64,000 nt of DNA. Origin: Candidatus Latescibacterota bacterium (GTDB taxonomy: Bacteria > Latescibacterota > CBDEFO01). Shown one piece after another: positions 1 through 64,000 of this stretch; position 1 is the stretch's first letter, and every line of letters begins with the position of its first letter. A program made the position numbers and the translations under genes. The stretch spans positions 2,912,001-2,976,000 of the forward strand of contig OZ252149.1 in the NCBI GenBank assembly GCA_965248755.1, in the 5' to 3' direction. The notes beneath the pieces are model-generated. The model was not told the origin of the DNA. It did not search any database and saw only the letters and a program-made list of their open reading frames with translations.

Positions 1-1
1 G

Positions 2-1099
2 GATATTTATGGCCTTATCTCCGAAGGCAAGATAACTGAAGCTCAGGCCAAATTGGAGGAATGGGCTCTGATCCGTAAGGAGGATACGCAAAGAATACGG
101 GCTTTGTATCTTCTGGGCAGATTTTATTGGCAGTCTGGACAGTATGAGAAAGTGATTCAGACAATGCAAAGACTGATGGATCTTTCATCATCAGCGAACA
201 TAAAATCCTATGCGCTGCAGGTGATGGCTAATGCGTATGATGCCTTGGGGGAATATCAACAAGCTATTACGTGTTGTAGGCAGATACTCAATATTGTGGA
301 GATAGATTCATATGCAGCAAAGTATGCTACTGTAGATCTGGGGTTATATAACATCAAGCTGGGAGAATATGAGCAAGGCTTCGAGTTGTATGAAGAGGTC
401 TGGAAGGAGCGAGAAGGTTCCCGACTAATAGCGTTTGGAGATGCTTATCGACAAGGGATATATAAGGATGCCATTGCCCAATATGAGGTTGATGTCGTAC
501 AAACAGTGCATCCCAAGATCAAACTGGTAGGACTCGAGCAAGTCGCGAAGATGTATGAGGAGTCTTGGGAGGTGTTGGCGCAAAGAAGGGATTCCCTCGG
601 GCAAAGCTCGGTATCAATTCTAATGGCGTTAGGGAACGTTTATGAACAACAGGGAAAATACAAGGATGCCATTGCCCAATATCATAAGATAGGCGAGTTA
701 TATCCCAACCTTGAAGTATTGGCTCAATATTCGATAGGCTACAATTACTGGTTACTATTTGATGTTGATCGTGCTATCGTTGAATTCGAAAAGGTCCTGG
801 AAAATTATTCAGACATTATCTCTGATGAGAAGACAGATAAAATAGATTATTATTTGGAACTTCTCTATACTGTGAAAAGAGACTATCCCAGTGAGGATTG
901 GGTAGAAGTCAGAGAAGCTTTGGACATGGTGAATTCTGGAAGATATGAGGAGGCTGCGACCTTATATAAAGAGTTCCGTGGTCATTTCGAAGCGGATACC
1001 CAACTCATTACCCTTCTCGAGAACGTATTCCGCAAACGTGGGGTGTTTAGAGAGATGATGATGTCGCTGTTCCCAAAACAGGGACAGACAATGCAGTAA
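2..1099 (+). CDS. TPR-repeat protein, 5' end lies outside the window
   Basis: Frame is open from base 2; several TPR-like motifs (LGNVYEQQGKYKDAIAQY, AQYSIGYNY). Confidence 0.75.
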   Translation, partial: DIYGLISEGKITEAQAKLEEWALIRKEDTQRIRALYLLGRFYWQSGQYEKVIQTMQRLMDLSSSANIKSYALQVMANAYDALGEYQQAITCCRQILNIVEIDSYAAKYATVDLGLYNIKLGEYEQGFELYEEVWKEREGSRLIAFGDAYRQGIYKDAIAQYEVDVVQTVHPKIKLVGLEQVAKMYEESWEVLAQRRDSLGQSSVSILMALGNVYEQQGKYKDAIAQYHKIGELYPNLEVLAQYSIGYNYWLLFDVDRAIVEFEKVLENYSDIISDEKTDKIDYYLELLYTVKRDYPSEDWVEVREALDMVNSGRYEEAATLYKEFRGHFEADTQLITLLENVFRKRGVFREMMMSLFPKQGQTMQ

Positions 1100-1195
1100 C
1101 AACACAAAGGAATGTCCTTGATCTGATGTTCGTGACATAGAAAAGAGGTGTTGTGTAATATGCTCTTGTACTGCCCCCCAGAAAAGCGACATCAA

Positions 1196-2081
1196 TTAAG
1201 CAACTTGGGGTAGCAGATAAAATTGTTTTCTCCACTCTTCCGGGGTCTTGTATCCCAGGGATGAATGAAGCCTGTTCTTGTTGTAATTATCGATCCACTG
1301 AGATATGATCTTCTCAGCTTGTTCAAAGGACTTGAAATTGTGAAGCCACACACACTCCTGCTTGAGGGTCCTGAAAAAACGTTCTATGACCCCGTTCCAA
1401 TCGGCCTTTCCGCTCGGAATATATTCTTGACGAATGTCCCAATATTCGGTACTTGCCAAATAGGTCCGAGACAAAAAGATGGAGCCGTTGTCAGAGCGCA
1501 AAGTGAGACCCTGGGGGACAGCCTCCTTAGGAAGTGTATCGAGAGATCACGGCCCGATCCAGGGCATCTGTGGCCTCCAGTGCCCTCCCTTTTCGACTAA
1601 AACGATACCCGGGGAACCTCCCGACTCCCGTTGTCCACCACCGCAATAAGAGGACACCAACCATCTTCCCCACAATAGATCTTGGTCAAGTCAGCCGACC
1701 AGAGACTGTCAGGACGATCCATCACAGAACGCTTCTGGGCAACCTGTGGCCCCTTTCTCCCGGGGTCCCCGATTGATTCTATCGGGGATTCCACAGCTTA
1801 CACTGCCACCCCTTAAGCTTCATTATCCTATGAACCTTCTTGATGTTGACATATGCCCCTTCCTTGAAACGAAGATGCGCCCAAACCCGCCTGTGACCAA
1901 ATGCCTCTTCTTGGTCGAGTATCCCTCGAATACGAAAAGCAAGCTGTTCATCTATCACAGACTCTTCGACAGAAGAACTGACACCTCTATACCTAAGCCT
2001 ACACAGAGTCGAACGATGCAAACCCAAAGCCAAAGCTACCACCTTCCGGGAATAGCCTCGACCCAAAAACCGCTCACTCAA
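1196..2081 (-). pseudogene. IS3 OrfB DDE transposase, broken by three frame lesions
   Basis: WSADLT...VVD, RSDNGS and IERFFRTLKQE motifs are spread over different frames. Confidence 0.88.
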
Positions 2082-2407
2082 GGCAACCGCTTCGTTTTTT
2101 TTAGACGGGCTACCTCCTCGAGTATCTCCAACTGGAGGGTTAAGTGCCCTACCTTACGCTCCAACCGGCTGACCTCCCGCTCCTTCGCATCCTTGCGACC
2201 ACGCCGAGACTTCAGACTCTCCTGGCCTCCTTCCAAGAAACTATCACGCCAAGCATACGCCTGTGACTGGCTAATTCCATTCTTCCAACACACCTCTGAT
2301 ACATTCGCTCCTTTCAAAACAGCCAACACCACCTCTACCTTACGGGTCGCCGTCCAGCGCTTACCATCTTTCACTTCGGGGCTTGACACCTTGACCTCCT
2401 TTCTCAA
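2078..2407 (-). CDS. IS3 OrfA (HTH transposase subunit)
   Basis: HTH_Tnp_1-like sequence with a coiled-coil tail; A8 slippery run near the 3' end. Confidence 0.88.
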   Translation of the reverse strand: MRKEVKVSSPEVKDGKRWTATRKVEVVLAVLKGANVSEVCWKNGISQSQAYAWRDSFLEGGQESLKSRRGRKDAKEREVSRLERKVGHLTLQLEILEEVARLKKTKRLP

Positions 2408-2574
2408 ACCCCAATTTGCAAAATATTTGTCGCCCTGTCAAGGGGAGCGGTATGCTCTTTAACAATTCAAGCAAGCTCAAATTTGAGATGAGGTGATCCG
2501 GAAAATCTTTAGCCATTCTGTCATATCCGTTGCCAATAAATCACAAACACATTTCTTTGAGGAGGGATGATCGA

Positions 2575-2967
2575 ATGATTCTAAGAAAACGCTTATTCCG
2601 ACTATTACGGGCAATATTGGTTCTTGTTGTTACAGTAATCATGGTGAACGATGGCGCAAAAGATATATATGGACATGCTCCAGATCCTTGCGCTGAAGAC
2701 GAATGTAATGTTTATTGGGACGGCTGTGCTAGCCCTACTCATAGTTGTGACTCTGTGAAGACTTATTTTTGTTGGCCTGGTCTCATATGCAGCAAGCCGG
2801 TATGCGACGATACTGGCTCTGGAGGTGACAAATGCGACCATCCTACTTTTGGAACCGGCGATGGGTGTAATACGCACATTACTCACATATGTGAAGGTTG
2901 GCATGATAGTTGTTGGGCACCCTATGAATGTTCATGTGCTGTTGGATTTTGTCATTGTGTAGAATGA
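2575..2967 (+). CDS. Secreted cysteine/histidine-rich small protein (130 aa)
   Basis: GGAGGG RBS then ATG 2575; basic plus hydrophobic N-terminus; 15 Cys and 7 His in the ~97-aa mature part. Confidence 0.7.
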   Translation: MILRKRLFRLLRAILVLVVTVIMVNDGAKDIYGHAPDPCAEDECNVYWDGCASPTHSCDSVKTYFCWPGLICSKPVCDDTGSGGDKCDHPTFGTGDGCNTHITHICEGWHDSCWAPYECSCAVGFCHCVE

Positions 2968-3023
2968 TCAGGATAGCATACCGCTCCCCTTGACAGGGCG
3001 ACAAATATTTTGCAAATTGGGGT

Positions 3024-3353
3024 TTGAGAAAGGAGGTCAAGGTGTCAAGCCCCGAAGTGAAAGATGGTAAGCGCTGGACGGCGACCCGTAAGGTAGAGGT
3101 GGTGTTGGCTGTTTTGAAAGGAGCGAATGTATCAGAGGTGTGTTGGAAGAATGGAATTAGCCAGTCACAGGCGTATGCTTGGCGTGATAGTTTCTTGGAA
3201 GGAGGCCAGGAGAGTCTGAAGTCTCGGCGTGGTCGCAAGGATGCGAAGGAGCGGGAGGTCAGCCGGTTGGAGCGTAAGGTAGGGCACTTAACCCTCCAGT
3301 TGGAGATACTCGAGGAGGTAGCCCGTCTAAAAAAAACGAAGCGGTTGCCTTGA
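3024..3353 (+). CDS. IS3 OrfA
   Basis: Identical to copy 1 OrfA; A8 run at 3329-3336 is a candidate -1 frameshift site; true start may be GTG 3042. Confidence 0.88.
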   Translation: MRKEVKVSSPEVKDGKRWTATRKVEVVLAVLKGANVSEVCWKNGISQSQAYAWRDSFLEGGQESLKSRRGRKDAKEREVSRLERKVGHLTLQLEILEEVARLKKTKRLP

Positions 3354-4235
3354 GTGAGCGGTTTTTGGGTCGAGGCTATTCCCGGAAGGTGGTAGCTTTG
3401 GCTTTGGGTTTGCATCGTTCGACTCTGTGTAGGCTTAGGTATAGAGGTGTCAGTTCTTCTGTCGAAGAGTCTGTGATAGATGAACAGCTTGCTTTTCGTA
3501 TTCGAGGGATACTCGACCAAGAAGAGGCATTTGGTCACAGGCGGGTTTGGGCGCATCTTCGTTTCAAGGAAGGGGCATATGTCAACATCAAGAAGGTTCA
3601 TAGGATAATGAAGCTTAAGGGGTGGCAGTGTAAGCTGTGGAATCCCCGATAGAATCAATCGGGGACCCCGGGAGAAAGGGGCCACAGGTTGCCCAGAAGC
3701 GTTCTGTGATGGATCGTCCTGACAGTCTCTGGTCGGCTGACTTGACCAAGATCTATTGTGGGGAAGATGGTTGGTGTCCTCTTATTGCGGTGGTGGACAA
3801 CGGGAGTCGGGAGGTTCCCCGGGTATCGTTTTAGTCGAAAAGGGAGGGCACTGGAGGCCACAGATGCCCTGGATCGGGCCGTGATCTCTCGATACACTTC
3901 CTAAGGAGGCTGTCCCCCAGGGTCTCACTTTGCGCTCTGACAACGGCTCCATCTTTTTGTCTCGGACCTATTTGGCAAGTACCGAATATTGGGACATTCG
4001 TCAAGAATATATTCCGAGCGGAAAGGCCGATTGGAACGGGGTCATAGAACGTTTTTTCAGGACCCTCAAGCAGGAGTGTGTGTGGCTTCACAATTTCAAG
4101 TCCTTTGAACAAGCTGAGAAGATCATATCTCAGTGGATCGATAATTACAACAAGAACAGGCTTCATTCATCCCTGGGATACAAGACCCCGGAAGAGTGGA
4201 GAAAACAATTTTATCTGCTACCCCAAGTTGCTTAA
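3350..4235 (+). pseudogene. IS3 OrfB, broken
   Basis: Stop and frameshift at the palindrome 3644-3664; further frame lesions near 3817 and 3902. Confidence 0.88.
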
Positions 4236-4308
4236 TTGATGTCGCTTTTCTGGGGGGCAGTACAATAGTGTTATTATAAGTTATACCCAATTAAGGAGGA
4301 GACTCAAA

Positions 4309-5178
4309 ATGCTAGCAAAAATGTCTTTTGTACTGGGAACATTCTTGTTCTCGTTCTTCTGGCCAAGAATATCCCTGTGTCAAGTTGATGGCTTTCTATC
4401 TCCCGATGAACTACCTCCAGATATGATGATAGCTTTGCCACCCCTTCCAACCAATCTCCAACCGTTTACTCAAAGTACAGTAGAGGTGCAGCAATATCTG
4501 AAAGAAGGTAACAACCAGCAATATACAGCCGAGCTTGAAAGGATAGTCGCTGAGAATCCTGACGATGATGAGATCGCATTATTTGTATATATCGCGTTGG
4601 GGAATACCTGGGATACGGTAGCAGGCCCAGCTAAAGAATCCCAAAGAGAATACTACGAAAAAGCTTTGGGCTATTTTGTAAAGGGCAGAGATATTGCTAT
4701 TAAGGATAAACAGAAGTACCGGCTGCATCTTGCGCATATTTATGATGGCTTAGGTGAGGTTTATGAACATCTTGGGAACTATAGCTCAGCCCTTGAAGTT
4801 TATAGGACAATTGCTGAGGAGTACAGTGGAGTAGGGACGGGAAATTATTTGAATAAATTAGCTGCTGGTGGAGTTAACAAAGTGTCGGTATTGTCCCGCC
4901 GACTGGGTCTTAGTGCGAATGAATTGCGAGAAGATCTGCTAAACACAGCATCAGAAAATAAGGGAAACCTGATTGGCTTTCAAGCTCTAACGGAGATAGT
5001 ATTCCTCGAAGAATCAAATGGAGACTTTGATGCTGCATCAAAGACGTTGCAGCTGCTTAAAGATAGGAATAGGGGGAAAGAATTCGTCGGACATATAAAC
5101 GTGAGATTATTTACCCAACGAATTAAAGAGCGAATCGTAAAACGACAACAGCATGAACAACACATTCGTAACCGGTAG
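4309..5178 (+). CDS. Secreted TPR-containing protein
   Basis: AAGGAGGAG RBS; signal peptide; TPR-like motif LGEVYEHLGNYSSALEVY. Confidence 0.75.
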   Translation: MLAKMSFVLGTFLFSFFWPRISLCQVDGFLSPDELPPDMMIALPPLPTNLQPFTQSTVEVQQYLKEGNNQQYTAELERIVAENPDDDEIALFVYIALGNTWDTVAGPAKESQREYYEKALGYFVKGRDIAIKDKQKYRLHLAHIYDGLGEVYEHLGNYSSALEVYRTIAEEYSGVGTGNYLNKLAAGGVNKVSVLSRRLGLSANELREDLLNTASENKGNLIGFQALTEIVFLEESNGDFDAASKTLQLLKDRNRGKEFVGHINVRLFTQRIKERIVKRQQHEQHIRNR

Positions 5179-5215
5179 TTTGTGATTCTTTTAGCCTTAG
5201 GAAACGGCGGTACAA

Positions 5216-5719
5216 TTGAGAACCCTTTCCCCGTTGTTCATAGCTGCCGTAATCTGTTTGAACTGTGGAGAGCAGAACAATCGTCCCCACAACCAAGATG
5301 CCCGTAAAATACAAAAGCCATCTTCTGAGTTGTCCATTGGAGCATATCCAGCCAAACGGATGGAGGAAAAGATAAGAAAGCCACCTCTTGGATGGGCAAT
5401 CGTTGATGTTCATGGTAAGAGAGGTAAAATCGTATATCTTGTTGAGGATCAGCCAATCTTCACAGAGCAAAATATCGTGTCAGCCAGACAGGTAAGATCA
5501 GGAAACGTTTTAGTAGAATTGGATGTAATAGGCACAGAGGTTTTAAGCGAGTATAGCGTTGATGATTCACGTCATAATCAACCTGTTGGAATAAAGATCA
5601 ACGATCGCTGGGTGAGTTTTCCTCTTCTATTGACGCATATACGTCACGGGTCCTCTCTACTTGGAGGACTTACAGAGGAAGAAGTTCAACACGTAATAGA
5701 GACTTTTCCCAGTCAATGA
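5216..5719 (+). CDS. Putative lipoprotein, weakly similar to the SecDF P1-head subdomain
   Basis: Lipobox-like ICLNC; motifs PIFTEQNIVSA and PVGIKINDRWVSFP. Confidence 0.5.
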   Translation: MRTLSPLFIAAVICLNCGEQNNRPHNQDARKIQKPSSELSIGAYPAKRMEEKIRKPPLGWAIVDVHGKRGKIVYLVEDQPIFTEQNIVSARQVRSGNVLVELDVIGTEVLSEYSVDDSRHNQPVGIKINDRWVSFPLLLTHIRHGSSLLGGLTEEEVQHVIETFPSQ

Positions 5720-5755
5720 ATCACGCTAAAAAGCGACGGGAGTCTTCGACGCGTT

Positions 5756-5790
5756 GGGTCTTCCAGGTTTTTCGTGTAAATGGATAATTG
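5756..5790 (-). mobile_element. Isolated IS256-type right-end remnant
   Basis: Reverse complement TTTACACGAAAAACCTGGAAGACCC resembles IS256 termini and the end at 12334. Confidence 0.5.
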
Positions 5791-5816
5791 CCTCAACCCC
5801 CTTGACCTATCTCCGA

Positions 5817-6491
5817 TCACAGATCAATTTCTTTTAAACAGACCACCCTTACTTTATCCAGCATATTTTTCTCCCTTAACGTTTTTTCTATATCCTCTTT
5901 AAGCTTATTAGATGTAACAACAGATATTATCTGTTTAACTCCAACCTTTATACATTTAACGACATTAGAGATCGAATCAGACTTTCCTGTCTCAGTCTCA
6001 ATTGCTAGTTTCCGTCCATCTTTCACAACCAGAACATCAACCTTCTTTCCTCTTCCAAGAGAATATTTAGGATAAACTTTATAGTCCTTGGCAATGTAAT
6101 ACTCCATTACCTTTATCTGCCAGAACACATGCTCTGCCCCACCCCTTCTGTTAGATGTTCTATACCCAAGCTTTTTAAGATACACTCTCCCAATTGAAGT
6201 TAGGTCAAACAGCTTTACCTTCCCTCTTCGAATCTTCACAACTACAGGCTTTATGAATCCCCTCTCCATCAAATCTTTCAAACACTGATTGCCAGCCCTC
6301 GGGTTTAGTTCTAGCCTCTTATATCTTTCAATAACACATGATTCTGGATGCTTGAAAATATCTCTCAAGAATATCTTCTCTCTCCTGCTGAGTTTGTCTC
6401 TATACCAAATCCCTCTATCTTTGGCAATTCGAGGTATTTTAAGACTGAAATCTGTGAAATCGCTTATAGAAGTCGGAATTCTACATATCAT
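5817..6491 (-). CDS. Winged-HTH plus PD-(D/E)XK-like domain protein, possibly the C-terminal part of a larger gene
   Basis: LKDLMERGFI...LTSIG wHTH-like segment; H...VDVLV...LAIETETGKS nuclease-like motif. Confidence 0.5.
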   Translation of the reverse strand: MICRIPTSISDFTDFSLKIPRIAKDRGIWYRDKLSRREKIFLRDIFKHPESCVIERYKRLELNPRAGNQCLKDLMERGFIKPVVVKIRRGKVKLFDLTSIGRVYLKKLGYRTSNRRGGAEHVFWQIKVMEYYIAKDYKVYPKYSLGRGKKVDVLVVKDGRKLAIETETGKSDSISNVVKCIKVGVKQIISVVTSNKLKEDIEKTLREKNMLDKVRVVCLKEIDL

Positions 6492-6675
6492 CTAAACTCC
6501 TAACCTCTCCCACATATTCAGCCCCACACCTTACCATCATATCCTTAAGCAGATAGCGGTGGCAGAACAATTCTGCCCGGCAATAGCAGGCAAGCATCAC
6601 CTCTTCCATGTTGAGGACCTCATCCCACCTTTGCCTGTTATCCTGATAACTTTTCCGTATGATCTCATAGGTCAA
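6481..6675 (-). pseudogene. C-terminal gene fragment truncated by IS256
   Basis: LACYC...CHRYLL motif (DUF488/DUF4326-like); abuts the IS256 end. Confidence 0.4.
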
Positions 6676-7926
6676 GTCCTATTTTTAGTTGAAATTGGTG
6701 GGGCTCCGATCGTAATGTCATGCTGATAACGTTTCTTGAGAGAGGTTCAATTCTTTCTGAATAGCTTGTCTCAGCAGGGGCAAATAGCTTGTCCCCTTCA
6801 CTTTTCGCGATCGAGGTTCAATATCCAGAAGAGCACTGGCCAGCCAGCGGCATCGCTGATGTGAATTCTTCCATAGTTTAACGTTCCTTGTCAGTTGAGC
6901 AACCTGACTGTTTATGGATTCGAGGCAATTAGTCGTTCGGAAGCTGGTCTTCAAGTAGGGAATCAGACCCAGCCGGTGAAGAGTTAAGGTCTCCTCGAAA
7001 CCCTCTTCCAGACTCTTTGAGGCCGACCGGTTCATCAAGACTAATTCGGGTTTGAGAGCATTCAATGCTGACCTGGCTTCTTGGTAGGTCTCCTGGTTAT
7101 AAGCACTCTGAAGCTTTCGCCTCATATTGACCTGCTGGTTCTTGGGAAGATAGGAGACCACATTTTCTCGTTTATGCCACTGACATCTCTGAACACAGAC
7201 ATAGCCTTTGAGTGGCTTGACGATGGCGTTATATAGTCCTTTGGATCCATCTACTATGACTAAAAGACCGACTTGGTAGCGCAATCCACGGTCAATGAGA
7301 CTTCGGATAAACTGTCGGCAGACCCGTTCGTTCTCTGTGGCTGCCTGAATAAAACCCAGGGCAACCTTTTCACCGTCGATTGTAATACCTAAAGCAATGA
7401 GCATCTCCTGATCGGCAAAGGTCTTCCCGTCGATAAATAGAGCCACTAAATCATACTCCTGTAGGGACCGCTCCTGGAAGTCTTTAAGCTTACGAGCCGA
7501 AGCCTTGATAAAACGCCGTGATACACTCGAGGAAGATAGACCAAAGGCACCGGGAATCGCCTCGGCACAAGCTTTATACTCTCGAGAGGAGATACCTTTC
7601 AGGACACGGAGCAGCAAACCCTCATCTATCTTCCGAGGCACTTGCAGAGATTGATAAGACTCCAAAGACACTTCGGCATTCGCATCTACATTGCGCACCC
7701 GAGGTACCGAAACAGGAAGCTTCTGATCTGCCAGATACACAGATCCATTCTGTCTGCCCCAACGACGATGAGGAACTTGAACCCCCTTACGGCTATATCG
7801 TGTTCCCACTAAAGCGACAACCTCCTGTTGCAATAAATCGCTTACGGTTTCCAGTCCCAAGGGAATTAACTCCTGAATCAAAGCAATGCGAACATCTAAA
7901 GCCTGAAGCTCTTTTTCAAACAGAAG
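6675..7926 (-). mobile_element. IS256-family element; transposase stop at 6718, 5' end removed by the adjacent IS
   Basis: Mutator-type motifs IVDGSKGL, QRCQWHK, RTTNCLESINS. Confidence 0.85.
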
Positions 7927-9102
7927 AGTAAAGACACATGGTATCCACCCTCATGGGATAATTTTGCCTATATTTAGGTTAGGATCGAAAAAAGGAGGGT
8001 AGATACACATGGAGAATGCAATTACTTATAGCGATGTTCTTGCTCTTAATCCTAATCCTGTTGATCTTCGTATCAAGATGGTTCAGGCTGCTCAACAATA
8101 CGGTGTCTCGTATGCTGCAAGGGCTTTTAATACAACACGCAAGAGTATAAGAAAATGGGTGAAACGTTATCTTGAAGACCGATCCTTGAAGAGTCTAGAA
8201 AATCATACGAAAGCACCCATAAACCCTCACTGTTTGTTACCGGAGGAGATCAGAAAGCTGATTGTAAAGTTCCGACAGACCCATCCTTCTTTAGGATATC
8301 CCTATCTATTGGGCTTTCTCCAAAAACAGAATGTTCCCACTGATCAAATCCCCTCCAAGCCGACTGCCTATGCTATCTGGAAAAAACACAATCTCATAAA
8401 GAAACGCAGGCGAAAATGGAGGAGAAAGAAACTTGTCTGCCAGTGGAAAAAGAAACTACGCCCCTTTGAATATATCCAGATCGATGTCAAACATCTGTGC
8501 GATATCCCCAACTACCTGAAACAACACTACAAAACAGGTGCCCAACTCCCTATGTTTGAGTATACTGCCAGAGATATCAAGACAGGCGGTCTCTTCGTAA
8601 GCCTGGCAGACGAACAGAGCCTGATCAACTACTGCATCTTCGCCGAAGCATTACTCCAACACCTGGAAGACCACAAGGTCTATCCACGAAAGATCCAGAC
8701 CGACAACGGAACAGAATTCGTCAATACAAGGATGCCCTCAAAAAGACCCTCTTTACCGACCTCATCCAACAAAGAGGCATAGAACATAAACGCATCCCAC
8801 CACGGGCTACTACATACCAATCCGATGTAGAACGCGCCCACGGCCTAATCGAATACGAATTCTACGACACCGTCAAGATTACCAACTGTGCCAACCTCTG
8901 CCGGAAACTCCAAACCTATCAATGGTTGTTCAATACCCAAAGACATAATAACTACAAAGAATCCAAAACCCCTCTGCACATAGCAACCCAACATACACCC
9001 ACAGAAAACCTCGACCCTCAACTTTTTAACTTCCCAGTCTTGATACTTGACTCTCTTCTCTCTATCTTTATCAAGGGTGGATACCATGTGCCTTTACCCG
9101 AC
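7927..9102 (+). mobile_element. IS481-like element with a frameshifted transposase (8009-9126)
   Basis: TIR core GTAAAG(A/G)CACATGGTATCCACCC at both ends; HTH, QIDVK, QTDNGTEF and VERAH motifs; one frameshift near 8730. Confidence 0.8.
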
Positions 9103-9194
9103 ATTTTATCATCAAAAAAGGCTTGACAAAGGGTTGGAATTGTACTATATCATTGTCGATGGCAGATGTGATCGAGAAGACGTATTTATTCTAG

Positions 9195-10841
9195 CCCGAA
9201 TAATTCACAAGAAAAGGCAGTGCATTAATTAAGGGATTGAATTGTATTATAGTTAGGTAGTATAACTACAAAAACAATCCCGAAAATTAAAGAGGCACTG
9301 CCATGAATGAAGATATACAAGTTTCGCTTAAGTTGAAAGACGTTTCTGGCAAGAAAGTGACTGTAGATTTCACCGGTGGAGATGTGACATCCGATGCTGG
9401 AGTCCTTGCTTTGAAAGAAGTTGCAAAGAAAATTGGGATCATAGAACACCTTGTAGAGGCTATAGGTGATGATCGTCATCAAAGCTATGTACAGCATCAT
9501 ATCGGGGAACTCCTGAATCAACGTATTTTTCAGATTATATGTGGTTATGAAGATACTAACGATTCAGATTATCTGAGGGCCGATCTTGGGTTCAAGGTCT
9601 CCTGCGACAGGCTCCCCTCTGAGGCCCATTTGGCAAGTCAGCCCACTATGAGTCGTTTTGAAAACTCCATCTGCTCCAAAGACCTCTACAAAATAGAAGA
9701 AGTATTCGTAGATCGGTTCATAGATTCATATGAAAAACCACCAAAGGGTATCATTCTGGATATTGATGATACTGATGATATTACCCACGGCGCCCAACAG
9801 TTGCAATTGTTCAATGCTTACCACAATGACTACTGCTTTATGCCCCTTTTTATCTTTGAGGGGAAAAGCGGTAAACTTATAACGAGCATCTTACGTCCTG
9901 GCAGACGACCTTGTGGCAGAGAAATTCGTGCGATAATCAAAAGGATCATCAAAAGAATAAGAGCCGCCTGGCCCAAAGTGGGCATCATCATTCGTGGTGA
10001 TTGTCACTTTGCTTCTTGTGAACTCTACCTGTGGTGCGAAAGCCATAATGTCCATTATCTCGTGGGTCTTTCAAAGAACGCCGTACTTAAAGTATACGCT
10101 GAATCTGCTCTGAAGACAGCACATCAGAGATATTCTGATTCTGGCAAGAAGGTGCGTGTTTTCAAAGAAGTAGGCTATCAGGCCAGGAGCTGGCACAAAC
10201 CAAGAAGAGTGATAATAATGGCCGAAGTCTCTGATATGGGCGAGAATCTCCGCTTTGTGGTCACCAGCTTGGAAAGCTCCCAACCATCGTTCCTCTATGA
10301 AACGGCCTACTGTGGCCGAGGACAGATGGAGAACTTTATCAAGGAGCACAAAGTCGCTCTCAAAAGTGGCCGTACATCGTGCCACAGCTTCCTGGCAAAC
10401 AGTCTTCGCCTTATGCTTCACAGCGCCGCCTATGTTATTCTGCATAGGTTCAGACAGAAAGCTCTTGCTGGCACCTCCTTTGCCAATGCTCAATTCGATA
10501 CCATAAGGCTGCGATTACTCAAAATCGGGGCGGAAGTTCGGGAGCTAAAGACTAAAGTGCATTTCATATTGCCCTCTTCCTACCCATTGAAAGATGTCTT
10601 TGTAATGATGTGCAATAAAATAGCTTTCATAACATAGAGTAAGACTTATCTAATTAAATTACATAGAGATACTGTTTCACGCAAGGAATAAGCATGTCCT
10701 TCTCGGCACTATACGCCAAATCTGATCAGTATTCCAAAGATGCTTTGCCACTTGCTGTCGCCTTGCACCGCTCAAATATCCAGTTACCCTTTATTCTGAG
10801 GTCAAATTCATTTTTTAAACGAAGTTTATGAATTAATCGGG
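9195..10841 (+). mobile_element. IS1380-family element, TSD CTAG
   Basis: Ends CCCGAATAATTCA / TGAATTAATCGGG, each flanked by CTAG. Confidence 0.9.
9303..10637 (+). CDS. IS1380 transposase, apparently intact
   Basis: FTGGDVTSDAG, LASQPTMSRFEN, RGDCHF, YCGRGQMENFIKE. Confidence 0.92.
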   Translation: MNEDIQVSLKLKDVSGKKVTVDFTGGDVTSDAGVLALKEVAKKIGIIEHLVEAIGDDRHQSYVQHHIGELLNQRIFQIICGYEDTNDSDYLRADLGFKVSCDRLPSEAHLASQPTMSRFENSICSKDLYKIEEVFVDRFIDSYEKPPKGIILDIDDTDDITHGAQQLQLFNAYHNDYCFMPLFIFEGKSGKLITSILRPGRRPCGREIRAIIKRIIKRIRAAWPKVGIIIRGDCHFASCELYLWCESHNVHYLVGLSKNAVLKVYAESALKTAHQRYSDSGKKVRVFKEVGYQARSWHKPRRVIIMAEVSDMGENLRFVVTSLESSQPSFLYETAYCGRGQMENFIKEHKVALKSGRTSCHSFLANSLRLMLHSAAYVILHRFRQKALAGTSFANAQFDTIRLRLLKIGAEVRELKTKVHFILPSSYPLKDVFVMMCNKIAFIT

Positions 10842-11336
10842 CTAGTAATAGCGTTCTTGTCGAGCAGTACTTATTCCTGGCATGACGAGATTCATAAGTT
10901 TCAAGCACAGTACGAAGCTAGGAATCTACCAGTTCCTGTTAGGGGTGAGTTTACTTGTGATAAGGAAGCGACTTATTTCTTAAAGGACAAGATAAAATCT
11001 CAGGGACATGGTACTACTAACTACTATGTATGGGACCAAGCTCACTGGGATAAAATGGATCAATTCCGAGACAATCAGGGGGAACAGGTTGTTACCAGCA
11101 GTAATTACAGAACTCCCGATTGGAATAAAGATCCTGCGGTATGTGAAGGTGTAGACAAAAGTTCCCATCAGTATGGTAACGGTAGCGATATCACTAAAAT
11201 TGGTGACACGACATGGTCTGCTATGGATTCTACTCAAAAGGCAGATAAAACGGCCGAAGCTGCGGAACATTTTGGTTTTGCTCTTGATGAGACTACTCAC
11301 CTGCATGTTAGAACTGGTGCTGCTGAACCTTGCTAA
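10842..11336 (+). pseudogene. Peptidase M15/Hedgehog-DD-peptidase-like secreted protein, N-terminus cut by IS1380
   Basis: SSNYRTPDWN...SSHQYGNGSD...HLHV Zn-peptidase pattern; removing the IS restores a hydrophobic leader VFILVIAFLSSSTYS. Confidence 0.55.
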
Positions 11337-11440
11337 TAGGATGGACTATATATAATTGCACGCTGCTGGAATATTTGGAATTTACCTTCTTAACTTCCAT
11401 CTCCAAAGATGAGTTCAACGATCTTCGAAAGGAGTAAAAG

Positions 11441-12274
11441 ATGCAACAAAAATGCCCTATACTACTATTCTTTGTATGTGTCGCTTTAGTACTTTACGCT
11501 GATAGTTGGCTAGAGACCAAAGCGGAGGCGCAAGAGAACAGAACCCATCCTGATTTGAAGGGCTTGTCCTTTTCAGATGATGATGCTCAGATAATCAAGC
11601 ACGGCGATCTTCGATCTGCAGACCACGTGATTACTAAATTGTGGAGACTTCTCGGTAGAGAGGGTAAAGAGGCAGTCAGGCCAGCTGTTCCTGCGTTAGT
11701 ATACAGATTGAATGAACTAGAGAAGATATCTTCTTCAGAAAAGCAGCGGCCACTAGGGGAATTACACGTGGAAAGTGTAGAAGGAATTATAGATTTGCTG
11801 GCAAGAATAGGCGATGAGCGCTCCAAATCTGTTCTACTTGAAGGCATGAAGCATGGCATAGCAGCAGCTCCAGGGTTGATGGCTATTGGACGTTCTGTAG
11901 TGCCGGACGTTATCAATTCGCTAGGTAGTACCCGATTTGAAATAAGATGGGGCGCTATGATAACACTTCGGGAGTTTGCAACGATGGATCCCAATTTTCT
12001 CACAAAAGAGGAAAAAGATGATATCAGGAAGCGTCTTCATTCTCTTCTGGAGGATTCAAAGGTCCGATTAAAGACAGCAAATATAACGGCCTTAGAGGTT
12101 TATGGAGATGCTACCACTATCCCTATTCTAGAGAAGATAGCAGAGCGAGATCTGTATCGCACAACTAGCCGTGCTAGGTATGTCAACAGGATCGTAGCAA
12201 AGAGGGCAATAGAAGAGATAAAAGCTGCCCAGCAATCAAGAAACGAGGCACAGAGCCCTGTGAACTCTGAGTAA
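11441..12274 (+). CDS. Secreted HEAT-repeat protein
   Basis: AAAGGAG RBS; signal peptide; AVPAL, IRWGAMITL, ALEVYGDATTIPIL motifs. Confidence 0.7.
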   Translation: MQQKCPILLFFVCVALVLYADSWLETKAEAQENRTHPDLKGLSFSDDDAQIIKHGDLRSADHVITKLWRLLGREGKEAVRPAVPALVYRLNELEKISSSEKQRPLGELHVESVEGIIDLLARIGDERSKSVLLEGMKHGIAAAPGLMAIGRSVVPDVINSLGSTRFEIRWGAMITLREFATMDPNFLTKEEKDDIRKRLHSLLEDSKVRLKTANITALEVYGDATTIPILEKIAERDLYRTTSRARYVNRIVAKRAIEEIKAAQQSRNEAQSPVNSE

Positions 12275-12333
12275 TATATGTAAGGGTTCCATATTTGCCA
12301 GATTGAAGTAGCATCACGGGGCACACTTTTGAA

Positions 12334-12578
12334 GGGTGTGTCAGATTTTTTGTGTAAATGGGTACCTTCCCATGTCAGCTTTTCCTACATATTCAATCTC
12401 CCTTCGAAATGGATCGAAAATTGGTGAATGGCGAATCCCCGATTGCTTCTATCGGGGACAAGGAATCCCTCGCCATATGAACTATGCAAAGCTGGACCTC
12501 TGCCTGGGGGAATACAGATTCAATAGCCTCCGGAAGCCCCTGTAGACCATCCACGCAAGCTATCAACACATCATTCAA
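12334..12578 (-). mobile_element. Internally deleted IS256 remnant carrying a 21-bp palindrome
   Basis: DVLIACVDGLQGLPEAIESVFPQAEVQLCIVH; terminus TTTACACAAAAAATCTGACACACCC. Confidence 0.8.
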
Positions 12579-12683
12579 TCTGCTGCCTTTCAGATGGCCT
12601 GAGCAATCTCGGAGGGGATAGGATGTATCCCCTGCCTACCTCTGATTGCATCTCCGATTGAAGCTATGGCTGGCTGCTGTGCA

Positions 12684-13862
12684 CTAACCCTGCGGATCGA
12701 CCCAGCGTCCGTCTGATTTGATGAGCTTGACGAGCTCTTCCACGCCCTTCTCCTGGTCCACGCCGGGCTTGATGCACTCTATCCCCCGGTAGAGGGCTAT
12801 CTGACCACCGGCCTTCCCGACGTAGCCGTAGTCAGCGCCGGCCATCTCGCCCGGGCCGTTAACGATGCAGCCCATAACCGCAATATCCAGACCGACGAGG
12901 TGATCTGTCGCCGCCCTGACCTTGGCCAGGACGTCCTCCAGGTCAAATTTGGTGCGTCCGCAGGAGGGACAGGCAATGAACTCGACTTTGGTGCGACGTA
13001 AACCCAGAGCCTGAAGAATGTCGTAGCAGACAGGGATCTCGTTGACCGAGTCTTCCGTAAGAGAGACGCGGATAGTGTCTCCGATGCCCTCCCAGAGGAG
13101 TGTGCCGATTCCGGCTGTGGACTTGATCCGGGCGTACTGGCCGTCGCCGGCCTCTGTCACGCCCAAATGGAGAGGGTAATCCATCCCTTCCTCGTCCATG
13201 CGTTGCACCATCAGCCGGTTGGCCTGGATCATCACGGGCACGCGAGACGCCTTCAGAGAAATTACCAGATTCCCGTAATCGTGTCTTTCACAGATCCGTA
13301 CAAACTCCAGCGCTGACTCGACCATCCCCTCTGGTGTATCTCCGTAGGTGACCATCATGCGGTCTGAAAGAGAGCCGTGATTTACGCCTATGCGCATGGC
13401 TATATCTCGCTCTTTGCACGCCTCTATGACAGGCTTCATCTCCTCCTGGATGGAGCCGACAGCCTCCCGGAATTCCTCTTGTGAGTACTCTTCGCCCTCT
13501 GTGCGTTTCTGATAGACAAAGAGGCCGGGGTTGACCCGCACCTTGTCCACATGCTTTGCGGCCTCAAGTGCGATCCGGGATCCCTGGTGATGAACGTCGG
13601 CCACAAGGGGCACCTGGATGCCTATTCGCGTCAGTTCCGCCCTGATTGGACCGAGGCACTCTGCGTCCCTTAAAGTCGGAGTCGTGACCCGAACGATCTC
13701 ACAACCGGCTTCGTAAAGGCGGACTATGGATTTTACACAGGCATCTATATTTCGGGTATCGTCTGTTATCATAGATTGAACGACAATAGGATTATGGCCG
13801 CCGATGACGACATCTCCGACCGCCACCTCGCGGGTCCTGCGGCGAGCATAAAGAGTTTCCAT
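12684..13862 (-). CDS. ispG: HMBPP synthase (GcpE)
   Basis: [44 protein letters not shown]. Confidence 0.96.
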
Positions 13863-14075
13863 TGACTCTGCACTCCTTCGTATCGAACACCAACGAAATT
13901 GCCACCGGCAATTTGGGCGAAGGGGCGCATGCCCCGAAGCCGTTAGTGCTCAGTTATGCACTGGCAGCCCCCTTAACCCTTAACAGCAGATGTCCTCAAA
14001 GAGAAACCATAAAACAGACGGTATACTTTTCGAAATAGTAAAAAAGGCTTGTTTCAAGACGTATGATCTGCCCTT

Positions 14076-14852
14076 CTATAAAGCTTTGAGAACGTAGTAC
14101 AAATTCTCCAATTCTCCACTTATGTGAGTATCCATCGACACGAATCTGTAGCGCTCATCATATATTGCCGCTAGTTTAAACCTGCCAGACTTATGAACAA
14201 GACTTGTGAAATCTTCAAAAAACCAAAGCCGTAGCGTATGGCGCTCCTCTAATCGAATCTCGTTGTCGTGATCATTGATTTCCATTCTGCAAATCTGGTA
14301 ACTGATCTTTTTCCGCTTATCTTCTCTTTCAATACGCCAGGCTGTTTTTACGCGAATCCCATCCCTTTCCATGCTCCATTCGTCTCCGCCGTAGGATTCC
14401 GTATCATAAGCACAGCTAAGGTGAAGGATGTAGATTCCATTACTTTTCAGTGATTCACCTGTATTGACCAAGTGTGAAAGCATATCCTTATCCGAGAGGA
14501 GGTATCCTAAACTATTGATTGAATTGAGAGCCGCATCAAAGGTTGCCTCGAATCTTGCTGACTTCATGTCTTCTCTTTGAACGGTTGCCACACTCTGCAA
14601 TCCTGCTTCAGCGATCTTCTTTTGAGCATAGGCGACCATTCGTGGACTACTATCATATCCTGTTACATGATATCCATATTTGGGCAGACTCCTGAGAAAA
14701 CGGCCTGTACCGCATGCAGGATCCAAGATGTGCTTCACTTCAAAGGGAACATATCTCTTGAAGAGAGTCCCCAAGAACTCAATCTCTTGAGAGATGTCCC
14801 AGAAGAAGGCGATATCGTAAATCTCTGGGAGGCTGTATAATTTTGCCTGCAT
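14076..14852 (-). CDS. Class I SAM-dependent methyltransferase
   Basis: ILDPACGTGRF and GYDSSPRMV motifs. Confidence 0.85.
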   Translation of the reverse strand: MQAKLYSLPEIYDIAFFWDISQEIEFLGTLFKRYVPFEVKHILDPACGTGRFLRSLPKYGYHVTGYDSSPRMVAYAQKKIAEAGLQSVATVQREDMKSARFEATFDAALNSINSLGYLLSDKDMLSHLVNTGESLKSNGIYILHLSCAYDTESYGGDEWSMERDGIRVKTAWRIEREDKRKKISYQICRMEINDHDNEIRLEERHTLRLWFFEDFTSLVHKSGRFKLAAIYDERYRFVSMDTHISGELENLYYVLKAL

Positions 14853-14955
14853 CGTCCTTTTTTTCCTGTGCTCAAGGAAATCACTCAAAAAGAAAATCTT
14901 GGTGATCAACAAGCAAATCTTGAGCTTCTCGCATGTCTTTACTGCATGTGCACAA

Positions 14956-15579
14956 CTATTTGATAGCTGACATCAGTTTCCTTACAGCCTCACCTCTGTG
15001 GCTGATCTTGTTCTTTAGACTTCGATCCATCTGCGCCAGCGTTAGTCCCAGCTCGGGTATCAAGAATAGTGGATCGTACCCGAATCCACTCGTTCCTTTT
15101 CGTTTATCCATTATTATTCCCTCCAATGTCCCCTCCGCCGTTACCGTATCTCCAGAAGGATAACAGAGCGCAACCACGCACTTAAACTGAGCTGTCCTTT
15201 CCTTCAAGGGCACGTCTTTGATCATTTGCAATAGCTTCGCGTTGTTTTCATCGTCTGTGGCATCTTCTCCCGCAAAGCGGGAGGATATAACGCCGGGCGC
15301 ACCGCACAGGGCGTCCACCTCAAGCCCCGAATCGTCAGCCAACGCTGGCATATTCAGATGCTCAGATAGGGCCTTCGCCTTCTTTATAGCGTTTTCTTTG
15401 AAAGTAGCGCCGTCCTCCTCTATCTGGGGGATGCCCGAAAAATCGGCCAGGGAAAGTATATCGCACCGGGAGCCCAAAATCTGCGCGATCTCCCCCATCT
15501 TTTCTCTATTTTTTGTCGCCAAAACTAGACGGAGCCGCACCCGATTAAATCGGGGGTCGACCTTTCTTCCTTTCTCCAT
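14956..15579 (-). CDS. rdgB: dITP/XTP pyrophosphatase (Ham1 family)
   Basis: LATKN, ADDSGL, GAPGV, GFGYDPLF, KNKISHRG. Confidence 0.93.
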   Translation of the reverse strand: MEKGRKVDPRFNRVRLRLVLATKNREKMGEIAQILGSRCDILSLADFSGIPQIEEDGATFKENAIKKAKALSEHLNMPALADDSGLEVDALCGAPGVISSRFAGEDATDDENNAKLLQMIKDVPLKERTAQFKCVVALCYPSGDTVTAEGTLEGIIMDKRKGTSGFGYDPLFLIPELGLTLAQMDRSLKNKISHRGEAVRKLMSAIK

Positions 15580-15639
15580 AAAGAATCCAATCAGAAATGG
15601 GCGCTTCTGGCGTATTGAGAATGGTTCGCCTTAAATGAT

Positions 15640-15664
15640 AGACGGGGGACGTAATCCCCCGTCT
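15640..15664. terminator. GC-rich hairpin, possible terminator
   Basis: AGACGGGGGA-CGTAA-TCCCCCGTCT 10-bp stem. Confidence 0.45.
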
Positions 15665-15715
15665 GCATTCCCTTTGCGGTCTTATAGAACTCAGCCAGAA
15701 GAATCACCAGAAGAA

Positions 15716-15994
15716 TCAGATATTACGTTCTTCGCTAAAATAGGTCGCTGATGAACTTTCATGATGGTCCAGCGTGATCAATCCATCGGTCGCCGGAATT
15801 TTAAGGTGAATTATCCAGCCCTCGATCTTCTTGCCTCTGATGTGTACAGTCTTACGTTCCTTTTTTATTACCACGGCGTCGTCCCTGAGCGCTGCCATGG
15901 TCCTATCATCCTTGTCGTTTATACAGAAATAGGAATGAATCTTCCAGTCTCTTATCTTCTCATTGGCTTCGGCGTTATCAGACATAGCAGACAC
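15716..15994 (-). CDS. Hypothetical protein
   Basis: 92-aa ORF with protein-like composition; no recognised motif. Confidence 0.45.
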   Translation of the reverse strand: MSAMSDNAEANEKIRDWKIHSYFCINDKDDRTMAALRDDAVVIKKERKTVHIRGKKIEGWIIHLKIPATDGLITLDHHESSSATYFSEERNI

Positions 15995-16243
15995 CTCTTT
16001 TCAGAACTGCGCTGAAGTTTGAATCTCCTGTAAAAACAGCTCATTATCGCTCAAACTATCCTTTTAATCGTCATCATCCACAGCGATGCCCTGTATTTTA
16101 AGGGCTTGTGCTTTAAGATTTGCCCACCCGAAAGCTCCTAGTGCCGATTACGCAAGGTGGCTCTGGCCCCAGTCATTCACCGCTGCCCTTACCGCCGCAA
16201 TTCCATTTAAAGAAAGGCACGTTGTCACCTGCCGCTGTCTATT

Positions 16244-18627
16244 TTATAGGCCGATAGAACGTGCTCTCTTGCTGAATTCCAGAAGTAGCTTACTTAATGC
16301 AGAATGTTCAAATATCGTAATATTTATTAGAGCAGAAATCGCTGCCTTGGCATCCAGGATCTCTGACAGGAGTTCTGGAAGTTTTTCTTCTCCTTCCTCC
16401 CAGATTTCCTTTATTTCTTCATAAACTTCCCGTCTTATATCAGCAGAAGAATGTTCATCTAACTTGGCGCTTAAATAGTTCACAATTCCTTGAAACTCAT
16501 CTCTATCCAACCAGATACCATGACAATCCGGGCACCAATCGATAATGATAGTAGAATCCCCAAAATTAGTAGATACTAATTTGATTCCCTCGCATTCTGG
16601 ACATACACGGTTTGATGGAATTGCATTGGCCTTCTCGATAGCCTCAACTTCGTCATCCATCCAGCTTAACGTGCGCCATGAGCCTTTCTGAGCTTTGTCC
16701 TTCAGTTTTCGTAGTTCATCCCTATCCAGGAAAATGTCTTTGCAATAGGGGCAGCCATCTATCTCCATGCCATAGACTGTGTATAGATTAAGAGTAGTTT
16801 TACATACTGGACATATTTTTGTAGTCTGTGCTGTGAATTTAGCGTTTTCTATCGGAGGAACTGTACTGCCCCCCAGAAAAGCGACATCAATTAAGCAACT
16901 TGGGGTAGCAGATAAAATTGTTTTCTCCACTCTTCCGGGGTCTTGTATCCCAGAGATGAATGAAGCCAGTTCTTGTTGTAATTATCGATCCACTGAGATA
17001 TGATCTTCTCAGCTTGTTCAAAGGACTTGAAATTGTGAAGCCACACACACTCCTGCTTGAGGGTCCTGAAAAAACGTTCTATGACCCCGTTCCAATCGGC
17101 CTTTCCGCTCGGAATATATTCTTGACGAATGTCCCAATATTCGGTACTTGCCAAATAGGTCCGAGACAAAAAGATGGAGCCGTTGTCAGAGCGCAAAGTG
17201 AGACCCTGGGGGACAGCCTCCTTAGGAAGTGTATCGAGAGATCACGGCCCGATCCAGGGCATCTGTGGCCTCCAGTGCCCTCCCTTTTCGACTAAAACGA
17301 TACCCGGGGAACCTCCCGACTCCCGTTGTCCACCACCGCAATAAGAGGACACCAACCATCTTCCCCACAATAGATCTTGGTCAAGTCAGCCGACCAGAGA
17401 CTGTCAGGACGATCCATCACAGAACGCTTCTGGGCAACCTGTGGCCCCTTTCTCCCGGGGTCCCCGATTGATTCTATCGGGGATTCCACAGCTTACACTG
17501 CCACCCCTTAAGCTTCATTATCCTATGAACCTTCTTGATGTTGACATATGCCCCTTCCTTGAAACGAAGATGCGCCCAAACCCGCCTGTGACCAAATGCC
17601 TCTTCTTGGTCGAGTATCCCTCGAATACGAAAAGCAAGCTGTTCATCTATCACAGACTCTTCGACAGAAGAACTGACACCTCTATACCTAAGCCTACACA
17701 GAGTCGAACGATGCAAACCCAAAGCCAAAGCTACCACCTTCCGGGAATAGCCTCGACCCAAAAACCGCCCACTCAAGGCAACCGCTTCGTTTTTTTTAGA
17801 CGGGCTACCTCCTCGAGTATCTCCAACTGGAGGGTTAAGTGCCCTACCTTACGCTCCAACCGGCTGACCTCCCGCTCCTTCGCATCCTTGCGACCACGCC
17901 GAGACTTCAGACTCTCCTGGCCTCCTTCCAAGAAACTATCACGCCAAGCATACGCCTGTGACTGGCTAATTCCATTCTTCCAACACACCTCTGATACATT
18001 CGCTCCTTTCAAAACAGCCAACACCACCTCTACCTTACGGGTCGCCGTCCAGCGCTTACCATCTTTCACTTCGGGGCTTGACACCTTGACCTCCTTTCTC
18101 AAACCCCAATTTGCAAAATATTTGTCGCCCTGTCAAGGGGAGCGGTATGGAACATCTACTTCAAAATCAGTTTGGCTGCTCTTTCTTCTTACTCGTTTAT
18201 ACCAATAAGGCAGGTGTACATTGTTGACGAATTCCGAGAATCCTCTACCTGTAAGAGGCATTATGTTTGTCAGTTCTCTATTTGCTAAATCGAGTTCACC
18301 GCCATCTAACCAGAAACCGCCGCAGTTTCTGCAGCGATCCAACACTATATCGCTATGATCCAGAAAGAACACCTTATCTAAAATGGTCTCCTCACATCTT
18401 GGACATTTTACTGTAACTTCGGAGATGCCTTCAGCGCTATCTTTGGCATCTCTGGAGGAGTATTCAATACTTCCAGTTACATGGAAGGCCATCTTGTCTA
18501 ACTCACCAGCATCCAGCCAAAGACTCCCACAGGCGTCGCAAATATCGTAAGATATCTGTTTAAGCTGCACAAACTTAGTCTGTACAAGATTGTTGATCAT
18601 TTCCTCATTACAATTTAAACACTTCAT
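16244..18627 (-). pseudogene. Four-fold zf-TFIIB zinc-ribbon protein (~363 aa) split by IS3 copy 3
   Basis: Four CxxC...CxxC-x-x-(W/F)LD-x-x-E units; removing the IS and one TSD fuses the halves in frame (EVDVP|PIENAK). Confidence 0.85.
16862..18149 (-). mobile_element. IS3-family insertion sequence, copy 3 (1288 bp), TSD GAAC
   Basis: A few SNPs relative to copies 1 and 2; GAAC on both sides; OrfA 17773-18102, broken OrfB 16891-17776. Confidence 0.93.
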
Positions 18628-19021
18628 TGCAATATCTCATCCTCTAAATCTTCAGGTTTCGTATGTTGTCTTCTACTTTTAATAGAGATCCTTGTATCAT
18701 ACCGGATTGACTGGGTAATGATCTTAACTCTATTTTATCCCTCTGACCTCCGTGTCTCTAAGGTGAGTAATCCTAGCGGTTCAGGGATGCCTCCAAATGT
18801 TGAGTCTCTCCAATTTGAAGCTCTTTTTCTGACTTAAATATATGTAATCTGATCCGTATCCGCAAATATTTTTTGACTATCTATCTGGATTCTTCCTGCA
18901 TCGCTGTGCCTGGCTTTTTCTATGTTTTTTCATTTTCCCTTTACTTGGATTTGATTTTTTGTTATTTTTCTATCAATGCCACGTTGTCTTCAATTTCACA
19001 ACATTAAAACGGAGGCTTCAG

Positions 19022-19489
19022 ATGTCAGTTGTCAATCAACCGATGAACCACGTGTTCGATAAGCTGTGCATCAGCGACAGCAAGTGGGCTTTTGACCTGG
19101 ATAATCTGAAACGGGAGGGCATAGAGGCAGTTGTCTGCATAACTCGAGAGTCCGCCGGAGACGGCGTCGAGGACGCAGCTTATCCCGCAGAGTATCTGCA
19201 CTATCTCAAGGATTATCTCCATTTTCCCATCGAGGACGGTTATCCCCTCCCGGAACACATCATCTCCAAATCCTTAGATTTCATCGGTGAAAACTTATCC
19301 TCAGGCAGGAATGTCCTTGTCCACTGCACCGGAGGTGCCAGCAGGTCAGTCGCGCTTACCCTCTGCCATCTTTTTAGAATGGGAATGGGATTCGATGAAG
19401 CTCAGCAATTCTTGAAGGACAAAAGGCCTCAAGCTATCTTTAGAGACGAATTAATGTCCTCCATAAAGGAATATTTCAATATTTCTTAG
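19022..19489 (+). CDS. Dual-specificity protein phosphatase, paralog 1
   Basis: FPIED loop, VHCTGGASRS catalytic motif; GGAGG RBS. Confidence 0.88.
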   Translation: MSVVNQPMNHVFDKLCISDSKWAFDLDNLKREGIEAVVCITRESAGDGVEDAAYPAEYLHYLKDYLHFPIEDGYPLPEHIISKSLDFIGENLSSGRNVLVHCTGGASRSVALTLCHLFRMGMGFDEAQQFLKDKRPQAIFRDELMSSIKEYFNIS

Positions 19490-19742
19490 TTAGTGGGAAC
19501 GCAGTAGGGTCCCTATTAGGCTTCAGAAAAATTAGGCTTCAGAAAAATCCTTGAATTGTCACACCTTGCCCAGAAGCTTTTCTGGACTATCACAGCCATA
19601 CTATCTATCATTATTGTCCGGCGCTCGATCTTGACTTGTTATACCTTTTTCAGCTTCCCTGTACCTAAATTTGATTTTTTTGTTCTTTTTCTATCAAAGT
19701 CATATTATCGTTGATTCCCCCAAGAGGAAAACGGAGGCTCAG

Positions 19743-20210
19743 ATGTCAGTTGCCAATCAACCGATGAACCACGTGTTCGATAAGCTGTGCATCAGCAACA
19801 GCAAGTGGGCTTTTGACCTGGATAATCTGAAACGGGAGGGCATAGAGGCAATTATCTGCATAACACGACAATGCCCCGGAGACGGCCTCGAGGACGAATC
19901 TTATCCCGCCAGGTATCTCCACTATCTCAGGGACTATCTCCACTTTCCCATCAATGACGGCTTTCCGCTTCCGGAACACATTATATCCAAATCCTTGGAT
20001 TTCATGGAGGAGAACTTATCCTCAGGAAGGAAAGTCCTTGTGCACTGCACTGCCGGCGCCAGCAGGTCAGTCGCTCTTGTCCTTTGCCACCTTTTAACCC
20101 TGGGGATGGGATTCGATGAAGCTCAGCGATTCTTGGAGGAGAAGCGACCTCAGGCCGTCTTTTTTGACGAATTGATGTCCTCCATAAAGCAGCATTTCAA
20201 CATTTCATAG
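19743..20210 (+). CDS. Dual-specificity protein phosphatase, paralog 2
   Basis: FPIND loop, VHCTAGASRS; tandem duplicate of the preceding gene. Confidence 0.88.
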   Translation: MSVANQPMNHVFDKLCISNSKWAFDLDNLKREGIEAIICITRQCPGDGLEDESYPARYLHYLRDYLHFPINDGFPLPEHIISKSLDFMEENLSSGRKVLVHCTAGASRSVALVLCHLLTLGMGFDEAQRFLEEKRPQAVFFDELMSSIKQHFNIS

Positions 20211-20290
20211 TACAGTCAGAACACAGGCAGGCTCCGACAAGGGTTCAGTAGAATTTTTGAATTGTCCTACCCACTGCCCAGAAGTTTTTA

Positions 20291-20319
20291 TTGACTATCA
20301 CATTTATTTTATCTATCAT
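20291..20319 (+). promoter_or_regulatory. Sigma70-like promoter upstream of the tRNA
   Basis: TTGACT-17 bp-TATCAT. Confidence 0.55.
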
Positions 20320-20355
20320 AAATGGCCTGTACCCATTTGTGAGGCGTCAAAGCGT

Positions 20356-20429
20356 GCCCCCGTAGCTCAGGTGGATAGAGCAAAGGATTCCTAATCCTTG
20401 TGTCGCGTGTTCGAGTCGCGCCGGGGGTA
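20356..20429 (+). tRNA. tRNA-Arg(CCT)
   Basis: GCCCCCG acceptor stem, TAGCTCAG D-arm, AAGGA-TTCCTAA-TCCTT anticodon arm, GTTCGAG T-loop; no encoded CCA. Confidence 0.95.
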
Positions 20430-20871
20430 CTCTCACTCTACCAAGAAAAGCCCGTAAAATCATAGACTTGTGGGCTTTTTGTATTTGTCGTTATGTTCCA
20501 TTAAGTCACAAAAAACATTCGCAATTGTCACTTTTTGTCGGCAAATTGTTAGCAGAAACCGACAGGGAGCTTTTCGGTTTCCTCTCCAGAACCCCAAAAT
20601 CCGGCTTGAGAAACTGGTTCAATTATTCAAAGTCCGGTTTCCTCGCTTCCACCGGATATGCCCAACTATCCCCTCAATGAGGCCTGCGCTATCAACTAAT
20701 TGCTCGCATAAATCTCTTGTGTATGATGATGGTTTTTCTATTGGTATATCTGGAACGTGCCGTACCTTATGAGCTATAGCATAGCGATCTGTCCGCTGTG
20801 TCTATGGGGGTGGAGCACTATATGGGGCAGGTGGCATTCCGGGGTGGTTTCCCCCTGAAAGGAGATTTCCC

Positions 20872-21924
20872 ATGAGTTCGATCAAAAATGCAGATCAGTA
20901 CAGGCAGCGTAAGCGCGAGGCTACGGAGACCAAAATCCTGGCCACAGTTCCGATTGACCCGATCATCTGCAAGGGGTTGGGCAGGCTTTATCCGGTACTG
21001 TTCGCTGAAAATGACCATCGCGAAACCCTGCTTGGCCTGATGCCGGGAACAATTTGCTTGATCAGTCGAGGCCTGGCTCACATTGACGGTGAAATTATGG
21101 ATGCCAGCAGCGATCTGCTGGTGATCAGCCGGACGGGTGCCGGCTATGAAAACGTGGACATTGAGGCTGCTACAAAGCGCGGCATCCCCGTGGTCTATGC
21201 GCCGTTGCTCGGTGAAGCGGTGGCGGAGGCCACCTTCGCAATGATCTTAGCGCTTACCAAGCGGTTGTTTTACTGGCACGAATCGTTGATCAGCGGCCAA
21301 TGGGACCGGAGGATCACCGAGCGTACCGAAGAACTGTACGAAAAAACCATGGGCATTGTCGGTCTTGGCAGGATCGGCAGAGAGGTCGCCAAGCGAGCCA
21401 AAGCCTTCGACATGCGAATCGTGGCCCATGATCCGTACGTTGGAAAGGAGCAGACCAGTGAACTGCAGGTGGAATTGAAATCTCTTGACGACCTGTTGGA
21501 AAGCTCGGACATCGTCACTCTGCACGCTCTGGTCACGCCAGAGACGAGGGCGATGATCAACCGCTCGAACATAGTCAGGATAAAGCGAGGCGCTTATCTG
21601 GTCAACTTCGGGCGAGGCGCTTTGATTGAGAACCTGGACATTCTGTGCGAGGCCCTGGAAGACGGACGTCTCGCCGGGGTGGGCCTGGACGTGTTCCCGG
21701 ATGAACCGCCTACCAATCTCGACCATCCGCTCTTTTCACATCCTAATTTCATCGGCTCCCCGCATGTCCTGGCAGCTACCGCCGGCAACGAGGCACGCTG
21801 TGCCCGATCGGTCTGCAAAGACGTGACGGCTGTGCTCGATGGCCAAAGACCCCGGTGGTGCGTCAATCCAGAAGTGTTTGACTCGCCACAACTGCGTTCA
21901 CCGGGGAAAGGCCATGTGGGATAA
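20872..21924 (+). CDS. D-2-hydroxyacid dehydrogenase (SerA-like)
   Basis: RTGAGYENVD, GIVGLGRIG, NFGRG, GLDVFPDEP, SPH. Confidence 0.9.
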   Translation: MSSIKNADQYRQRKREATETKILATVPIDPIICKGLGRLYPVLFAENDHRETLLGLMPGTICLISRGLAHIDGEIMDASSDLLVISRTGAGYENVDIEAATKRGIPVVYAPLLGEAVAEATFAMILALTKRLFYWHESLISGQWDRRITERTEELYEKTMGIVGLGRIGREVAKRAKAFDMRIVAHDPYVGKEQTSELQVELKSLDDLLESSDIVTLHALVTPETRAMINRSNIVRIKRGAYLVNFGRGALIENLDILCEALEDGRLAGVGLDVFPDEPPTNLDHPLFSHPNFIGSPHVLAATAGNEARCARSVCKDVTAVLDGQRPRWCVNPEVFDSPQLRSPGKGHVG

Positions 21925-23170
21925 GACCGAATACGAAGTTCCGGAATCACAGTTTCGCCAGCGAATCGCGCGCGTTTCTGAATTCGCCAGTGAGCATGAC
22001 CTGAGCGCCGTCGTCGTCTATTCGGCGCCCAGAATCCACCAGTGGACCCAGACCGGACACGTGGGATATCTGACCAACTGGTCCAATCTGGATCGTATCA
22101 CTGACTCGATGGTGGTTGTGAGCCGCGATGCAGAGCCTGTCCTTCTGGTGGCCGGAGTTGAGTACATGCTGGACCAGATCCGAGAAGTCTCATGGGCAAG
22201 CGACGTGCGGTTGGTCAGCTCGCCTGATCCTCGAGCTGTCTCGGCTGCCTTTGATCCCAGCGTCGGCGGGCAAGAAGCAGCCCGCGGGGCCAAAACCTTC
22301 GGCGGCGAGATTAGGCAGATTCTGGAATCCAGGCGTTGCGCCGACAGTTCCATTGGCATCGCAGGCCTGGAGGCCATGCCCGCCGCCATCCACCGGGACC
22401 TGGCATCGTGCCTGGACGGCCGCATTGCCGACGTGCCTGATATCGTGTCCCTGATGCGTGCGATTAAGACGCCGCAGGAACTGGCGATTCTCAGACAAGT
22501 CGCGGCTATCTCTGATCTCTGCTACGAGACTATGATGGAGGTCTTGACCGATGGGATGTGGGGCTACGAGCTTAGCGCGGAGATGGACCGCGCTGCCAAG
22601 CGCGAAGGCGCTGATCTTGTCTACAATACTGTGCACAGCGCTCCAGGCGGGGACCTGTCAAGTGGCAAGCTGTCCATCAAGGCCCACGATTGCCGGCTGC
22701 ATAGCGGTGATTACATCAATGTCAATGCCTATGTGGTTTACAAGGGCTATTGGATTCAATCAGACCGGGTCGGTACCATCGGCCCAGAGCTGGGATCGAC
22801 AGCCGCCCGTGCAGTCGAGGCCAATCTCCGCGTGCAGGATGAGGTCCTGGCAGCGATTAGGCCGGGATTGCCTATCGGCGAGCTGGTCCGCATCGGGGAC
22901 GAGGTGGCCGAAGGGCAGGGCTACCGGATCCAGGGCGGACGAATCGGTCACGGACAGGGATTGGATTATTCCGAGCAACCTTTTCTCATCGCAGGCAGTC
23001 GCGAAACCCTCAAACCGGGCCATGTGTTTGTCCTGCATGTCTGTCTGGAGCTACCCGGCACGAATGTTCTGATCAACCCTATCGCCGACCTGTGTCATGT
23101 GACCGAGGATAACGTCGAAGTGCTCAACCGATTTCCTCGCGGGCTATTTTACTCGAAGGAGTCGCCATGA
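21914..23170 (+). CDS. M24 family (Xaa-Pro peptidase/creatinase-like) protein
   Basis: Creatinase-type N-domain, RAIKTPQE, GHGQGL; metal ligands look degenerate. Confidence 0.75.
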   Translation: MWDKTEYEVPESQFRQRIARVSEFASEHDLSAVVVYSAPRIHQWTQTGHVGYLTNWSNLDRITDSMVVVSRDAEPVLLVAGVEYMLDQIREVSWASDVRLVSSPDPRAVSAAFDPSVGGQEAARGAKTFGGEIRQILESRRCADSSIGIAGLEAMPAAIHRDLASCLDGRIADVPDIVSLMRAIKTPQELAILRQVAAISDLCYETMMEVLTDGMWGYELSAEMDRAAKREGADLVYNTVHSAPGGDLSSGKLSIKAHDCRLHSGDYINVNAYVVYKGYWIQSDRVGTIGPELGSTAARAVEANLRVQDEVLAAIRPGLPIGELVRIGDEVAEGQGYRIQGGRIGHGQGLDYSEQPFLIAGSRETLKPGHVFVLHVCLELPGTNVLINPIADLCHVTEDNVEVLNRFPRGLFYSKESP

Positions 23171-23769
23171 ACGTGAATCCTCTCAAACAGATATGGTAGG
23201 CTGGCGTGGCACTTCCAGGACAGGGGTACGCTGAAATCGTCCACGAGTTTTTGCACCAACACTGACCCTTTACAGGCAGCTCCCCTTATGGTGCAGAGCT
23301 TTCGATACCCTGGATGGCCTTGAGCATTTCCTCCACCAGCATATATCCCCAGCATATCTTCTATATTCGTTTCAAGAGCAGGACTGCCACATATCTCTGC
23401 CGTCTGAGCCGAAGTGTAACCCAACGTTAGAATTTCCCGCGATAGGGTCCATATTCTGTGAGATCGTTGCTACTACCCAGCATAAACAGATTGTCAGAGC
23501 GACACCTGATTATCTTGACAAAACTGATGGGATATAGGTAGTTGGGGATCTCTGGCTAAATTAGTCTCTACCCGTATTGTGCCCACTTTTCGGATCTCCA
23601 TCGTCACGTCCAGGCTATTTTGACCTGATACTTAGATCTTATATTTGAGCGCAGACTGCTGAAATAGCTCTGAGCCAGTGGAGGATTCAAGCAGAAGGAG
23701 ATTGAGATAAGGGACATATCTTCTGTTGAAATTGAAATCTGGTTTGTGCAGTTAAGGCTCAAAAATTAC

Positions 23770-23798
23770 TTGACTAATATCATCATACGATTTAAATT
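23770..23798 (+). promoter_or_regulatory. Sigma70-like promoter
   Basis: TTGACT-17 bp-TAAATT upstream of the FmdB-family gene. Confidence 0.5.
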
Positions 23799-23891
23799 TA
23801 TACTCTGATATTCAAAAATAGATTGACCCCTGCTCGCCGATTGAATCTATCAGGGATAGATCAAAATTATACTCATAGAACTGGAGGTTAG

Positions 23892-24224
23892 ATGCCCACT
23901 TACGAATATGAGTGTGTTGACTGCGGATATGAGTTCGAAGAATTTCAGAGCATAACAGCCGATCCCATTGATTCCTGTCCCGAATGCGCAGGAAGGGTAA
24001 AGAAACTGATAAGCGCCGGAGCAGGATTCTTATTTAAGGGCTCCGGATTCTACGCTACCGATTACCGCAGTGAAAGCTACAAAAAAGATGCAAAGAAGGA
24101 AAAGAGTGCCACATCCGATTCTGGATCTTCAGGCAATGAGAAAGATTCTAACTCTAAAGCCAAGGAGAAAGATTCTAACTCTAAAGCCAAGGAGAAAGAT
24201 TCTACCTCTAAAGAAAGCAATTGA
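23892..24224 (+). CDS. FmdB-family zinc-ribbon regulatory protein
   Basis: MPTYEYECVDCG...CPEC...FKGSGFYATDY; repeated KDSNSKAKE tail. Confidence 0.9.
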   Translation: MPTYEYECVDCGYEFEEFQSITADPIDSCPECAGRVKKLISAGAGFLFKGSGFYATDYRSESYKKDAKKEKSATSDSGSSGNEKDSNSKAKEKDSNSKAKEKDSTSKESN

Positions 24225-24354
24225 TCCCCGCTCCCCGATTGAGTCTATCGGGGAGCAATCGGGGATCAATTCGCTAAGATGGGAAAATTGTGGAACTGAT
24301 ACGGTGTTTAGAAGTCTATTTTAGGGTGTTTACTGGTGAAAACCGAGGGAGATT

Positions 24355-25089
24355 ATGAACGTGAAAAGGACGGTAATATCGTTATTCTTTGCAGCCACAG
24401 TTCTCTCTGGGTGCGGTAAATCTCCGGATGAGCTCTACTCGGAGGCGCTTTCTGCGCAAGAAGATGGCAAAGCGGAGGAGGCAATATCCCAATATGAAAA
24501 CTTAATAGAGGAGCATCCGCAAAGCCAGCTTGCTCCAAAGGCTCAATTTATGATAGGCCGGGTGTCGGAAACAATCCTCAAAGATTACAAGAAAGCCAAG
24601 ACAGAATATCAAGAAACGTTGGATAGTTATCCCAATTCGGCAGAGGCGGACAGCGCGGGAATAGCTATAGAGCAGATGGCAATCACTATCTTCTCTGAGG
24701 GGCAGAGAGCATCTGTCAAACCTGCGTTATTCTCAAAGGCTGAGGAGCTTTTGAACACCTTCCTGGAGCTTTATCCCAATCATTCCTCGTGTGACAGCAC
24801 ACTTTTGACGCTCGCCAGAATCGCACAGAATAAGGGAGATGCAAAAAAAGCGATCTCAATGTATAATCAGCTTTTGGACAAATATCCCAACAGCAGATTC
24901 GGATACCAGTCCCAGTTTATGATAGGCTTCGTCTACGAAGAGATGTTAAATGATCACGAGAATGCTAAACTGGCCTACCAAAAGGTGATAGACAACTATC
25001 CTGACTCGGACCTTGCCGACGACGCAGAGGTTATGTTAGCACACATAGGTAGAGATCCGGAGGAATGGATCGATTTTCAGGCTCCTTAA
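24355..25089 (+). CDS. TPR lipoprotein (BamD/CpoB-like)
   Basis: Lipobox LSGC; repeated YPxS and AQFMIG TPR motifs. Confidence 0.8.
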   Translation: MNVKRTVISLFFAATVLSGCGKSPDELYSEALSAQEDGKAEEAISQYENLIEEHPQSQLAPKAQFMIGRVSETILKDYKKAKTEYQETLDSYPNSAEADSAGIAIEQMAITIFSEGQRASVKPALFSKAEELLNTFLELYPNHSSCDSTLLTLARIAQNKGDAKKAISMYNQLLDKYPNSRFGYQSQFMIGFVYEEMLNDHENAKLAYQKVIDNYPDSDLADDAEVMLAHIGRDPEEWIDFQAP

Positions 25090-25449
25090 GTTACAAGAAA
25101 TAGCAAATCTCATCTAAAGAAAATGGAAGCAGAAAAAAGGATACTATCTCTAGGCATTCCCATTCTTACGCATTACGGAAACCGTACCCTCCGAACTGAA
25201 GCCATCCCTATCACTATAACTCAAGCTGTTTCAGAAAGTCCAAGGGCATTCTTCTGGATAACTCAACTCCTTATGTCGGGACCCTGCAAAAGAGTTCTTC
25301 AATACTTTTTGGGGAGAAAGGATTGAGATAGGCCTAAAGAAAGGCCTAGACTGCCCCGTCTTCTTGGAGTCGTCCTACGGAGTCGTCCTACGGAGTCGGT
25401 GTAGCCGAAAGATCAGTCGTTGGAATTCAAAGGGAACGGAGAAAACTGC

Positions 25450-26445
25450 ATGCAGATGGCAGCGGACATAGAGAAGATCAACGAAATGATAAGGGGTGAA
25501 AGCGCCTTTACAGAGAAGATAATCTCCGAGATCGGCAAGGTCATAGTCGGACAAAAGCAGATGGTCGAGCGCATCTTGATAGGTCTCCTTTCAGACGGTC
25601 ACATCCTTTTGGAGGGGGTCCCGGGTCTGGCCAAGACCTTAACTGTTGTCACTTTAGCAAAGACGATACGGGCTCAGTTTCAAAGGATACAGTTCACACC
25701 CGACCTCCTTCCGGCAGACCTTGTGGGGACAATGATCTACAGTCAGGAGACTGGAAAGTTCAATCCCCAAAAGGGTCCGATATTTGCAAATATCATACTT
25801 GCCGACGAAGTCAACCGCTCTCCTGCAAAGGTCCAGAGCGCGATGCTCGAATCTATGCAGGAACACCAGGTTACCATAGGGCATAACACGCATCGCCTCC
25901 CTGAGCCGTTTATGGTGTTGGCCACGCAAAATCCCATAGAACAGGAGGGTACCTATCCACTTCCGGAGGCGCAGATAGATAGATTTATGCTCAAGATAAA
26001 CATCAGCTATCCTAACAAGCCCCAGGAGCGGGAGATTATCGACAGGATGACCTCCGGAAACGACCTGAACGTGAATCCGGTAATAGACCTTCAGGATATC
26101 CTGAAGGCCCGCTCTGTGGTGAACCAGGTCTATATAGACGAGAAGATAAAGGACTATATAGTTGACATTGTGTTTGCAACCAGAGAGCCTGAAAACTACG
26201 GTTTGAACGATCTGTCCGGTTTGATCGAATACGGCTCCTCCCCGAGGGCGTCCATATATCTTGTGTTGGCGTCGAAGGCTCAAGCTTTTTTGAGGAGACG
26301 AGGCTACGTGACTCCTGAAGATGTCAAGGAGATCGGGATGGATGTCCTGCGCCACAGGGTTATAGTTACCTACGAGGCCGAAGCTGAGGAGATAACATCT
26401 GAGGACATAATAAAGAGGATATTCGATCACATAGAGGTACCCTAA
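25450..26445 (+). CDS. moxR: MoxR-family AAA+ ATPase
   Basis: LLEGVPGLAKT, RIQFTPDLLP, ATQNPIEQEGTYPLPEAQ. Confidence 0.95.
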   Translation: MQMAADIEKINEMIRGESAFTEKIISEIGKVIVGQKQMVERILIGLLSDGHILLEGVPGLAKTLTVVTLAKTIRAQFQRIQFTPDLLPADLVGTMIYSQETGKFNPQKGPIFANIILADEVNRSPAKVQSAMLESMQEHQVTIGHNTHRLPEPFMVLATQNPIEQEGTYPLPEAQIDRFMLKINISYPNKPQEREIIDRMTSGNDLNVNPVIDLQDILKARSVVNQVYIDEKIKDYIVDIVFATREPENYGLNDLSGLIEYGSSPRASIYLVLASKAQAFLRRRGYVTPEDVKEIGMDVLRHRVIVTYEAEAEEITSEDIIKRIFDHIEVP

Positions 26446-26506
26446 ATCAGTAGTCAGTAGACAGCATGCAGGGGCACCACTTCCCCTGCCTGTCTACTAA
26501 TTTACT

Positions 26507-27385
26507 ATGATCCCAAAAGACATATTAAAGAAGGTCAAACAGATAGAGATACAGACCAGGAATCTCGTAAATACGGTCTTTTCAGGTGAGTATCATTCCG
26601 TCTTCAAGGGCAGGGGGATGGAGTTTGCGGAGGTGAGGGAGTACCAGATAGGGGACGACGTAAGGACTATCGATTGGAATGTGACGGCCAGGATGGATCA
26701 TCCGTTCGTCAAGGTCTTCGAAGAGGAGCGGGAACTGACGGTGATTTTAGTCGTGGATGCGAGTTCCTCCGGAGAGTTCGGCACGGTTCATCAGATGAAG
26801 GGGGAGATAGCCGTAGAGATATGCGCGCTGCTGGCATTTTCGGCTATCAAGAACAACGATAGGGTAGGGTTGATCATCTTCACGGACGATGTTGAAAAGT
26901 TCATCCCGCCCAAAAAGGGCAAAAAGCACGTGTTGAGAGTTATAAGGGAACTCCTCTATTTTGAGCCTAAAGGAAGAGGTACCGACATAGCCAGGGCGTT
27001 GGAGTTCCTGAACATGGTGACCACAAGGAAGAGCGTGGTCTTTATTGTATCGGATTTTCTGTCCCAGGGCTACGACACAGCTTTGAAGATAGCCAACAAA
27101 AGACACGACATCATAGCCATAACGATCACAGACCCCAGGGAGATGGAACTGCCGAATGTAGGGATTGTGGAGTTGGAGGACGCTGAGACTGGAGAGAAGA
27201 TATTGATGGACACCTCCGACCCACAGATCAGAGAGAGATTCTCCACTCTGAATGACCAGGAAAGGTCAAAGCGGGACAGGCTCTTTAGGTCGATCGGAGT
27301 CGATTCGGTAGATGTAACGACCCACCGCCCTTATGTGGAATCCTTGATACGCTTTTTCAGGATGAGGGCCAGCAAATTCAGGTAG
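26507..27385 (+). CDS. DUF58 (VWA-like) protein
   Basis: GRGMEFAEVREY...IDWNVTAR; follows moxR. Confidence 0.92.
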   Translation: MIPKDILKKVKQIEIQTRNLVNTVFSGEYHSVFKGRGMEFAEVREYQIGDDVRTIDWNVTARMDHPFVKVFEEERELTVILVVDASSSGEFGTVHQMKGEIAVEICALLAFSAIKNNDRVGLIIFTDDVEKFIPPKKGKKHVLRVIRELLYFEPKGRGTDIARALEFLNMVTTRKSVVFIVSDFLSQGYDTALKIANKRHDIIAITITDPREMELPNVGIVELEDAETGEKILMDTSDPQIRERFSTLNDQERSKRDRLFRSIGVDSVDVTTHRPYVESLIRFFRMRASKFR

Positions 27386-27486
27386 AAATCGAAAGCTGGG
27401 AACTTTATTCCAGCGTTGTCGTAAAATATTACAGATTAAGTTTTGGGGCAATTAGGTTTGGGGGCAATTAGAGGGAGGGAATAGCT

Positions 27487-28089
27487 TTGGAATTTAAGTA
27501 CTGGCTCCTCCCGATCATAAGCGCGGCGGTCGGATGGTTTACAAACTATGTGGCCGTAAAGATGATCTTCCAGCCCCGAAGGAGGATAGAGTTCTGGGGC
27601 CTTTCGATACAGGGTCTGCTCCCTCAAAGACAGGGGCAGCTTGCCGAGATTATAGGAAGAATCGTCGAGGAAGAGCTCCTTACACACACAGATATAAGAA
27701 GTGCAATTTTTGAGGACGGCTTTTGCGACACTGCGGCGGACGTGATAGGTCGCAGGATAGACCAAACAGTGGACTACAAGCTGAAACCGTACAGTATCTT
27801 ACTGAAGAACTCGGTCGCCAGGAAAGCCCTTCAGAGATTCAAGGATGCTCTGACCTACGAAGCTGTTTCTCTCATTCCTGATGTATCGGATGAGATGATG
27901 AAGCGCATCGAGGAGAACATAAAGATAAGGGACATGGTAAAGGAGAAGATAGAAAAGTTCGACATGGATAAGTTCGAAGGCATAGTATTCAAAGTAGCCC
28001 AAAAGGAGTTTAAACATATAGAGATGTTCGGAGGGATGCTGGGATTTTTGATAGGGGTTGTGCAGATGGTGTTAATACAGCTTTTGTAA
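27487..28089 (+). CDS. DUF445 family protein
   Basis: GWFTNYVAVKMIF...IEMFGGMLGFLIG. Confidence 0.85.
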   Translation: MEFKYWLLPIISAAVGWFTNYVAVKMIFQPRRRIEFWGLSIQGLLPQRQGQLAEIIGRIVEEELLTHTDIRSAIFEDGFCDTAADVIGRRIDQTVDYKLKPYSILLKNSVARKALQRFKDALTYEAVSLIPDVSDEMMKRIEENIKIRDMVKEKIEKFDMDKFEGIVFKVAQKEFKHIEMFGGMLGFLIGVVQMVLIQLL

Positions 28090-28106
28090 AGAGAAGGAGG
28101 TCCCGC

Positions 28107-29051
28107 TTGATTGAAGTTGAAAACCTAACAAAATACTACGGGAGCGTCCCGGCCGTTGAGGACATCGCTTTCCGGGTTGAGAAGGGAGAGATTCTGGGCT
28201 TCTTAGGCCCAAACGGTGCGGGCAAGACGACGACCATGAGGATTTTGACCTGCTACCTCCCTGCGTCTTCGGGAACGGCGAAAGTGGCGGGGTTCGATGT
28301 CTTCGAAAACTCGATGGATGTCCGAAGGAGGATCGGCTATCTGCCGGAGCATCCCCCTTTGTACAACGAGATGACGGTCAGGTCGTATATGAAGTACGTG
28401 GCCAGGATAAAGGGCGTGCCGTCGTCGGAGAGGGAAAAGAGATTCGACGTGGTAAAAGAGCAGTGCGCTATAGGTGAGGTCTGGGATACGATAATAAGTA
28501 AGCTGTCCAAGGGCTATAAACAGAGAGTGGGGCTTGCTCAGGCTCTGATCCACGATCCGGAGGTCCTGATATTGGATGAGCCAACGGTCGGCTTGGATCC
28601 CAAGCAGATAATCGAGGTGAGGGAGCTGATCAAGGACCTTGCTGGGGAGCACACAATAATCTTAAGCACGCACATATTGCCTGAGGTGGAGATGACGTGC
28701 CAGCGGGTCGTAATAATCAACAAGGGCAGGATAGTGGCAGAAGATACGCCTGAAAAACTTGTATCGAGGCTCAAAGGGGCAAATATCCTCTTTTTGAAGG
28801 TTGAGGGTCCACCTGAGGATGTGCTGAATACGATAAGAGCAATCCAGGATGTGAGCAAGGTCAGTCTGGACGGGGTGGCAGATGAGAACCAAATAAACAG
28901 CTATCTTGTGGAGAGCCAGATAGCCAGCGACATAAGGGCGCAGGTTTCTTCCCGGATAGTGGCGGGCAATTTCTCTCTCCTGGAGATGAGACCCGTGGAA
29001 CTAAAATTGGAGGATATCTTCCTTCAGCTTACTGCGGAGGAAAGCCGATGA
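28107..29051 (+). CDS. ABC transporter ATP-binding protein (GldA-like)
   Basis: GPNGAGKTT, LSKGYKQR, LDEPT. Confidence 0.92.
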   Translation: MIEVENLTKYYGSVPAVEDIAFRVEKGEILGFLGPNGAGKTTTMRILTCYLPASSGTAKVAGFDVFENSMDVRRRIGYLPEHPPLYNEMTVRSYMKYVARIKGVPSSEREKRFDVVKEQCAIGEVWDTIISKLSKGYKQRVGLAQALIHDPEVLILDEPTVGLDPKQIIEVRELIKDLAGEHTIILSTHILPEVEMTCQRVVIINKGRIVAEDTPEKLVSRLKGANILFLKVEGPPEDVLNTIRAIQDVSKVSLDGVADENQINSYLVESQIASDIRAQVSSRIVAGNFSLLEMRPVELKLEDIFLQLTAEESR

Positions 29052-29836
29052 GAAATTTTTGGGCTGTCTACACAAAAGAGCTGAAGACGTACTTCGTATC
29101 TCCTATAGCTTACACCGTAGCCGGGGTCTTTATCTTTCTGTCCGGTTACTTCTTCAACAATCTCCTCAAGGAGTTCAGCAGGATCTGCTTTACCTACACA
29201 CAGCAGATGTCAAGAATGGGCGGCCAGATCCCCCTGCTGAATCTGAACGAGTGGGTGGTAACACCTTTCTTCGGCGTGATGGACTTTCTATGGCTCTTGA
29301 TGATTCCGATGCTGACGATGCGGCTCTATTCGGAGGAGAAGAAATCGGGGACGATGGAGCTCCTGATGACTTCGCCTATCACTACAGTTCAGGTCCTGCT
29401 CGGCAAGTTCTTCGCATGTTTTACGCTGTACCTATCTATTGTGGCCACCACGATCGTATTTCCGATACTCCTTGATATATACGCCGAGCCAGATTGGGGA
29501 CCCATATTATCGGCTTATGCCGGGGTCATTCTGATGGGTTCGACGCTCATAGCGATAGGAGTCTTGATGTCGTCGCTTACGGAGAACCAGATAGTGGCTG
29601 TGATAGCAACTTTCGGATTTGTCCTTCTGTTCTGGCTTCTGGACTGGTCCGCAAGTTTTGCCGGTCCGACATGGGGTGGGATTCTCAGGTATTTGTCTAT
29701 AATGCAACATCTTACGGACTTCCATAGGGGAGTGATAGATACCAATGATGTGGTCTATTACATAAGCTTCATCGCATTTGCTCTCTTTTTGACATATTCA
29801 GTCATAGAATCCAGGAGATGGAGGAGCGGAGTATGA
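29048..29836 (+). CDS. ABC-2 permease (GldF-like)
   Basis: YFVSPIAY, EEKKSGTMELLMT; several TM segments. Confidence 0.9.
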   Translation: MRNFWAVYTKELKTYFVSPIAYTVAGVFIFLSGYFFNNLLKEFSRICFTYTQQMSRMGGQIPLLNLNEWVVTPFFGVMDFLWLLMIPMLTMRLYSEEKKSGTMELLMTSPITTVQVLLGKFFACFTLYLSIVATTIVFPILLDIYAEPDWGPILSAYAGVILMGSTLIAIGVLMSSLTENQIVAVIATFGFVLLFWLLDWSASFAGPTWGGILRYLSIMQHLTDFHRGVIDTNDVVYYISFIAFALFLTYSVIESRRWRSGV

Positions 29837-31239
29837 CGAAAATACTCGCAAGCAGGACATTCAAATACGGTTCTAACGCCATAATTTTGGCTCTGATTGT
29901 ACTGGGCATAGTGGCTGTAATTAACTATCTTTCCATCGAATATCACAAAAGGTTTGACGTGACTCCGGGAAAGCTCTACAGCCTTTCGGATCAGACTAAA
30001 AATGTGCTGAAGAACCTGGATAAAGACATCAAGATCACGGCTTTCTACCGTGAGATGGAGAGCCCTAAATTCAAGGATCTTCTCCAAGAGTATTCCTATT
30101 ACTCGGACAGGTTCTCTTACGAGCTCATAGATCCCGATAAGAATCCAGCCATCGCCAAACAGTACGGGATCAGGGCCTACAGGACTACAGTCATCGAGAG
30201 CGACGGCGCCTCCGAAAGGATAGAAAGCGACGCAGAAAAGGACGTCACCAGCGCTATAATGAAGGTCACAAGGGGTGAAAACAAGGTGATATATTTCACG
30301 ATGGGGCACGGTGAGGCGGACATTGACAACGATAAGACCAAAGAAGGATACAGCATCTTCAGAGACCGGCTCAAAGAATCTAACTACAACGTGGAGAAGG
30401 TCATACTCGCCCAAGAAGGAGGGATCCCTCAAGACTGCGATCTTTTAGTGGTAGCAGGACCCCAAAACCGGCTCTTCAACCCGGAGATAGGTCTGATCAG
30501 CACATATCTGGATAAGGGAGGAGATGCCCTGTTCCTTCTGGATCCTTTAGTGGATTCCGGGCTTGAGGCAATGCTGAGGTCGTGGTCTGTGGAGGTCGGG
30601 GACGACTTTGTGGTGGACTTCGGGATTATCGGTAAACTGTTCGGTTTAAGAGACAACACGATGCCCGTGACGACCCAGTACGGCAATCACGAAATCACCC
30701 AAAAGCATCAGCGCATTATGACGTTCTATCCCCTGGTAAGGTCGGTCTCGGCTATGGATCAAAAGGAATCGGGGACACAGGTAACAGAGCTCGTTTTGAC
30801 GAGTTCTGAAAGTTGGGCTGAAACGAGCGTGGATCTCTTGCAAGGTCCAGCGGGGAAGGTCGAGATAAATCAAGACCCTGATGAGAAGGGAGGGCCGGTT
30901 TCGTTAGCTGTGGCTGTCGTCTCGGATGCACGGATGGCGTCTCAAGATGAAGAGTCCGAGGAGGATGGAGATAAGAAGTCCAGGATAGTCGTATTCGGAG
31001 ACCACGACTTCGGGAACAATCAGTTCTTCGGTCAGCAGGGAAACGGCGATCTCCTTATGAACTCAGTAAACTGGGTACTCGAGGAGGAGGAGCTTATCTC
31101 AATTCGTCCCAAGACGCCCGGCTTCAATCCGGTGACACTCTCGGCAAAGCAGGGGGACGTCGTGTTCTATATATCGGTCGTGGTGCTCCCCGCCCTAATC
31201 CTGCTTTCTGGAGTGGCTGTCTGGTGGAGAAGAAAATAG
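29833..31239 (+). CDS. GldG-family ABC auxiliary component
   Basis: RFDVT...YSLS, YFTMGHGE, RIVVFGD, C-terminal TM ending WWRRK. Confidence 0.88.
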   Translation: MTKILASRTFKYGSNAIILALIVLGIVAVINYLSIEYHKRFDVTPGKLYSLSDQTKNVLKNLDKDIKITAFYREMESPKFKDLLQEYSYYSDRFSYELIDPDKNPAIAKQYGIRAYRTTVIESDGASERIESDAEKDVTSAIMKVTRGENKVIYFTMGHGEADIDNDKTKEGYSIFRDRLKESNYNVEKVILAQEGGIPQDCDLLVVAGPQNRLFNPEIGLISTYLDKGGDALFLLDPLVDSGLEAMLRSWSVEVGDDFVVDFGIIGKLFGLRDNTMPVTTQYGNHEITQKHQRIMTFYPLVRSVSAMDQKESGTQVTELVLTSSESWAETSVDLLQGPAGKVEINQDPDEKGGPVSLAVAVVSDARMASQDEESEEDGDKKSRIVVFGDHDFGNNQFFGQQGNGDLLMNSVNWVLEEEELISIRPKTPGFNPVTLSAKQGDVVFYISVVVLPALILLSGVAVWWRRK

Positions 31240-31377
31240 TACATGATGGCGGGCTTTAGGGATACCTTTTATGGATATAAAGAATCAGGGGATATAAAGA
31301 ATCAGGCAAGTAGTGCATTAGCAATTAGTGCATTAGGTGGCATCCCCACACGCATAGTGACAACGGTGCATAGATTT

Positions 31378-32223
31378 ATGTTGGAGCAAGTAAGTTTCTT
31401 TGCTGAAGGCCTCGATCACGCAGAAGGCGTGGCCGTCCATCCGGATGGGGGTGTCTGGTGCGGCGGCGAGGCCGGTCAGATCTATCGAATCGATCCATCG
31501 GGTAAGAATGTGGAAGAAGTTGCCCATACCGGTGGGTTTGTGCTGGGTTTGGCATTTTCACCTGATGTCAGTTGGCTGGCAATCTGCGATGCCGGGAATA
31601 GAGCAGTGATGAGATTAGAGCTGTCCACCATGGAGGTTAGCACGTTTGCACAGACGATTGGTGACTGGCAACTTATGCTGCCGAATTATCCCGTATTTGC
31701 TCGGGACGGGACGCTATACGTTTCGGAGTCAGGCGAGTTTGGAAAAGTCAACGGGCACATATTTCGTTTCGATGGGGAGGGTAACGGTACACTCTGGGCC
31801 GGCGAGACGCTGAATTTCGCCAACGGCATGGCGTTGGATGCGGACGAATCGTACATCTATCTGGTGGAGACCTTCTCTCCGTCCGTTTCGCGTTTTCGCA
31901 TCAACGCGGACGGTTCCGCTGGTCCAAGAGAACTTTACGTGGATGACATACGCGAAGTCCCGGACGGCCTTGCATTTGATGTGGAGGGCAATCTCTACTG
32001 TTCGTGTTATGCCCCGTCTCGGATTTACAGAATTGATCCCCATCGTCGCACCTCCGTGTTGGTCGAGGACATTACGTGCCACATGTTGTCCAACTGCACC
32101 AACATCGCGTTCGGCGGGCCTGAATTTAAGACCTTGCTGATCACCAATCTGGGGCGCTGGCACGTTTCCCAGCTGCCGATGAATGTGAGGGGTCTGCCGC
32201 TTTCCTGTCATGTCCAGCAATGA
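31378..32223 (+). CDS. SMP-30/gluconolactonase family protein
   Basis: AEGVAV, FANGMAL, PDGLAFDVEGNLY, TNIAFGG. Confidence 0.88.
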   Translation: MLEQVSFFAEGLDHAEGVAVHPDGGVWCGGEAGQIYRIDPSGKNVEEVAHTGGFVLGLAFSPDVSWLAICDAGNRAVMRLELSTMEVSTFAQTIGDWQLMLPNYPVFARDGTLYVSESGEFGKVNGHIFRFDGEGNGTLWAGETLNFANGMALDADESYIYLVETFSPSVSRFRINADGSAGPRELYVDDIREVPDGLAFDVEGNLYCSCYAPSRIYRIDPHRRTSVLVEDITCHMLSNCTNIAFGGPEFKTLLITNLGRWHVSQLPMNVRGLPLSCHVQQ

Positions 32224-32287
32224 TCTCACCGTGTAGCTCACAGTGTCTACGGCGAGGGTATTGAAATACTGAAAGGTTTAATTGACG

Positions 32288-33046
32288 ATGGCTGCATCCA
32301 TGTTTGAGCTTGACGGGCGCGTGGCCTTGGTCACGGGAGGTGGCAGTGGCCTGGGCCAGGCAATTTCCTTCGGCCTCGCCGACGCTGGCGCCCGTGTGGC
32401 TGTGACCGACAGAGATCTCAAGGGGGCGCGGCAGACCCTTGATATGATCCGGCAGAAGGGGGGGAAGGCCAGGGCCGACCACATGGATGTCAAGAATCGG
32501 GGGGAGATCGAGCAGGTTGTGGCCGATGTTCTCTCCGAATGGCAGGCCATAGATATCCTGGTTAACTCCGCAGGTCTTGCAATCAGGGGAACGGCGCTCG
32601 ACTACGCGGAATCCGACTGGGATGAGATTATGGCGATCAATCTGAAGGGAACCTTTTTAACCATGCAGATCGTGGGACGGCACATGGCCGAACGCAAACG
32701 AGGTAAAATCATCAATCTGGCATCCATCGGAGCCTTTGTCGCCTATCCAGGCAGTATGGCTTATCTGGCCAGCAAGGGCGGGGTCGTTCAGCTGACCAAA
32801 TCTTTCGCCGTGGAGCTGGCCTCCGTCAACGTGCAGGTTAATGCCATTGCACCGTCTCTCTTCGATACGCCTCAGATAAGGAGAGTCCGTTCTGACTCTT
32901 TGGATTACTTTGTCGAGCGGACACCGGCGGGACGGCTGGGCCAACCTGAAGAGATTGTAGGCGCCGCCATTTTCCTGGCGTCGGATGCATCTCCCATGGT
33001 CACCGGCCATACACTGGCGGTTGATGGCGGTTACCTGTCGGTATAG
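32288..33046 (+). CDS. SDR family oxidoreductase
   Basis: TGGGSGLG, YLASKGG. Confidence 0.9.
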   Translation: MAASMFELDGRVALVTGGGSGLGQAISFGLADAGARVAVTDRDLKGARQTLDMIRQKGGKARADHMDVKNRGEIEQVVADVLSEWQAIDILVNSAGLAIRGTALDYAESDWDEIMAINLKGTFLTMQIVGRHMAERKRGKIINLASIGAFVAYPGSMAYLASKGGVVQLTKSFAVELASVNVQVNAIAPSLFDTPQIRRVRSDSLDYFVERTPAGRLGQPEEIVGAAIFLASDASPMVTGHTLAVDGGYLSV

Positions 33047-33125
33047 GTCGGCTACCTGTCAGAATAGGTTATCGCCCCCGACTCGATTCATTCCACAGCC
33101 GCATCCATATCGGGAGGTAAGAGAG

Positions 33126-33908
33126 ATGGATCTAACAGGAAAAGTAGCCGTAGTGACCGGCGCCGGGGCTGGTATCGGCCGGGGCATCGCCCAGGCCTTT
33201 GCCGAACACGGCGCTGCTGTTGCCGCCGTGGACATCAACCTGGACGCCGCACGCGAAACCGCGGGTAAAATCGGCCAGGGAGAAGATAGAGTCCTGGCCG
33301 TTCAAGCCGACGTGGGGGAGGAAGAGAGCGTGGATGCGGCATTCAGCGCCATCGTCGAAAAATTCGGCCAGGTGGACCACTTGCTGAATGTGGCTGGCAT
33401 CGAGCTGTACAAGGAATTTCTGGACTATAGCAGTGGAGAGTGGGACCGACAGTTGGCAGTGAATCTAAAGAGTGTCTTTCTGTGCAGTAGACGAGCCGTA
33501 CCCCCCATGATTCAGGCTGGAGGCGGCAGCATCGTTAATACAGCTTCGGTACAGGCCCTGGCGACCACCGGCAAAATCGCACCGTATGCCGCAGCCAAGG
33601 GCGGGATTGTCGCCATGACCCGCGATATGGCGCGCGATCTTGGGAAATTCAATATCCGCGTCAACTCTATTTTGCCCGGTGTCATTCAAACACCCATGCT
33701 GGATCGATCTTTTGACGATACTGCGGATCGGGATGCCTACATGGAAAAGTTGAAGAAGGCGCTCCCCCTGGGTCGAATCGGCGCACCGGACGATATCGCC
33801 AATGTGGCCCTCTTTCTGACTTCTCCCCTGGCGGCATACGTAACCGGCATAGCTCTGATTGTAGATGGAGGCATGATGTGCAAACTCCCACTACCCGAAG
33901 GGGACTGA
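33126..33908 (+). CDS. SDR family oxidoreductase
   Basis: TGAGAGIG, YAAAKGG; GGAGG RBS. Confidence 0.9.
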   Translation: MDLTGKVAVVTGAGAGIGRGIAQAFAEHGAAVAAVDINLDAARETAGKIGQGEDRVLAVQADVGEEESVDAAFSAIVEKFGQVDHLLNVAGIELYKEFLDYSSGEWDRQLAVNLKSVFLCSRRAVPPMIQAGGGSIVNTASVQALATTGKIAPYAAAKGGIVAMTRDMARDLGKFNIRVNSILPGVIQTPMLDRSFDDTADRDAYMEKLKKALPLGRIGAPDDIANVALFLTSPLAAYVTGIALIVDGGMMCKLPLPEGD

Positions 33909-34006
33909 TTCAACCTTCTCTGGAGTAGCGGTCTGGTGGAGAAGAAAATAGTACAAATGGAATGCTGTAGCGTTACTTTCATTTAACATAAAGAGTGAGG
34001 CACATA

Positions 34007-34245
34007 GTGCCTACAGTATTGAGAAGAGATGGATTCCGGTTCTTTTTCTTCAGTAATTAATCTCTGGAACCGCCTCACATTCTCACGCAGAGAAAGCAGA
34101 AGGATATGCCAAATTCTGGTTAGAGCCCCTTTCTTTAGCAGTATCGTACAACTTCAATTCAAGTGAACTTCAAACCATACGAATACTAGTAGAAACACAT
34201 GTCGATTTATTTGGGGAGAAATGGGATGAATACTTTCAGCAATAG
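34007..34245 (+). pseudogene. DUF4160 protein (putative toxin), premature stop plus frameshift
   Basis: MPTVLRRDGFRFFFFSN*SLEPPHI / AKFWLEP...EKWDEYF; TAA at 34058. Confidence 0.8.
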
Positions 34246-34507
34246 ACTCACACAAGTAGTAGCACGTGACGTCTGGTTCGATGAAGATAAGATGAAAGTC
34301 TTCTTAAACGATGGGAGAGAAATTTCGATTCCTCTGGAATGGTTCCCACGCCTTCGCAAGGCTAATGATAAAGAGCGCTCTAACTGGCGATTGATCGGTG
34401 GTGGAATTGGCATGCATTGGGAGAAATTAGATGAAGATATTTCCCTCGAAGGGCTGATTCAAGCTTCTATCTATCCGCTGCAACCAGAACGAAGAGTTCC
34501 CAAATAG
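34226..34507 (+). CDS. DUF2442 protein (putative antitoxin)
   Basis: DGREISIPLEWFPRL...GMHWEKLDEDISLEGL. Confidence 0.85.
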   Translation: MNTFSNRLTQVVARDVWFDEDKMKVFLNDGREISIPLEWFPRLRKANDKERSNWRLIGGGIGMHWEKLDEDISLEGLIQASIYPLQPERRVPK

Positions 34508-34525
34508 GATTCACAAGGAGGACAG

Positions 34526-36037
34526 ATGAAGTTCAGATATACTATAATCCTTGCGGTTGTCTTTGCAGGTCTTCTTGCATTTGCGCTCCGCGATAAACGA
34601 CAGCGCCAGGAGAAAGAAGAGACAAAAAAGGAGGCGGAGAAGTTACTTATATTTGACAGAGATCAGGTGAGACGACTGACTCTGATCCGGGAGGATGAGA
34701 CCATTGTGGCAGAAAAGGAGGAGCCGGGAGAATGGAAGATAGTTTCCCCTGTCCAGACAGACGCTGACAACGACGCTGTTGAAAGGCTCATAGACAACAT
34801 TGGAAACACCCGAACGGATAGAGTCCTCGTAAAGGAGGTGGATGTAGAGGACGCAGAAGAGACACTCGAAGGATACGGTCTGGATAAACCCACTGTCGTT
34901 CTGCACATGGAGCTGGAAGGTGATGCGACGAGTACGTACGGTCAACTGGATACGGTTTACTATGGGGGAGAAAGCCCTACCAGTTCCTTTGCATACGTAA
35001 GGAAAGGGCAGAGTCTGGATATACTTACTATCCCGCTTTGGAGGAGGGATAATGTGGACAAGCAGCTTTTCGATCTGAGAGATCAAAGGGTGCTGGCGTT
35101 TCAAAGCGATGAAGTGAGACAATTAGATATCAAAAGGGCTGGTATTCTAATGTCGGTCTCCAAGTCGGGAAGTATGTGGAACATAGATAAACCCCTCCAG
35201 GACAGAGGTGACGTAGACGAGATAGATGAGATCATACGAAAGCTGAATCAGGAGAAGGTCAAAGAGTTTGTCAGCGAATCGTCTGACACGGGTGAGCTTG
35301 AGGGATACGGGCTTACAGATCCGCATATAGAGGTCACACTCTGGCTGGGGGCGGACAGAGCTAAGAAGATGCTATATATTGGAGCCGAAAAGCGTAGTGA
35401 TCTCTATGCCCAGGATAAAGAGGGCGCCGATCGCTACGCCAAGGACGAATCGAAGGAAGCTGTCTTTCTGATATCTTCCGAATTGAAGGAGGCCCTGGAG
35501 GTAGACCCCTTTGCGCTTCGATACAAAAAGTTAGCTGATTTCGAAAGCGACGATATAGACAAGGTGGAGTTCGCATACAAAGAAGAGGCGCCCACTCCGT
35601 CTAACGCGATCTTATGTGTGAAGGACACGTCTGGTAACTGGAGCGTGGCATTCTCATCTCCGATAGATTCAATCGGGAAAAAGAAAGATGCCACAGGCTG
35701 GAAGATTCGCGGTGCTATGAGTGATATAGCTGATCTCAAAGCTGAGAAGTTCCTCCCAGAGGAGTCTTCCGACACGGAGTCGCCCTCCCCGATTGCTTCT
35801 ATCGGGGATCAATCGGGGGGCGACCTGTCTCAGTACGGTCTTGAGCGCCCGCGCATCACCGTCAGATTGTGGAAGGGAGAGAAGCTGGTGGTCCAAGTCT
35901 TAGTCGGCAAGGGGAAGGATGAGTTCGTCTACGCCAAGACATCCCAAAGCGATAGGGTCTACCTTGTTAGAAAGAGTATAGTGGAGGATCTGACCTTCAC
36001 TATAGACGACATAGCAGTATCAGAAGGAGAGGCTTAA
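34526..36037 (+). CDS. DUF4340 domain protein (three internal repeats)
   Basis: Repeated W...YGLxxP units; this family usually follows gldG. Confidence 0.85.
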   Translation: MKFRYTIILAVVFAGLLAFALRDKRQRQEKEETKKEAEKLLIFDRDQVRRLTLIREDETIVAEKEEPGEWKIVSPVQTDADNDAVERLIDNIGNTRTDRVLVKEVDVEDAEETLEGYGLDKPTVVLHMELEGDATSTYGQLDTVYYGGESPTSSFAYVRKGQSLDILTIPLWRRDNVDKQLFDLRDQRVLAFQSDEVRQLDIKRAGILMSVSKSGSMWNIDKPLQDRGDVDEIDEIIRKLNQEKVKEFVSESSDTGELEGYGLTDPHIEVTLWLGADRAKKMLYIGAEKRSDLYAQDKEGADRYAKDESKEAVFLISSELKEALEVDPFALRYKKLADFESDDIDKVEFAYKEEAPTPSNAILCVKDTSGNWSVAFSSPIDSIGKKKDATGWKIRGAMSDIADLKAEKFLPEESSDTESPSPIASIGDQSGGDLSQYGLERPRITVRLWKGEKLVVQVLVGKGKDEFVYAKTSQSDRVYLVRKSIVEDLTFTIDDIAVSEGEA

Positions 36038-36045
36038 GGGAAGAA

Positions 36046-37032
36046 ATGGGCAAGGTACAAGCCGTAGTCTTTACAGCCGCGGCGGTTATGTTTATCTGGC
36101 TTTACCCTTCCTCCTGTCAAAGCAGCGTTTCTGTCAGGTCAGAGGTCGACAGGTCCACTATTACCGTCGGCGACCCTATCAAGTATACTCTTATTATCAC
36201 TTACGAAGAAGACCATAGGGTCTATCCTCCTCCTCTGGCCTCCAACCTCGGCCAGTTTGAGATCAAGGACTTCAAATATCCCCGGACTATACGTACAGAT
36301 GAGGGACTCCTCGAGGAGAGGACGGAATATACAGTAACCTCCTTCAGGACAGGTGACTTTCAGATACCTCCCCTAATAATTGGATTTGTCACAGCGGAGG
36401 GGGACAGCGGTTGGGTCGAGTCCGAGCCTATAGCGATCAGGATCCAGAGCGTGAATGTGGAGGGGGCTAAGGATATCCGCGATATTAAAGGCCCCGTTGA
36501 AATCCCGCAGGGAGTAAGGTCGTGGATGATCTGGAGCGGCGTTGCCCTGCTTGTAGCTACAGCGGGCGTGATCCTGCATATCTTGGCAAGTAGGAAAAAA
36601 AGACTGCAAGAAGATATAGCCACAGAGCCGGATGTCCCCATAGACGAACTTGGGGAGTTCGACAAGATAGATGCTCTGGGTCTGATAGAAAAGGGTCAGT
36701 ACAAAGAACATTATATATTGATCTCAGAGGCCCTCAGAAGATATATAGAGAGACGCTACAAAATAGAGGCTATGGAGAGGACTACCTATGAGCTTCTGGA
36801 CGATATGAACGATGCCAGGGCAGAACGTCTGATAGCGATAGAAAAAGAGCACATAGAGTCAATAAATGAGTTTCTCTCAGGATGCGATCTGGTCAAATTC
36901 GCCAAGTATATGCCTCGTTTAGAAGAAGCAAAAGGCTCTACACAAAGAGCCAGGGCCATCGTGAAGGATACATACATAAAGGAGTCTAAAGAACCGGACG
37001 AAGTCTTAGAATCCGAGGCTTCACGAGGATAG
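36046..37032 (+). CDS. BatD-like Ig domain plus TM protein of the Bat operon
   Basis: Signal peptide, ITVGDP, IRDIKGP, TM, AMERTT, DLVKFAK. Confidence 0.8.
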   Translation: MGKVQAVVFTAAAVMFIWLYPSSCQSSVSVRSEVDRSTITVGDPIKYTLIITYEEDHRVYPPPLASNLGQFEIKDFKYPRTIRTDEGLLEERTEYTVTSFRTGDFQIPPLIIGFVTAEGDSGWVESEPIAIRIQSVNVEGAKDIRDIKGPVEIPQGVRSWMIWSGVALLVATAGVILHILASRKKRLQEDIATEPDVPIDELGEFDKIDALGLIEKGQYKEHYILISEALRRYIERRYKIEAMERTTYELLDDMNDARAERLIAIEKEHIESINEFLSGCDLVKFAKYMPRLEEAKGSTQRARAIVKDTYIKESKEPDEVLESEASRG

Positions 37033-37042
37033 AATCGCTCTG

Positions 37043-38062
37043 ATGCGCTTTCAGAATCCATATCTACTTCTCCTTTTGCTGGCCATCCCGGTCATAATCT
37101 ATCGCTACATTAAGAGCGAAAAGAGCGGGACGATACGGTTCTCCGATATCGGCTCTATCAAGAGCATCAGACCCTCCCTCAAACTCCGGCATAGTCTCAT
37201 AGTCCTGAGATCCCTGGGATTAGGACTCTTGATCGTAGCTTTTGCGCGTCCGCAGTCTGGAACGGAAGAAAGAGAGATGCTCACAGAAGGAATAGACATC
37301 ATCCTGACGCTGGACGCATCGGGCAGTATGCAGAGCAAAGACCTGGACAGCAACAAAAAGTCCAGACTTGATGTCTCAAAAGAGGTCGTATCTGAGTTCG
37401 TGAATGGGCGCACAAATGATCGTTTGGGCTTGGTGGTCTTTGCCGGAAGGAGCGCTACGTGGTGTCCCCTAACGCTCGATTACGGGACTTTCTTGAATTT
37501 TCTGGACAGTGTGAGCATAGAGCAGCTCCAGGACATAGTAATGTCAGACAGCACAGCTATAGGCACCGCTATTGCTAACTCTGTAGCCCAGCTTGGAGAG
37601 AGTGAGGCCAAAAGCAAGGTTATTATACTCCTTACGGACGGATCCAACACCAAAGTGGAGCGCATCCCGAACACGGGGATTGTAATGGATCCTTTAACGG
37701 CGGCTCGTATCGCCGCCTCCCTCGGGATCAGAATATACACTATCGGAGCCGGAAGCAAGGGGACGATAATGCGAGAAGTGCAGGATATGTTCGGTGTGCG
37801 CTTGCTGCCCTACCGGGTCGAAATAGATGAAGAGACGCTGCAGAAGATAGCCGACATCACAGATGGGAAGTACTACAGAGCTACGAGCCAGGAGAAGCTT
37901 TCAGAGATCTACGAGGAGATAAGCCAACTGGAAAAGACCGAGATCAAGACCAAGGAGCATGTGGAATACACGGAGATATTCTCAAAGTTTGCGCTGGCAG
38001 GGCTATTTATGTTGCTGTTGGAGATATTTCTGGTAAATACGAGATTCAGGAAAATACCTTAA
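37043..38062 (+). CDS. batA: VWA-domain protein BatA
   Basis: FQNP, ARPQ, DASGSM, LLTDG. Confidence 0.88.
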   Translation: MRFQNPYLLLLLLAIPVIIYRYIKSEKSGTIRFSDIGSIKSIRPSLKLRHSLIVLRSLGLGLLIVAFARPQSGTEEREMLTEGIDIILTLDASGSMQSKDLDSNKKSRLDVSKEVVSEFVNGRTNDRLGLVVFAGRSATWCPLTLDYGTFLNFLDSVSIEQLQDIVMSDSTAIGTAIANSVAQLGESEAKSKVIILLTDGSNTKVERIPNTGIVMDPLTAARIAASLGIRIYTIGAGSKGTIMREVQDMFGVRLLPYRVEIDEETLQKIADITDGKYYRATSQEKLSEIYEEISQLEKTEIKTKEHVEYTEIFSKFALAGLFMLLLEIFLVNTRFRKIP

Positions 38063-38282
38063 GTGCGGTAGACAGTAGTCAGGGCAAGCAAGTAGACAGC
38101 AAACAGTAGACAGTAGACAGGGGCACCACCGCCCTTCCCACCAGATTGCTTTGCAGTCCCCGATATAAGCAATCGGGGACTGCCCCTACAGATAAATTTA
38201 GGGATCAGACAGCGTAGTTTGTCGCCTCCACTGCCTGACAACGCACGCGGTGGCAGCGGGACAACGGACCCGACGAAAGCAC

Positions 38283-39302
38283 ATGAACATGCATTTCGGA
38301 GAACCTGCATATTTTAACTTCTTGTGGCTCATTCCTGCGCTGATCATCTTCTATGTCTGGGCGTTCAGGAGAAAGAAGCGGGCGCTTTTCCTCTTCGGGG
38401 GCACGGAGCTTATAGACAAATTGGCGGCGTCCAGGAGCAGAAAGAGCCAGATATGGAAGGTGATCCTATCCATATTGGGCATCTTTTTCCTTGTCCTGGC
38501 CTTGGTGCGGCCTCAACTGGGAGCGAAGCTGAAATTAGGTCAAAGCAGGGGCGTGGATGTGGTCATACTCCTGGACACGTCCTTGAGCATGCTGTCGGAG
38601 GACATCAAACCGAACAGGCTGGAAAGGGCAAAATACGGCATCAGAGATCTAATAGATAAGCTGGGTGGGAATCGCATCGGGATAGTTTCCTTTGCCGGAG
38701 AAAGTTACATAGAGTGTCCGCTGACTTTAGATTACAGCACCGCTCAGAGTATCGTTGACGGTCTGGATACGACCTCTGTTCAGGGGACTGCTGTCGGCGA
38801 CGCTATACGGATGGCATCGTCCCTTTTCAATAAGAAGGACCTCAAGTACAAGGTGATGGTAATCTTTTCGGATGGAGAGAGCCACGAAAGCGACATCACA
38901 AGCGCAGCCGAAATAGCCACGGATGAGGGCGTCGTCATACATACTGTGGGAGTCGGTACAAAGAAGGGGGACGTTATCTCCTTCCGCCGGAAAGATGGAA
39001 ACGTAGAATATAAGAAGGATAGGGCAGGAAACGTGGTGGTTACAAGGCTGATGGAGAGCAACCTGCAAAGAATGGCTTTCCACGCCGGAGGTATCTATCA
39101 GAGCATGCGGGAGTTTGAGCCGGAGGAGATATACGAAGAGATCTCAAAGATGGAAAAGAAAGAACTGCAATCGAGAAAGTACACTAAATATGAAGACAGA
39201 TTTCAGTACGTCATAGTCTTCTCCATAGCCGCTTTTATTATAGAATCTATTATCAGTGACAGAAGGAGGCGGAAGGCGGAGTGGAAGGGGCGGTTCCAAT
39301 GA
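38283..39302 (+). CDS. batB: VWA-domain protein BatB
   Basis: DTSLSM, DIKPNRLERAK, SDGESHE, YEDRFQ. Confidence 0.85.
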   Translation: MNMHFGEPAYFNFLWLIPALIIFYVWAFRRKKRALFLFGGTELIDKLAASRSRKSQIWKVILSILGIFFLVLALVRPQLGAKLKLGQSRGVDVVILLDTSLSMLSEDIKPNRLERAKYGIRDLIDKLGGNRIGIVSFAGESYIECPLTLDYSTAQSIVDGLDTTSVQGTAVGDAIRMASSLFNKKDLKYKVMVIFSDGESHESDITSAAEIATDEGVVIHTVGVGTKKGDVISFRRKDGNVEYKKDRAGNVVVTRLMESNLQRMAFHAGGIYQSMREFEPEEIYEEISKMEKKELQSRKYTKYEDRFQYVIVFSIAAFIIESIISDRRRRKAEWKGRFQ

Positions 39303-41269
39303 TCTATCGGGCGACTCGTCAGGTATACAACGTAAGATTAAGTGGAAAGGCAAGCGGAGCGTTGCCCTGTCTCCCCCGATTGCGTCTTTCGGGGGCAGGC
39401 CCTCGATTGAACCCCCGATTGTATCCATCTGGGACTACTATCTACTGTCTGCTGATACCTGTCTGCTGTATACTGATTTTGTCTCTGTCGTTTCCTGCCT
39501 ACACTGCTGACGTTAGCTTTCAGGCCTACGTGGACAAGAACAAGATCGGAACTACCGACCGGCTTAAGCTGATCGTATCGGTCTCGGGATCTAAGCTGGG
39601 CAGCCTCCCCAATCCGGTTCTCCCCAGTCTGAACGATTTTGCGGTGTCCGTCCCAAGACGAAGCTCATCTTCCAGCTATCAGTTCTCCACAGGCGGTAGT
39701 GCGGTATCCGCACAGAAATTAGAGTTTACGTATCATCTGCGCCCTCGGAGGAGCGGGAACCTGGTTATAGGTCCCGTGAAAATGGAGGTTAAGGGCGTGG
39801 AGTATGAGACTCGTCCTATTCAGATCCAAGTAGTCGAGGGAACCACTGAAACTGTGAGGACGCCGAGAGGTAGTCAAATACCGATAGAGGGAAATCTCTA
39901 TATGGAGGTGACTGCAGATAGACAGAGGGCATACGTGGGCGAGCAGATAACGCTGATCTACGACCTTTACAACAGATTCAGTATTTCAGACTTAAGATAC
40001 AACGCCGCCCCTGCGTATCAGGACTTCTGGGTTGAGGATATATTCGATTTTAGAACAAAGAGTCACCTGGAGAGCAGACGAGAGGCGATAGATAACCGAC
40101 TCTTTGAAGTAGCTCTTCTGAAAAAGGTGGCCGTCTTTCCGAAGGCTCCGGGTACTTTCAGGATAGAGCCTCTTAAGATAGAATGCGACATCCAGGTGAG
40201 AGGTGGGAGTAGGAGCATCTTTGACTTTGGTGGATTCTCCACAAGGACGAAGACCTTTTTAGTTCAGTCCGATCCCATCAGTGTGGAGGTTCTGCCGCTG
40301 CCACAAAGGGGAAAGCCGGGGGATTTTGACGTGCCTGTCGGCGACTTTTCCATCTCGGCTTCGACCGATCTGAAGACCGCTACAAAGGGGGATGCGATAT
40401 CCTTAAGGGTGGTCATATCGGGTGCGGGAAATGTAACTTCCATAAGGGAACTGAAGCCTCCTCTCTTGGACTCGTTCAAGGTCTACGATCCTAAAATAGA
40501 GGCAGAATCGAAGGCCGTAGACGGTATCATTCAGGGCACAAAGACATTCGAATATGTTCTGATACCTGAGACTGACGGCGATCTTCTGATAGCTCCCTTT
40601 GAGTTTTCTTACTTCGATCCTGCAAAAGAAAGGTATATAACGACTCAGACTTCCCCTCTGTCCCTCAGGATATCTCCTGTGTTAGAGACTGAGAAGGTTT
40701 CGGCGGGATATGGCCTTTCCCGCGAGGAAATAAAGTTAGTAGGGGAGGATATACGCTATATCAAGCCCGATTATAGAGGGGCAGAACGCCAGCTTGAGGA
40801 TCAGGGCCGACCCTTATACAAGGATATGCGTTTCTTATTCCTTCAGATAGTTCCCGTCATAACCCTGATCGGGGCCTGGACATACAAAAGGCACCTTGTG
40901 AAGGTTCGTACCGATGCTGCCTACGTCCGCAGGAAGAGGGCCAAAACTCAGGCCGCCAGGAGGCTCAAAAGGGCAAGGCAACTTATGAAAGATGAGTCAT
41001 CAGCCGAGTTCTACGCTGAGATCAACAGCGCTCTTTCGGAGTTTTTGGCGGATAAGCTCAATATCCCGGCTGCAGGGCTCACCAAAGATTCTATGGAGGA
41101 GCATCTACTGCAAAGAGGCGTAGACCAGGCATTGGTAGATAACCTGAAAGATACTCTAATCCGGTGTGACTTTGCGAGGTTTGCCCCCTCCCAATCTATG
41201 TCCGATGATTTGGAAACGCTCCTGAATAAGACCGAAAAGTCCATTGATCGTTTGGAAAAGCGAATTTAA
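39299..41269 (+). CDS. batD: BatD family protein
   Basis: Tandem BatD Ig-like domains, TM, CDFARFAP tail; repeat-rich N-terminus. Confidence 0.85.
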   Translation: MIYRATRQVYNVRLSGKASGALPCLPRLRLSGAGPRLNPRLYPSGTTIYCLLIPVCCILILSLSFPAYTADVSFQAYVDKNKIGTTDRLKLIVSVSGSKLGSLPNPVLPSLNDFAVSVPRRSSSSSYQFSTGGSAVSAQKLEFTYHLRPRRSGNLVIGPVKMEVKGVEYETRPIQIQVVEGTTETVRTPRGSQIPIEGNLYMEVTADRQRAYVGEQITLIYDLYNRFSISDLRYNAAPAYQDFWVEDIFDFRTKSHLESRREAIDNRLFEVALLKKVAVFPKAPGTFRIEPLKIECDIQVRGGSRSIFDFGGFSTRTKTFLVQSDPISVEVLPLPQRGKPGDFDVPVGDFSISASTDLKTATKGDAISLRVVISGAGNVTSIRELKPPLLDSFKVYDPKIEAESKAVDGIIQGTKTFEYVLIPETDGDLLIAPFEFSYFDPAKERYITTQTSPLSLRISPVLETEKVSAGYGLSREEIKLVGEDIRYIKPDYRGAERQLEDQGRPLYKDMRFLFLQIVPVITLIGAWTYKRHLVKVRTDAAYVRRKRAKTQAARRLKRARQLMKDESSAEFYAEINSALSEFLADKLNIPAAGLTKDSMEEHLLQRGVDQALVDNLKDTLIRCDFARFAPSQSMSDDLETLLNKTEKSIDRLEKRI

Positions 41270-41291
41270 TCTTTCCGATATCTCATAACCC

Positions 41292-42101
41292 GTGATGAAA
41301 TTCTTGATCTTCAGCCAAAAAGACGCCAAATCACTTCTCTCCCTCGTTGTCCTCCTTACTCTATTTTTCTTAATTGTATTTTCCGGGGTCTCAAGTTATG
41401 CATCCTCGGCCGCAACGGCTCTCTACAACGAGGCTAACAGGCTCTACAGAGATGGGGAGTACCTGGAGGCGGCAAAACAGTACGAGGCAATACTAAAGAC
41501 GGGGATACAAAATGGGGATGTCTATTACAACCTGGGAAACGCCTACTTTAAAAGTGGACGGATCGGAAGGGCTATTCTCTGGTACGAACGGGCCTTGAGG
41601 CTACGCCCCCGCGATGAGGATGTAAAACGGAACCTGAGATTTGCAAACCTGCGAAAGGTGGATAAAGACCTTCCATCGGACGCAAACATAGTGACAAGGT
41701 TCATTCTCGGGGTTCACAATCTCCTGACAGTAGACGAGCAGACGATTCTTTGCAGCGCTCTTTTCTATTCTATAACAGCTGCCATTGTTGCTCTTTTGTT
41801 CGCAGGCACCACAGTTCGAACCGCGCTGATAACGCTTCTTATCTGCTTCGGCGTCCTGTGGCTGGTTGCGGGAGTCTCCACGGCCGCCAAAATATATCGC
41901 AGCGAGTCTGAAGAGGAGGCTGTGGTAATTTCCCCTGACGCAGACGCTTTCAGCGGGCCGGGAGAGGACAACACGAAGATATTTACGCTCCACGAGGGTA
42001 CTAAAGTCACGATAGAGCGCCGAAGCCTGGAGTGGTTTCTCGTCCGTCTGTCCGACAACACTGAGGGGTGGATACAAAAAGAGGTAGTTGAGAAGATATA
42101 G
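41292..42101 (+). CDS. batE: BatE-like TPR plus SH3 protein
   Basis: YYNLGNAYFK, YERALRLRP, FTLHEGTKV...GWI. Confidence 0.85.
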   Translation: MMKFLIFSQKDAKSLLSLVVLLTLFFLIVFSGVSSYASSAATALYNEANRLYRDGEYLEAAKQYEAILKTGIQNGDVYYNLGNAYFKSGRIGRAILWYERALRLRPRDEDVKRNLRFANLRKVDKDLPSDANIVTRFILGVHNLLTVDEQTILCSALFYSITAAIVALLFAGTTVRTALITLLICFGVLWLVAGVSTAAKIYRSESEEEAVVISPDADAFSGPGEDNTKIFTLHEGTKVTIERRSLEWFLVRLSDNTEGWIQKEVVEKI

Positions 42102-42221
42102 ACAAGGTCGTGTAGAGTTTACTGAGAATTACACTCTAACGAGTGAATTCTTTACATAGATCTTTGTCATTTCTCAAGCAGATAGAATGCAGTGGGAACG
42201 CTGCCTTTGGATAGACTGTCT

Positions 42222-42317
42222 TTATCTATCTTTCTTTTTGTGTCTGTCCAGTCTCAGTCTCTTTTTCCTTTTATGCGTCGCTATTTTCTTGCGTTTCTTC
42301 TTTTTACCGCAGGGCAA
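42222..42317 (-). CDS. 31-aa AURKAIP1/COX24-domain ribosomal protein (bS22-like), absent from the ORF track
   Basis: AAAGGAGG RBS, TTG start; MPCGKKKKRKKIATHKRKKRLRLDRHKKKDR. Confidence 0.8.
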   Translation of the reverse strand: MPCGKKKKRKKIATHKRKKRLRLDRHKKKDR

Positions 42318-42421
42318 GGACTCGCACCTCCTTTCGATAGCCAGAATGTAGGGCTGTCCCCAATACAAAAAACGATAGACGAAATCGGGGACCTGTCTTT
42401 AACATTGTCACAGTTTTGAGG

Positions 42422-42706
42422 CTACACCTGTGTTGTTAATAACCTGTTTTTCAACTCCTTGGACGGTTTGAAGACAGGCATGTATCTTTCCGGGATTTTG
42501 ACTTCTTCTCCAGTCCTGGGATTTCGTCCTGTCCTCTTCGCTCTCTTGACTACCTTGAACGTTCCGAATCCCCTGAGTTCGATAGTTTTATTTTGAGATA
42601 TCGCTTCAACAACGGAGTTCAAGAATCCATCTACAATGGCCGCTGTGTCGATCTTCGTTATTCCGGTAGCCGATGCCACCCTGTCCACAATATTCGCCTT
42701 TGTCAC
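42422..42706 (-). CDS. hup: HU/IHF family DNA-binding protein
   Basis: ELRGFGTF...RTGRNPRTG...FKPSKELK; GTG start after AAGGAGG. Confidence 0.9.
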   Translation of the reverse strand: MTKANIVDRVASATGITKIDTAAIVDGFLNSVVEAISQNKTIELRGFGTFKVVKRAKRTGRNPRTGEEVKIPERYMPVFKPSKELKNRLLTTQV

Positions 42707-42749
42707 GTCGGTCCCTCCTTTTTCGGGCAAGAGGTCTTTGGTGAGAAAC

Positions 42750-43646
42750 CTAAAGGAGCATATATTTAAGTGAGATGTGAGATCCGCTTCCTCCCAGAAA
42801 GATCCTATCCATAGTTATGTCCAGAATTATGTCCAGCAGTTTCAATCCCCTTCGTTTTTCCACGACAGTCTTTGGGTCTTTCTCCAGGCCCGTCATCTGT
42901 GCCGCTATATCTATAGCGTCTTGATAGTTTCCCAAAACGTCCACGAATCCGTACTCCAGAGCCTGTCTGCCAGTAAATATTCGTCCGTCAGCCAGTTTGA
43001 TCACTTCTTCCTTGGAGAGTTTTCTTTGAGAAACTATAGCTTCTATGAACTGGTTATAGGTGTCATCTATGACGCCCTGTAGTAGTTCTCGCTCCTCCCT
43101 TGTGAGTTCTTTTGAAAATGCTCCCATGTCTTTATACTTGCCGCTCTTTACAACGTCAAATTCCAGCCCGATCTTTTTGAGAAGTTCCTTTGCATTGGCG
43201 AGTTGAGCGATGACTCCTATGCTTCCCGTAATCGTTGCCGGGCTTGCGACTATGGTATCCGCAGCGGCAGCTATGTAATAGCCGCCGGATGCCGCCACGC
43301 TTCCCATAGATACGATGACCTTTTTGCCCTTTGACCTTACCTTGAGCATCGTCTCATATATTTCTTGAGACGGAACAACTGCTCCTCCGGGGCTGTCTAT
43401 CCTTACGACTACGGCCGGCACAGAGTCGTCATCGCTGTATTTTTTCAGTTGCTTTATGACAGAACTGGAGCTGAAGATAGGCCCCTTTATCTCTATCAGG
43501 GCCACTTTCCTGGCCGAATCTCCGCTTATAGAAAGACCGGCGCTCTCCATTCCTATCAGTCCTATTGCGATCAGGACGATCATAAAGACGAATAGGAGGC
43601 TCGATCCAATAATGATTCCTATTATCCAATCCTGCTTCTTTGCCAC
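42750..43646 (-). CDS. sppA: Signal peptide peptidase SppA (36K type)
   Basis: IDSPGG, AASGGYY, TGSIGV, SGKYKD. Confidence 0.93.
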   Translation of the reverse strand: MAKKQDWIIGIIIGSSLLFVFMIVLIAIGLIGMESAGLSISGDSARKVALIEIKGPIFSSSSVIKQLKKYSDDDSVPAVVVRIDSPGGAVVPSQEIYETMLKVRSKGKKVIVSMGSVAASGGYYIAAAADTIVASPATITGSIGVIAQLANAKELLKKIGLEFDVVKSGKYKDMGAFSKELTREERELLQGVIDDTYNQFIEAIVSQRKLSKEEVIKLADGRIFTGRQALEYGFVDVLGNYQDAIDIAAQMTGLEKDPKTVVEKRRGLKLLDIILDITMDRIFLGGSGSHISLKYMLL

Positions 43647-43993
43647 GTCTTATTCTCCTAACTTAACAGAACACTGCAAGATAAAAGGACAATATAATAA
43701 ATATAACGTAACTGGCCTATTTGTCAACAGATTTACATTTAGCTGTCAGGGTAATGCAGTTCTCAGTCTGGAGGTGAGGCAGTACCAATTGAAGACAGAG
43801 TGGTTGAGGCCATCTCGTGGCTAGTTGCCTCTGTTCTCCCTTTACTTCTCATCGGTTCGCCCGAACGTAGAACGGTTCATCTGTAGGGCAGACCTGTGTG
43901 TTTTCTCCTGGTCGAGTGGTCCCCGATTGAATCTGTCGGGGATCGCCCCTACATTTTGTCTATCCTATGATCGAATCTATTGCGGATTGCTAA

Positions 43994-44222
43994 CCCGATT
44001 AATTCATAAACTTGGTGGAGTCATTGCGAGGAGCAAAGCGACGAAGCAATCTCAAGGTTTTATAGTGGTCTCCTATGAGAGCCGGAGAGTATTACATCTA
44101 CCACAGAATCGAGATTGCTTCGCCTTCGGCTCGCAATGACACCGAAGGTGGTTAAACAGCATAACTATAATATAATACAATCCCTTAATTAATACACGGA
44201 CTTTTCTTGTGAATTATTCGGG
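43994..44222 (-). mobile_element. 229-bp MITE with IS1380 termini, TSD CTAA
   Basis: Both ends match the IS1380 at 9195-10841; internal GTCATTGCGAG...CTCGCAATGAC hairpin. Confidence 0.85.
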
Positions 44223-44273
44223 CTAAAGGGTCTTTGCTATCGGCCATGGCATAAGTTTCGCTTGTTTGCTTAC

Positions 44274-44681
44274 CTACTGCAGCATCAGGAACCGAAATCT
44301 GGATCCTTCATATATTTCCCACAAGTATCTCTTGCCACATTCTTGACAGACGATGCTCTCTTCCCCGGGATCATGAGCGGGCATCAATTCGCTGCATACT
44401 TTACACCTGATTGAATTAGCATCCACCGACTTGTCCTGGCCACTGCTATCTTCAAGGACAGTATTACATTGCTTACAGACCCAGATTTCTCGTTCCTCGG
44501 GAGTTCGGCGTTCATAGTTGCGAAAATATCCCAGGATTTGCTGGCGATCATTGGATGACAGTTCCCCAAAGGGAGTCAATTTCGAGTCGCCACAAAGCTT
44601 GCAGCGGTAGCCGGTACGACTGACGAACCTCTTGAACGCAAAGGCAGCACCAATCAACACTACAACGAATCCGGCTATCAA
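44274..44681 (-). CDS. Membrane-anchored multi-CxxC hypothetical protein
   Basis: N-terminal TM; four CxxC motifs. Confidence 0.6.
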   Translation of the reverse strand: MIAGFVVVLIGAAFAFKRFVSRTGYRCKLCGDSKLTPFGELSSNDRQQILGYFRNYERRTPEEREIWVCKQCNTVLEDSSGQDKSVDANSIRCKVCSELMPAHDPGEESIVCQECGKRYLWEIYEGSRFRFLMLQ

Positions 44682-44735
44682 GTATAGAGACAGCTGGATA
44701 CCCCTCGGCAGTTAGCCAAGCCCCTGATGCTTGGT

Positions 44736-44787
44736 GTCCTCCGGAGAGGAAAACGTCCTCCGGAGAGGAAAACGTCCTCCGGAGAGG
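44736..44787. repeat. 19-bp tandem repeat x2.7
   Basis: GTCCTCCGGAGAGGAAAAC units with no spacers. Confidence 0.9.
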
Positions 44788-44887
44788 GTGAGCCTATCTA
44801 TTGCTCCGGAGCGTGAGCTATACGCTTAATGCTTATGAGCATGGATAGAGGTCGTATTGATTGTGGCGTGTCTCCTCAGAACTTGAC

Positions 44888-45838
44888 TCATCTGGTTCGT
44901 AGCTGCTCCCTGAAGGGAAAGCTTATTAGGGGTATGCCCGACGCTGTGAGCGGGTCTTTCGTAAGGTTTCGGGACCATTCGGAGTTCGGATGCCCCTGAG
45001 GTGCTTCGACTTCTCCACTGTAGAGTCTATCGGCTTCAACCCAATCTTCACAGTCGTCTTGACACAGGACAAAGACTTCCTCAAGCTGAGACAGATTCAC
45101 ACTTGAAACTATTTCGACTTTTCTAAACAGACCGCTCTTTCCGTCTCCAAGCTTGTTCACAACGCCCAATTTCAAGCCCTTTGGGAACACACCTCCCATT
45201 CCTGACGATACGACCACATCCCCTTTTTTAATATTACTCTTTAGAGGGACGTCAATGCGAAACAATTCTGTGCCTTCGGACTCCAGAAATCCGAAGATTC
45301 TCTCATCGTTCTGGACAACAGTGCTTACCACGCAATTCCTGTCAGATAAAAGCTGAACAACAGATGTTTTGGAATTGACCCCGAAGACCTTTCCTGCCAG
45401 CCCGCCTAAAGCCACGACCGGCATCTGTTCCCTTACTCCGTCATCGCTTCCGACATTGATTAAGATCGAGGTTACCATTCTGCTTCCCGATTTTGCGATG
45501 ACCTCAGCGGGAAGATACCGAAAGCCGGGCCTTTGCTTAAAGCCCATCTGCCTTCGGAGCCTGATATTTTCCAGTTCGGCTTCCCTGAGCCGCCAGTACT
45601 TAATTGACAGCTCAAGGTTCCAATCTCTCAGGAACTTGTTTTCTCTGGAAAGATCCGCCATCCTGGTAGCCCACGAAAACATTCTATTGCCCGAGCCGAG
45701 AACAGTTGTGGTCACCTGCCTGGCAAGATTTGCTCCTTTTCCTCTATCCCATGCCATCAGGATCAACGACAGTGCAACTGCTGCTGCTAAGGCTATGTAG
45801 TTTTTGTTCGACGATAGGAATTCTGATAGGTTTAGCAT
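44888..45838 (-). CDS. mreC: Rod shape-determining protein MreC
   Basis: TM, coiled coil ENIRLR, INVGSDDGV, SSGMGGVFPKGL; follows mreB. Confidence 0.9.
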   Translation of the reverse strand: MLNLSEFLSSNKNYIALAAAVALSLILMAWDRGKGANLARQVTTTVLGSGNRMFSWATRMADLSRENKFLRDWNLELSIKYWRLREAELENIRLRRQMGFKQRPGFRYLPAEVIAKSGSRMVTSILINVGSDDGVREQMPVVALGGLAGKVFGVNSKTSVVQLLSDRNCVVSTVVQNDERIFGFLESEGTELFRIDVPLKSNIKKGDVVVSSGMGGVFPKGLKLGVVNKLGDGKSGLFRKVEIVSSVNLSQLEEVFVLCQDDCEDWVEADRLYSGEVEAPQGHPNSEWSRNLTKDPLTASGIPLISFPFREQLRTR

Positions 45839-45906
45839 ACAATCCTTCTGGAAGGCCAAGGCACAGGCCAGGTCACCATATATTAGCCTCAATCATCATC
45901 TTGCAT

Positions 45907-46926
45907 TTAAAAGAGTATATCCTGGTATGCGTTGATATTTTCGAGGACCTTTCTAGTCCCTCTGACGACGCATGTGAGCGGGTCTTCCGCCACCATCACC
46001 GGAAGCTTTGTCTCCTCAATAAGTCGATCGGCTAATCCCTTCAGAAGGGCTCCTCCTCCCACCATATTGATCCCTCGATCGAGTATATCCGATGCCAATT
46101 CGGGAGGAGTCTTCTCCAGGGCTTGAAGCACAGCGTTCACTATATCGTTTGTGGTATCGTTTAGGGCTTCTCTTATCTCCTCGGAATGAACCGTGATAGT
46201 TTTGGGGATTCCGCCCACCAGATCGCGGCCCTTTACCGTAGCCTCAATCTCATCATTCATAGGATATGCCGATCCGATCAGGCACTTTATATTCTCCGCC
46301 GTTCTGGGTCCTATGTAGACGTTGTGATTTTTTCTGATATACTGTATTATATCCTCATCCATCTCGTCCCCGGCGATCTTTATGGAGGTATTCATCACGA
46401 TCCCCGACAGGGCCATGACAGCTATCTCAGTGGTTCCGCCTCCTATGTCTATGACCATCGAACCTACCGCCTGCTCGACGGGGAGACCCATGCCGATAGC
46501 CGCCGACATAGGTTCTGTTATGAGATAGACCCCTCTTGCTCCTATGCGTTCGGCGGAATCTCTGACGGCTCTCTTTTCCACCTCCGTTATGCCCGACGGA
46601 ACGCAGATGACTATCCTTGGACGCACCAGGAACCTGTTTTTCTGAACTTTCCGTATAAACGCCCGCAGCAGCAGCTCTGTCACTTCAAAGTCCGCCACTA
46701 CGCCGTCTTTTAAAGGACGTATCGCTTCTATTCTTCCGGGCGTACGGCCCTCCATCTCCTTTGCCTCCAGGCCGATAGCCACCAGTTTTCTGGTGCTCGT
46801 TTCCAGTGCCGCTACCGAAGGCTCATCTACAACTATCCCCTTCCCTTTGACATAGATCAAGGTGTTTGCAGTCCCCAGATCTATTCCTATGTCGTTGACA
46901 ATCAGGTTTGACAGTGAAAATCGCAT
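45907..46926 (-). CDS. mreB: Rod shape-determining protein MreB
   Basis: IDLGTANT, DIGGGTTE, GGGALL. Confidence 0.96.
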   Translation of the reverse strand: MRFSLSNLIVNDIGIDLGTANTLIYVKGKGIVVDEPSVAALETSTRKLVAIGLEAKEMEGRTPGRIEAIRPLKDGVVADFEVTELLLRAFIRKVQKNRFLVRPRIVICVPSGITEVEKRAVRDSAERIGARGVYLITEPMSAAIGMGLPVEQAVGSMVIDIGGGTTEIAVMALSGIVMNTSIKIAGDEMDEDIIQYIRKNHNVYIGPRTAENIKCLIGSAYPMNDEIEATVKGRDLVGGIPKTITVHSEEIREALNDTTNDIVNAVLQALEKTPPELASDILDRGINMVGGGALLKGLADRLIEETKLPVMVAEDPLTCVVRGTRKVLENINAYQDILF

Positions 46927-46974
46927 TGTTTTTCCTCTTCTTTGTCTCCGATTGAATCTATCGGGGATCGGGAA

Positions 46975-48594
46975 TCAATGTAAAAAGTGCCTTGTGCCTG
47001 TAAAGACCATAGATACTCCCGCTTTTTCGCAGGCCTGGATGCACTCCTTGTCGCGGATAGAGCCTCCGGGCTGTACGATGTATCGGATGCCCTCTCTGGA
47101 GGCATACTCGACCGTATCCGGAAAGAAGAAGGAGTCTGATGCCATTACTGTCTCTTTCATCTTATCCACTATATAGTATCCAATATTCCCGGTTTTTCCC
47201 TCTTCCTTAAAGCGCGTCCGGAGATTCTCCTGTGCTTTTGCGGCAGCTAACTTTCTCAAAGAGTCAACGCGGTTGGGCTGTCCTGCCCCCATTCCGAGCA
47301 CCTGAAAGCCACCGGGCTGATATTCCTCGCATATTACGATTGCGTTGGATTTGGTATGCTTTACAGCCTTCAGAGCAAAGAGAGCCAACTCCTTCTTCTC
47401 TTCGGGAAAACCCTCCTCCGTGACGCATTCAAACTTCTGGAAGAGTTCCACATCCGACCCCTGTTCTAATATCCCGCCAGTCATGTGTCTGTACGATTTG
47501 GGAGAAGGTTGGGCATCAGAAAGGGGCGGGATATTCAGTAAAATAAGATTTTTCCTTCTGGATTTCAGAAGTCCCAGCGCTTCATCTTCATATCCCGGAG
47601 CGGCGATGATGTCTATGAATCTGCCCGCAAGGAACTCCGCTGTGTCCAGGTCCATAGCGCGGCTTACAGCCAAAATAGAACCGGCAGACAGACTCATCCT
47701 GTCTCCGTTCCAGGCGGCTTCCACAGCTTCTCTGAGAGTCTCTCCCGTAGCGTAGCCGCAGGGATTCGTATGCTTGACGAAGGCGGCAGCTGGTGTATCT
47801 TTGAGTTCCTTTACGGCCTCAAGCGCTGCGTCGGCGTCCATATAGTTGTTGTAGGACATCTCCTTGCCGTGCAGTTGGACTGCGTGGGCTATAGACGATT
47901 CCTCTGTAGTTTCATCTCTATAAAACGCTGCGCTTTGATGCCAGTTCTCTCCGTATCTTAATTGAACGCCCCCTGTGTATTTGAGCCTTAAGATCTTTTC
48001 GCCCCCAAGCTTTTCGCTCAGGTATCCCTCCACTGCAGAATCGTAGTCGGCTGTGGTTCTGAAGGCCTTAACTGAGAGCATCTCTCTTGTGGAATCGGAA
48101 AGTTCTCCTGTAGTCTTTAGTTCATCGAGTATAGGGCCGTAGTCCGCAGGATCTGTGAGAACACCCACGTGCCGGTAGTTCTTCGCCGCGCTCCTGATTA
48201 AGGTAGGCCCTCCGATGTCTATGTTCTCTATCGCATCTTCCAGAGATGCCTCAGGCCTTTGGATGGTCTCCTCAAAGGGATATAGATTTACGATCACAAG
48301 GTCTATCATCCCTATCCCCTGTTTCTCCGCCTCTCTCATATCCTGTGGATTATCCCGACGCGCTAATATCCCGCCGTGCACCTTCGGATGCAGAGTCTTG
48401 ACCCTTCCGTCCATCATCTCAGGAAAGCCTGTCACATCGGAGACAGATATGGCTTTGATCCCCGACTCCTCTAAGAGCTTGGCAGTCCCCCCAGTAGAGA
48501 CGATTTCAATGCCCAATTCGGAAAGGCCCCTTGCCAGTTCCACGATGCCCGTCTTATCGGATACGCTGATCAATGCGCGTGTTATATTTGTCAA
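46975..48594 (-). CDS. purH: Bifunctional AICAR transformylase/IMP cyclohydrolase
   Basis: ALISVSDKTG, GRVKTLHP, LRYGEN, KHTNPCG, QPGGSIRD, TRHFLH. Confidence 0.94.
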   Translation of the reverse strand: MTNITRALISVSDKTGIVELARGLSELGIEIVSTGGTAKLLEESGIKAISVSDVTGFPEMMDGRVKTLHPKVHGGILARRDNPQDMREAEKQGIGMIDLVIVNLYPFEETIQRPEASLEDAIENIDIGGPTLIRSAAKNYRHVGVLTDPADYGPILDELKTTGELSDSTREMLSVKAFRTTADYDSAVEGYLSEKLGGEKILRLKYTGGVQLRYGENWHQSAAFYRDETTEESSIAHAVQLHGKEMSYNNYMDADAALEAVKELKDTPAAAFVKHTNPCGYATGETLREAVEAAWNGDRMSLSAGSILAVSRAMDLDTAEFLAGRFIDIIAAPGYEDEALGLLKSRRKNLILLNIPPLSDAQPSPKSYRHMTGGILEQGSDVELFQKFECVTEEGFPEEKKELALFALKAVKHTKSNAIVICEEYQPGGFQVLGMGAGQPNRVDSLRKLAAAKAQENLRTRFKEEGKTGNIGYYIVDKMKETVMASDSFFFPDTVEYASREGIRYIVQPGGSIRDKECIQACEKAGVSMVFTGTRHFLH

Positions 48595-48980
48595 GGTTTG
48601 TCCTGTCAGTGTTCGTAGAAAAGATAGTCGTCAAAATGCAGCAATTATAGTGTAGGGGTTGGGTTAGCCAACCCTTGGGGCGAGTGATCCCCGATAGATT
48701 CAATCGGGGACGGCCCTACGAATACAGAACTACATATGTGCCTGACCCCTTCAGGGCTATTAGACGCCGATTTCTGACTACTTTGAGTCACAATGGAGCA
48801 CAGAAGAGGACTTCTCCTTTAGTTGGAGCAGGTTGACTTAATGCGGCCCCAGGTGACGGACTCAACAACATCTACATGGTCAATAGTTCCATCAAAAGGA
48901 AGCAGGCCGTAGTCAACGATGCGTCTTTAGTGAAGTTGAGATCTTAGTCACCACTGTTCGTATAATAGCCGTCGTAGCCC

Positions 48981-51239
48981 TCAACTTCGGGATCGGGATC
49001 GTCTTGACTTGAAAAAGTAGAGCGAAAGCAAGGACAAAGCCACAATCACCAAGATGACCAGAACAAACTTGCCCTTGTTAAAGTAAGCAAGCCCAAGGTG
49101 AACGTGAGCCAAAGCATAATCGGGATCAATTCTTAGAGCCTCCTTGTATTCGGCTATAGACTCGTCAAGTATACCCTTCTCAGCGTAAGCAATCCCAAGG
49201 TGAACGTGAGCCCAAGCATAATCGGGATCAATTCTTAGAGCCTCCTTGTATTCGGCTATAGACTCGTCAAGTATACCCTTCTCAGCGTAAGCAATCCCAA
49301 GGTGAACGTGAGCCCAAGCATAATCGGGATTGATCCTTATGGCCTCTTTGTATTCAGCTATGGCCTCGTCAAGCATGCCCTTATCAGCGTAAGCAATCCC
49401 AAGGTGAACGTGAGCCTTGGCATTGTCGGGGTTGATTCTCAGAGCCTCTTTGTTTTCGGCTATAGCCTCGTCAAGCATACCCTTCTCAGCGTAAGCAGTC
49501 CCAAGGTAAACGTGAGCCCAAGCATAATCGGGATCAATTCTTAGAGCCTCTTTGAATTTGGCTATAGCCTCGTCAAGCATACCCTTCTCAGCGTAAGCAA
49601 TCCCAAGGTTGTTGTGAGCCAGAGCATAATCAGGATCAATTCTTAGGGCCTCTTTGTATTCGGCTATAGCCTCGTCAAGCATACCCTTATTAGCGTAAGC
49701 AAGCCCAAGGTTGTTGTGAGCCAGAGCATAATCAGGATCAATTCTTAGGGCCTCTTTGTATTCAGCTATAGCCTCGTCAGATAGACCCTTTTTACCGTAA
49801 GCAATCCCAAGGTTGTTGTGAGCCCAAGAAAAGTCGGGGTCGATCCTTATGGCCTTTTTGTATTCAGCTATAGCCTCGTCAAGCATACCCTTGTTAAAGT
49901 AAGCATACCCAAGGTTGATGAGAGCCTTGGTATCGTCTGGATTGATTCTCAGAGCCTTTTTGTATTCAGCTATAGCCTCGTCAAGCATGCCCTGCTTACC
50001 ATAAGCCCAACCAAGGTTGTTGTGAGCCATGGCATTGTCGGGGTTGATCCTTATGGCCTCTTTGTATTCAGCTATGGCCTCGTCAAGCATGCCCTTATCA
50101 GCGTAATCAATCCCAAGGTGAACGTGAGCCTGGGCATCATCGGGATTGATTCGCAGAGCCTCTTTGTATTCGGCTATAGCCTCGTCAAGCATACCCTTCT
50201 CAGCGTAAGCAATCCCAAGGCGAACGTGAGCCTGGGCATCATCGGGATTGATTCGCAGAGCCTCTTTGTATTCGGCTATAGCCTCGTCAAGCATGGCCTT
50301 TTCAGCGTAGGAAAGCCCAAGGTTGTTGTGAGCCATGGCATTGTCGGGGTCGATCCTTATGGCCTTTTTGTATTCGGCCATAGCCTCGTCAAGCATGCCC
50401 TTATTAGCGTAAGCAATCCCAAGGTGAACGTGAACGTGAGCATCATCGGGATTGATCCTAAAAGCCTCTTTGTATTCAGCTATTTCCTCATCAAGCATAC
50501 CCTTATTAGCGTAAGCATCTCCAAGGTGAACGTGAGCCCAAGCATAATCGGGATTGATCCTAAGAGCCTCTTTGTATTCGGCTATTGCCTCATCAAGCAT
50601 GCCCTTTTCACTATAAGCCAAACCAAGGTTACCGTGAGCCCAAGCATAATCGGGATTGATCCTAAGAGCCTCTTTGTATTCGGCTATTGCCTCATCAAGC
50701 ATGCCCTTGTTAAAGTAAGGACGCCCAAGGTGAACGTGAACGTGAGCATCATCGGGATTGATCCTAAGAGCCTCTTTGTATTCGGCTATTGCCTCATCAA
50801 GCATGCCCTTCTTACCATAAGCCCAACCAAGACCATAGTGCCCCCAGAAATAATCTGGGTTAATCTCTATAGCTCTTTGAAACTCCTGCATTTTTTGATC
50901 GACATCCTCTAAAGCTCTACCATAGAGATAATGAAACACTTCGCTGTCGGGGTTCTCCTCGACCTTCTTCCTATACTCCGCTATTACCTCTTCCCCTTTG
51001 TCTCTATCCCTCAGGATGTCCATATACTCCCTGTGGGCTTCTGTATATTCAGGAGAAATCTCGATGGCCTTCTTGAACGCCTCCAACGCCTCGTCTAAAT
51101 CCTTCTCCTTTTTTTGCTCCATCCCACGCTCGAAATGTCCCTTTGCCCGCTCATCAATCCCTTCCTGGGATGTGGCTATCCCCACAAGGATTAAGGATAG
51201 CATCCCGACTATGGTAAGAATGTTGAATGAGCTTTTCAT
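48981..51239 (-). CDS. Secreted, C-terminally anchored TPR protein with 17 near-identical 34-aa repeats
   Basis: Signal peptide; (GMLDEAIAEYKEALRINPD...)x17; C-terminal TM followed by a basic tail. Confidence 0.9.
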   Translation of the reverse strand: MKSSFNILTIVGMLSLILVGIATSQEGIDERAKGHFERGMEQKKEKDLDEALEAFKKAIEISPEYTEAHREYMDILRDRDKGEEVIAEYRKKVEENPDSEVFHYLYGRALEDVDQKMQEFQRAIEINPDYFWGHYGLGWAYGKKGMLDEAIAEYKEALRINPDDAHVHVHLGRPYFNKGMLDEAIAEYKEALRINPDYAWAHGNLGLAYSEKGMLDEAIAEYKEALRINPDYAWAHVHLGDAYANKGMLDEEIAEYKEAFRINPDDAHVHVHLGIAYANKGMLDEAMAEYKKAIRIDPDNAMAHNNLGLSYAEKAMLDEAIAEYKEALRINPDDAQAHVRLGIAYAEKGMLDEAIAEYKEALRINPDDAQAHVHLGIDYADKGMLDEAIAEYKEAIRINPDNAMAHNNLGWAYGKQGMLDEAIAEYKKALRINPDDTKALINLGYAYFNKGMLDEAIAEYKKAIRIDPDFSWAHNNLGIAYGKKGLSDEAIAEYKEALRIDPDYALAHNNLGLAYANKGMLDEAIAEYKEALRIDPDYALAHNNLGIAYAEKGMLDEAIAKFKEALRIDPDYAWAHVYLGTAYAEKGMLDEAIAENKEALRINPDNAKAHVHLGIAYADKGMLDEAIAEYKEAIRINPDYAWAHVHLGIAYAEKGILDESIAEYKEALRIDPDYAWAHVHLGIAYAEKGILDESIAEYKEALRIDPDYALAHVHLGLAYFNKGKFVLVILVIVALSLLSLYFFKSRRSRSRS

Positions 51240-51453
51240 AGCTTCAACCTGCCGAAAGGATAGCACCGCCTGACTTATGAAGTAAAGCTATAAATTCACA
51301 GTTTTAAAAGACTAAGTGCAGTGTCACAAGCTTGCCTATCACAGCAGGATGTTGGGAGCAAACCCGAAATCTGGAGGCCCTTGGGGCGAGTGATCCCCGA
51401 CCCCCAATTGAATCTATTGGGGGCTCAATCGGGGACGCCCCTACGAATACACA

Positions 51454-52344
51454 TTACGTAAATTCCCGCCCTACCAGTTGCCTGTAGGCTTCCTTGTACT
51501 TATCCAGAGTCCTCTGGACAATGTCCTCCGGAAGTTCGGGCGCAGGAGGAGTCTTGTCCCAATCCAGCGTATCCAGATAGTCTCTTACAAATTGCTTGTC
51601 GAAGCTGTCCTGCGGGCCTCCGGGAGTGTACCTGTCCTTTGGCCAGAATCTGGACGAATCGGGAGAGAGTATCTCGTCTATAAGGATAGTCTGACTGTCT
51701 GTTATGCCGAACTCGAACTTGGTGTCAGCTATGATAATGCCCTTTTCCTGCGCGTAATTGTGGGCTTTTCTATATATCGCTATGGTCAAATCTCTCAACT
51801 TTTCAAGGACTTCCATCTCTACTATATCCAACGCTTCCTCAAACGAGATGTTCTCATCGTGTCCGGAGTCGGCCTTAGTTGCCGGCGTAAAGATGATCTG
51901 GGGCAGCCTGTCTGATTCTCGCAAGCCATCGGGGAGCTGTATGCCGCAGACTGAGCCGGAGGATTTATATTCCCTCCATCCTGAGCCTGAAAGATAACCC
52001 CTTGCCACGCATTCCAGGTCGAGGCGATCTGCCTTTTTAACAAGCATCGACCTTCCATCCAGAACTTCTCGGAACTCCCGAAGTTCCGGAGGATAGTCGT
52101 CCACTTCCGAGGCTACGAGGTGATTTTGGACTATATCCTGCATCATATCGAACCAGAAGATGGACATAGCTGTAAGGATTTTGCCCTTACCTGGGATGCC
52201 GTTGGGCATAATACAATCGTAGGCAGAGATCCTGTCTGTGGCTACGATAAGAAGCTTATCGTCCAGATCATATACGTCTCTGACTTTGCCCCTTGTGAAG
52301 AGCTTCATCCCGTTCAAGTCTGTCTTTATTAGAGCGTCTTCCAT
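51454..52344 (-). CDS. purC: SAICAR synthetase
   Basis: [38 protein letters not shown]. Confidence 0.96.
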
Positions 52345-52508
52345 TCTTCTCCACTTTTGAGTTTTGCAATCATTTAGGTAGTTAAATCGTACGAATCGCA
52401 TCTATTTAGAGATAGTAGAACTAACTAATATATAGAGCATAGGGCTCTATGTCAAGTGTTTTTGACGCTATCTTCCACTGAAATCACAAATTAGCCGAAT
52501 TTTGGGGC

Positions 52509-52537
52509 TTGACTTTCACAAAATATGGCTCTATCTT
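52509..52537 (+). promoter_or_regulatory. Sigma70-like promoter, divergent from purC
   Basis: TTGACT-17 bp-TATCTT; a TTGACA-17 bp-TATATT match on the minus strand starts near 52455. Confidence 0.5.
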
Positions 52538-52681
52538 TAGCATTATTAGGCGTGTTGAACGGATACGCCGCAACCAAGGGGAAAGAGTGAATGCGGTTGA
52601 CAACAGGTTTGTGCAAGGTGGCGCTGAAATAGGATGTCATAGATTTTCAGTAGAGATAGTGACGATAATAAGGATTTGATA

Positions 52682-53881
52682 ATGAGACGGATTCTGTTCC
52701 ATGTGCTGGGCATCTTGATTGTGGGGGTGGTAGTAACAGCGTGCGGCGGTAGTAAAAAGCTGGTCGAGGTTCTAGAAGGGTCGAAGGAAAAGAAAAGCTA
52801 TGCTGAGGCTGATGCTCACTACAATATAGGCTTCAACTTGTATAACGAAAGGGACTTGGAAGGAGCCATCATAGAATATCGTGAAGCCCTCCGGTTGGAT
52901 CCCGACTTTGCCCTTGCTCACAACGATCTCGGCAACGCCCTAGCTAAAAAAGGGGACTTGGAAGGGGCAATCCGGGAATACCATGAGGCAATCAGAATTA
53001 ACCCCCATTATTCTACTCCTCACAACAACATCGGCAATGTGTTAATTAAAAAGGGGGAATTGGAAGGGGCAATTAGAAAATTTCATGAGGCCATAAGGAT
53101 CGACCCCCACAGTGCTGGCGCTCACAACAACTTGGGCAACGCCCTGAAATCTAAGGGGGATTTGGAAGGGGCAATTAGAGAATATCATGAGGCTATCAGG
53201 AACGATTCCTACTATGCTACTCCCCATTACGGTCTCGGCAACACCCTGTATAGCAAAGGGGACTTGGAAGGAGCAATCAGAGAATTTCGTGAGGCCATAA
53301 GAATCGACCCCGATTATGGTAAGGCTCACTACAACCTCGGCATCGCCCTGCGTAAGAAAGGAGACCTGGAAGGAGCAACGAGAGAATTTCGTGAGACTAT
53401 AAGAATCAACCCCCATAATGCTAATGCTCACTATAACGTCGGAATCGCCCTGTATAAGAAAGGGGACTTGGAAGGAGCCATCAGAGAATATCGTGAGGTC
53501 ATAAGCATTTACCCCAATTATGTCAATGCGTATATCAACCTCGGCGTCGCTTTACGCGACGAAGGGGACTTGGAAGGAGCTATCAGAGAATATCGTGAAG
53601 CCATAAGCATCAACCCCAATGCCACGCTTGCACATTACAACCTTGGCAACGCCCTGAAATCCAGAGGGGATTTGGATGGAGCTATCAGAGAATATCGCAA
53701 AGCATTAAGTATCAATCCCAACTATGCCGCTGCGCACAATAACCTCGGCTACGCCTTGGATGCCAACGGGGATCAGGCAAGTGCTATCCGGGAGTGGGGT
53801 GTCTTCATTCAGCTGAGCAAGGATGAACATGCAAAAGAAGAGGCACGGGAAATGATCCGCAAACTCGGAGGCACACCGTAA
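52682..53881 (+). CDS. TPR-repeat lipoprotein (~10 repeats)
   Basis: Lipobox VTAC; repeated GDLEGAIREY.EAI.I.P. Confidence 0.88.
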   Translation: MRRILFHVLGILIVGVVVTACGGSKKLVEVLEGSKEKKSYAEADAHYNIGFNLYNERDLEGAIIEYREALRLDPDFALAHNDLGNALAKKGDLEGAIREYHEAIRINPHYSTPHNNIGNVLIKKGELEGAIRKFHEAIRIDPHSAGAHNNLGNALKSKGDLEGAIREYHEAIRNDSYYATPHYGLGNTLYSKGDLEGAIREFREAIRIDPDYGKAHYNLGIALRKKGDLEGATREFRETIRINPHNANAHYNVGIALYKKGDLEGAIREYREVISIYPNYVNAYINLGVALRDEGDLEGAIREYREAISINPNATLAHYNLGNALKSRGDLDGAIREYRKALSINPNYAAAHNNLGYALDANGDQASAIREWGVFIQLSKDEHAKEEAREMIRKLGGTP

Positions 53882-54026
53882 CATAAACCAAGATAGATGT
53901 ATATTCTAGTGGAATAGGCTTGATAGAACTATCAACTGGGGTTACAGCTACTTTCAAAGGCGTCCATCTAAGTGCTCCGGAGGCGGCTATATCTGAATCC
54001 CTGTCGCCTCTCACTCAAAAATCCAG

Positions 54027-54680
54027 ATGACGAGTCTAATCGGTTTAAAGGCGCAAATTATAAGACTACTCCTCCTTTTGATCGGAAGGACGCTCAGGAT
54101 CCGAACCTTGGGGGACGAACACTATAAGAAGGTCTCAGAAAACGGCAGGGGATTCATCTTTGCCGTATGGCATGGCAGGATGCTGCTGCCTATATATAGG
54201 CACAGAAGTATGGGAATAATCACTATGGCGAGCCTTCACAGCGACGGGGAGATGATAGCAAGGGTTCTGGACAGAATCGGATATGAGACGGTTCGAGGTT
54301 CCACAACCAGGGGAGGAAAGAAGGCTATGAGCCAGATGTTGAGAAGGGCACGAAAGAGCGGTGTATTCGCCCTGACGCCCGACGGCCCCAGAGGTCCGAG
54401 GGAAACTGTCCAGCCCGGAGTCGTATTCCTATCTCAGATGTCGGGGTTGCCTATACTGCCGGTCACAGGGAGCGCCAGAAGGTGCAAGAGGTTCAACAGT
54501 TGGGACAGATTTCTGATGCCCTTTCCGTTCTCCCAAAGTCTGATAGTCTATGGTGAGCCGCTCTTTGCTAACAGGGAAGAAGATATTTCGACAGAGCTTG
54601 AAAGGAGATTGAAAAGTATAACCTGTCAGGCTGATAAGCTGTGCGGAATTAAAGAAGTAGAAAGTAGACAAATGAAGTAG
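54027..54680 (+). CDS. DUF374 / lysophospholipid acyltransferase family protein
   Basis: WHGR, DGE, VRGS, TPDGPRGP, SWDRF. Confidence 0.88.
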   Translation: MTSLIGLKAQIIRLLLLLIGRTLRIRTLGDEHYKKVSENGRGFIFAVWHGRMLLPIYRHRSMGIITMASLHSDGEMIARVLDRIGYETVRGSTTRGGKKAMSQMLRRARKSGVFALTPDGPRGPRETVQPGVVFLSQMSGLPILPVTGSARRCKRFNSWDRFLMPFPFSQSLIVYGEPLFANREEDISTELERRLKSITCQADKLCGIKEVESRQMK

Positions 54681-54955
54681 ACAGTAGACAGGGCACCGCC
54701 TCCCATCCCGCCGGATTGCTTCGGGGTGAAGTCCCTCTTGAGCAAGAGGGCTGAATCTCCTGGCAATGACTACGAGTCGGGACAAGCAGGGCTATGTGCC
54801 CCTGAACTATCATTCTGAGCGATAGGCAAGCAATCTCGCAGTGATTAGTCAGGATGTAGGGGCGAGGCCTGCCCCCGAATGATTCTATCGGGGGTCCACT
54901 CGCCAAAAGGGGCCTGGGTAATACAGCCCCCCATCATCTATAAGGAGGTAGCCGA

Positions 54956-55726
54956 TTGGCGACAGGTATTGCCACAATAATATCATTTAGCTTTCTTGTC
55001 CTGGCGCTGCTGATCCTGCTTCCTCTGCGGATTCGCCTGGACGCCTCGAGCCTGGATGAGGAGAAAAATGTCTTCATATACTTGGGCGCATGGTATGGCC
55101 TTTCAGGTTTAGGAATTTCACTTTTGGGTGACGGCGTCAGGTTCTACATTATGCTCTTAGGGAGGAGATTGTACCAGTTCCGCCCCAGGAAAAAGAGAAG
55201 GGTGAAGGAACCTAAAGATGTCGAACCTGAAAAGGAGCGCCCTAAAGAGGAGCGTCCTAAAAAGGAGCGCCCTAAAAAGGAGCGTCCTAAAAAGGAGCGT
55301 CCTAAAAAGGAGCGTCCTGGGCCTGTTGAGAGATTGAAAACAATGTACGGATATTTACGCATATTCAAGGCTCCTGTCCTGCGCTTCCTCAGATCATCTT
55401 TGAGGAGTTTGAACTTAACGAGGATAGACTGCAACCTGGAGTATGGAGCGGGTGACCCTGCTTTCACAGGCAAGGCGTTCGGCATCTACCACTCCATTTG
55501 CCCGCTTTTGGGAGAGAAAGTAAATGTGAAGGTTATGCCTAATTTCACTGATGCCGTACTCCGCGGGGATATATCGGTCATTCTGGACCTGAAACTCTAT
55601 GTGCTCATAATCGCCTCTCTGAGACTTGGGATATCTGTTGGATATGCATGGCTCAAGGATTGGCTGGCGGATCGACTTCCCCGTAAAATGTGGAGACACA
55701 AGGATTTATCTCTGTCGGAAGGCTAA
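54956..55726 (+). CDS. DUF2953 domain protein
   Basis: GAGDPAFTG motif; upstream of a YtfJ-family gene; (KERPK)x6 insert. Confidence 0.75.
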   Translation: MATGIATIISFSFLVLALLILLPLRIRLDASSLDEEKNVFIYLGAWYGLSGLGISLLGDGVRFYIMLLGRRLYQFRPRKKRRVKEPKDVEPEKERPKEERPKKERPKKERPKKERPKKERPGPVERLKTMYGYLRIFKAPVLRFLRSSLRSLNLTRIDCNLEYGAGDPAFTGKAFGIYHSICPLLGEKVNVKVMPNFTDAVLRGDISVILDLKLYVLIIASLRLGISVGYAWLKDWLADRLPRKMWRHKDLSLSEG

Positions 55727-55788
55727 CTTTATGCCCGATAAAATAATCGGGGCTGCCCGATAAAATCAATCGGGGAAAGGAGAAACCT

Positions 55789-56199
55789 ATGTCTGTCGAG
55801 GACCTGGTTAAGACGTTGATGGATGAACTGAAGCAGATTGTCAAGACCGAGACCGTTGTAGGGGAGGCGATTGAGGCGGGGGATTCGGTCATAATCCCGG
55901 TGTCCAAGATATCGTTCGGCTTCGGCGCGGGAGGCGGGGGAGGGGAGTCGGGAGGGGAGAAGGGAAAGGGCGGCGGCGCAGGCGGCGGCGCGTCCGTTGA
56001 GCCGGTGGCGTTCGTGGTGATAACTGATGGCAAAGTTCAGGTTATGTCCGTAAAGAAGGAGGCGACCTTCTCCAAGATCGTGGAACTGGTCCCCGAACTG
56101 GTCGGAAAGTTGAGGGACATCAAGAACATAGTGGAAAAGAGGAGAGAAAAGAAGGAGGATAGCTCCGAAGATCAGGAGGAGTCAGACGAAGAGTCATAG
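55789..56199 (+). CDS. GerW/YtfJ family protein
   Basis: TVVGEAI...IIPVSKISFGFGAGGG...PVAFVV. Confidence 0.88.
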   Translation: MSVEDLVKTLMDELKQIVKTETVVGEAIEAGDSVIIPVSKISFGFGAGGGGGESGGEKGKGGGAGGGASVEPVAFVVITDGKVQVMSVKKEATFSKIVELVPELVGKLRDIKNIVEKRREKKEDSSEDQEESDEES

Positions 56200-56209
56200 G
56201 GGATTGTCA

Positions 56210-56310
56210 ACAAAACAATGCTCACTTTAATAGAAGTGGGCAGTCTGCAATGGTTTTAGGCTGAGAAACTTTTTCTTGACGTCCAACATTATCTTTTGTA
56301 TCTTTTTACC
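56210..56310 (+). repeat. ~100-bp hairpin plus promoter module, copy A
   Basis: Diverged match to 57868-57965; TTGACG-17 bp-TATCTT. Confidence 0.7.
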
Positions 56311-56433
56311 TTAATTGATCCATATCCTAGGGGGGCTATGAATCAGCTTATACAGAAGTATACAGTCTGCTTTGCTAAAGCAGACTGTATAAACCCTGGT
56401 TAGTCGGACAGAAGCATAAATCTGGAGAGAAAC

Positions 56434-56823
56434 TTGAAAGAGGCCCTGATCAACGCGATTGTTGTCGGTTCGGGAGGTTTCCTTGGTGCTCTCGCCCGCT
56501 ACGGACTCAGTGGGCTCGTGCATCGGCAAGTGCCTCTTGCGACGTTCCCGTACGGCACGCTGGGGGTCAACCTCTTGGGCTGCCTCGTGATCGGAGTAAT
56601 CGCCGGACTTGTGGAGTCTCGGCAGCTATTCGGGCCGGAGGTCCGTATATTTGTTCTCATCGGTGTCCTCGGTGGGTTCACGACCTTCTCGACGTTTGGC
56701 TACGATACGTTCGCGATGATGCGCGACGACGAATACCTTCAGGCAGCCATCAACGTAGGACTGCATGTCATCCTCGGTCTGGCTTTGGTGTCGCTGGGTT
56801 ATGCACTCACAACATCAAGGTAG
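56434..56823 (+). CDS. crcB: Fluoride efflux channel CrcB/FluC
   Basis: GGFLGALARY, FPYGTLGVN, GGFTTFSTF. Confidence 0.93.
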   Translation: MKEALINAIVVGSGGFLGALARYGLSGLVHRQVPLATFPYGTLGVNLLGCLVIGVIAGLVESRQLFGPEVRIFVLIGVLGGFTTFSTFGYDTFAMMRDDEYLQAAINVGLHVILGLALVSLGYALTTSR

Positions 56824-56830
56824 GCTGACC

Positions 56831-56890
56831 ATGATTCTGCCGAAGGACGGGAAGCTCCTTCGCGTCTTTGTGGGAGAGAACGACAAGTAC
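56831..56890 (+). pseudogene. Truncated DUF190 (PII-like) gene
   Basis: MILPKDGKLLRVFVGENDKY directly after crcB, then unrelated sequence. Confidence 0.65.
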
Positions 56891-56949
56891 GTGAGAACAA
56901 TTTTTAAGGGGTTTTTTTGGACACCTGTTTTTATGGGTGAGCATAGTCG

Positions 56950-57732
56950 TCAAGGATGCCAATGTAGAGGAATTTGAGGAACTGGAGCTGCAAATCTTAT
57001 CTTATTGATTTGAATGATAGATAGTTCGCTGTGATCACAGATTTCGTAGAATTTGTTGAGTTCTTCAGGAGTCAACGGTGGGAAAGGTGGGAGAGTAGGA
57101 CTGTCCCAGTCTTGAGCGAGCACCATGTTCACAAACAGATGTGCCCAGTCATATTCAGGAGGATTGGGCCAATGAGATAGATCAGACCAGAACTGAACCT
57201 TGTCTTCTGGCGGGAGGTCGTTGTAAAAGTCGCTTTGGGTTTCAAAGGTTCTTTCAAAGTGGGGCTTATAAGGCCTGTTTCCTCTCATCACCTGCCAGCG
57301 GAACGTTAAGAATAAACAGCGAGCGTTCTCCCGATCTGCTTCCATTATATCCAGGCCAATTTGGGTATAGGTCGATAGATACTTTCGGTAACGAAGTTCC
57401 TCTCCACCGTATCTCTCTGAGACGCTCCTGGGTTCGGGACTTTCTTTGGTAGGTTCAAGTCCGTTGGCGGCTATAAATTCCTCTACTACTTTTATTGCTT
57501 CATCTGGGGATTGAGTAAAGTAAGATAACCTTACACTCTTACCTGCTTCCCCAGAGTTGATATAGAATCCAGTGACACTTTCTAACCATGGTTTGCTTGT
57601 GACGAGTGGGTATATAGCGTCAAGAGAAGTATAGTATCCCTCAACTGCGTTTTTGTTTCCCGCGTTTAAGACAAATACTCCAAAAAGATCGGTTTCCTTC
57701 ACTTTGTTTGGTTTCAGATTAGGTGAGGCCAT
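56950..57732 (-). CDS. Hypothetical protein, possibly a distant Lant_dehydr_C (thiopeptide-type) domain
   Basis: AGGAG RBS; VRL, ERYGG and AHLFVN motifs. Confidence 0.5.
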   Translation of the reverse strand: MASPNLKPNKVKETDLFGVFVLNAGNKNAVEGYYTSLDAIYPLVTSKPWLESVTGFYINSGEAGKSVRLSYFTQSPDEAIKVVEEFIAANGLEPTKESPEPRSVSERYGGEELRYRKYLSTYTQIGLDIMEADRENARCLFLTFRWQVMRGNRPYKPHFERTFETQSDFYNDLPPEDKVQFWSDLSHWPNPPEYDWAHLFVNMVLAQDWDSPTLPPFPPLTPEELNKFYEICDHSELSIIQINKIRFAAPVPQIPLHWHP

Positions 57733-57867
57733 AGATTAGCTCCTGTTTTTGAAGGTACACTATATCTTGCGTTGTAGCTACTATGCATACTACATATAGA
57801 ATTTAATAAGAACGGGATCGAAAAGCAAGGGAGAAATGGTTATTGTTCTGAAAATGCATATCTTACC

Positions 57868-57965
57868 AATAAAAAAATGCTCACTTTAGACAAAGTGGGC
57901 ACTCTACAATGGTTTGGCACTGAGAACTTTTCATTGACATCCACTATTTTCTTTTATATCTTTCT
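57868..57965 (+). repeat. ~100-bp hairpin plus promoter module, copy B
   Basis: TTGACA-17 bp-TATCTT; GCTCACTT...AAGTGGGC stem. Confidence 0.7.
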
Positions 57966-58529
57966 GTATTGATTAACGAACAGTTTCAGCTTACCGATAC
58001 AAATTTATTTAATAAGAGGAGGGTTAGCCATGTTTCTAAATACCCTTAACTTTAAAAGGATACAACAAGAAAAGAATGGGTGTAAGTCCTTCCCGAAAGG
58101 TATACGAGCTCCCTTTTCTACAAAGCTAAGTAAGTAGAGAGTAGTCAGTAGACACAGCACCGCCTGCCATCCCTATGTGCTGTCTACTATTTTGGATCTC
58201 TATAATTTGTCCGAACTATTTTGACCCGATACTTAAATGACTTGGTGGATCGCGACCAAGAAGAGGTACCTACTTCGTAGGCAAGAGGATATTCGTTATT
58301 GGGCCAAGCGAAAGAACGAAGATCCACTTCTTATCATCATAACGGGGGCAGCGCGTATTCATGGATTGCCAGAAGAGTTGGAGTTATGAGGGATAGAAAT
58401 CCAGTTCCAAAATGAAATTACACCCCTTTGGCTGAGGATGCCAGCTGGGACTTCAAAAGCTCGACAGCGGGCCTGAAGGAAATCCTCGAACAAGCCCTGG
58501 CCGCGGCCTAGACAAGAAAGGAGAACCCC

Positions 58530-59591
58530 ATGTCCTCAATTGAAATTCTCGGTACCGGCTGGGTGGACAGGCGCGATTCGGCCTTCCCCCAGACCGTGCA
58601 ACTGCCCAGCGGCGACCTCCTCTGTTCCTTTAATGTGGGCGGCGGTCCCTATGTCAATGGCGGCACGGACTGGGCCCTCTCCACAGACGGCGGCCAGACC
58701 TGGACCCTCGAAGGCACCATTGCCCCGCCCACGACCGATCCTCCCACCACCTATGCCCTCAAGCTGAGCCTTTCGGCTGACGGCCAGACCGTTTTCGCGT
58801 ACGGGGCGCATTCCTATGCCCGGGACGAGGAGAAATTCGGCGAAGGCCGCAACGAGCCGGTGCTATGCCGCTCCGCGGACAGAGGCCGCACCTGGTCGGA
58901 TCCCCAGGTGGTCCCCATGCCCGGCGATTGCCCACTGGAAATTTCCCACGGGGTACTGCCGCTCGAATCCGGCCGCCTCCTGGCGCCGGCCGCCACTCTC
59001 CCTGCCCAGGACCGCCTGGGCGAGCAGGTCCTGGTGGCCATCTCCGACGACGGCGGACTGACCTGGCCGCAGCACGCTGTGGTGTTCGAGGACCCCGACA
59101 AAAAATTCGGCTACTTTGAGCATAAGCTGGCCGTAATCTCCCCGGACCTGCTCATGGCCGTGTGCTGGACCGTGACCTTGGGCGATGTGGTGGACCAGCC
59201 GGACAGCTTTGTGCTCTCGCGCGACAATGGATCCACGTGGGGGGCGGCCCGATCCACCGGCATCCAGGGGCAGACCATGACCCCGATCCCCCTGGGCAGC
59301 GACCGGCTCCTGGTGCTTTACAACCGGCGCTACGGCGACCAGGGCATTATCATGAACCTGGTGACCTTTGCGGAAGAGTCCTGGACCCTTCACTACGAAG
59401 GCCTGATGTACGACGCCAGGGCAAAGCGCGAACGGCCGGACGACCTGGAAACAGGGGTGGAGGAATTGTACTCCTTTATGTTCGGCTTCCCCACGGCGAT
59501 CAAGCTGCAGGACGGGACCTATCTGGCGACCCACTGGTGCAAGGAAGGAGCCACCTTCGGCATCCGCTGGACCAAACTGCGGATCCAATAG
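58530..59591 (+). CDS. Sialidase-like BNR/Asp-box propeller protein
   Basis: STDGGQTW, SADRGRTW, SDDGGLTW, SRDNGSTW. Confidence 0.85.
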   Translation: MSSIEILGTGWVDRRDSAFPQTVQLPSGDLLCSFNVGGGPYVNGGTDWALSTDGGQTWTLEGTIAPPTTDPPTTYALKLSLSADGQTVFAYGAHSYARDEEKFGEGRNEPVLCRSADRGRTWSDPQVVPMPGDCPLEISHGVLPLESGRLLAPAATLPAQDRLGEQVLVAISDDGGLTWPQHAVVFEDPDKKFGYFEHKLAVISPDLLMAVCWTVTLGDVVDQPDSFVLSRDNGSTWGAARSTGIQGQTMTPIPLGSDRLLVLYNRRYGDQGIIMNLVTFAEESWTLHYEGLMYDARAKRERPDDLETGVEELYSFMFGFPTAIKLQDGTYLATHWCKEGATFGIRWTKLRIQ

Positions 59592-59597
59592 TCTAGT

Positions 59598-59766
59598 GAG
59601 ATTGCTTCGCCCACTTCGTGGCTTGCTGCCACTCCGCCTCGCAATGACGTTGCTTGGCTTCGTCCTTCGGTCATTGCCAGGGGCATTTGCCTCGAGTGCC
59701 CGATAGACTCAATCGGGGACCGCTTTGCTCCTCGCAATGACTCCACCAAGTTTATGCTTAATCGGG
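59598..59766 (+). mobile_element. Partial IS1380-type MITE with an embedded 21-bp palindrome
   Basis: 59721-59766 matches the reverse complement of 43994-44040; followed by TTAG; other end not found. Confidence 0.7.
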
Positions 59767-59807
59767 TTAGTTCTGCTGGCTGAAGAAGACAAGAGCTTGA
59801 ATGTAGG

Positions 59808-60683
59808 ATGCCGCTGATGAGATTGGGCGCTACGATAGATGACTACATGGACACGCACGACCCGGACGCTCTGGTTGCCGAGTGCCGCAAGAAGGGCTAC
59901 CGGGCAGCTGCGATGCCGCTTTCGGCGCTGGATCAGCCCGATGTCGTCCGCGACATTGCCCGCGCCTTTGCCGACGCCGACATCCTGCTGGCCGAGATTG
60001 CTGCGTGGGTCAATCCGCTGGACTATGACCCGCAACAGCGACAGAGGAAAATCGCCGAGATCGCACGCTGTCTGGCGCTGTCCGACGAGGTAGGGGCGAC
60101 CTGCTGTGCAACCGTAGCGGGGTCGTACTCTCAGACAGATCGTTGGGACTCGCACGCAGGGCATCATCCGGACAACTTCTCTGCGCGAGCCTTCGAGGAG
60201 GTGGTGGACTGGGTGCGCGATGTGCTCGACCAGGTCCAGCCCACACGCGCCAAGCTGACGCTGGAGATCTGCCCGTGGACTCTGTTGGACAGCCCGCAGA
60301 TCTATCTGGACCTGATCAGGGCCGTGGATCGCCCTGGACTCGGTGTCCACGTGGACCCGGCCAATCTGGTGACGAACCCTCGCGCCTACTACGATACGAC
60401 AGGGATGATTCACCAGTGCTTCGATCTGCTCGGGGGACATATCCTCTCCTGTCACGCCAAGGACGTGCACTGGGCGCTTGATGCGCGGACGGTCGGAATC
60501 GAGGAGGTCGTTCCCGGACGGGGAGTCCTCGACTATGCCGCCTTCTTGCAGCACGGGGATGGAATTTCGCCTGATCTGCCGCTGATCATCGAACATATAC
60601 AGACCGAAGCCAACTTTGACGAGGCCGCCGCCTATATCGTGGGCGTTGGCGCCGAAGTCGGCGTGTCACTCCAAGAGAATTGA
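59808..60683 (+). CDS. Sugar phosphate isomerase/epimerase (TIM barrel)
   Basis: LTLE, VHVDPAN, CHAKD, PGRGVLD, IIEH. Confidence 0.85.
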   Translation: MPLMRLGATIDDYMDTHDPDALVAECRKKGYRAAAMPLSALDQPDVVRDIARAFADADILLAEIAAWVNPLDYDPQQRQRKIAEIARCLALSDEVGATCCATVAGSYSQTDRWDSHAGHHPDNFSARAFEEVVDWVRDVLDQVQPTRAKLTLEICPWTLLDSPQIYLDLIRAVDRPGLGVHVDPANLVTNPRAYYDTTGMIHQCFDLLGGHILSCHAKDVHWALDARTVGIEEVVPGRGVLDYAAFLQHGDGISPDLPLIIEHIQTEANFDEAAAYIVGVGAEVGVSLQEN

Positions 60684-60694
60684 GGTAAATACTA

Positions 60695-61501
60695 ATGGAA
60701 CGAACACTGGAGGGCAAGGTTGCTCTGGTGACGGGCGCAAGCAAGGGGATCGGCCGGGCGCTGGCGATAGGTCTGGCCGAGGCTGGCGCCGCAGTCGCCG
60801 CCATCTATAAAAGCGATACAGCCGGCGCGGAAGGCGCCTGCGGGACTATCCGGCAATCCGGCGGGGTCGCAGAGCCGTATTCTGCCGATATCGGCTCCAA
60901 GGACGAATTCGAAGCAGTGATAGACCAGGTCTATGACCGGTTCGGCCGGCTGGATGTGCTGGTCAACAACGCAGCCCGCACGCGCTTCGGCCCGATCGAA
61001 CAGGTGACGGAAGAAGACTTCGACGATGTCGTGAACACCGTCCTGCGCGGCCCCTTCTTCGGCTCGATTGCGGCGGCCGGGAAGATGATCCGAGGCGGCG
61101 GCGGGTCCATCATCAATATCAGCTCCATCGCCGTGCGAGGCATCATGTTTTTCCACAGCTCTTACACCATGGCCAAAGGCGGGCTGGAGGCCATGACCCG
61201 GCAGATGGCGCTGGAACTGGCGCCGCATGTGCGGGTGAACGCTCTGGCACCCCGTGCAACCAGCAACGAACGCAACGCTGCCTACGATCCGGACTATGAC
61301 CAAAAGTGGGCATCTGTTACGCCGCTAGGTCGCGTCGGAAGTCCGGATGACTACGTGGGACCCGCAGTCTTTCTGGCCGGAGACCCTGCCCGGATGGTGA
61401 CGGGGCAGGTGTTGTATGTGGACGGCGGCTGGACTCTGCAGGGACGCTCACCCGACCAATCGGCATTTGACTTCTCCGCCGATCGCAAGCGCGACGATTG
61501 A
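60695..61501 (+). CDS. SDR family oxidoreductase
   Basis: TGASKGIG, VNNA, YTMAKGG. Confidence 0.9.
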   Translation: MERTLEGKVALVTGASKGIGRALAIGLAEAGAAVAAIYKSDTAGAEGACGTIRQSGGVAEPYSADIGSKDEFEAVIDQVYDRFGRLDVLVNNAARTRFGPIEQVTEEDFDDVVNTVLRGPFFGSIAAAGKMIRGGGGSIINISSIAVRGIMFFHSSYTMAKGGLEAMTRQMALELAPHVRVNALAPRATSNERNAAYDPDYDQKWASVTPLGRVGSPDDYVGPAVFLAGDPARMVTGQVLYVDGGWTLQGRSPDQSAFDFSADRKRDD

Positions 61502-61517
61502 AAGCGAGCAAGAGCAG

Positions 61518-62450
61518 ATGAAGAGACGCCTGAATGTCGTGGACTACAACATGGACTGGTGGCTCAAGGAGTACAATCTTAACGAGCGGGGGACCCCCGG
61601 AGGGGTGACGACGCCTGGCGTGCTGACGACCCCCGGAGGGGGGGTAACGCGAGAAGAAGCGATCGCCTACTGCGGCACGCTGGAAGTCGGCGGCATCGAA
61701 GTAATGCACGCCTACTGGCAGGACTGTGACCCTGAGTACGTCGTCGGGCTGGCGGAGGACGCCGGGATCCCTATCAGGACCTATATCTTCTCCTGTGACC
61801 TTGCCGTGCCGCCCGACGAGCGAGACCGTTCGGTGGATGAAGCAAAAGGGATGATAGATCGCGCTGTGGCGATGGGCGCCGGACTGGGAATGATCATACC
61901 AGGGTTCGCCAAGAGCCAGTTTCCCATCCAAGAGCAGGTTAAATGGATGGTTGAAGGCCTGTCGCTTTGCGCCGAATACGCCGGCAGATCGGGACTGACG
62001 CTGGCCTCGGAGAACGTAGACGCCCCGGCGTCCCGTCCTCTAATGGGCCGCAGCGACGAGTGTATTGCTATCTGCCAACAGGTCGGTTCGCCCCACTACC
62101 GCCTGATCTTTGACGCGGCGCCTGCCATTTACGTGGGGCAAGAGCCGGTTGAGGCGCTGCTGCAGATGCTTCCTTACGTGGTTCATGTCCATCTGAAGAA
62201 TATCATACGGGTTACAGACGGCCAAGAGTGGCAGCGCACCGTTCCGGACGAGCAGGGCTGCGTCTACCGCGGTGTGCTTCTGGATCAAGGCGTCGTAGAT
62301 CTCCCGGCGATTCTGAAGAAACTTCGGGAGCACGACTATCAAGGAGACTTTCTCATCGAATACCAGGGCGAAGAAGACCCGCGCAACGCGATGCTCCAGG
62401 ACGTCGCTTGTGCCAGGGATCTTCTCAAAGAGGCTGGATTTGCGGGCTGA
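61518..62450 (+). CDS. Sugar phosphate isomerase/epimerase
   Basis: LASEN, IFD, HVHLKN, GVVD, IEY. Confidence 0.82.
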   Translation: MKRRLNVVDYNMDWWLKEYNLNERGTPGGVTTPGVLTTPGGGVTREEAIAYCGTLEVGGIEVMHAYWQDCDPEYVVGLAEDAGIPIRTYIFSCDLAVPPDERDRSVDEAKGMIDRAVAMGAGLGMIIPGFAKSQFPIQEQVKWMVEGLSLCAEYAGRSGLTLASENVDAPASRPLMGRSDECIAICQQVGSPHYRLIFDAAPAIYVGQEPVEALLQMLPYVVHVHLKNIIRVTDGQEWQRTVPDEQGCVYRGVLLDQGVVDLPAILKKLREHDYQGDFLIEYQGEEDPRNAMLQDVACARDLLKEAGFAG

Positions 62451-62802
62451 ATACGACCGCAAGCGGAGTCCTGAAGGGCCGAATCAGTGTGTCTTTTGCT
62501 CTTGAAGGGGTGGGAACGGTTGTTATCTAAAATAGCGGGATCAGGGATGGAGACAGATGAAGACAAGCCAGCGCAAGATGGCTTCGCAATAGCCTTTGCG
62601 TATAGGTACTTAAGGACATTTAGCAGAGGGGGACTGCCACATTGTTTTGTGAGTCGATGGAGAGGTGTCTCCGATTGGAGGATTTAAACACAAAGAAAGT
62701 GATAATTCAGAGGAAAATACTATTTTAATTGAAAACAGTACTTGTTGAAAAATGTAAAAGTGGTAATATTCATTCACAAACAAGATTGTATCGAAATATA
62801 AC
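62224..62802 (+). repeat. Direct repeat copy 1 (>=580 bp)
   Basis: Matches 63420-64000. Confidence 0.92.
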
Positions 62803-62862
62803 CCCTCATGAATGTGATATGGGGAATGTCGGCTGAGTCCAACAGTTCACAGGATAAACCTT

Positions 62863-63339
62863 TTGACCTTCACAGTTGGTGCTTTCGCAATCATTTTCGA
62901 CACCTCTAGGCGCGTCTTACTGTGCCACCGCCGTGATATGGATGTATGGAACTTGCCTGGTGGCGCCCTCGAAAGCGGCGAGCTTCCATCAGAGGCAGTG
63001 GTGCGTGAAACGCAAGAGGAAACCGGACTGGTCGTGGAGATTGAGAAACTTGTCGGTGTCTACGGCAAGGAAGGCAAGGATGACATTGTATTTGCCTTCG
63101 CTTGCCGCATAGCTTCGGGAGACTTCTCCCCGACTGAAGAGGCCGATGACTGCACGTATTTCAACCTAGATGAGCTTCCTGTCAATACCATCCCCAGGCA
63201 AGTGGAGCGTATTCGCGATGCAGCTACCTCGCCTGCGGAACCGCTCTTCCGTCGTCAATCCGGTCCCTCAACAGCTGATCTTCTTAGGGCAATTGTTCCA
63301 GCGGGACCTGGGCGTCTTTCTTCGCCATCAGACGAATAG
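62863..63339 (+). CDS. NUDIX hydrolase
   Basis: Nudix box GGALESGELPSEAVVRETQEETGL. Confidence 0.9.
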   Translation: MTFTVGAFAIIFDTSRRVLLCHRRDMDVWNLPGGALESGELPSEAVVRETQEETGLVVEIEKLVGVYGKEGKDDIVFAFACRIASGDFSPTEEADDCTYFNLDELPVNTIPRQVERIRDAATSPAEPLFRRQSGPSTADLLRAIVPAGPGRLSSPSDE

Positions 63340-63419
63340 TAGCGAGAGCCCCCAATTGCTGCTTGCGCGGACTGGACGCCTCGTTCTCCCATTTGTAGAC
63401 AGTCTGGCCTGTGACGCCG

Positions 63420-64000
63420 AAGAGTGGCAGCGCACCGTTCCGGACGAGGAGGGCTGCGTCTACCGCGGTGTGCTTCTGGATCAAGGCGTCGTAGATCTCC
63501 CCGCGATTCTGAAGAAACTTCGGGAGCACGACTATCAAGGAGACTTTCTCATCGAATACCAGGGCGAAGAAGACCCGCGCAACGCGATGCTCCAGGACGT
63601 CGCTTGTGCCAGGGATCTTCTCAAAGAGGCTGGGTTTGCGGGCTGAATACGACCGCAAGCGGAGTCTTTAAGGGCTGGTTCAGTGTGTTTCTTGCTCTTG
63701 AAGGGGCGGGAACGGTTATTATCTAAAATAGCGGGATCAGGGATGGAGAGACAGATGAAGACAAGCCAGCGCAAGATGTCTTCGCAAGAGCCTGTACGTA
63801 TAGGTACTCAAGGACATTTAGCAGAGGGGGACTGCCACATTGTTTTGTGAGTCGATGGAGAGGTGTCTCCGATTGTAGGATTTAAACACAAAGAAAGTGA
63901 TAATTCAGAGGAAAATACTATTTTAATTGAAAACAGTACTTGTTGAAAAATGTAAAAGTGGTAATATTCATTCACAAACAAGATTGTATCGAAATATAAC
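63420..64000 (+). repeat. Direct repeat copy 2: orphan 3' end of the isomerase gene plus downstream region, runs off the window
   Basis: Near-identical to 62224-62802. Confidence 0.92.

What the first reader, a model, noticed from the sequence alone, without database searches (positions are those of the whole stretch)
1767..59718. A 21-bp asymmetric palindrome behaves like a miniature mobile element (about one copy per 3 kb)
Seen: CCCCGAT-TGNNTCT-ATCGGGG or its reverse complement occurs about 20 times (1767, 3644, 12437, 17462, 23835, 24233, 35658, 35787, 38158, 39373, 39412, 42373, 43921, 46946, 48689, 51401, 54872, 55734, 55756, 59699; three of these are carried by the IS3 copies). The 7-bp arms and the asymmetric loop are largely conserved, while the central NN varies freely (AT, CT, AA, AG, CG, TA). 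It lies inside IS3 and IS256 transposases, in an intact host ORF, in REP-like hairpins, in a MITE and next to ribosome-binding sites. Stems often extend into site-specific flanks (GCAGT..ACTGC at 38153, ATTGAT..ATCAAT at 24220, GTCGC..GCGAC at 35779). It is seven codons long and can read P-I-x-S-I-G on either strand. Established: REPs spread by Y1/HUH RAYT transposases, and Rickettsia RPEs insert in frame into genes, but those units are longer or carry a GTAG/CGTC tag, which this lacks. Inference: an ultra-short insertion element driven by an enzyme encoded elsewhere.
Basis: partly seen in the sequence, partly recalled or inferred. Interest (0 to 1): 0.88.

Follow-up and report, generated by a model that had tools for sequence, protein, structure and literature searches.

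The report
Tiny mobile hairpin, two junction types
A 23-base DNA hairpin with no gene of its own has inserted itself hundreds of times into this bacterium's genome, usually deleting 3-4 bases at the landing site and sometimes doubling them, which points to an insertion enzyme that has not been identified.

Summary
The motif is real and mobile. The window has 18 sites and the genome 560 (3 in a control). Empty alleles occur in paralogues, in a sister genome and in contigs of related strains.

The unit is 23 nt, Y-CCCCGATTGAATCTATCGGGG-R, not 21. Net gains between orthologues cluster at +18 to +21 and +26/+27, with none at +22 to +25. Most insertions replace 3-4 target bases, often Y-N-N-R. A minority duplicate them (4-nt direct repeats at 20 of 520 sites, 3.2 expected). 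A small subfamily carries an oriented CCTG tail and inserts 27 nt cleanly. Copies favour existing hairpin repeats and nest in themselves.

The same sequence occurs in another phylum. A near-identical core forms the stem-loop of an Ssn-type repeat, once flanking an Ssn-like nuclease gene. No Y1, IS110, Cas1 or Ssn gene was found in this genome, so the enzyme is unknown.

Closest precedent: cyanobacterial small dispersed repeats (SDR). The scan noted this element before on other windows of this genome (e1-1524658, e1-356784), and similar hairpins elsewhere. The lose-or-double junction pattern, donor-borne ends and Ssn-repeat link are added here.

The parts
1766..1788 (+). 23-nt hairpin unit (T..A ends) inside IS3 copy 1163-2456; puts a stop and a +20 shift into orfB
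   Evidence: 15 filled copies (longest frame 124 aa) vs 54 empty copies (53 with 308-316 aa)
3643..3665 (-). same unit in the second IS3 copy (2975-4268)
17461..17483 (+). same unit in the third IS3 copy (16862-18149)
12436..12458 (+). intergenic unit, loop variant TGCTTCT, flanked by dispersed repeats
   Evidence: no two-sided orthologue in the G001 DNA held
23834..23856 (+). older unit, shared with G001
24225..24265 (+). nested pair: inner unit 24232-24254 inside an outer copy; G001 has only the outer copy
   Evidence: folds as one long hairpin, z -6.6
35657..35679 (-). unit read through in the DUF4340 gene (34526-36037), shared with G001
35783..35821 (+). nested insertion (unit 35786-35808), net +33 and in frame in the DUF4340 gene; absent from G001 and from contigs of two other runs
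38157..38179 (-). unit in a GTAG-type REP arm, shared with G001
39373..39434 (+). two units (39373-39395, 39412-39434); the second site is 12 nt shorter in G001
43920..43942 (+). unit inside a GTAG-type REP
46945..46967 (+). unit upstream of mreB; G001 carries 21 nt more as further nested copies
48688..48710 (-). consensus unit inside a GTAG-type REP; the REP is empty in G001
51394..51435 (+). nested pair in opposite orientations: inner unit 51401-51423 (C..G ends) replaces TAGA of the outer copy
54868..54894 (+). 27-nt subfamily copy: CCTG tail plus 23-nt hairpin with A at core position 7, inside a GTAG-type REP
   Evidence: (3 empty REPs of this form in the genome)
55734..55776 (-). degenerate tandem pair just upstream of a ribosome-binding site; 43 nt absent from G001
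59697..59719 (-). unit in a CGTC-type REP/MITE arm; 28 nt absent from G001

Best explanation
A gene-less 23-nt hairpin (8-bp core arms counting the end pair, 7-nt loop; end pair T..A or C..G) spreads copy-from-copy as a non-autonomous mobile element. SHOWN: it is inserted DNA; the empty allele is ancestral where polarity can be read; both orientations occur at one site; the end pair travels with the core; junctions sit at purine-pyrimidine steps after Y-Y-N-R; the target loses 3-4 bases or, less often, doubles them; targets are enriched in existing hairpin repeats. INFERRED: a trans-acting nick-and-join enzyme cuts the two strands of a hairpin-forming target 3-4 nt apart and joins the donor at both nicks. 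One stagger polarity deletes the intervening bases and the other duplicates them. The enzyme gene is not in this genome among the families tested, so it is most likely a small nuclease on a cassette that comes and goes (Ssn-type GIY-YIG or HUH), helped by host repair. A sister subfamily with an oriented CCTG tail inserts 27 nt without changing the target.
For: Copy number: 560 vs 3 in one Markov-4 control genome. Orthologues: 43 of 187 distinct two-sided comparisons with G001 lack or shorten the copy; net gains are +18 x2, +19 x10, +20 x5, +21 x2, +26 x1, +27 x7, +28 x1, +29 x1, and none at +22 to +25. Polarity: the empty allele restores the consensus in self-nested cases and the open transposase frame in IS3. 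Lost tetramers are YNNR in 7 of the ten +19 pairs. 4-nt direct repeats: 20 of 520 sites vs 3.2 expected (maximum 8 in 200 permutations), all 20 YNNR; 3-nt: 44 vs 13.4; 5-nt: 1 vs 0.6; independently 4 of 46 vs 0.7 in metagenome loci. YYNR just outside the unit: 40% of 138 filtered junctions vs 11% nearby. Donor ends: one self-site TCTA receives T..A or C..G although a C..G precursor has 1 copy against 152; loop variant is linked to end pair, p 1e-11. Targets: 56% of 405 intergenic sites have a REP, heptamer or self word within 50 nt vs 12% of random intergenic positions. The core is letter-identical in another phylum. A near-identical core forms the hairpin of Ssn-type repeats on both sides of an Ssn-like gene in G267.
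Against: No enzyme was found: no Y1 in G000 or G001, no IS110 or Ssn in G000, no Cas1 in either, and the RTs are a retron and a DRT/Abi type. Only 2 orthologous pairs show a clean duplication (TCAA, TAG); of the seven +27 pairs, four are CCTG-tail insertions, one has an inverted tetramer and one is complex. So the duplication class rests mainly on the genome-wide statistic and on paralogues. Five of the ten +19 pairs are self-insertions. In 4 of 5 +20 pairs an extra A-to-G change lies 5' of the unit and is unexplained. 14 of the 43 differing sites are partial or nested and fit no simple rule. Insertions lie inside Ssn-type repeats (28 sites 10-14 nt after the tag), not upstream where SsnA cuts (PMC11893778). 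The Ssn-like gene of G001 and those of the other carrier order are flanked by different hairpins. Enrichment in repeats may partly reflect tolerance of insertions and higher GC (49.5 vs 44.2%).
Confidence: 0.55

Rival explanations
1. No dedicated enzyme. Copies arise when a stalled or broken nascent strand at a hairpin switches template onto another copy of the hairpin and back, so host replication and repair alone write the insertion.
For: No mobiliser was found. Targets are hairpin-rich. Arm-matching changes and inverted flanks occur (6-nt inverted flanks 9 vs 3.1; CAAG/CTTG pair), so template switching does act on these sites at least secondarily.
Against: Fixed 23-nt unit with a gap at +22 to +25. 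Empty targets such as TCGA, CTAG and ACG share no homology with the donor. The same letters occur in two phyla while 39 other genomes of the host's phylum have none.
Confidence: 0.2
2. The element is the excised stem-loop of a CGTC/Ssn-related repeat (SRM) and is moved specifically by Ssn nucleases, making it a tag-less member of that known system.
For: GTCA + 23-nt hairpin + TCC repeats with this core occur in 19 of 301 genomes of G041's phylum, with up to 81 matches. They flank an Ssn-like gene on both sides in L317. The unit's ends coincide with the SRM stem ends. G000 has 113 SRM-type repeats of another family, and G001 has an Ssn-like gene.
Against: G000's copies lack tag and tail; only 16 of 560 have GTCA or TGAC near an end, with no fixed offset. 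G000 has no Ssn. 0 of 30 SRM loci had an Ssn within about 1.5 kb. Ssn-like genes were found in 5 of 13 carrier genomes of G041's order, none flanked by this core. SsnA needs the tag, cuts upstream of the hairpin and has no shown joining activity (PMC11893778, parts 1-2). The SRM core could itself be an old insertion of this hairpin.
Confidence: 0.13
3. RNA-templated writing: a reverse transcriptase extends a nicked 3' end on a small hairpin RNA, and the position of the second-strand nick gives target loss or duplication, as in target-primed reverse transcription (general knowledge).
For: Both outcomes at one target class match that geometry. The degenerate YYNR at junctions could reflect wobble priming (inference).
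Against: RTs were found only in G000, and they are a retron and a DRT/Abi type; none in G001, G041 or G045. There is no orientation bias to transcription (166 vs 154 between co-directional genes). Several loop and end lineages argue against one master RNA.
Confidence: 0.08
4. A transcription-factor operator, or an uptake/HIP-type sequence that builds up by point mutation and selection.
For: Palindromic, 85% outside called genes, some copies near starts.
Against: Empty orthologues bear no resemblance to the motif. No fixed distance to starts; 60 copies in divergent and 66 in convergent gaps. Copies nest in themselves and break a transposase.
Confidence: 0.02

Closest known systems
Small dispersed repeats (SDR) of Nostocaceae (Elhai et al. 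2008, Genome Res 18:1484). Paper not held; seen only through citing passages in PMC4390886, PMC5861425 and PMC2884548, and otherwise recalled.
   Same: About 20-27 nt, gene-less, dispersed, mobile-looking, mobiliser unknown (size range and family count recalled); precise insertion into a short target.
   Different: SDR5 inserts between bases 3 and 4 of HIP1 and was not found outside Nostocaceae (passages). This element has a degenerate target, mostly removes 3-4 bases, sometimes duplicates them, and is letter-identical in two phyla. Whether any SDR shows target loss could not be checked.
CGTC-tagged REPs / NTS / Ssn-related motifs with Ssn GIY-YIG ssDNA nucleases (PMC3733652, part 1 of 8 and passages; PMC11893778, parts 1-2 of 11 and passages)
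   Same: GC-rich 8-bp stem; a near-identical core occurs with the CGTCA tag and TCC tail and flanks an Ssn-like gene in one genome.
   Different: No tag or tail here; singlets and nested copies instead of head-to-head dimers; 7-nt loop instead of 4-5; no Ssn gene in the host; it inserts into such repeats.
GTAG REPs / REPINs with RAYT (PMC3116915 passages; PMC3733652)
   Same: Short palindromes, hundreds of copies, mostly extragenic, non-autonomous.
   Different: No GTAG tag; the mobile unit is a single 23-nt hairpin, whereas REP singlets were argued to be immobile remnants; no Y1 gene in G000 or G001.
Rickettsia palindromic elements and intragenic REPs (table row in PMC3184786; passages in PMC3733652)
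   Same: Some copies are read through in genes: 40 in gene cores, PI[DE][SA]IG x20, PRL.LSG x6, PDR[FI]NRG x6.
   Different: RPEs are about 105-146 nt. Here the usual net gain shifts the frame, so coding copies are rare survivors; 84 of 85 lie in the four stop-free frames.
MITEs
   Same: Gene-less, inverted ends, filled and empty sites.
   Different: Far shorter; duplication is the minority outcome; no parent IS with these ends was found.

Membership tests
GTAG REP / REPIN-RAYT | terminal GTAG tag | tested here: not met
   flank frequency table shows no fixed tag; GTAG REPs are targets
GTAG REP / REPIN-RAYT | RAYT (Y1 HUH) gene flanked by the repeat | tested here: not met
   PF01797: 0 in G000 and G001; none of the 13 Y1 loci of G041/G045 carries the motif
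GTAG REP / REPIN-RAYT | inverted doublet is the mobile unit | tested here: not met
   single 23-nt units differ between orthologues
CGTC REP / SRM-Ssn | CGTC(A) tag 5' and TCC/CCA tail 3' of the hairpin | tested here: not met
   absent in G000 copies; present around the same core in 19 of 301 other genomes
CGTC REP / SRM-Ssn | ssn gene flanked by the motif | tested here: inconclusive
   none in G000; G001's is flanked by another hairpin; met for the tagged form in G267
CGTC REP / SRM-Ssn | bound and cut by Ssn as ssDNA | not testable with these tools
   needs a biochemical assay
SDR (very small mobile repeats) | 21-27 nt, dispersed, gene-less (size range recalled) | tested here: met
   23 and 27 nt units, 560 copies
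SDR (very small mobile repeats) | filled and empty orthologous sites | tested here: met
SDR (very small mobile repeats) | precise insertion into a fixed target such as HIP1 (SDR5) | tested here: not met
   degenerate YYNR junction with loss or duplication; only the CCTG subfamily inserts cleanly
SDR (very small mobile repeats) | sequence or fold shared with SDR1-8 | not testable with these tools
   paper and sequences not held
MITE | constant target-site duplication | tested here: not met
   4-nt repeats at 20 of 520 sites; loss is the commoner outcome
MITE | autonomous IS sharing the terminal repeats | tested here: inconclusive
   no enzyme gene among genes flanked on both sides in G000 (judged from N-terminal sequence, not from a family scan); not searched in all carriers
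Transcription-factor operator | conserved site at a fixed promoter position | tested here: not met

The most novel reading that the evidence does not exclude
An undescribed integration chemistry: a visiting nuclease-ligase cuts hairpin-forming DNA on both strands 3' of YYNR and writes in a fixed 23-nt hairpin. The stagger can fall either way, so the same enzyme deletes or duplicates the target tetramer. The donor began as the stem-loop of an Ssn-type repeat and now crosses phyla as naked 23-nt cargo.
Probability: 0.3. Interest if true: 0.85.

Novelty: new variant of a known kind. Interest (0 to 1): 0.63.

Why it matters
How bacterial repeats under 30 nt move is an open question. The papers read here leave CGTC REPs without a dedicated transposase and only hypothesise a role for Ssn cassettes in repeat expansion. 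This element gives hundreds of sites, defined donor ends, a junction motif and two sharply separated junction lengths. Those are exact predictions for an in vitro test of any candidate enzyme. It also changes the host genome: it breaks a transposase, adds peptides to about 40 proteins and builds nested hairpins beside ribosome-binding sites.

Tried and rejected
Enzyme searches that led nowhere: PF01797, PF00078, PF02371, PF01867, PF05635, and PF01541 plus tblastn with an Ssn-like protein in G000. Motif scans of 32,396 six-frame ORFs and a list of genes flanked on both sides also gave nothing. No recurrent enzyme neighbour appeared in 92 metagenome loci, and no shared mobile DNA between G000 and 190 loci of other carriers.

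The tRNA-linked nuclease lead from earlier notes was not supported: 7 of 47 G000 tRNAs have a copy within about 400-500 nt, and G000 has no small GIY-YIG gene. Viral contigs: 0 exact matches. Rfam: only a tRNA in the window. Replication-strand bias: none overall (246 vs 274, p 0.24); the T..A subset gave 97 vs 135 (p 0.015, uncorrected, rough origin), not relied on. No RNA holder was listed among sequencing runs; this is no evidence either way.

Ideas dropped: a 2-nt inversion of the target (AC to GT) beside the unit, because constant donor ends explain more sites; a rule that YNNT targets always gain a C, contradicted by one TCGT pair with net +19; an early 'no duplication' result, which measured from the 21-nt core and missed the 23-nt boundary. 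The IS3 filled/empty comparison is weakened because the empty lineage is about 7% diverged. Enrichment of duplication-type junctions in genes was weak (8 of 40 vs 37 of 436, p 0.04).

Literature searches that found no description of this sequence or junction pattern: and an exact-sequence search. The library lacks most subscription papers. No supplements were read; the motif tables of PMC11893778 may list the tagged form.
Full report
Observation. The pattern gives 29 strand-matches at 18 distinct window sites against 0.01 expected. The genome (G000, 4.54 Mb, one contig) has 194, 182, 114 and 70 sites with 0, 1, 2 and 3 mismatches, 560 in all, against 3 in one Markov-4 control genome. The consensus core is CCCCGATTGAATCTATCGGGG, and the two 'free' positions are A in 92% and 60% of 490 copies. 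Two listed sites (42373, 55734) are decayed, and the window's IS256 gene has no copy. The window holds one copy per 3.6 kb and the genome one per 8.1 kb.

Distribution. With at most 1 mismatch there are 376 matches in G000, 383 in the same-genus G001 and none in 39 other genomes of the phylum. A record title labels the lineage Candidatus Latescibacterota. The motif is in 13 of 13 genomes of one deltaproteobacterial order, in 5 of 121 genomes drawn from that phylum, and in a few copies in Geobacter, Prolixibacteraceae and Casimicrobiaceae assemblies. A metagenome scan gave 92 loci and 48 distinct contexts. Viral contigs gave none.

The unit. The bases just outside the core are complementary in 79% of 490 copies, against 46% expected; they are T..A in 191 and C..G in 116 of 376. 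They belong to the donor. The element's own TCTA is replaced by T..A copies (5 same orientation, 1 opposite) or C..G copies (5 and 9), while a host variant that could supply C..G has 1 copy against 152. Among 493 contexts distinct in their 8-nt flanks, loop variants are tied to end pairs (TGAGTCT 29:0, TGACTCT 2:16, p 1e-11). The unit is therefore 23 nt and exists as several lineages, which suggests copying from many donors (inference). It folds as an 8-bp stem with a 7-nt loop, -7.2 and -7.5 kcal/mol on the two strands, z about -3. One stem pair has 28 compensatory double changes against 4.6 expected; the other six tested show none in excess.

Mobility. I compared G000 with 1.2 Mb of G001 (about a quarter of it) plus short loci. 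139 of 296 G001 copies and 104 of 560 G000 copies had a two-sided orthologue. After removing duplicates, 122 contexts were shared, 43 were absent or shorter in the other genome and 22 had more there. In the window, the inner copy at 24232 and the copies at 35786, 48688, 55734-55776 and 59697 are missing from G001, 46945 has extra nested copies there, and 23834, 35657, 38157 and 39373 are shared. Contigs from two other runs also lack the insertion at 35783-35821. The empty allele is ancestral where this can be read: it restores the consensus in self-nested cases, and 53 of 54 empty IS3 copies have a 308-316 aa frame while all 15 filled copies stop at 124 aa. The empty IS3 lineage is about 7% diverged, so that comparison is indirect.

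Junctions. Net gains among the 43 differing sites were +18 (2), +19 (10), +20 (5), +21 (2), +26 (1), +27 (7), +28 (1) and +29 (1), with none at +22 to +25; the other 14 are partial or nested. In the +19 class the 23-mer replaces four bases, YNNR in 7 of 10 (TCGA x2, TAGA x2, TCTA, TCAG, CTAG; exceptions TTGT, TCGT, GCGT). Five of the ten are self-insertions. In the +20 class three bases go, and 4 of 5 pairs also show G for A just 5' of the unit, which I cannot explain. Genome-wide, 4-nt direct repeats flank 20 of 520 distinct sites (3.2 expected, maximum 8), 3-nt repeats 44 (13.4) and 5-nt repeats 1 (0.6); all 20 tetramers are YNNR. Metagenome loci repeat this (4 of 46 vs 0.7). Only two orthologous pairs show a clean duplication directly (TCAA, TAG); paralogues add a few. 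Whatever the outcome, the four bases outside the unit read YYNR on their own strand in 33% of 612 non-duplicated junctions and 40% of 138 filtered for REP-like words, against 11% nearby. Both orientations occur at one site, though loop flips after insertion could contribute.

Second subfamily. Of 520 contexts, 453 have T at core position 7 and carry the duplication signal (18 vs 2.8). 43 have A there; 18 of these have CCTG on the 5' side and none has a 4-nt repeat. Orthologous pairs show CCTG plus the 23-mer added as 27 nt with the target unchanged. Window 54868-54894 is of this type. Four of the seven +27 pairs are tail insertions, not duplications.

Targets and effects. 85 of 560 copies lie in genes called by my own simple model, which covers 82% of the genome. 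Intergenic copies show no fixed distance to starts and are no commoner in divergent than convergent gaps. 84 of the 85 coding copies use the four stop-free frames. Of 405 distinct intergenic sites, 56% have a CGTC-type, GTAG-type, heptamer or self word within 50 nt, against 12% of random positions, and the flanks alone fold better (-5.8 vs -4.1 kcal/mol). Higher GC and tolerance of insertions may contribute.

Enzyme. None was found. Y1: 0 in G000 and G001. IS110: 0 in G000, 1 in G001. Cas1: 0 in both. RT: two in G000, a retron type and a DRT/Abi type, and none in three other carriers. GIY-YIG: only a 608-aa UvrC-sized frame in G000 (the UvrC label is my reading). The one genealogical clue is that GTCA + 23-nt hairpin + TCC repeats with this core occur in 19 of 301 genomes of the other phylum. 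In G267 they stand on both sides of a small GIY-YIG gene 68% identical to the one in G001, the layout described for Ssn nucleases (PMC11893778, parts 1-2 and passages). Against a direct role: 0 of 30 such repeat loci had an Ssn nearby; the other small GIY-YIG loci examined (8, G001's, and 8) are flanked by other hairpins or none, except a partial match at L318; and insertions fall inside such repeats, not upstream where SsnA cuts.

Mechanism. Shown: a fixed 23-nt donor with its own ends, a YYNR junction bias, and loss or doubling of 3-4 target bases. Inferred: paired nicks 3-4 nt apart on a hairpin-forming target, joined to the donor by an enzyme supplied in trans, with stagger polarity deciding the outcome (0.55). 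Template switching alone (0.2), Ssn as the specific mobiliser (0.13), RNA-templated writing (0.08) and an operator (0.02) are the rivals. I put mobility itself above 0.9.

Comparison and verdict. It works like the cyanobacterial SDRs, which I know only from citing passages and recall, since the paper is not held. It fails the tag tests for GTAG and CGTC REPs and the constant-duplication test for MITEs. Nine library searches, including the exact sequence, found no description; subscription papers and supplements were not seen. Earlier notes of this scan record the same element on other windows of this genome as mobile without duplication and similar hairpins in other genomes. My tests confirm mobility and correct the 'no duplication' point for a minority of sites. 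I rate it a new variant of a known kind, interest 0.63.

Noticed in passing
window 1163-2456, 2975-4268, 16862-18149: An IS3 lineage whose orfB is broken by the hairpin has still spread to 15 near-identical copies (0-3 differences), beside 54 copies of an empty sister lineage; it is probably moved in trans.
   Followed up: partly
L149 (G000 C1:3730098-3733640): A retron-type reverse transcriptase gene runs into a hairpin-carrying IS3 copy at its 3' end; a 301-aa ORF lies upstream.
   Followed up: partly
L150:775-2298: 507-aa RT with best matches to Drt4/Drt5/AbiA models, all below cut-off.
   Followed up: no
G000 genome-wide: A shorter sibling hairpin with core CCCGATTAAATCGGG (17 matches, both orientations pooled) also nests in the element.
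   Followed up: partly
window 43986-44230 and 59697-59756: A 240-nt MITE-like repeat with CGTC-type REP arms; about 40 copies in G000, filled and empty at one arm site, and mostly filled in the G001 DNA held.
   Followed up: partly
L131:1414-1766 (G001): Ssn-like gene between two NTS-like repeats, present in G001 and missing at the orthologous place in G000.
   Followed up: partly
L328 (upstream of the GIY-YIG gene): Another short tag-less hairpin with C..G ends that resembles the stem-loop of the co-resident Ssn-type repeat.
   Followed up: no
window 48960-51000 and 52850-53760: TPR arrays of 102-bp units (17 and 7 near-copies) in two divergent genes.
   Followed up: no
window 55211-55318 and 24117-24213: In-frame tandem repeats of 15 and 27 nt in two ORFs; the 27-nt array appears one unit shorter in G001.
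   Followed up: no
window 62217-64000: A tandem duplication of about 1.2 kb covering xylose-isomerase-like and NUDIX ORFs, 96-98% identical.
   Followed up: no
L312 and L315: Small GIY-YIG genes of a more distant type sit next to tRNA-Asn genes in two genomes.
   Followed up: no
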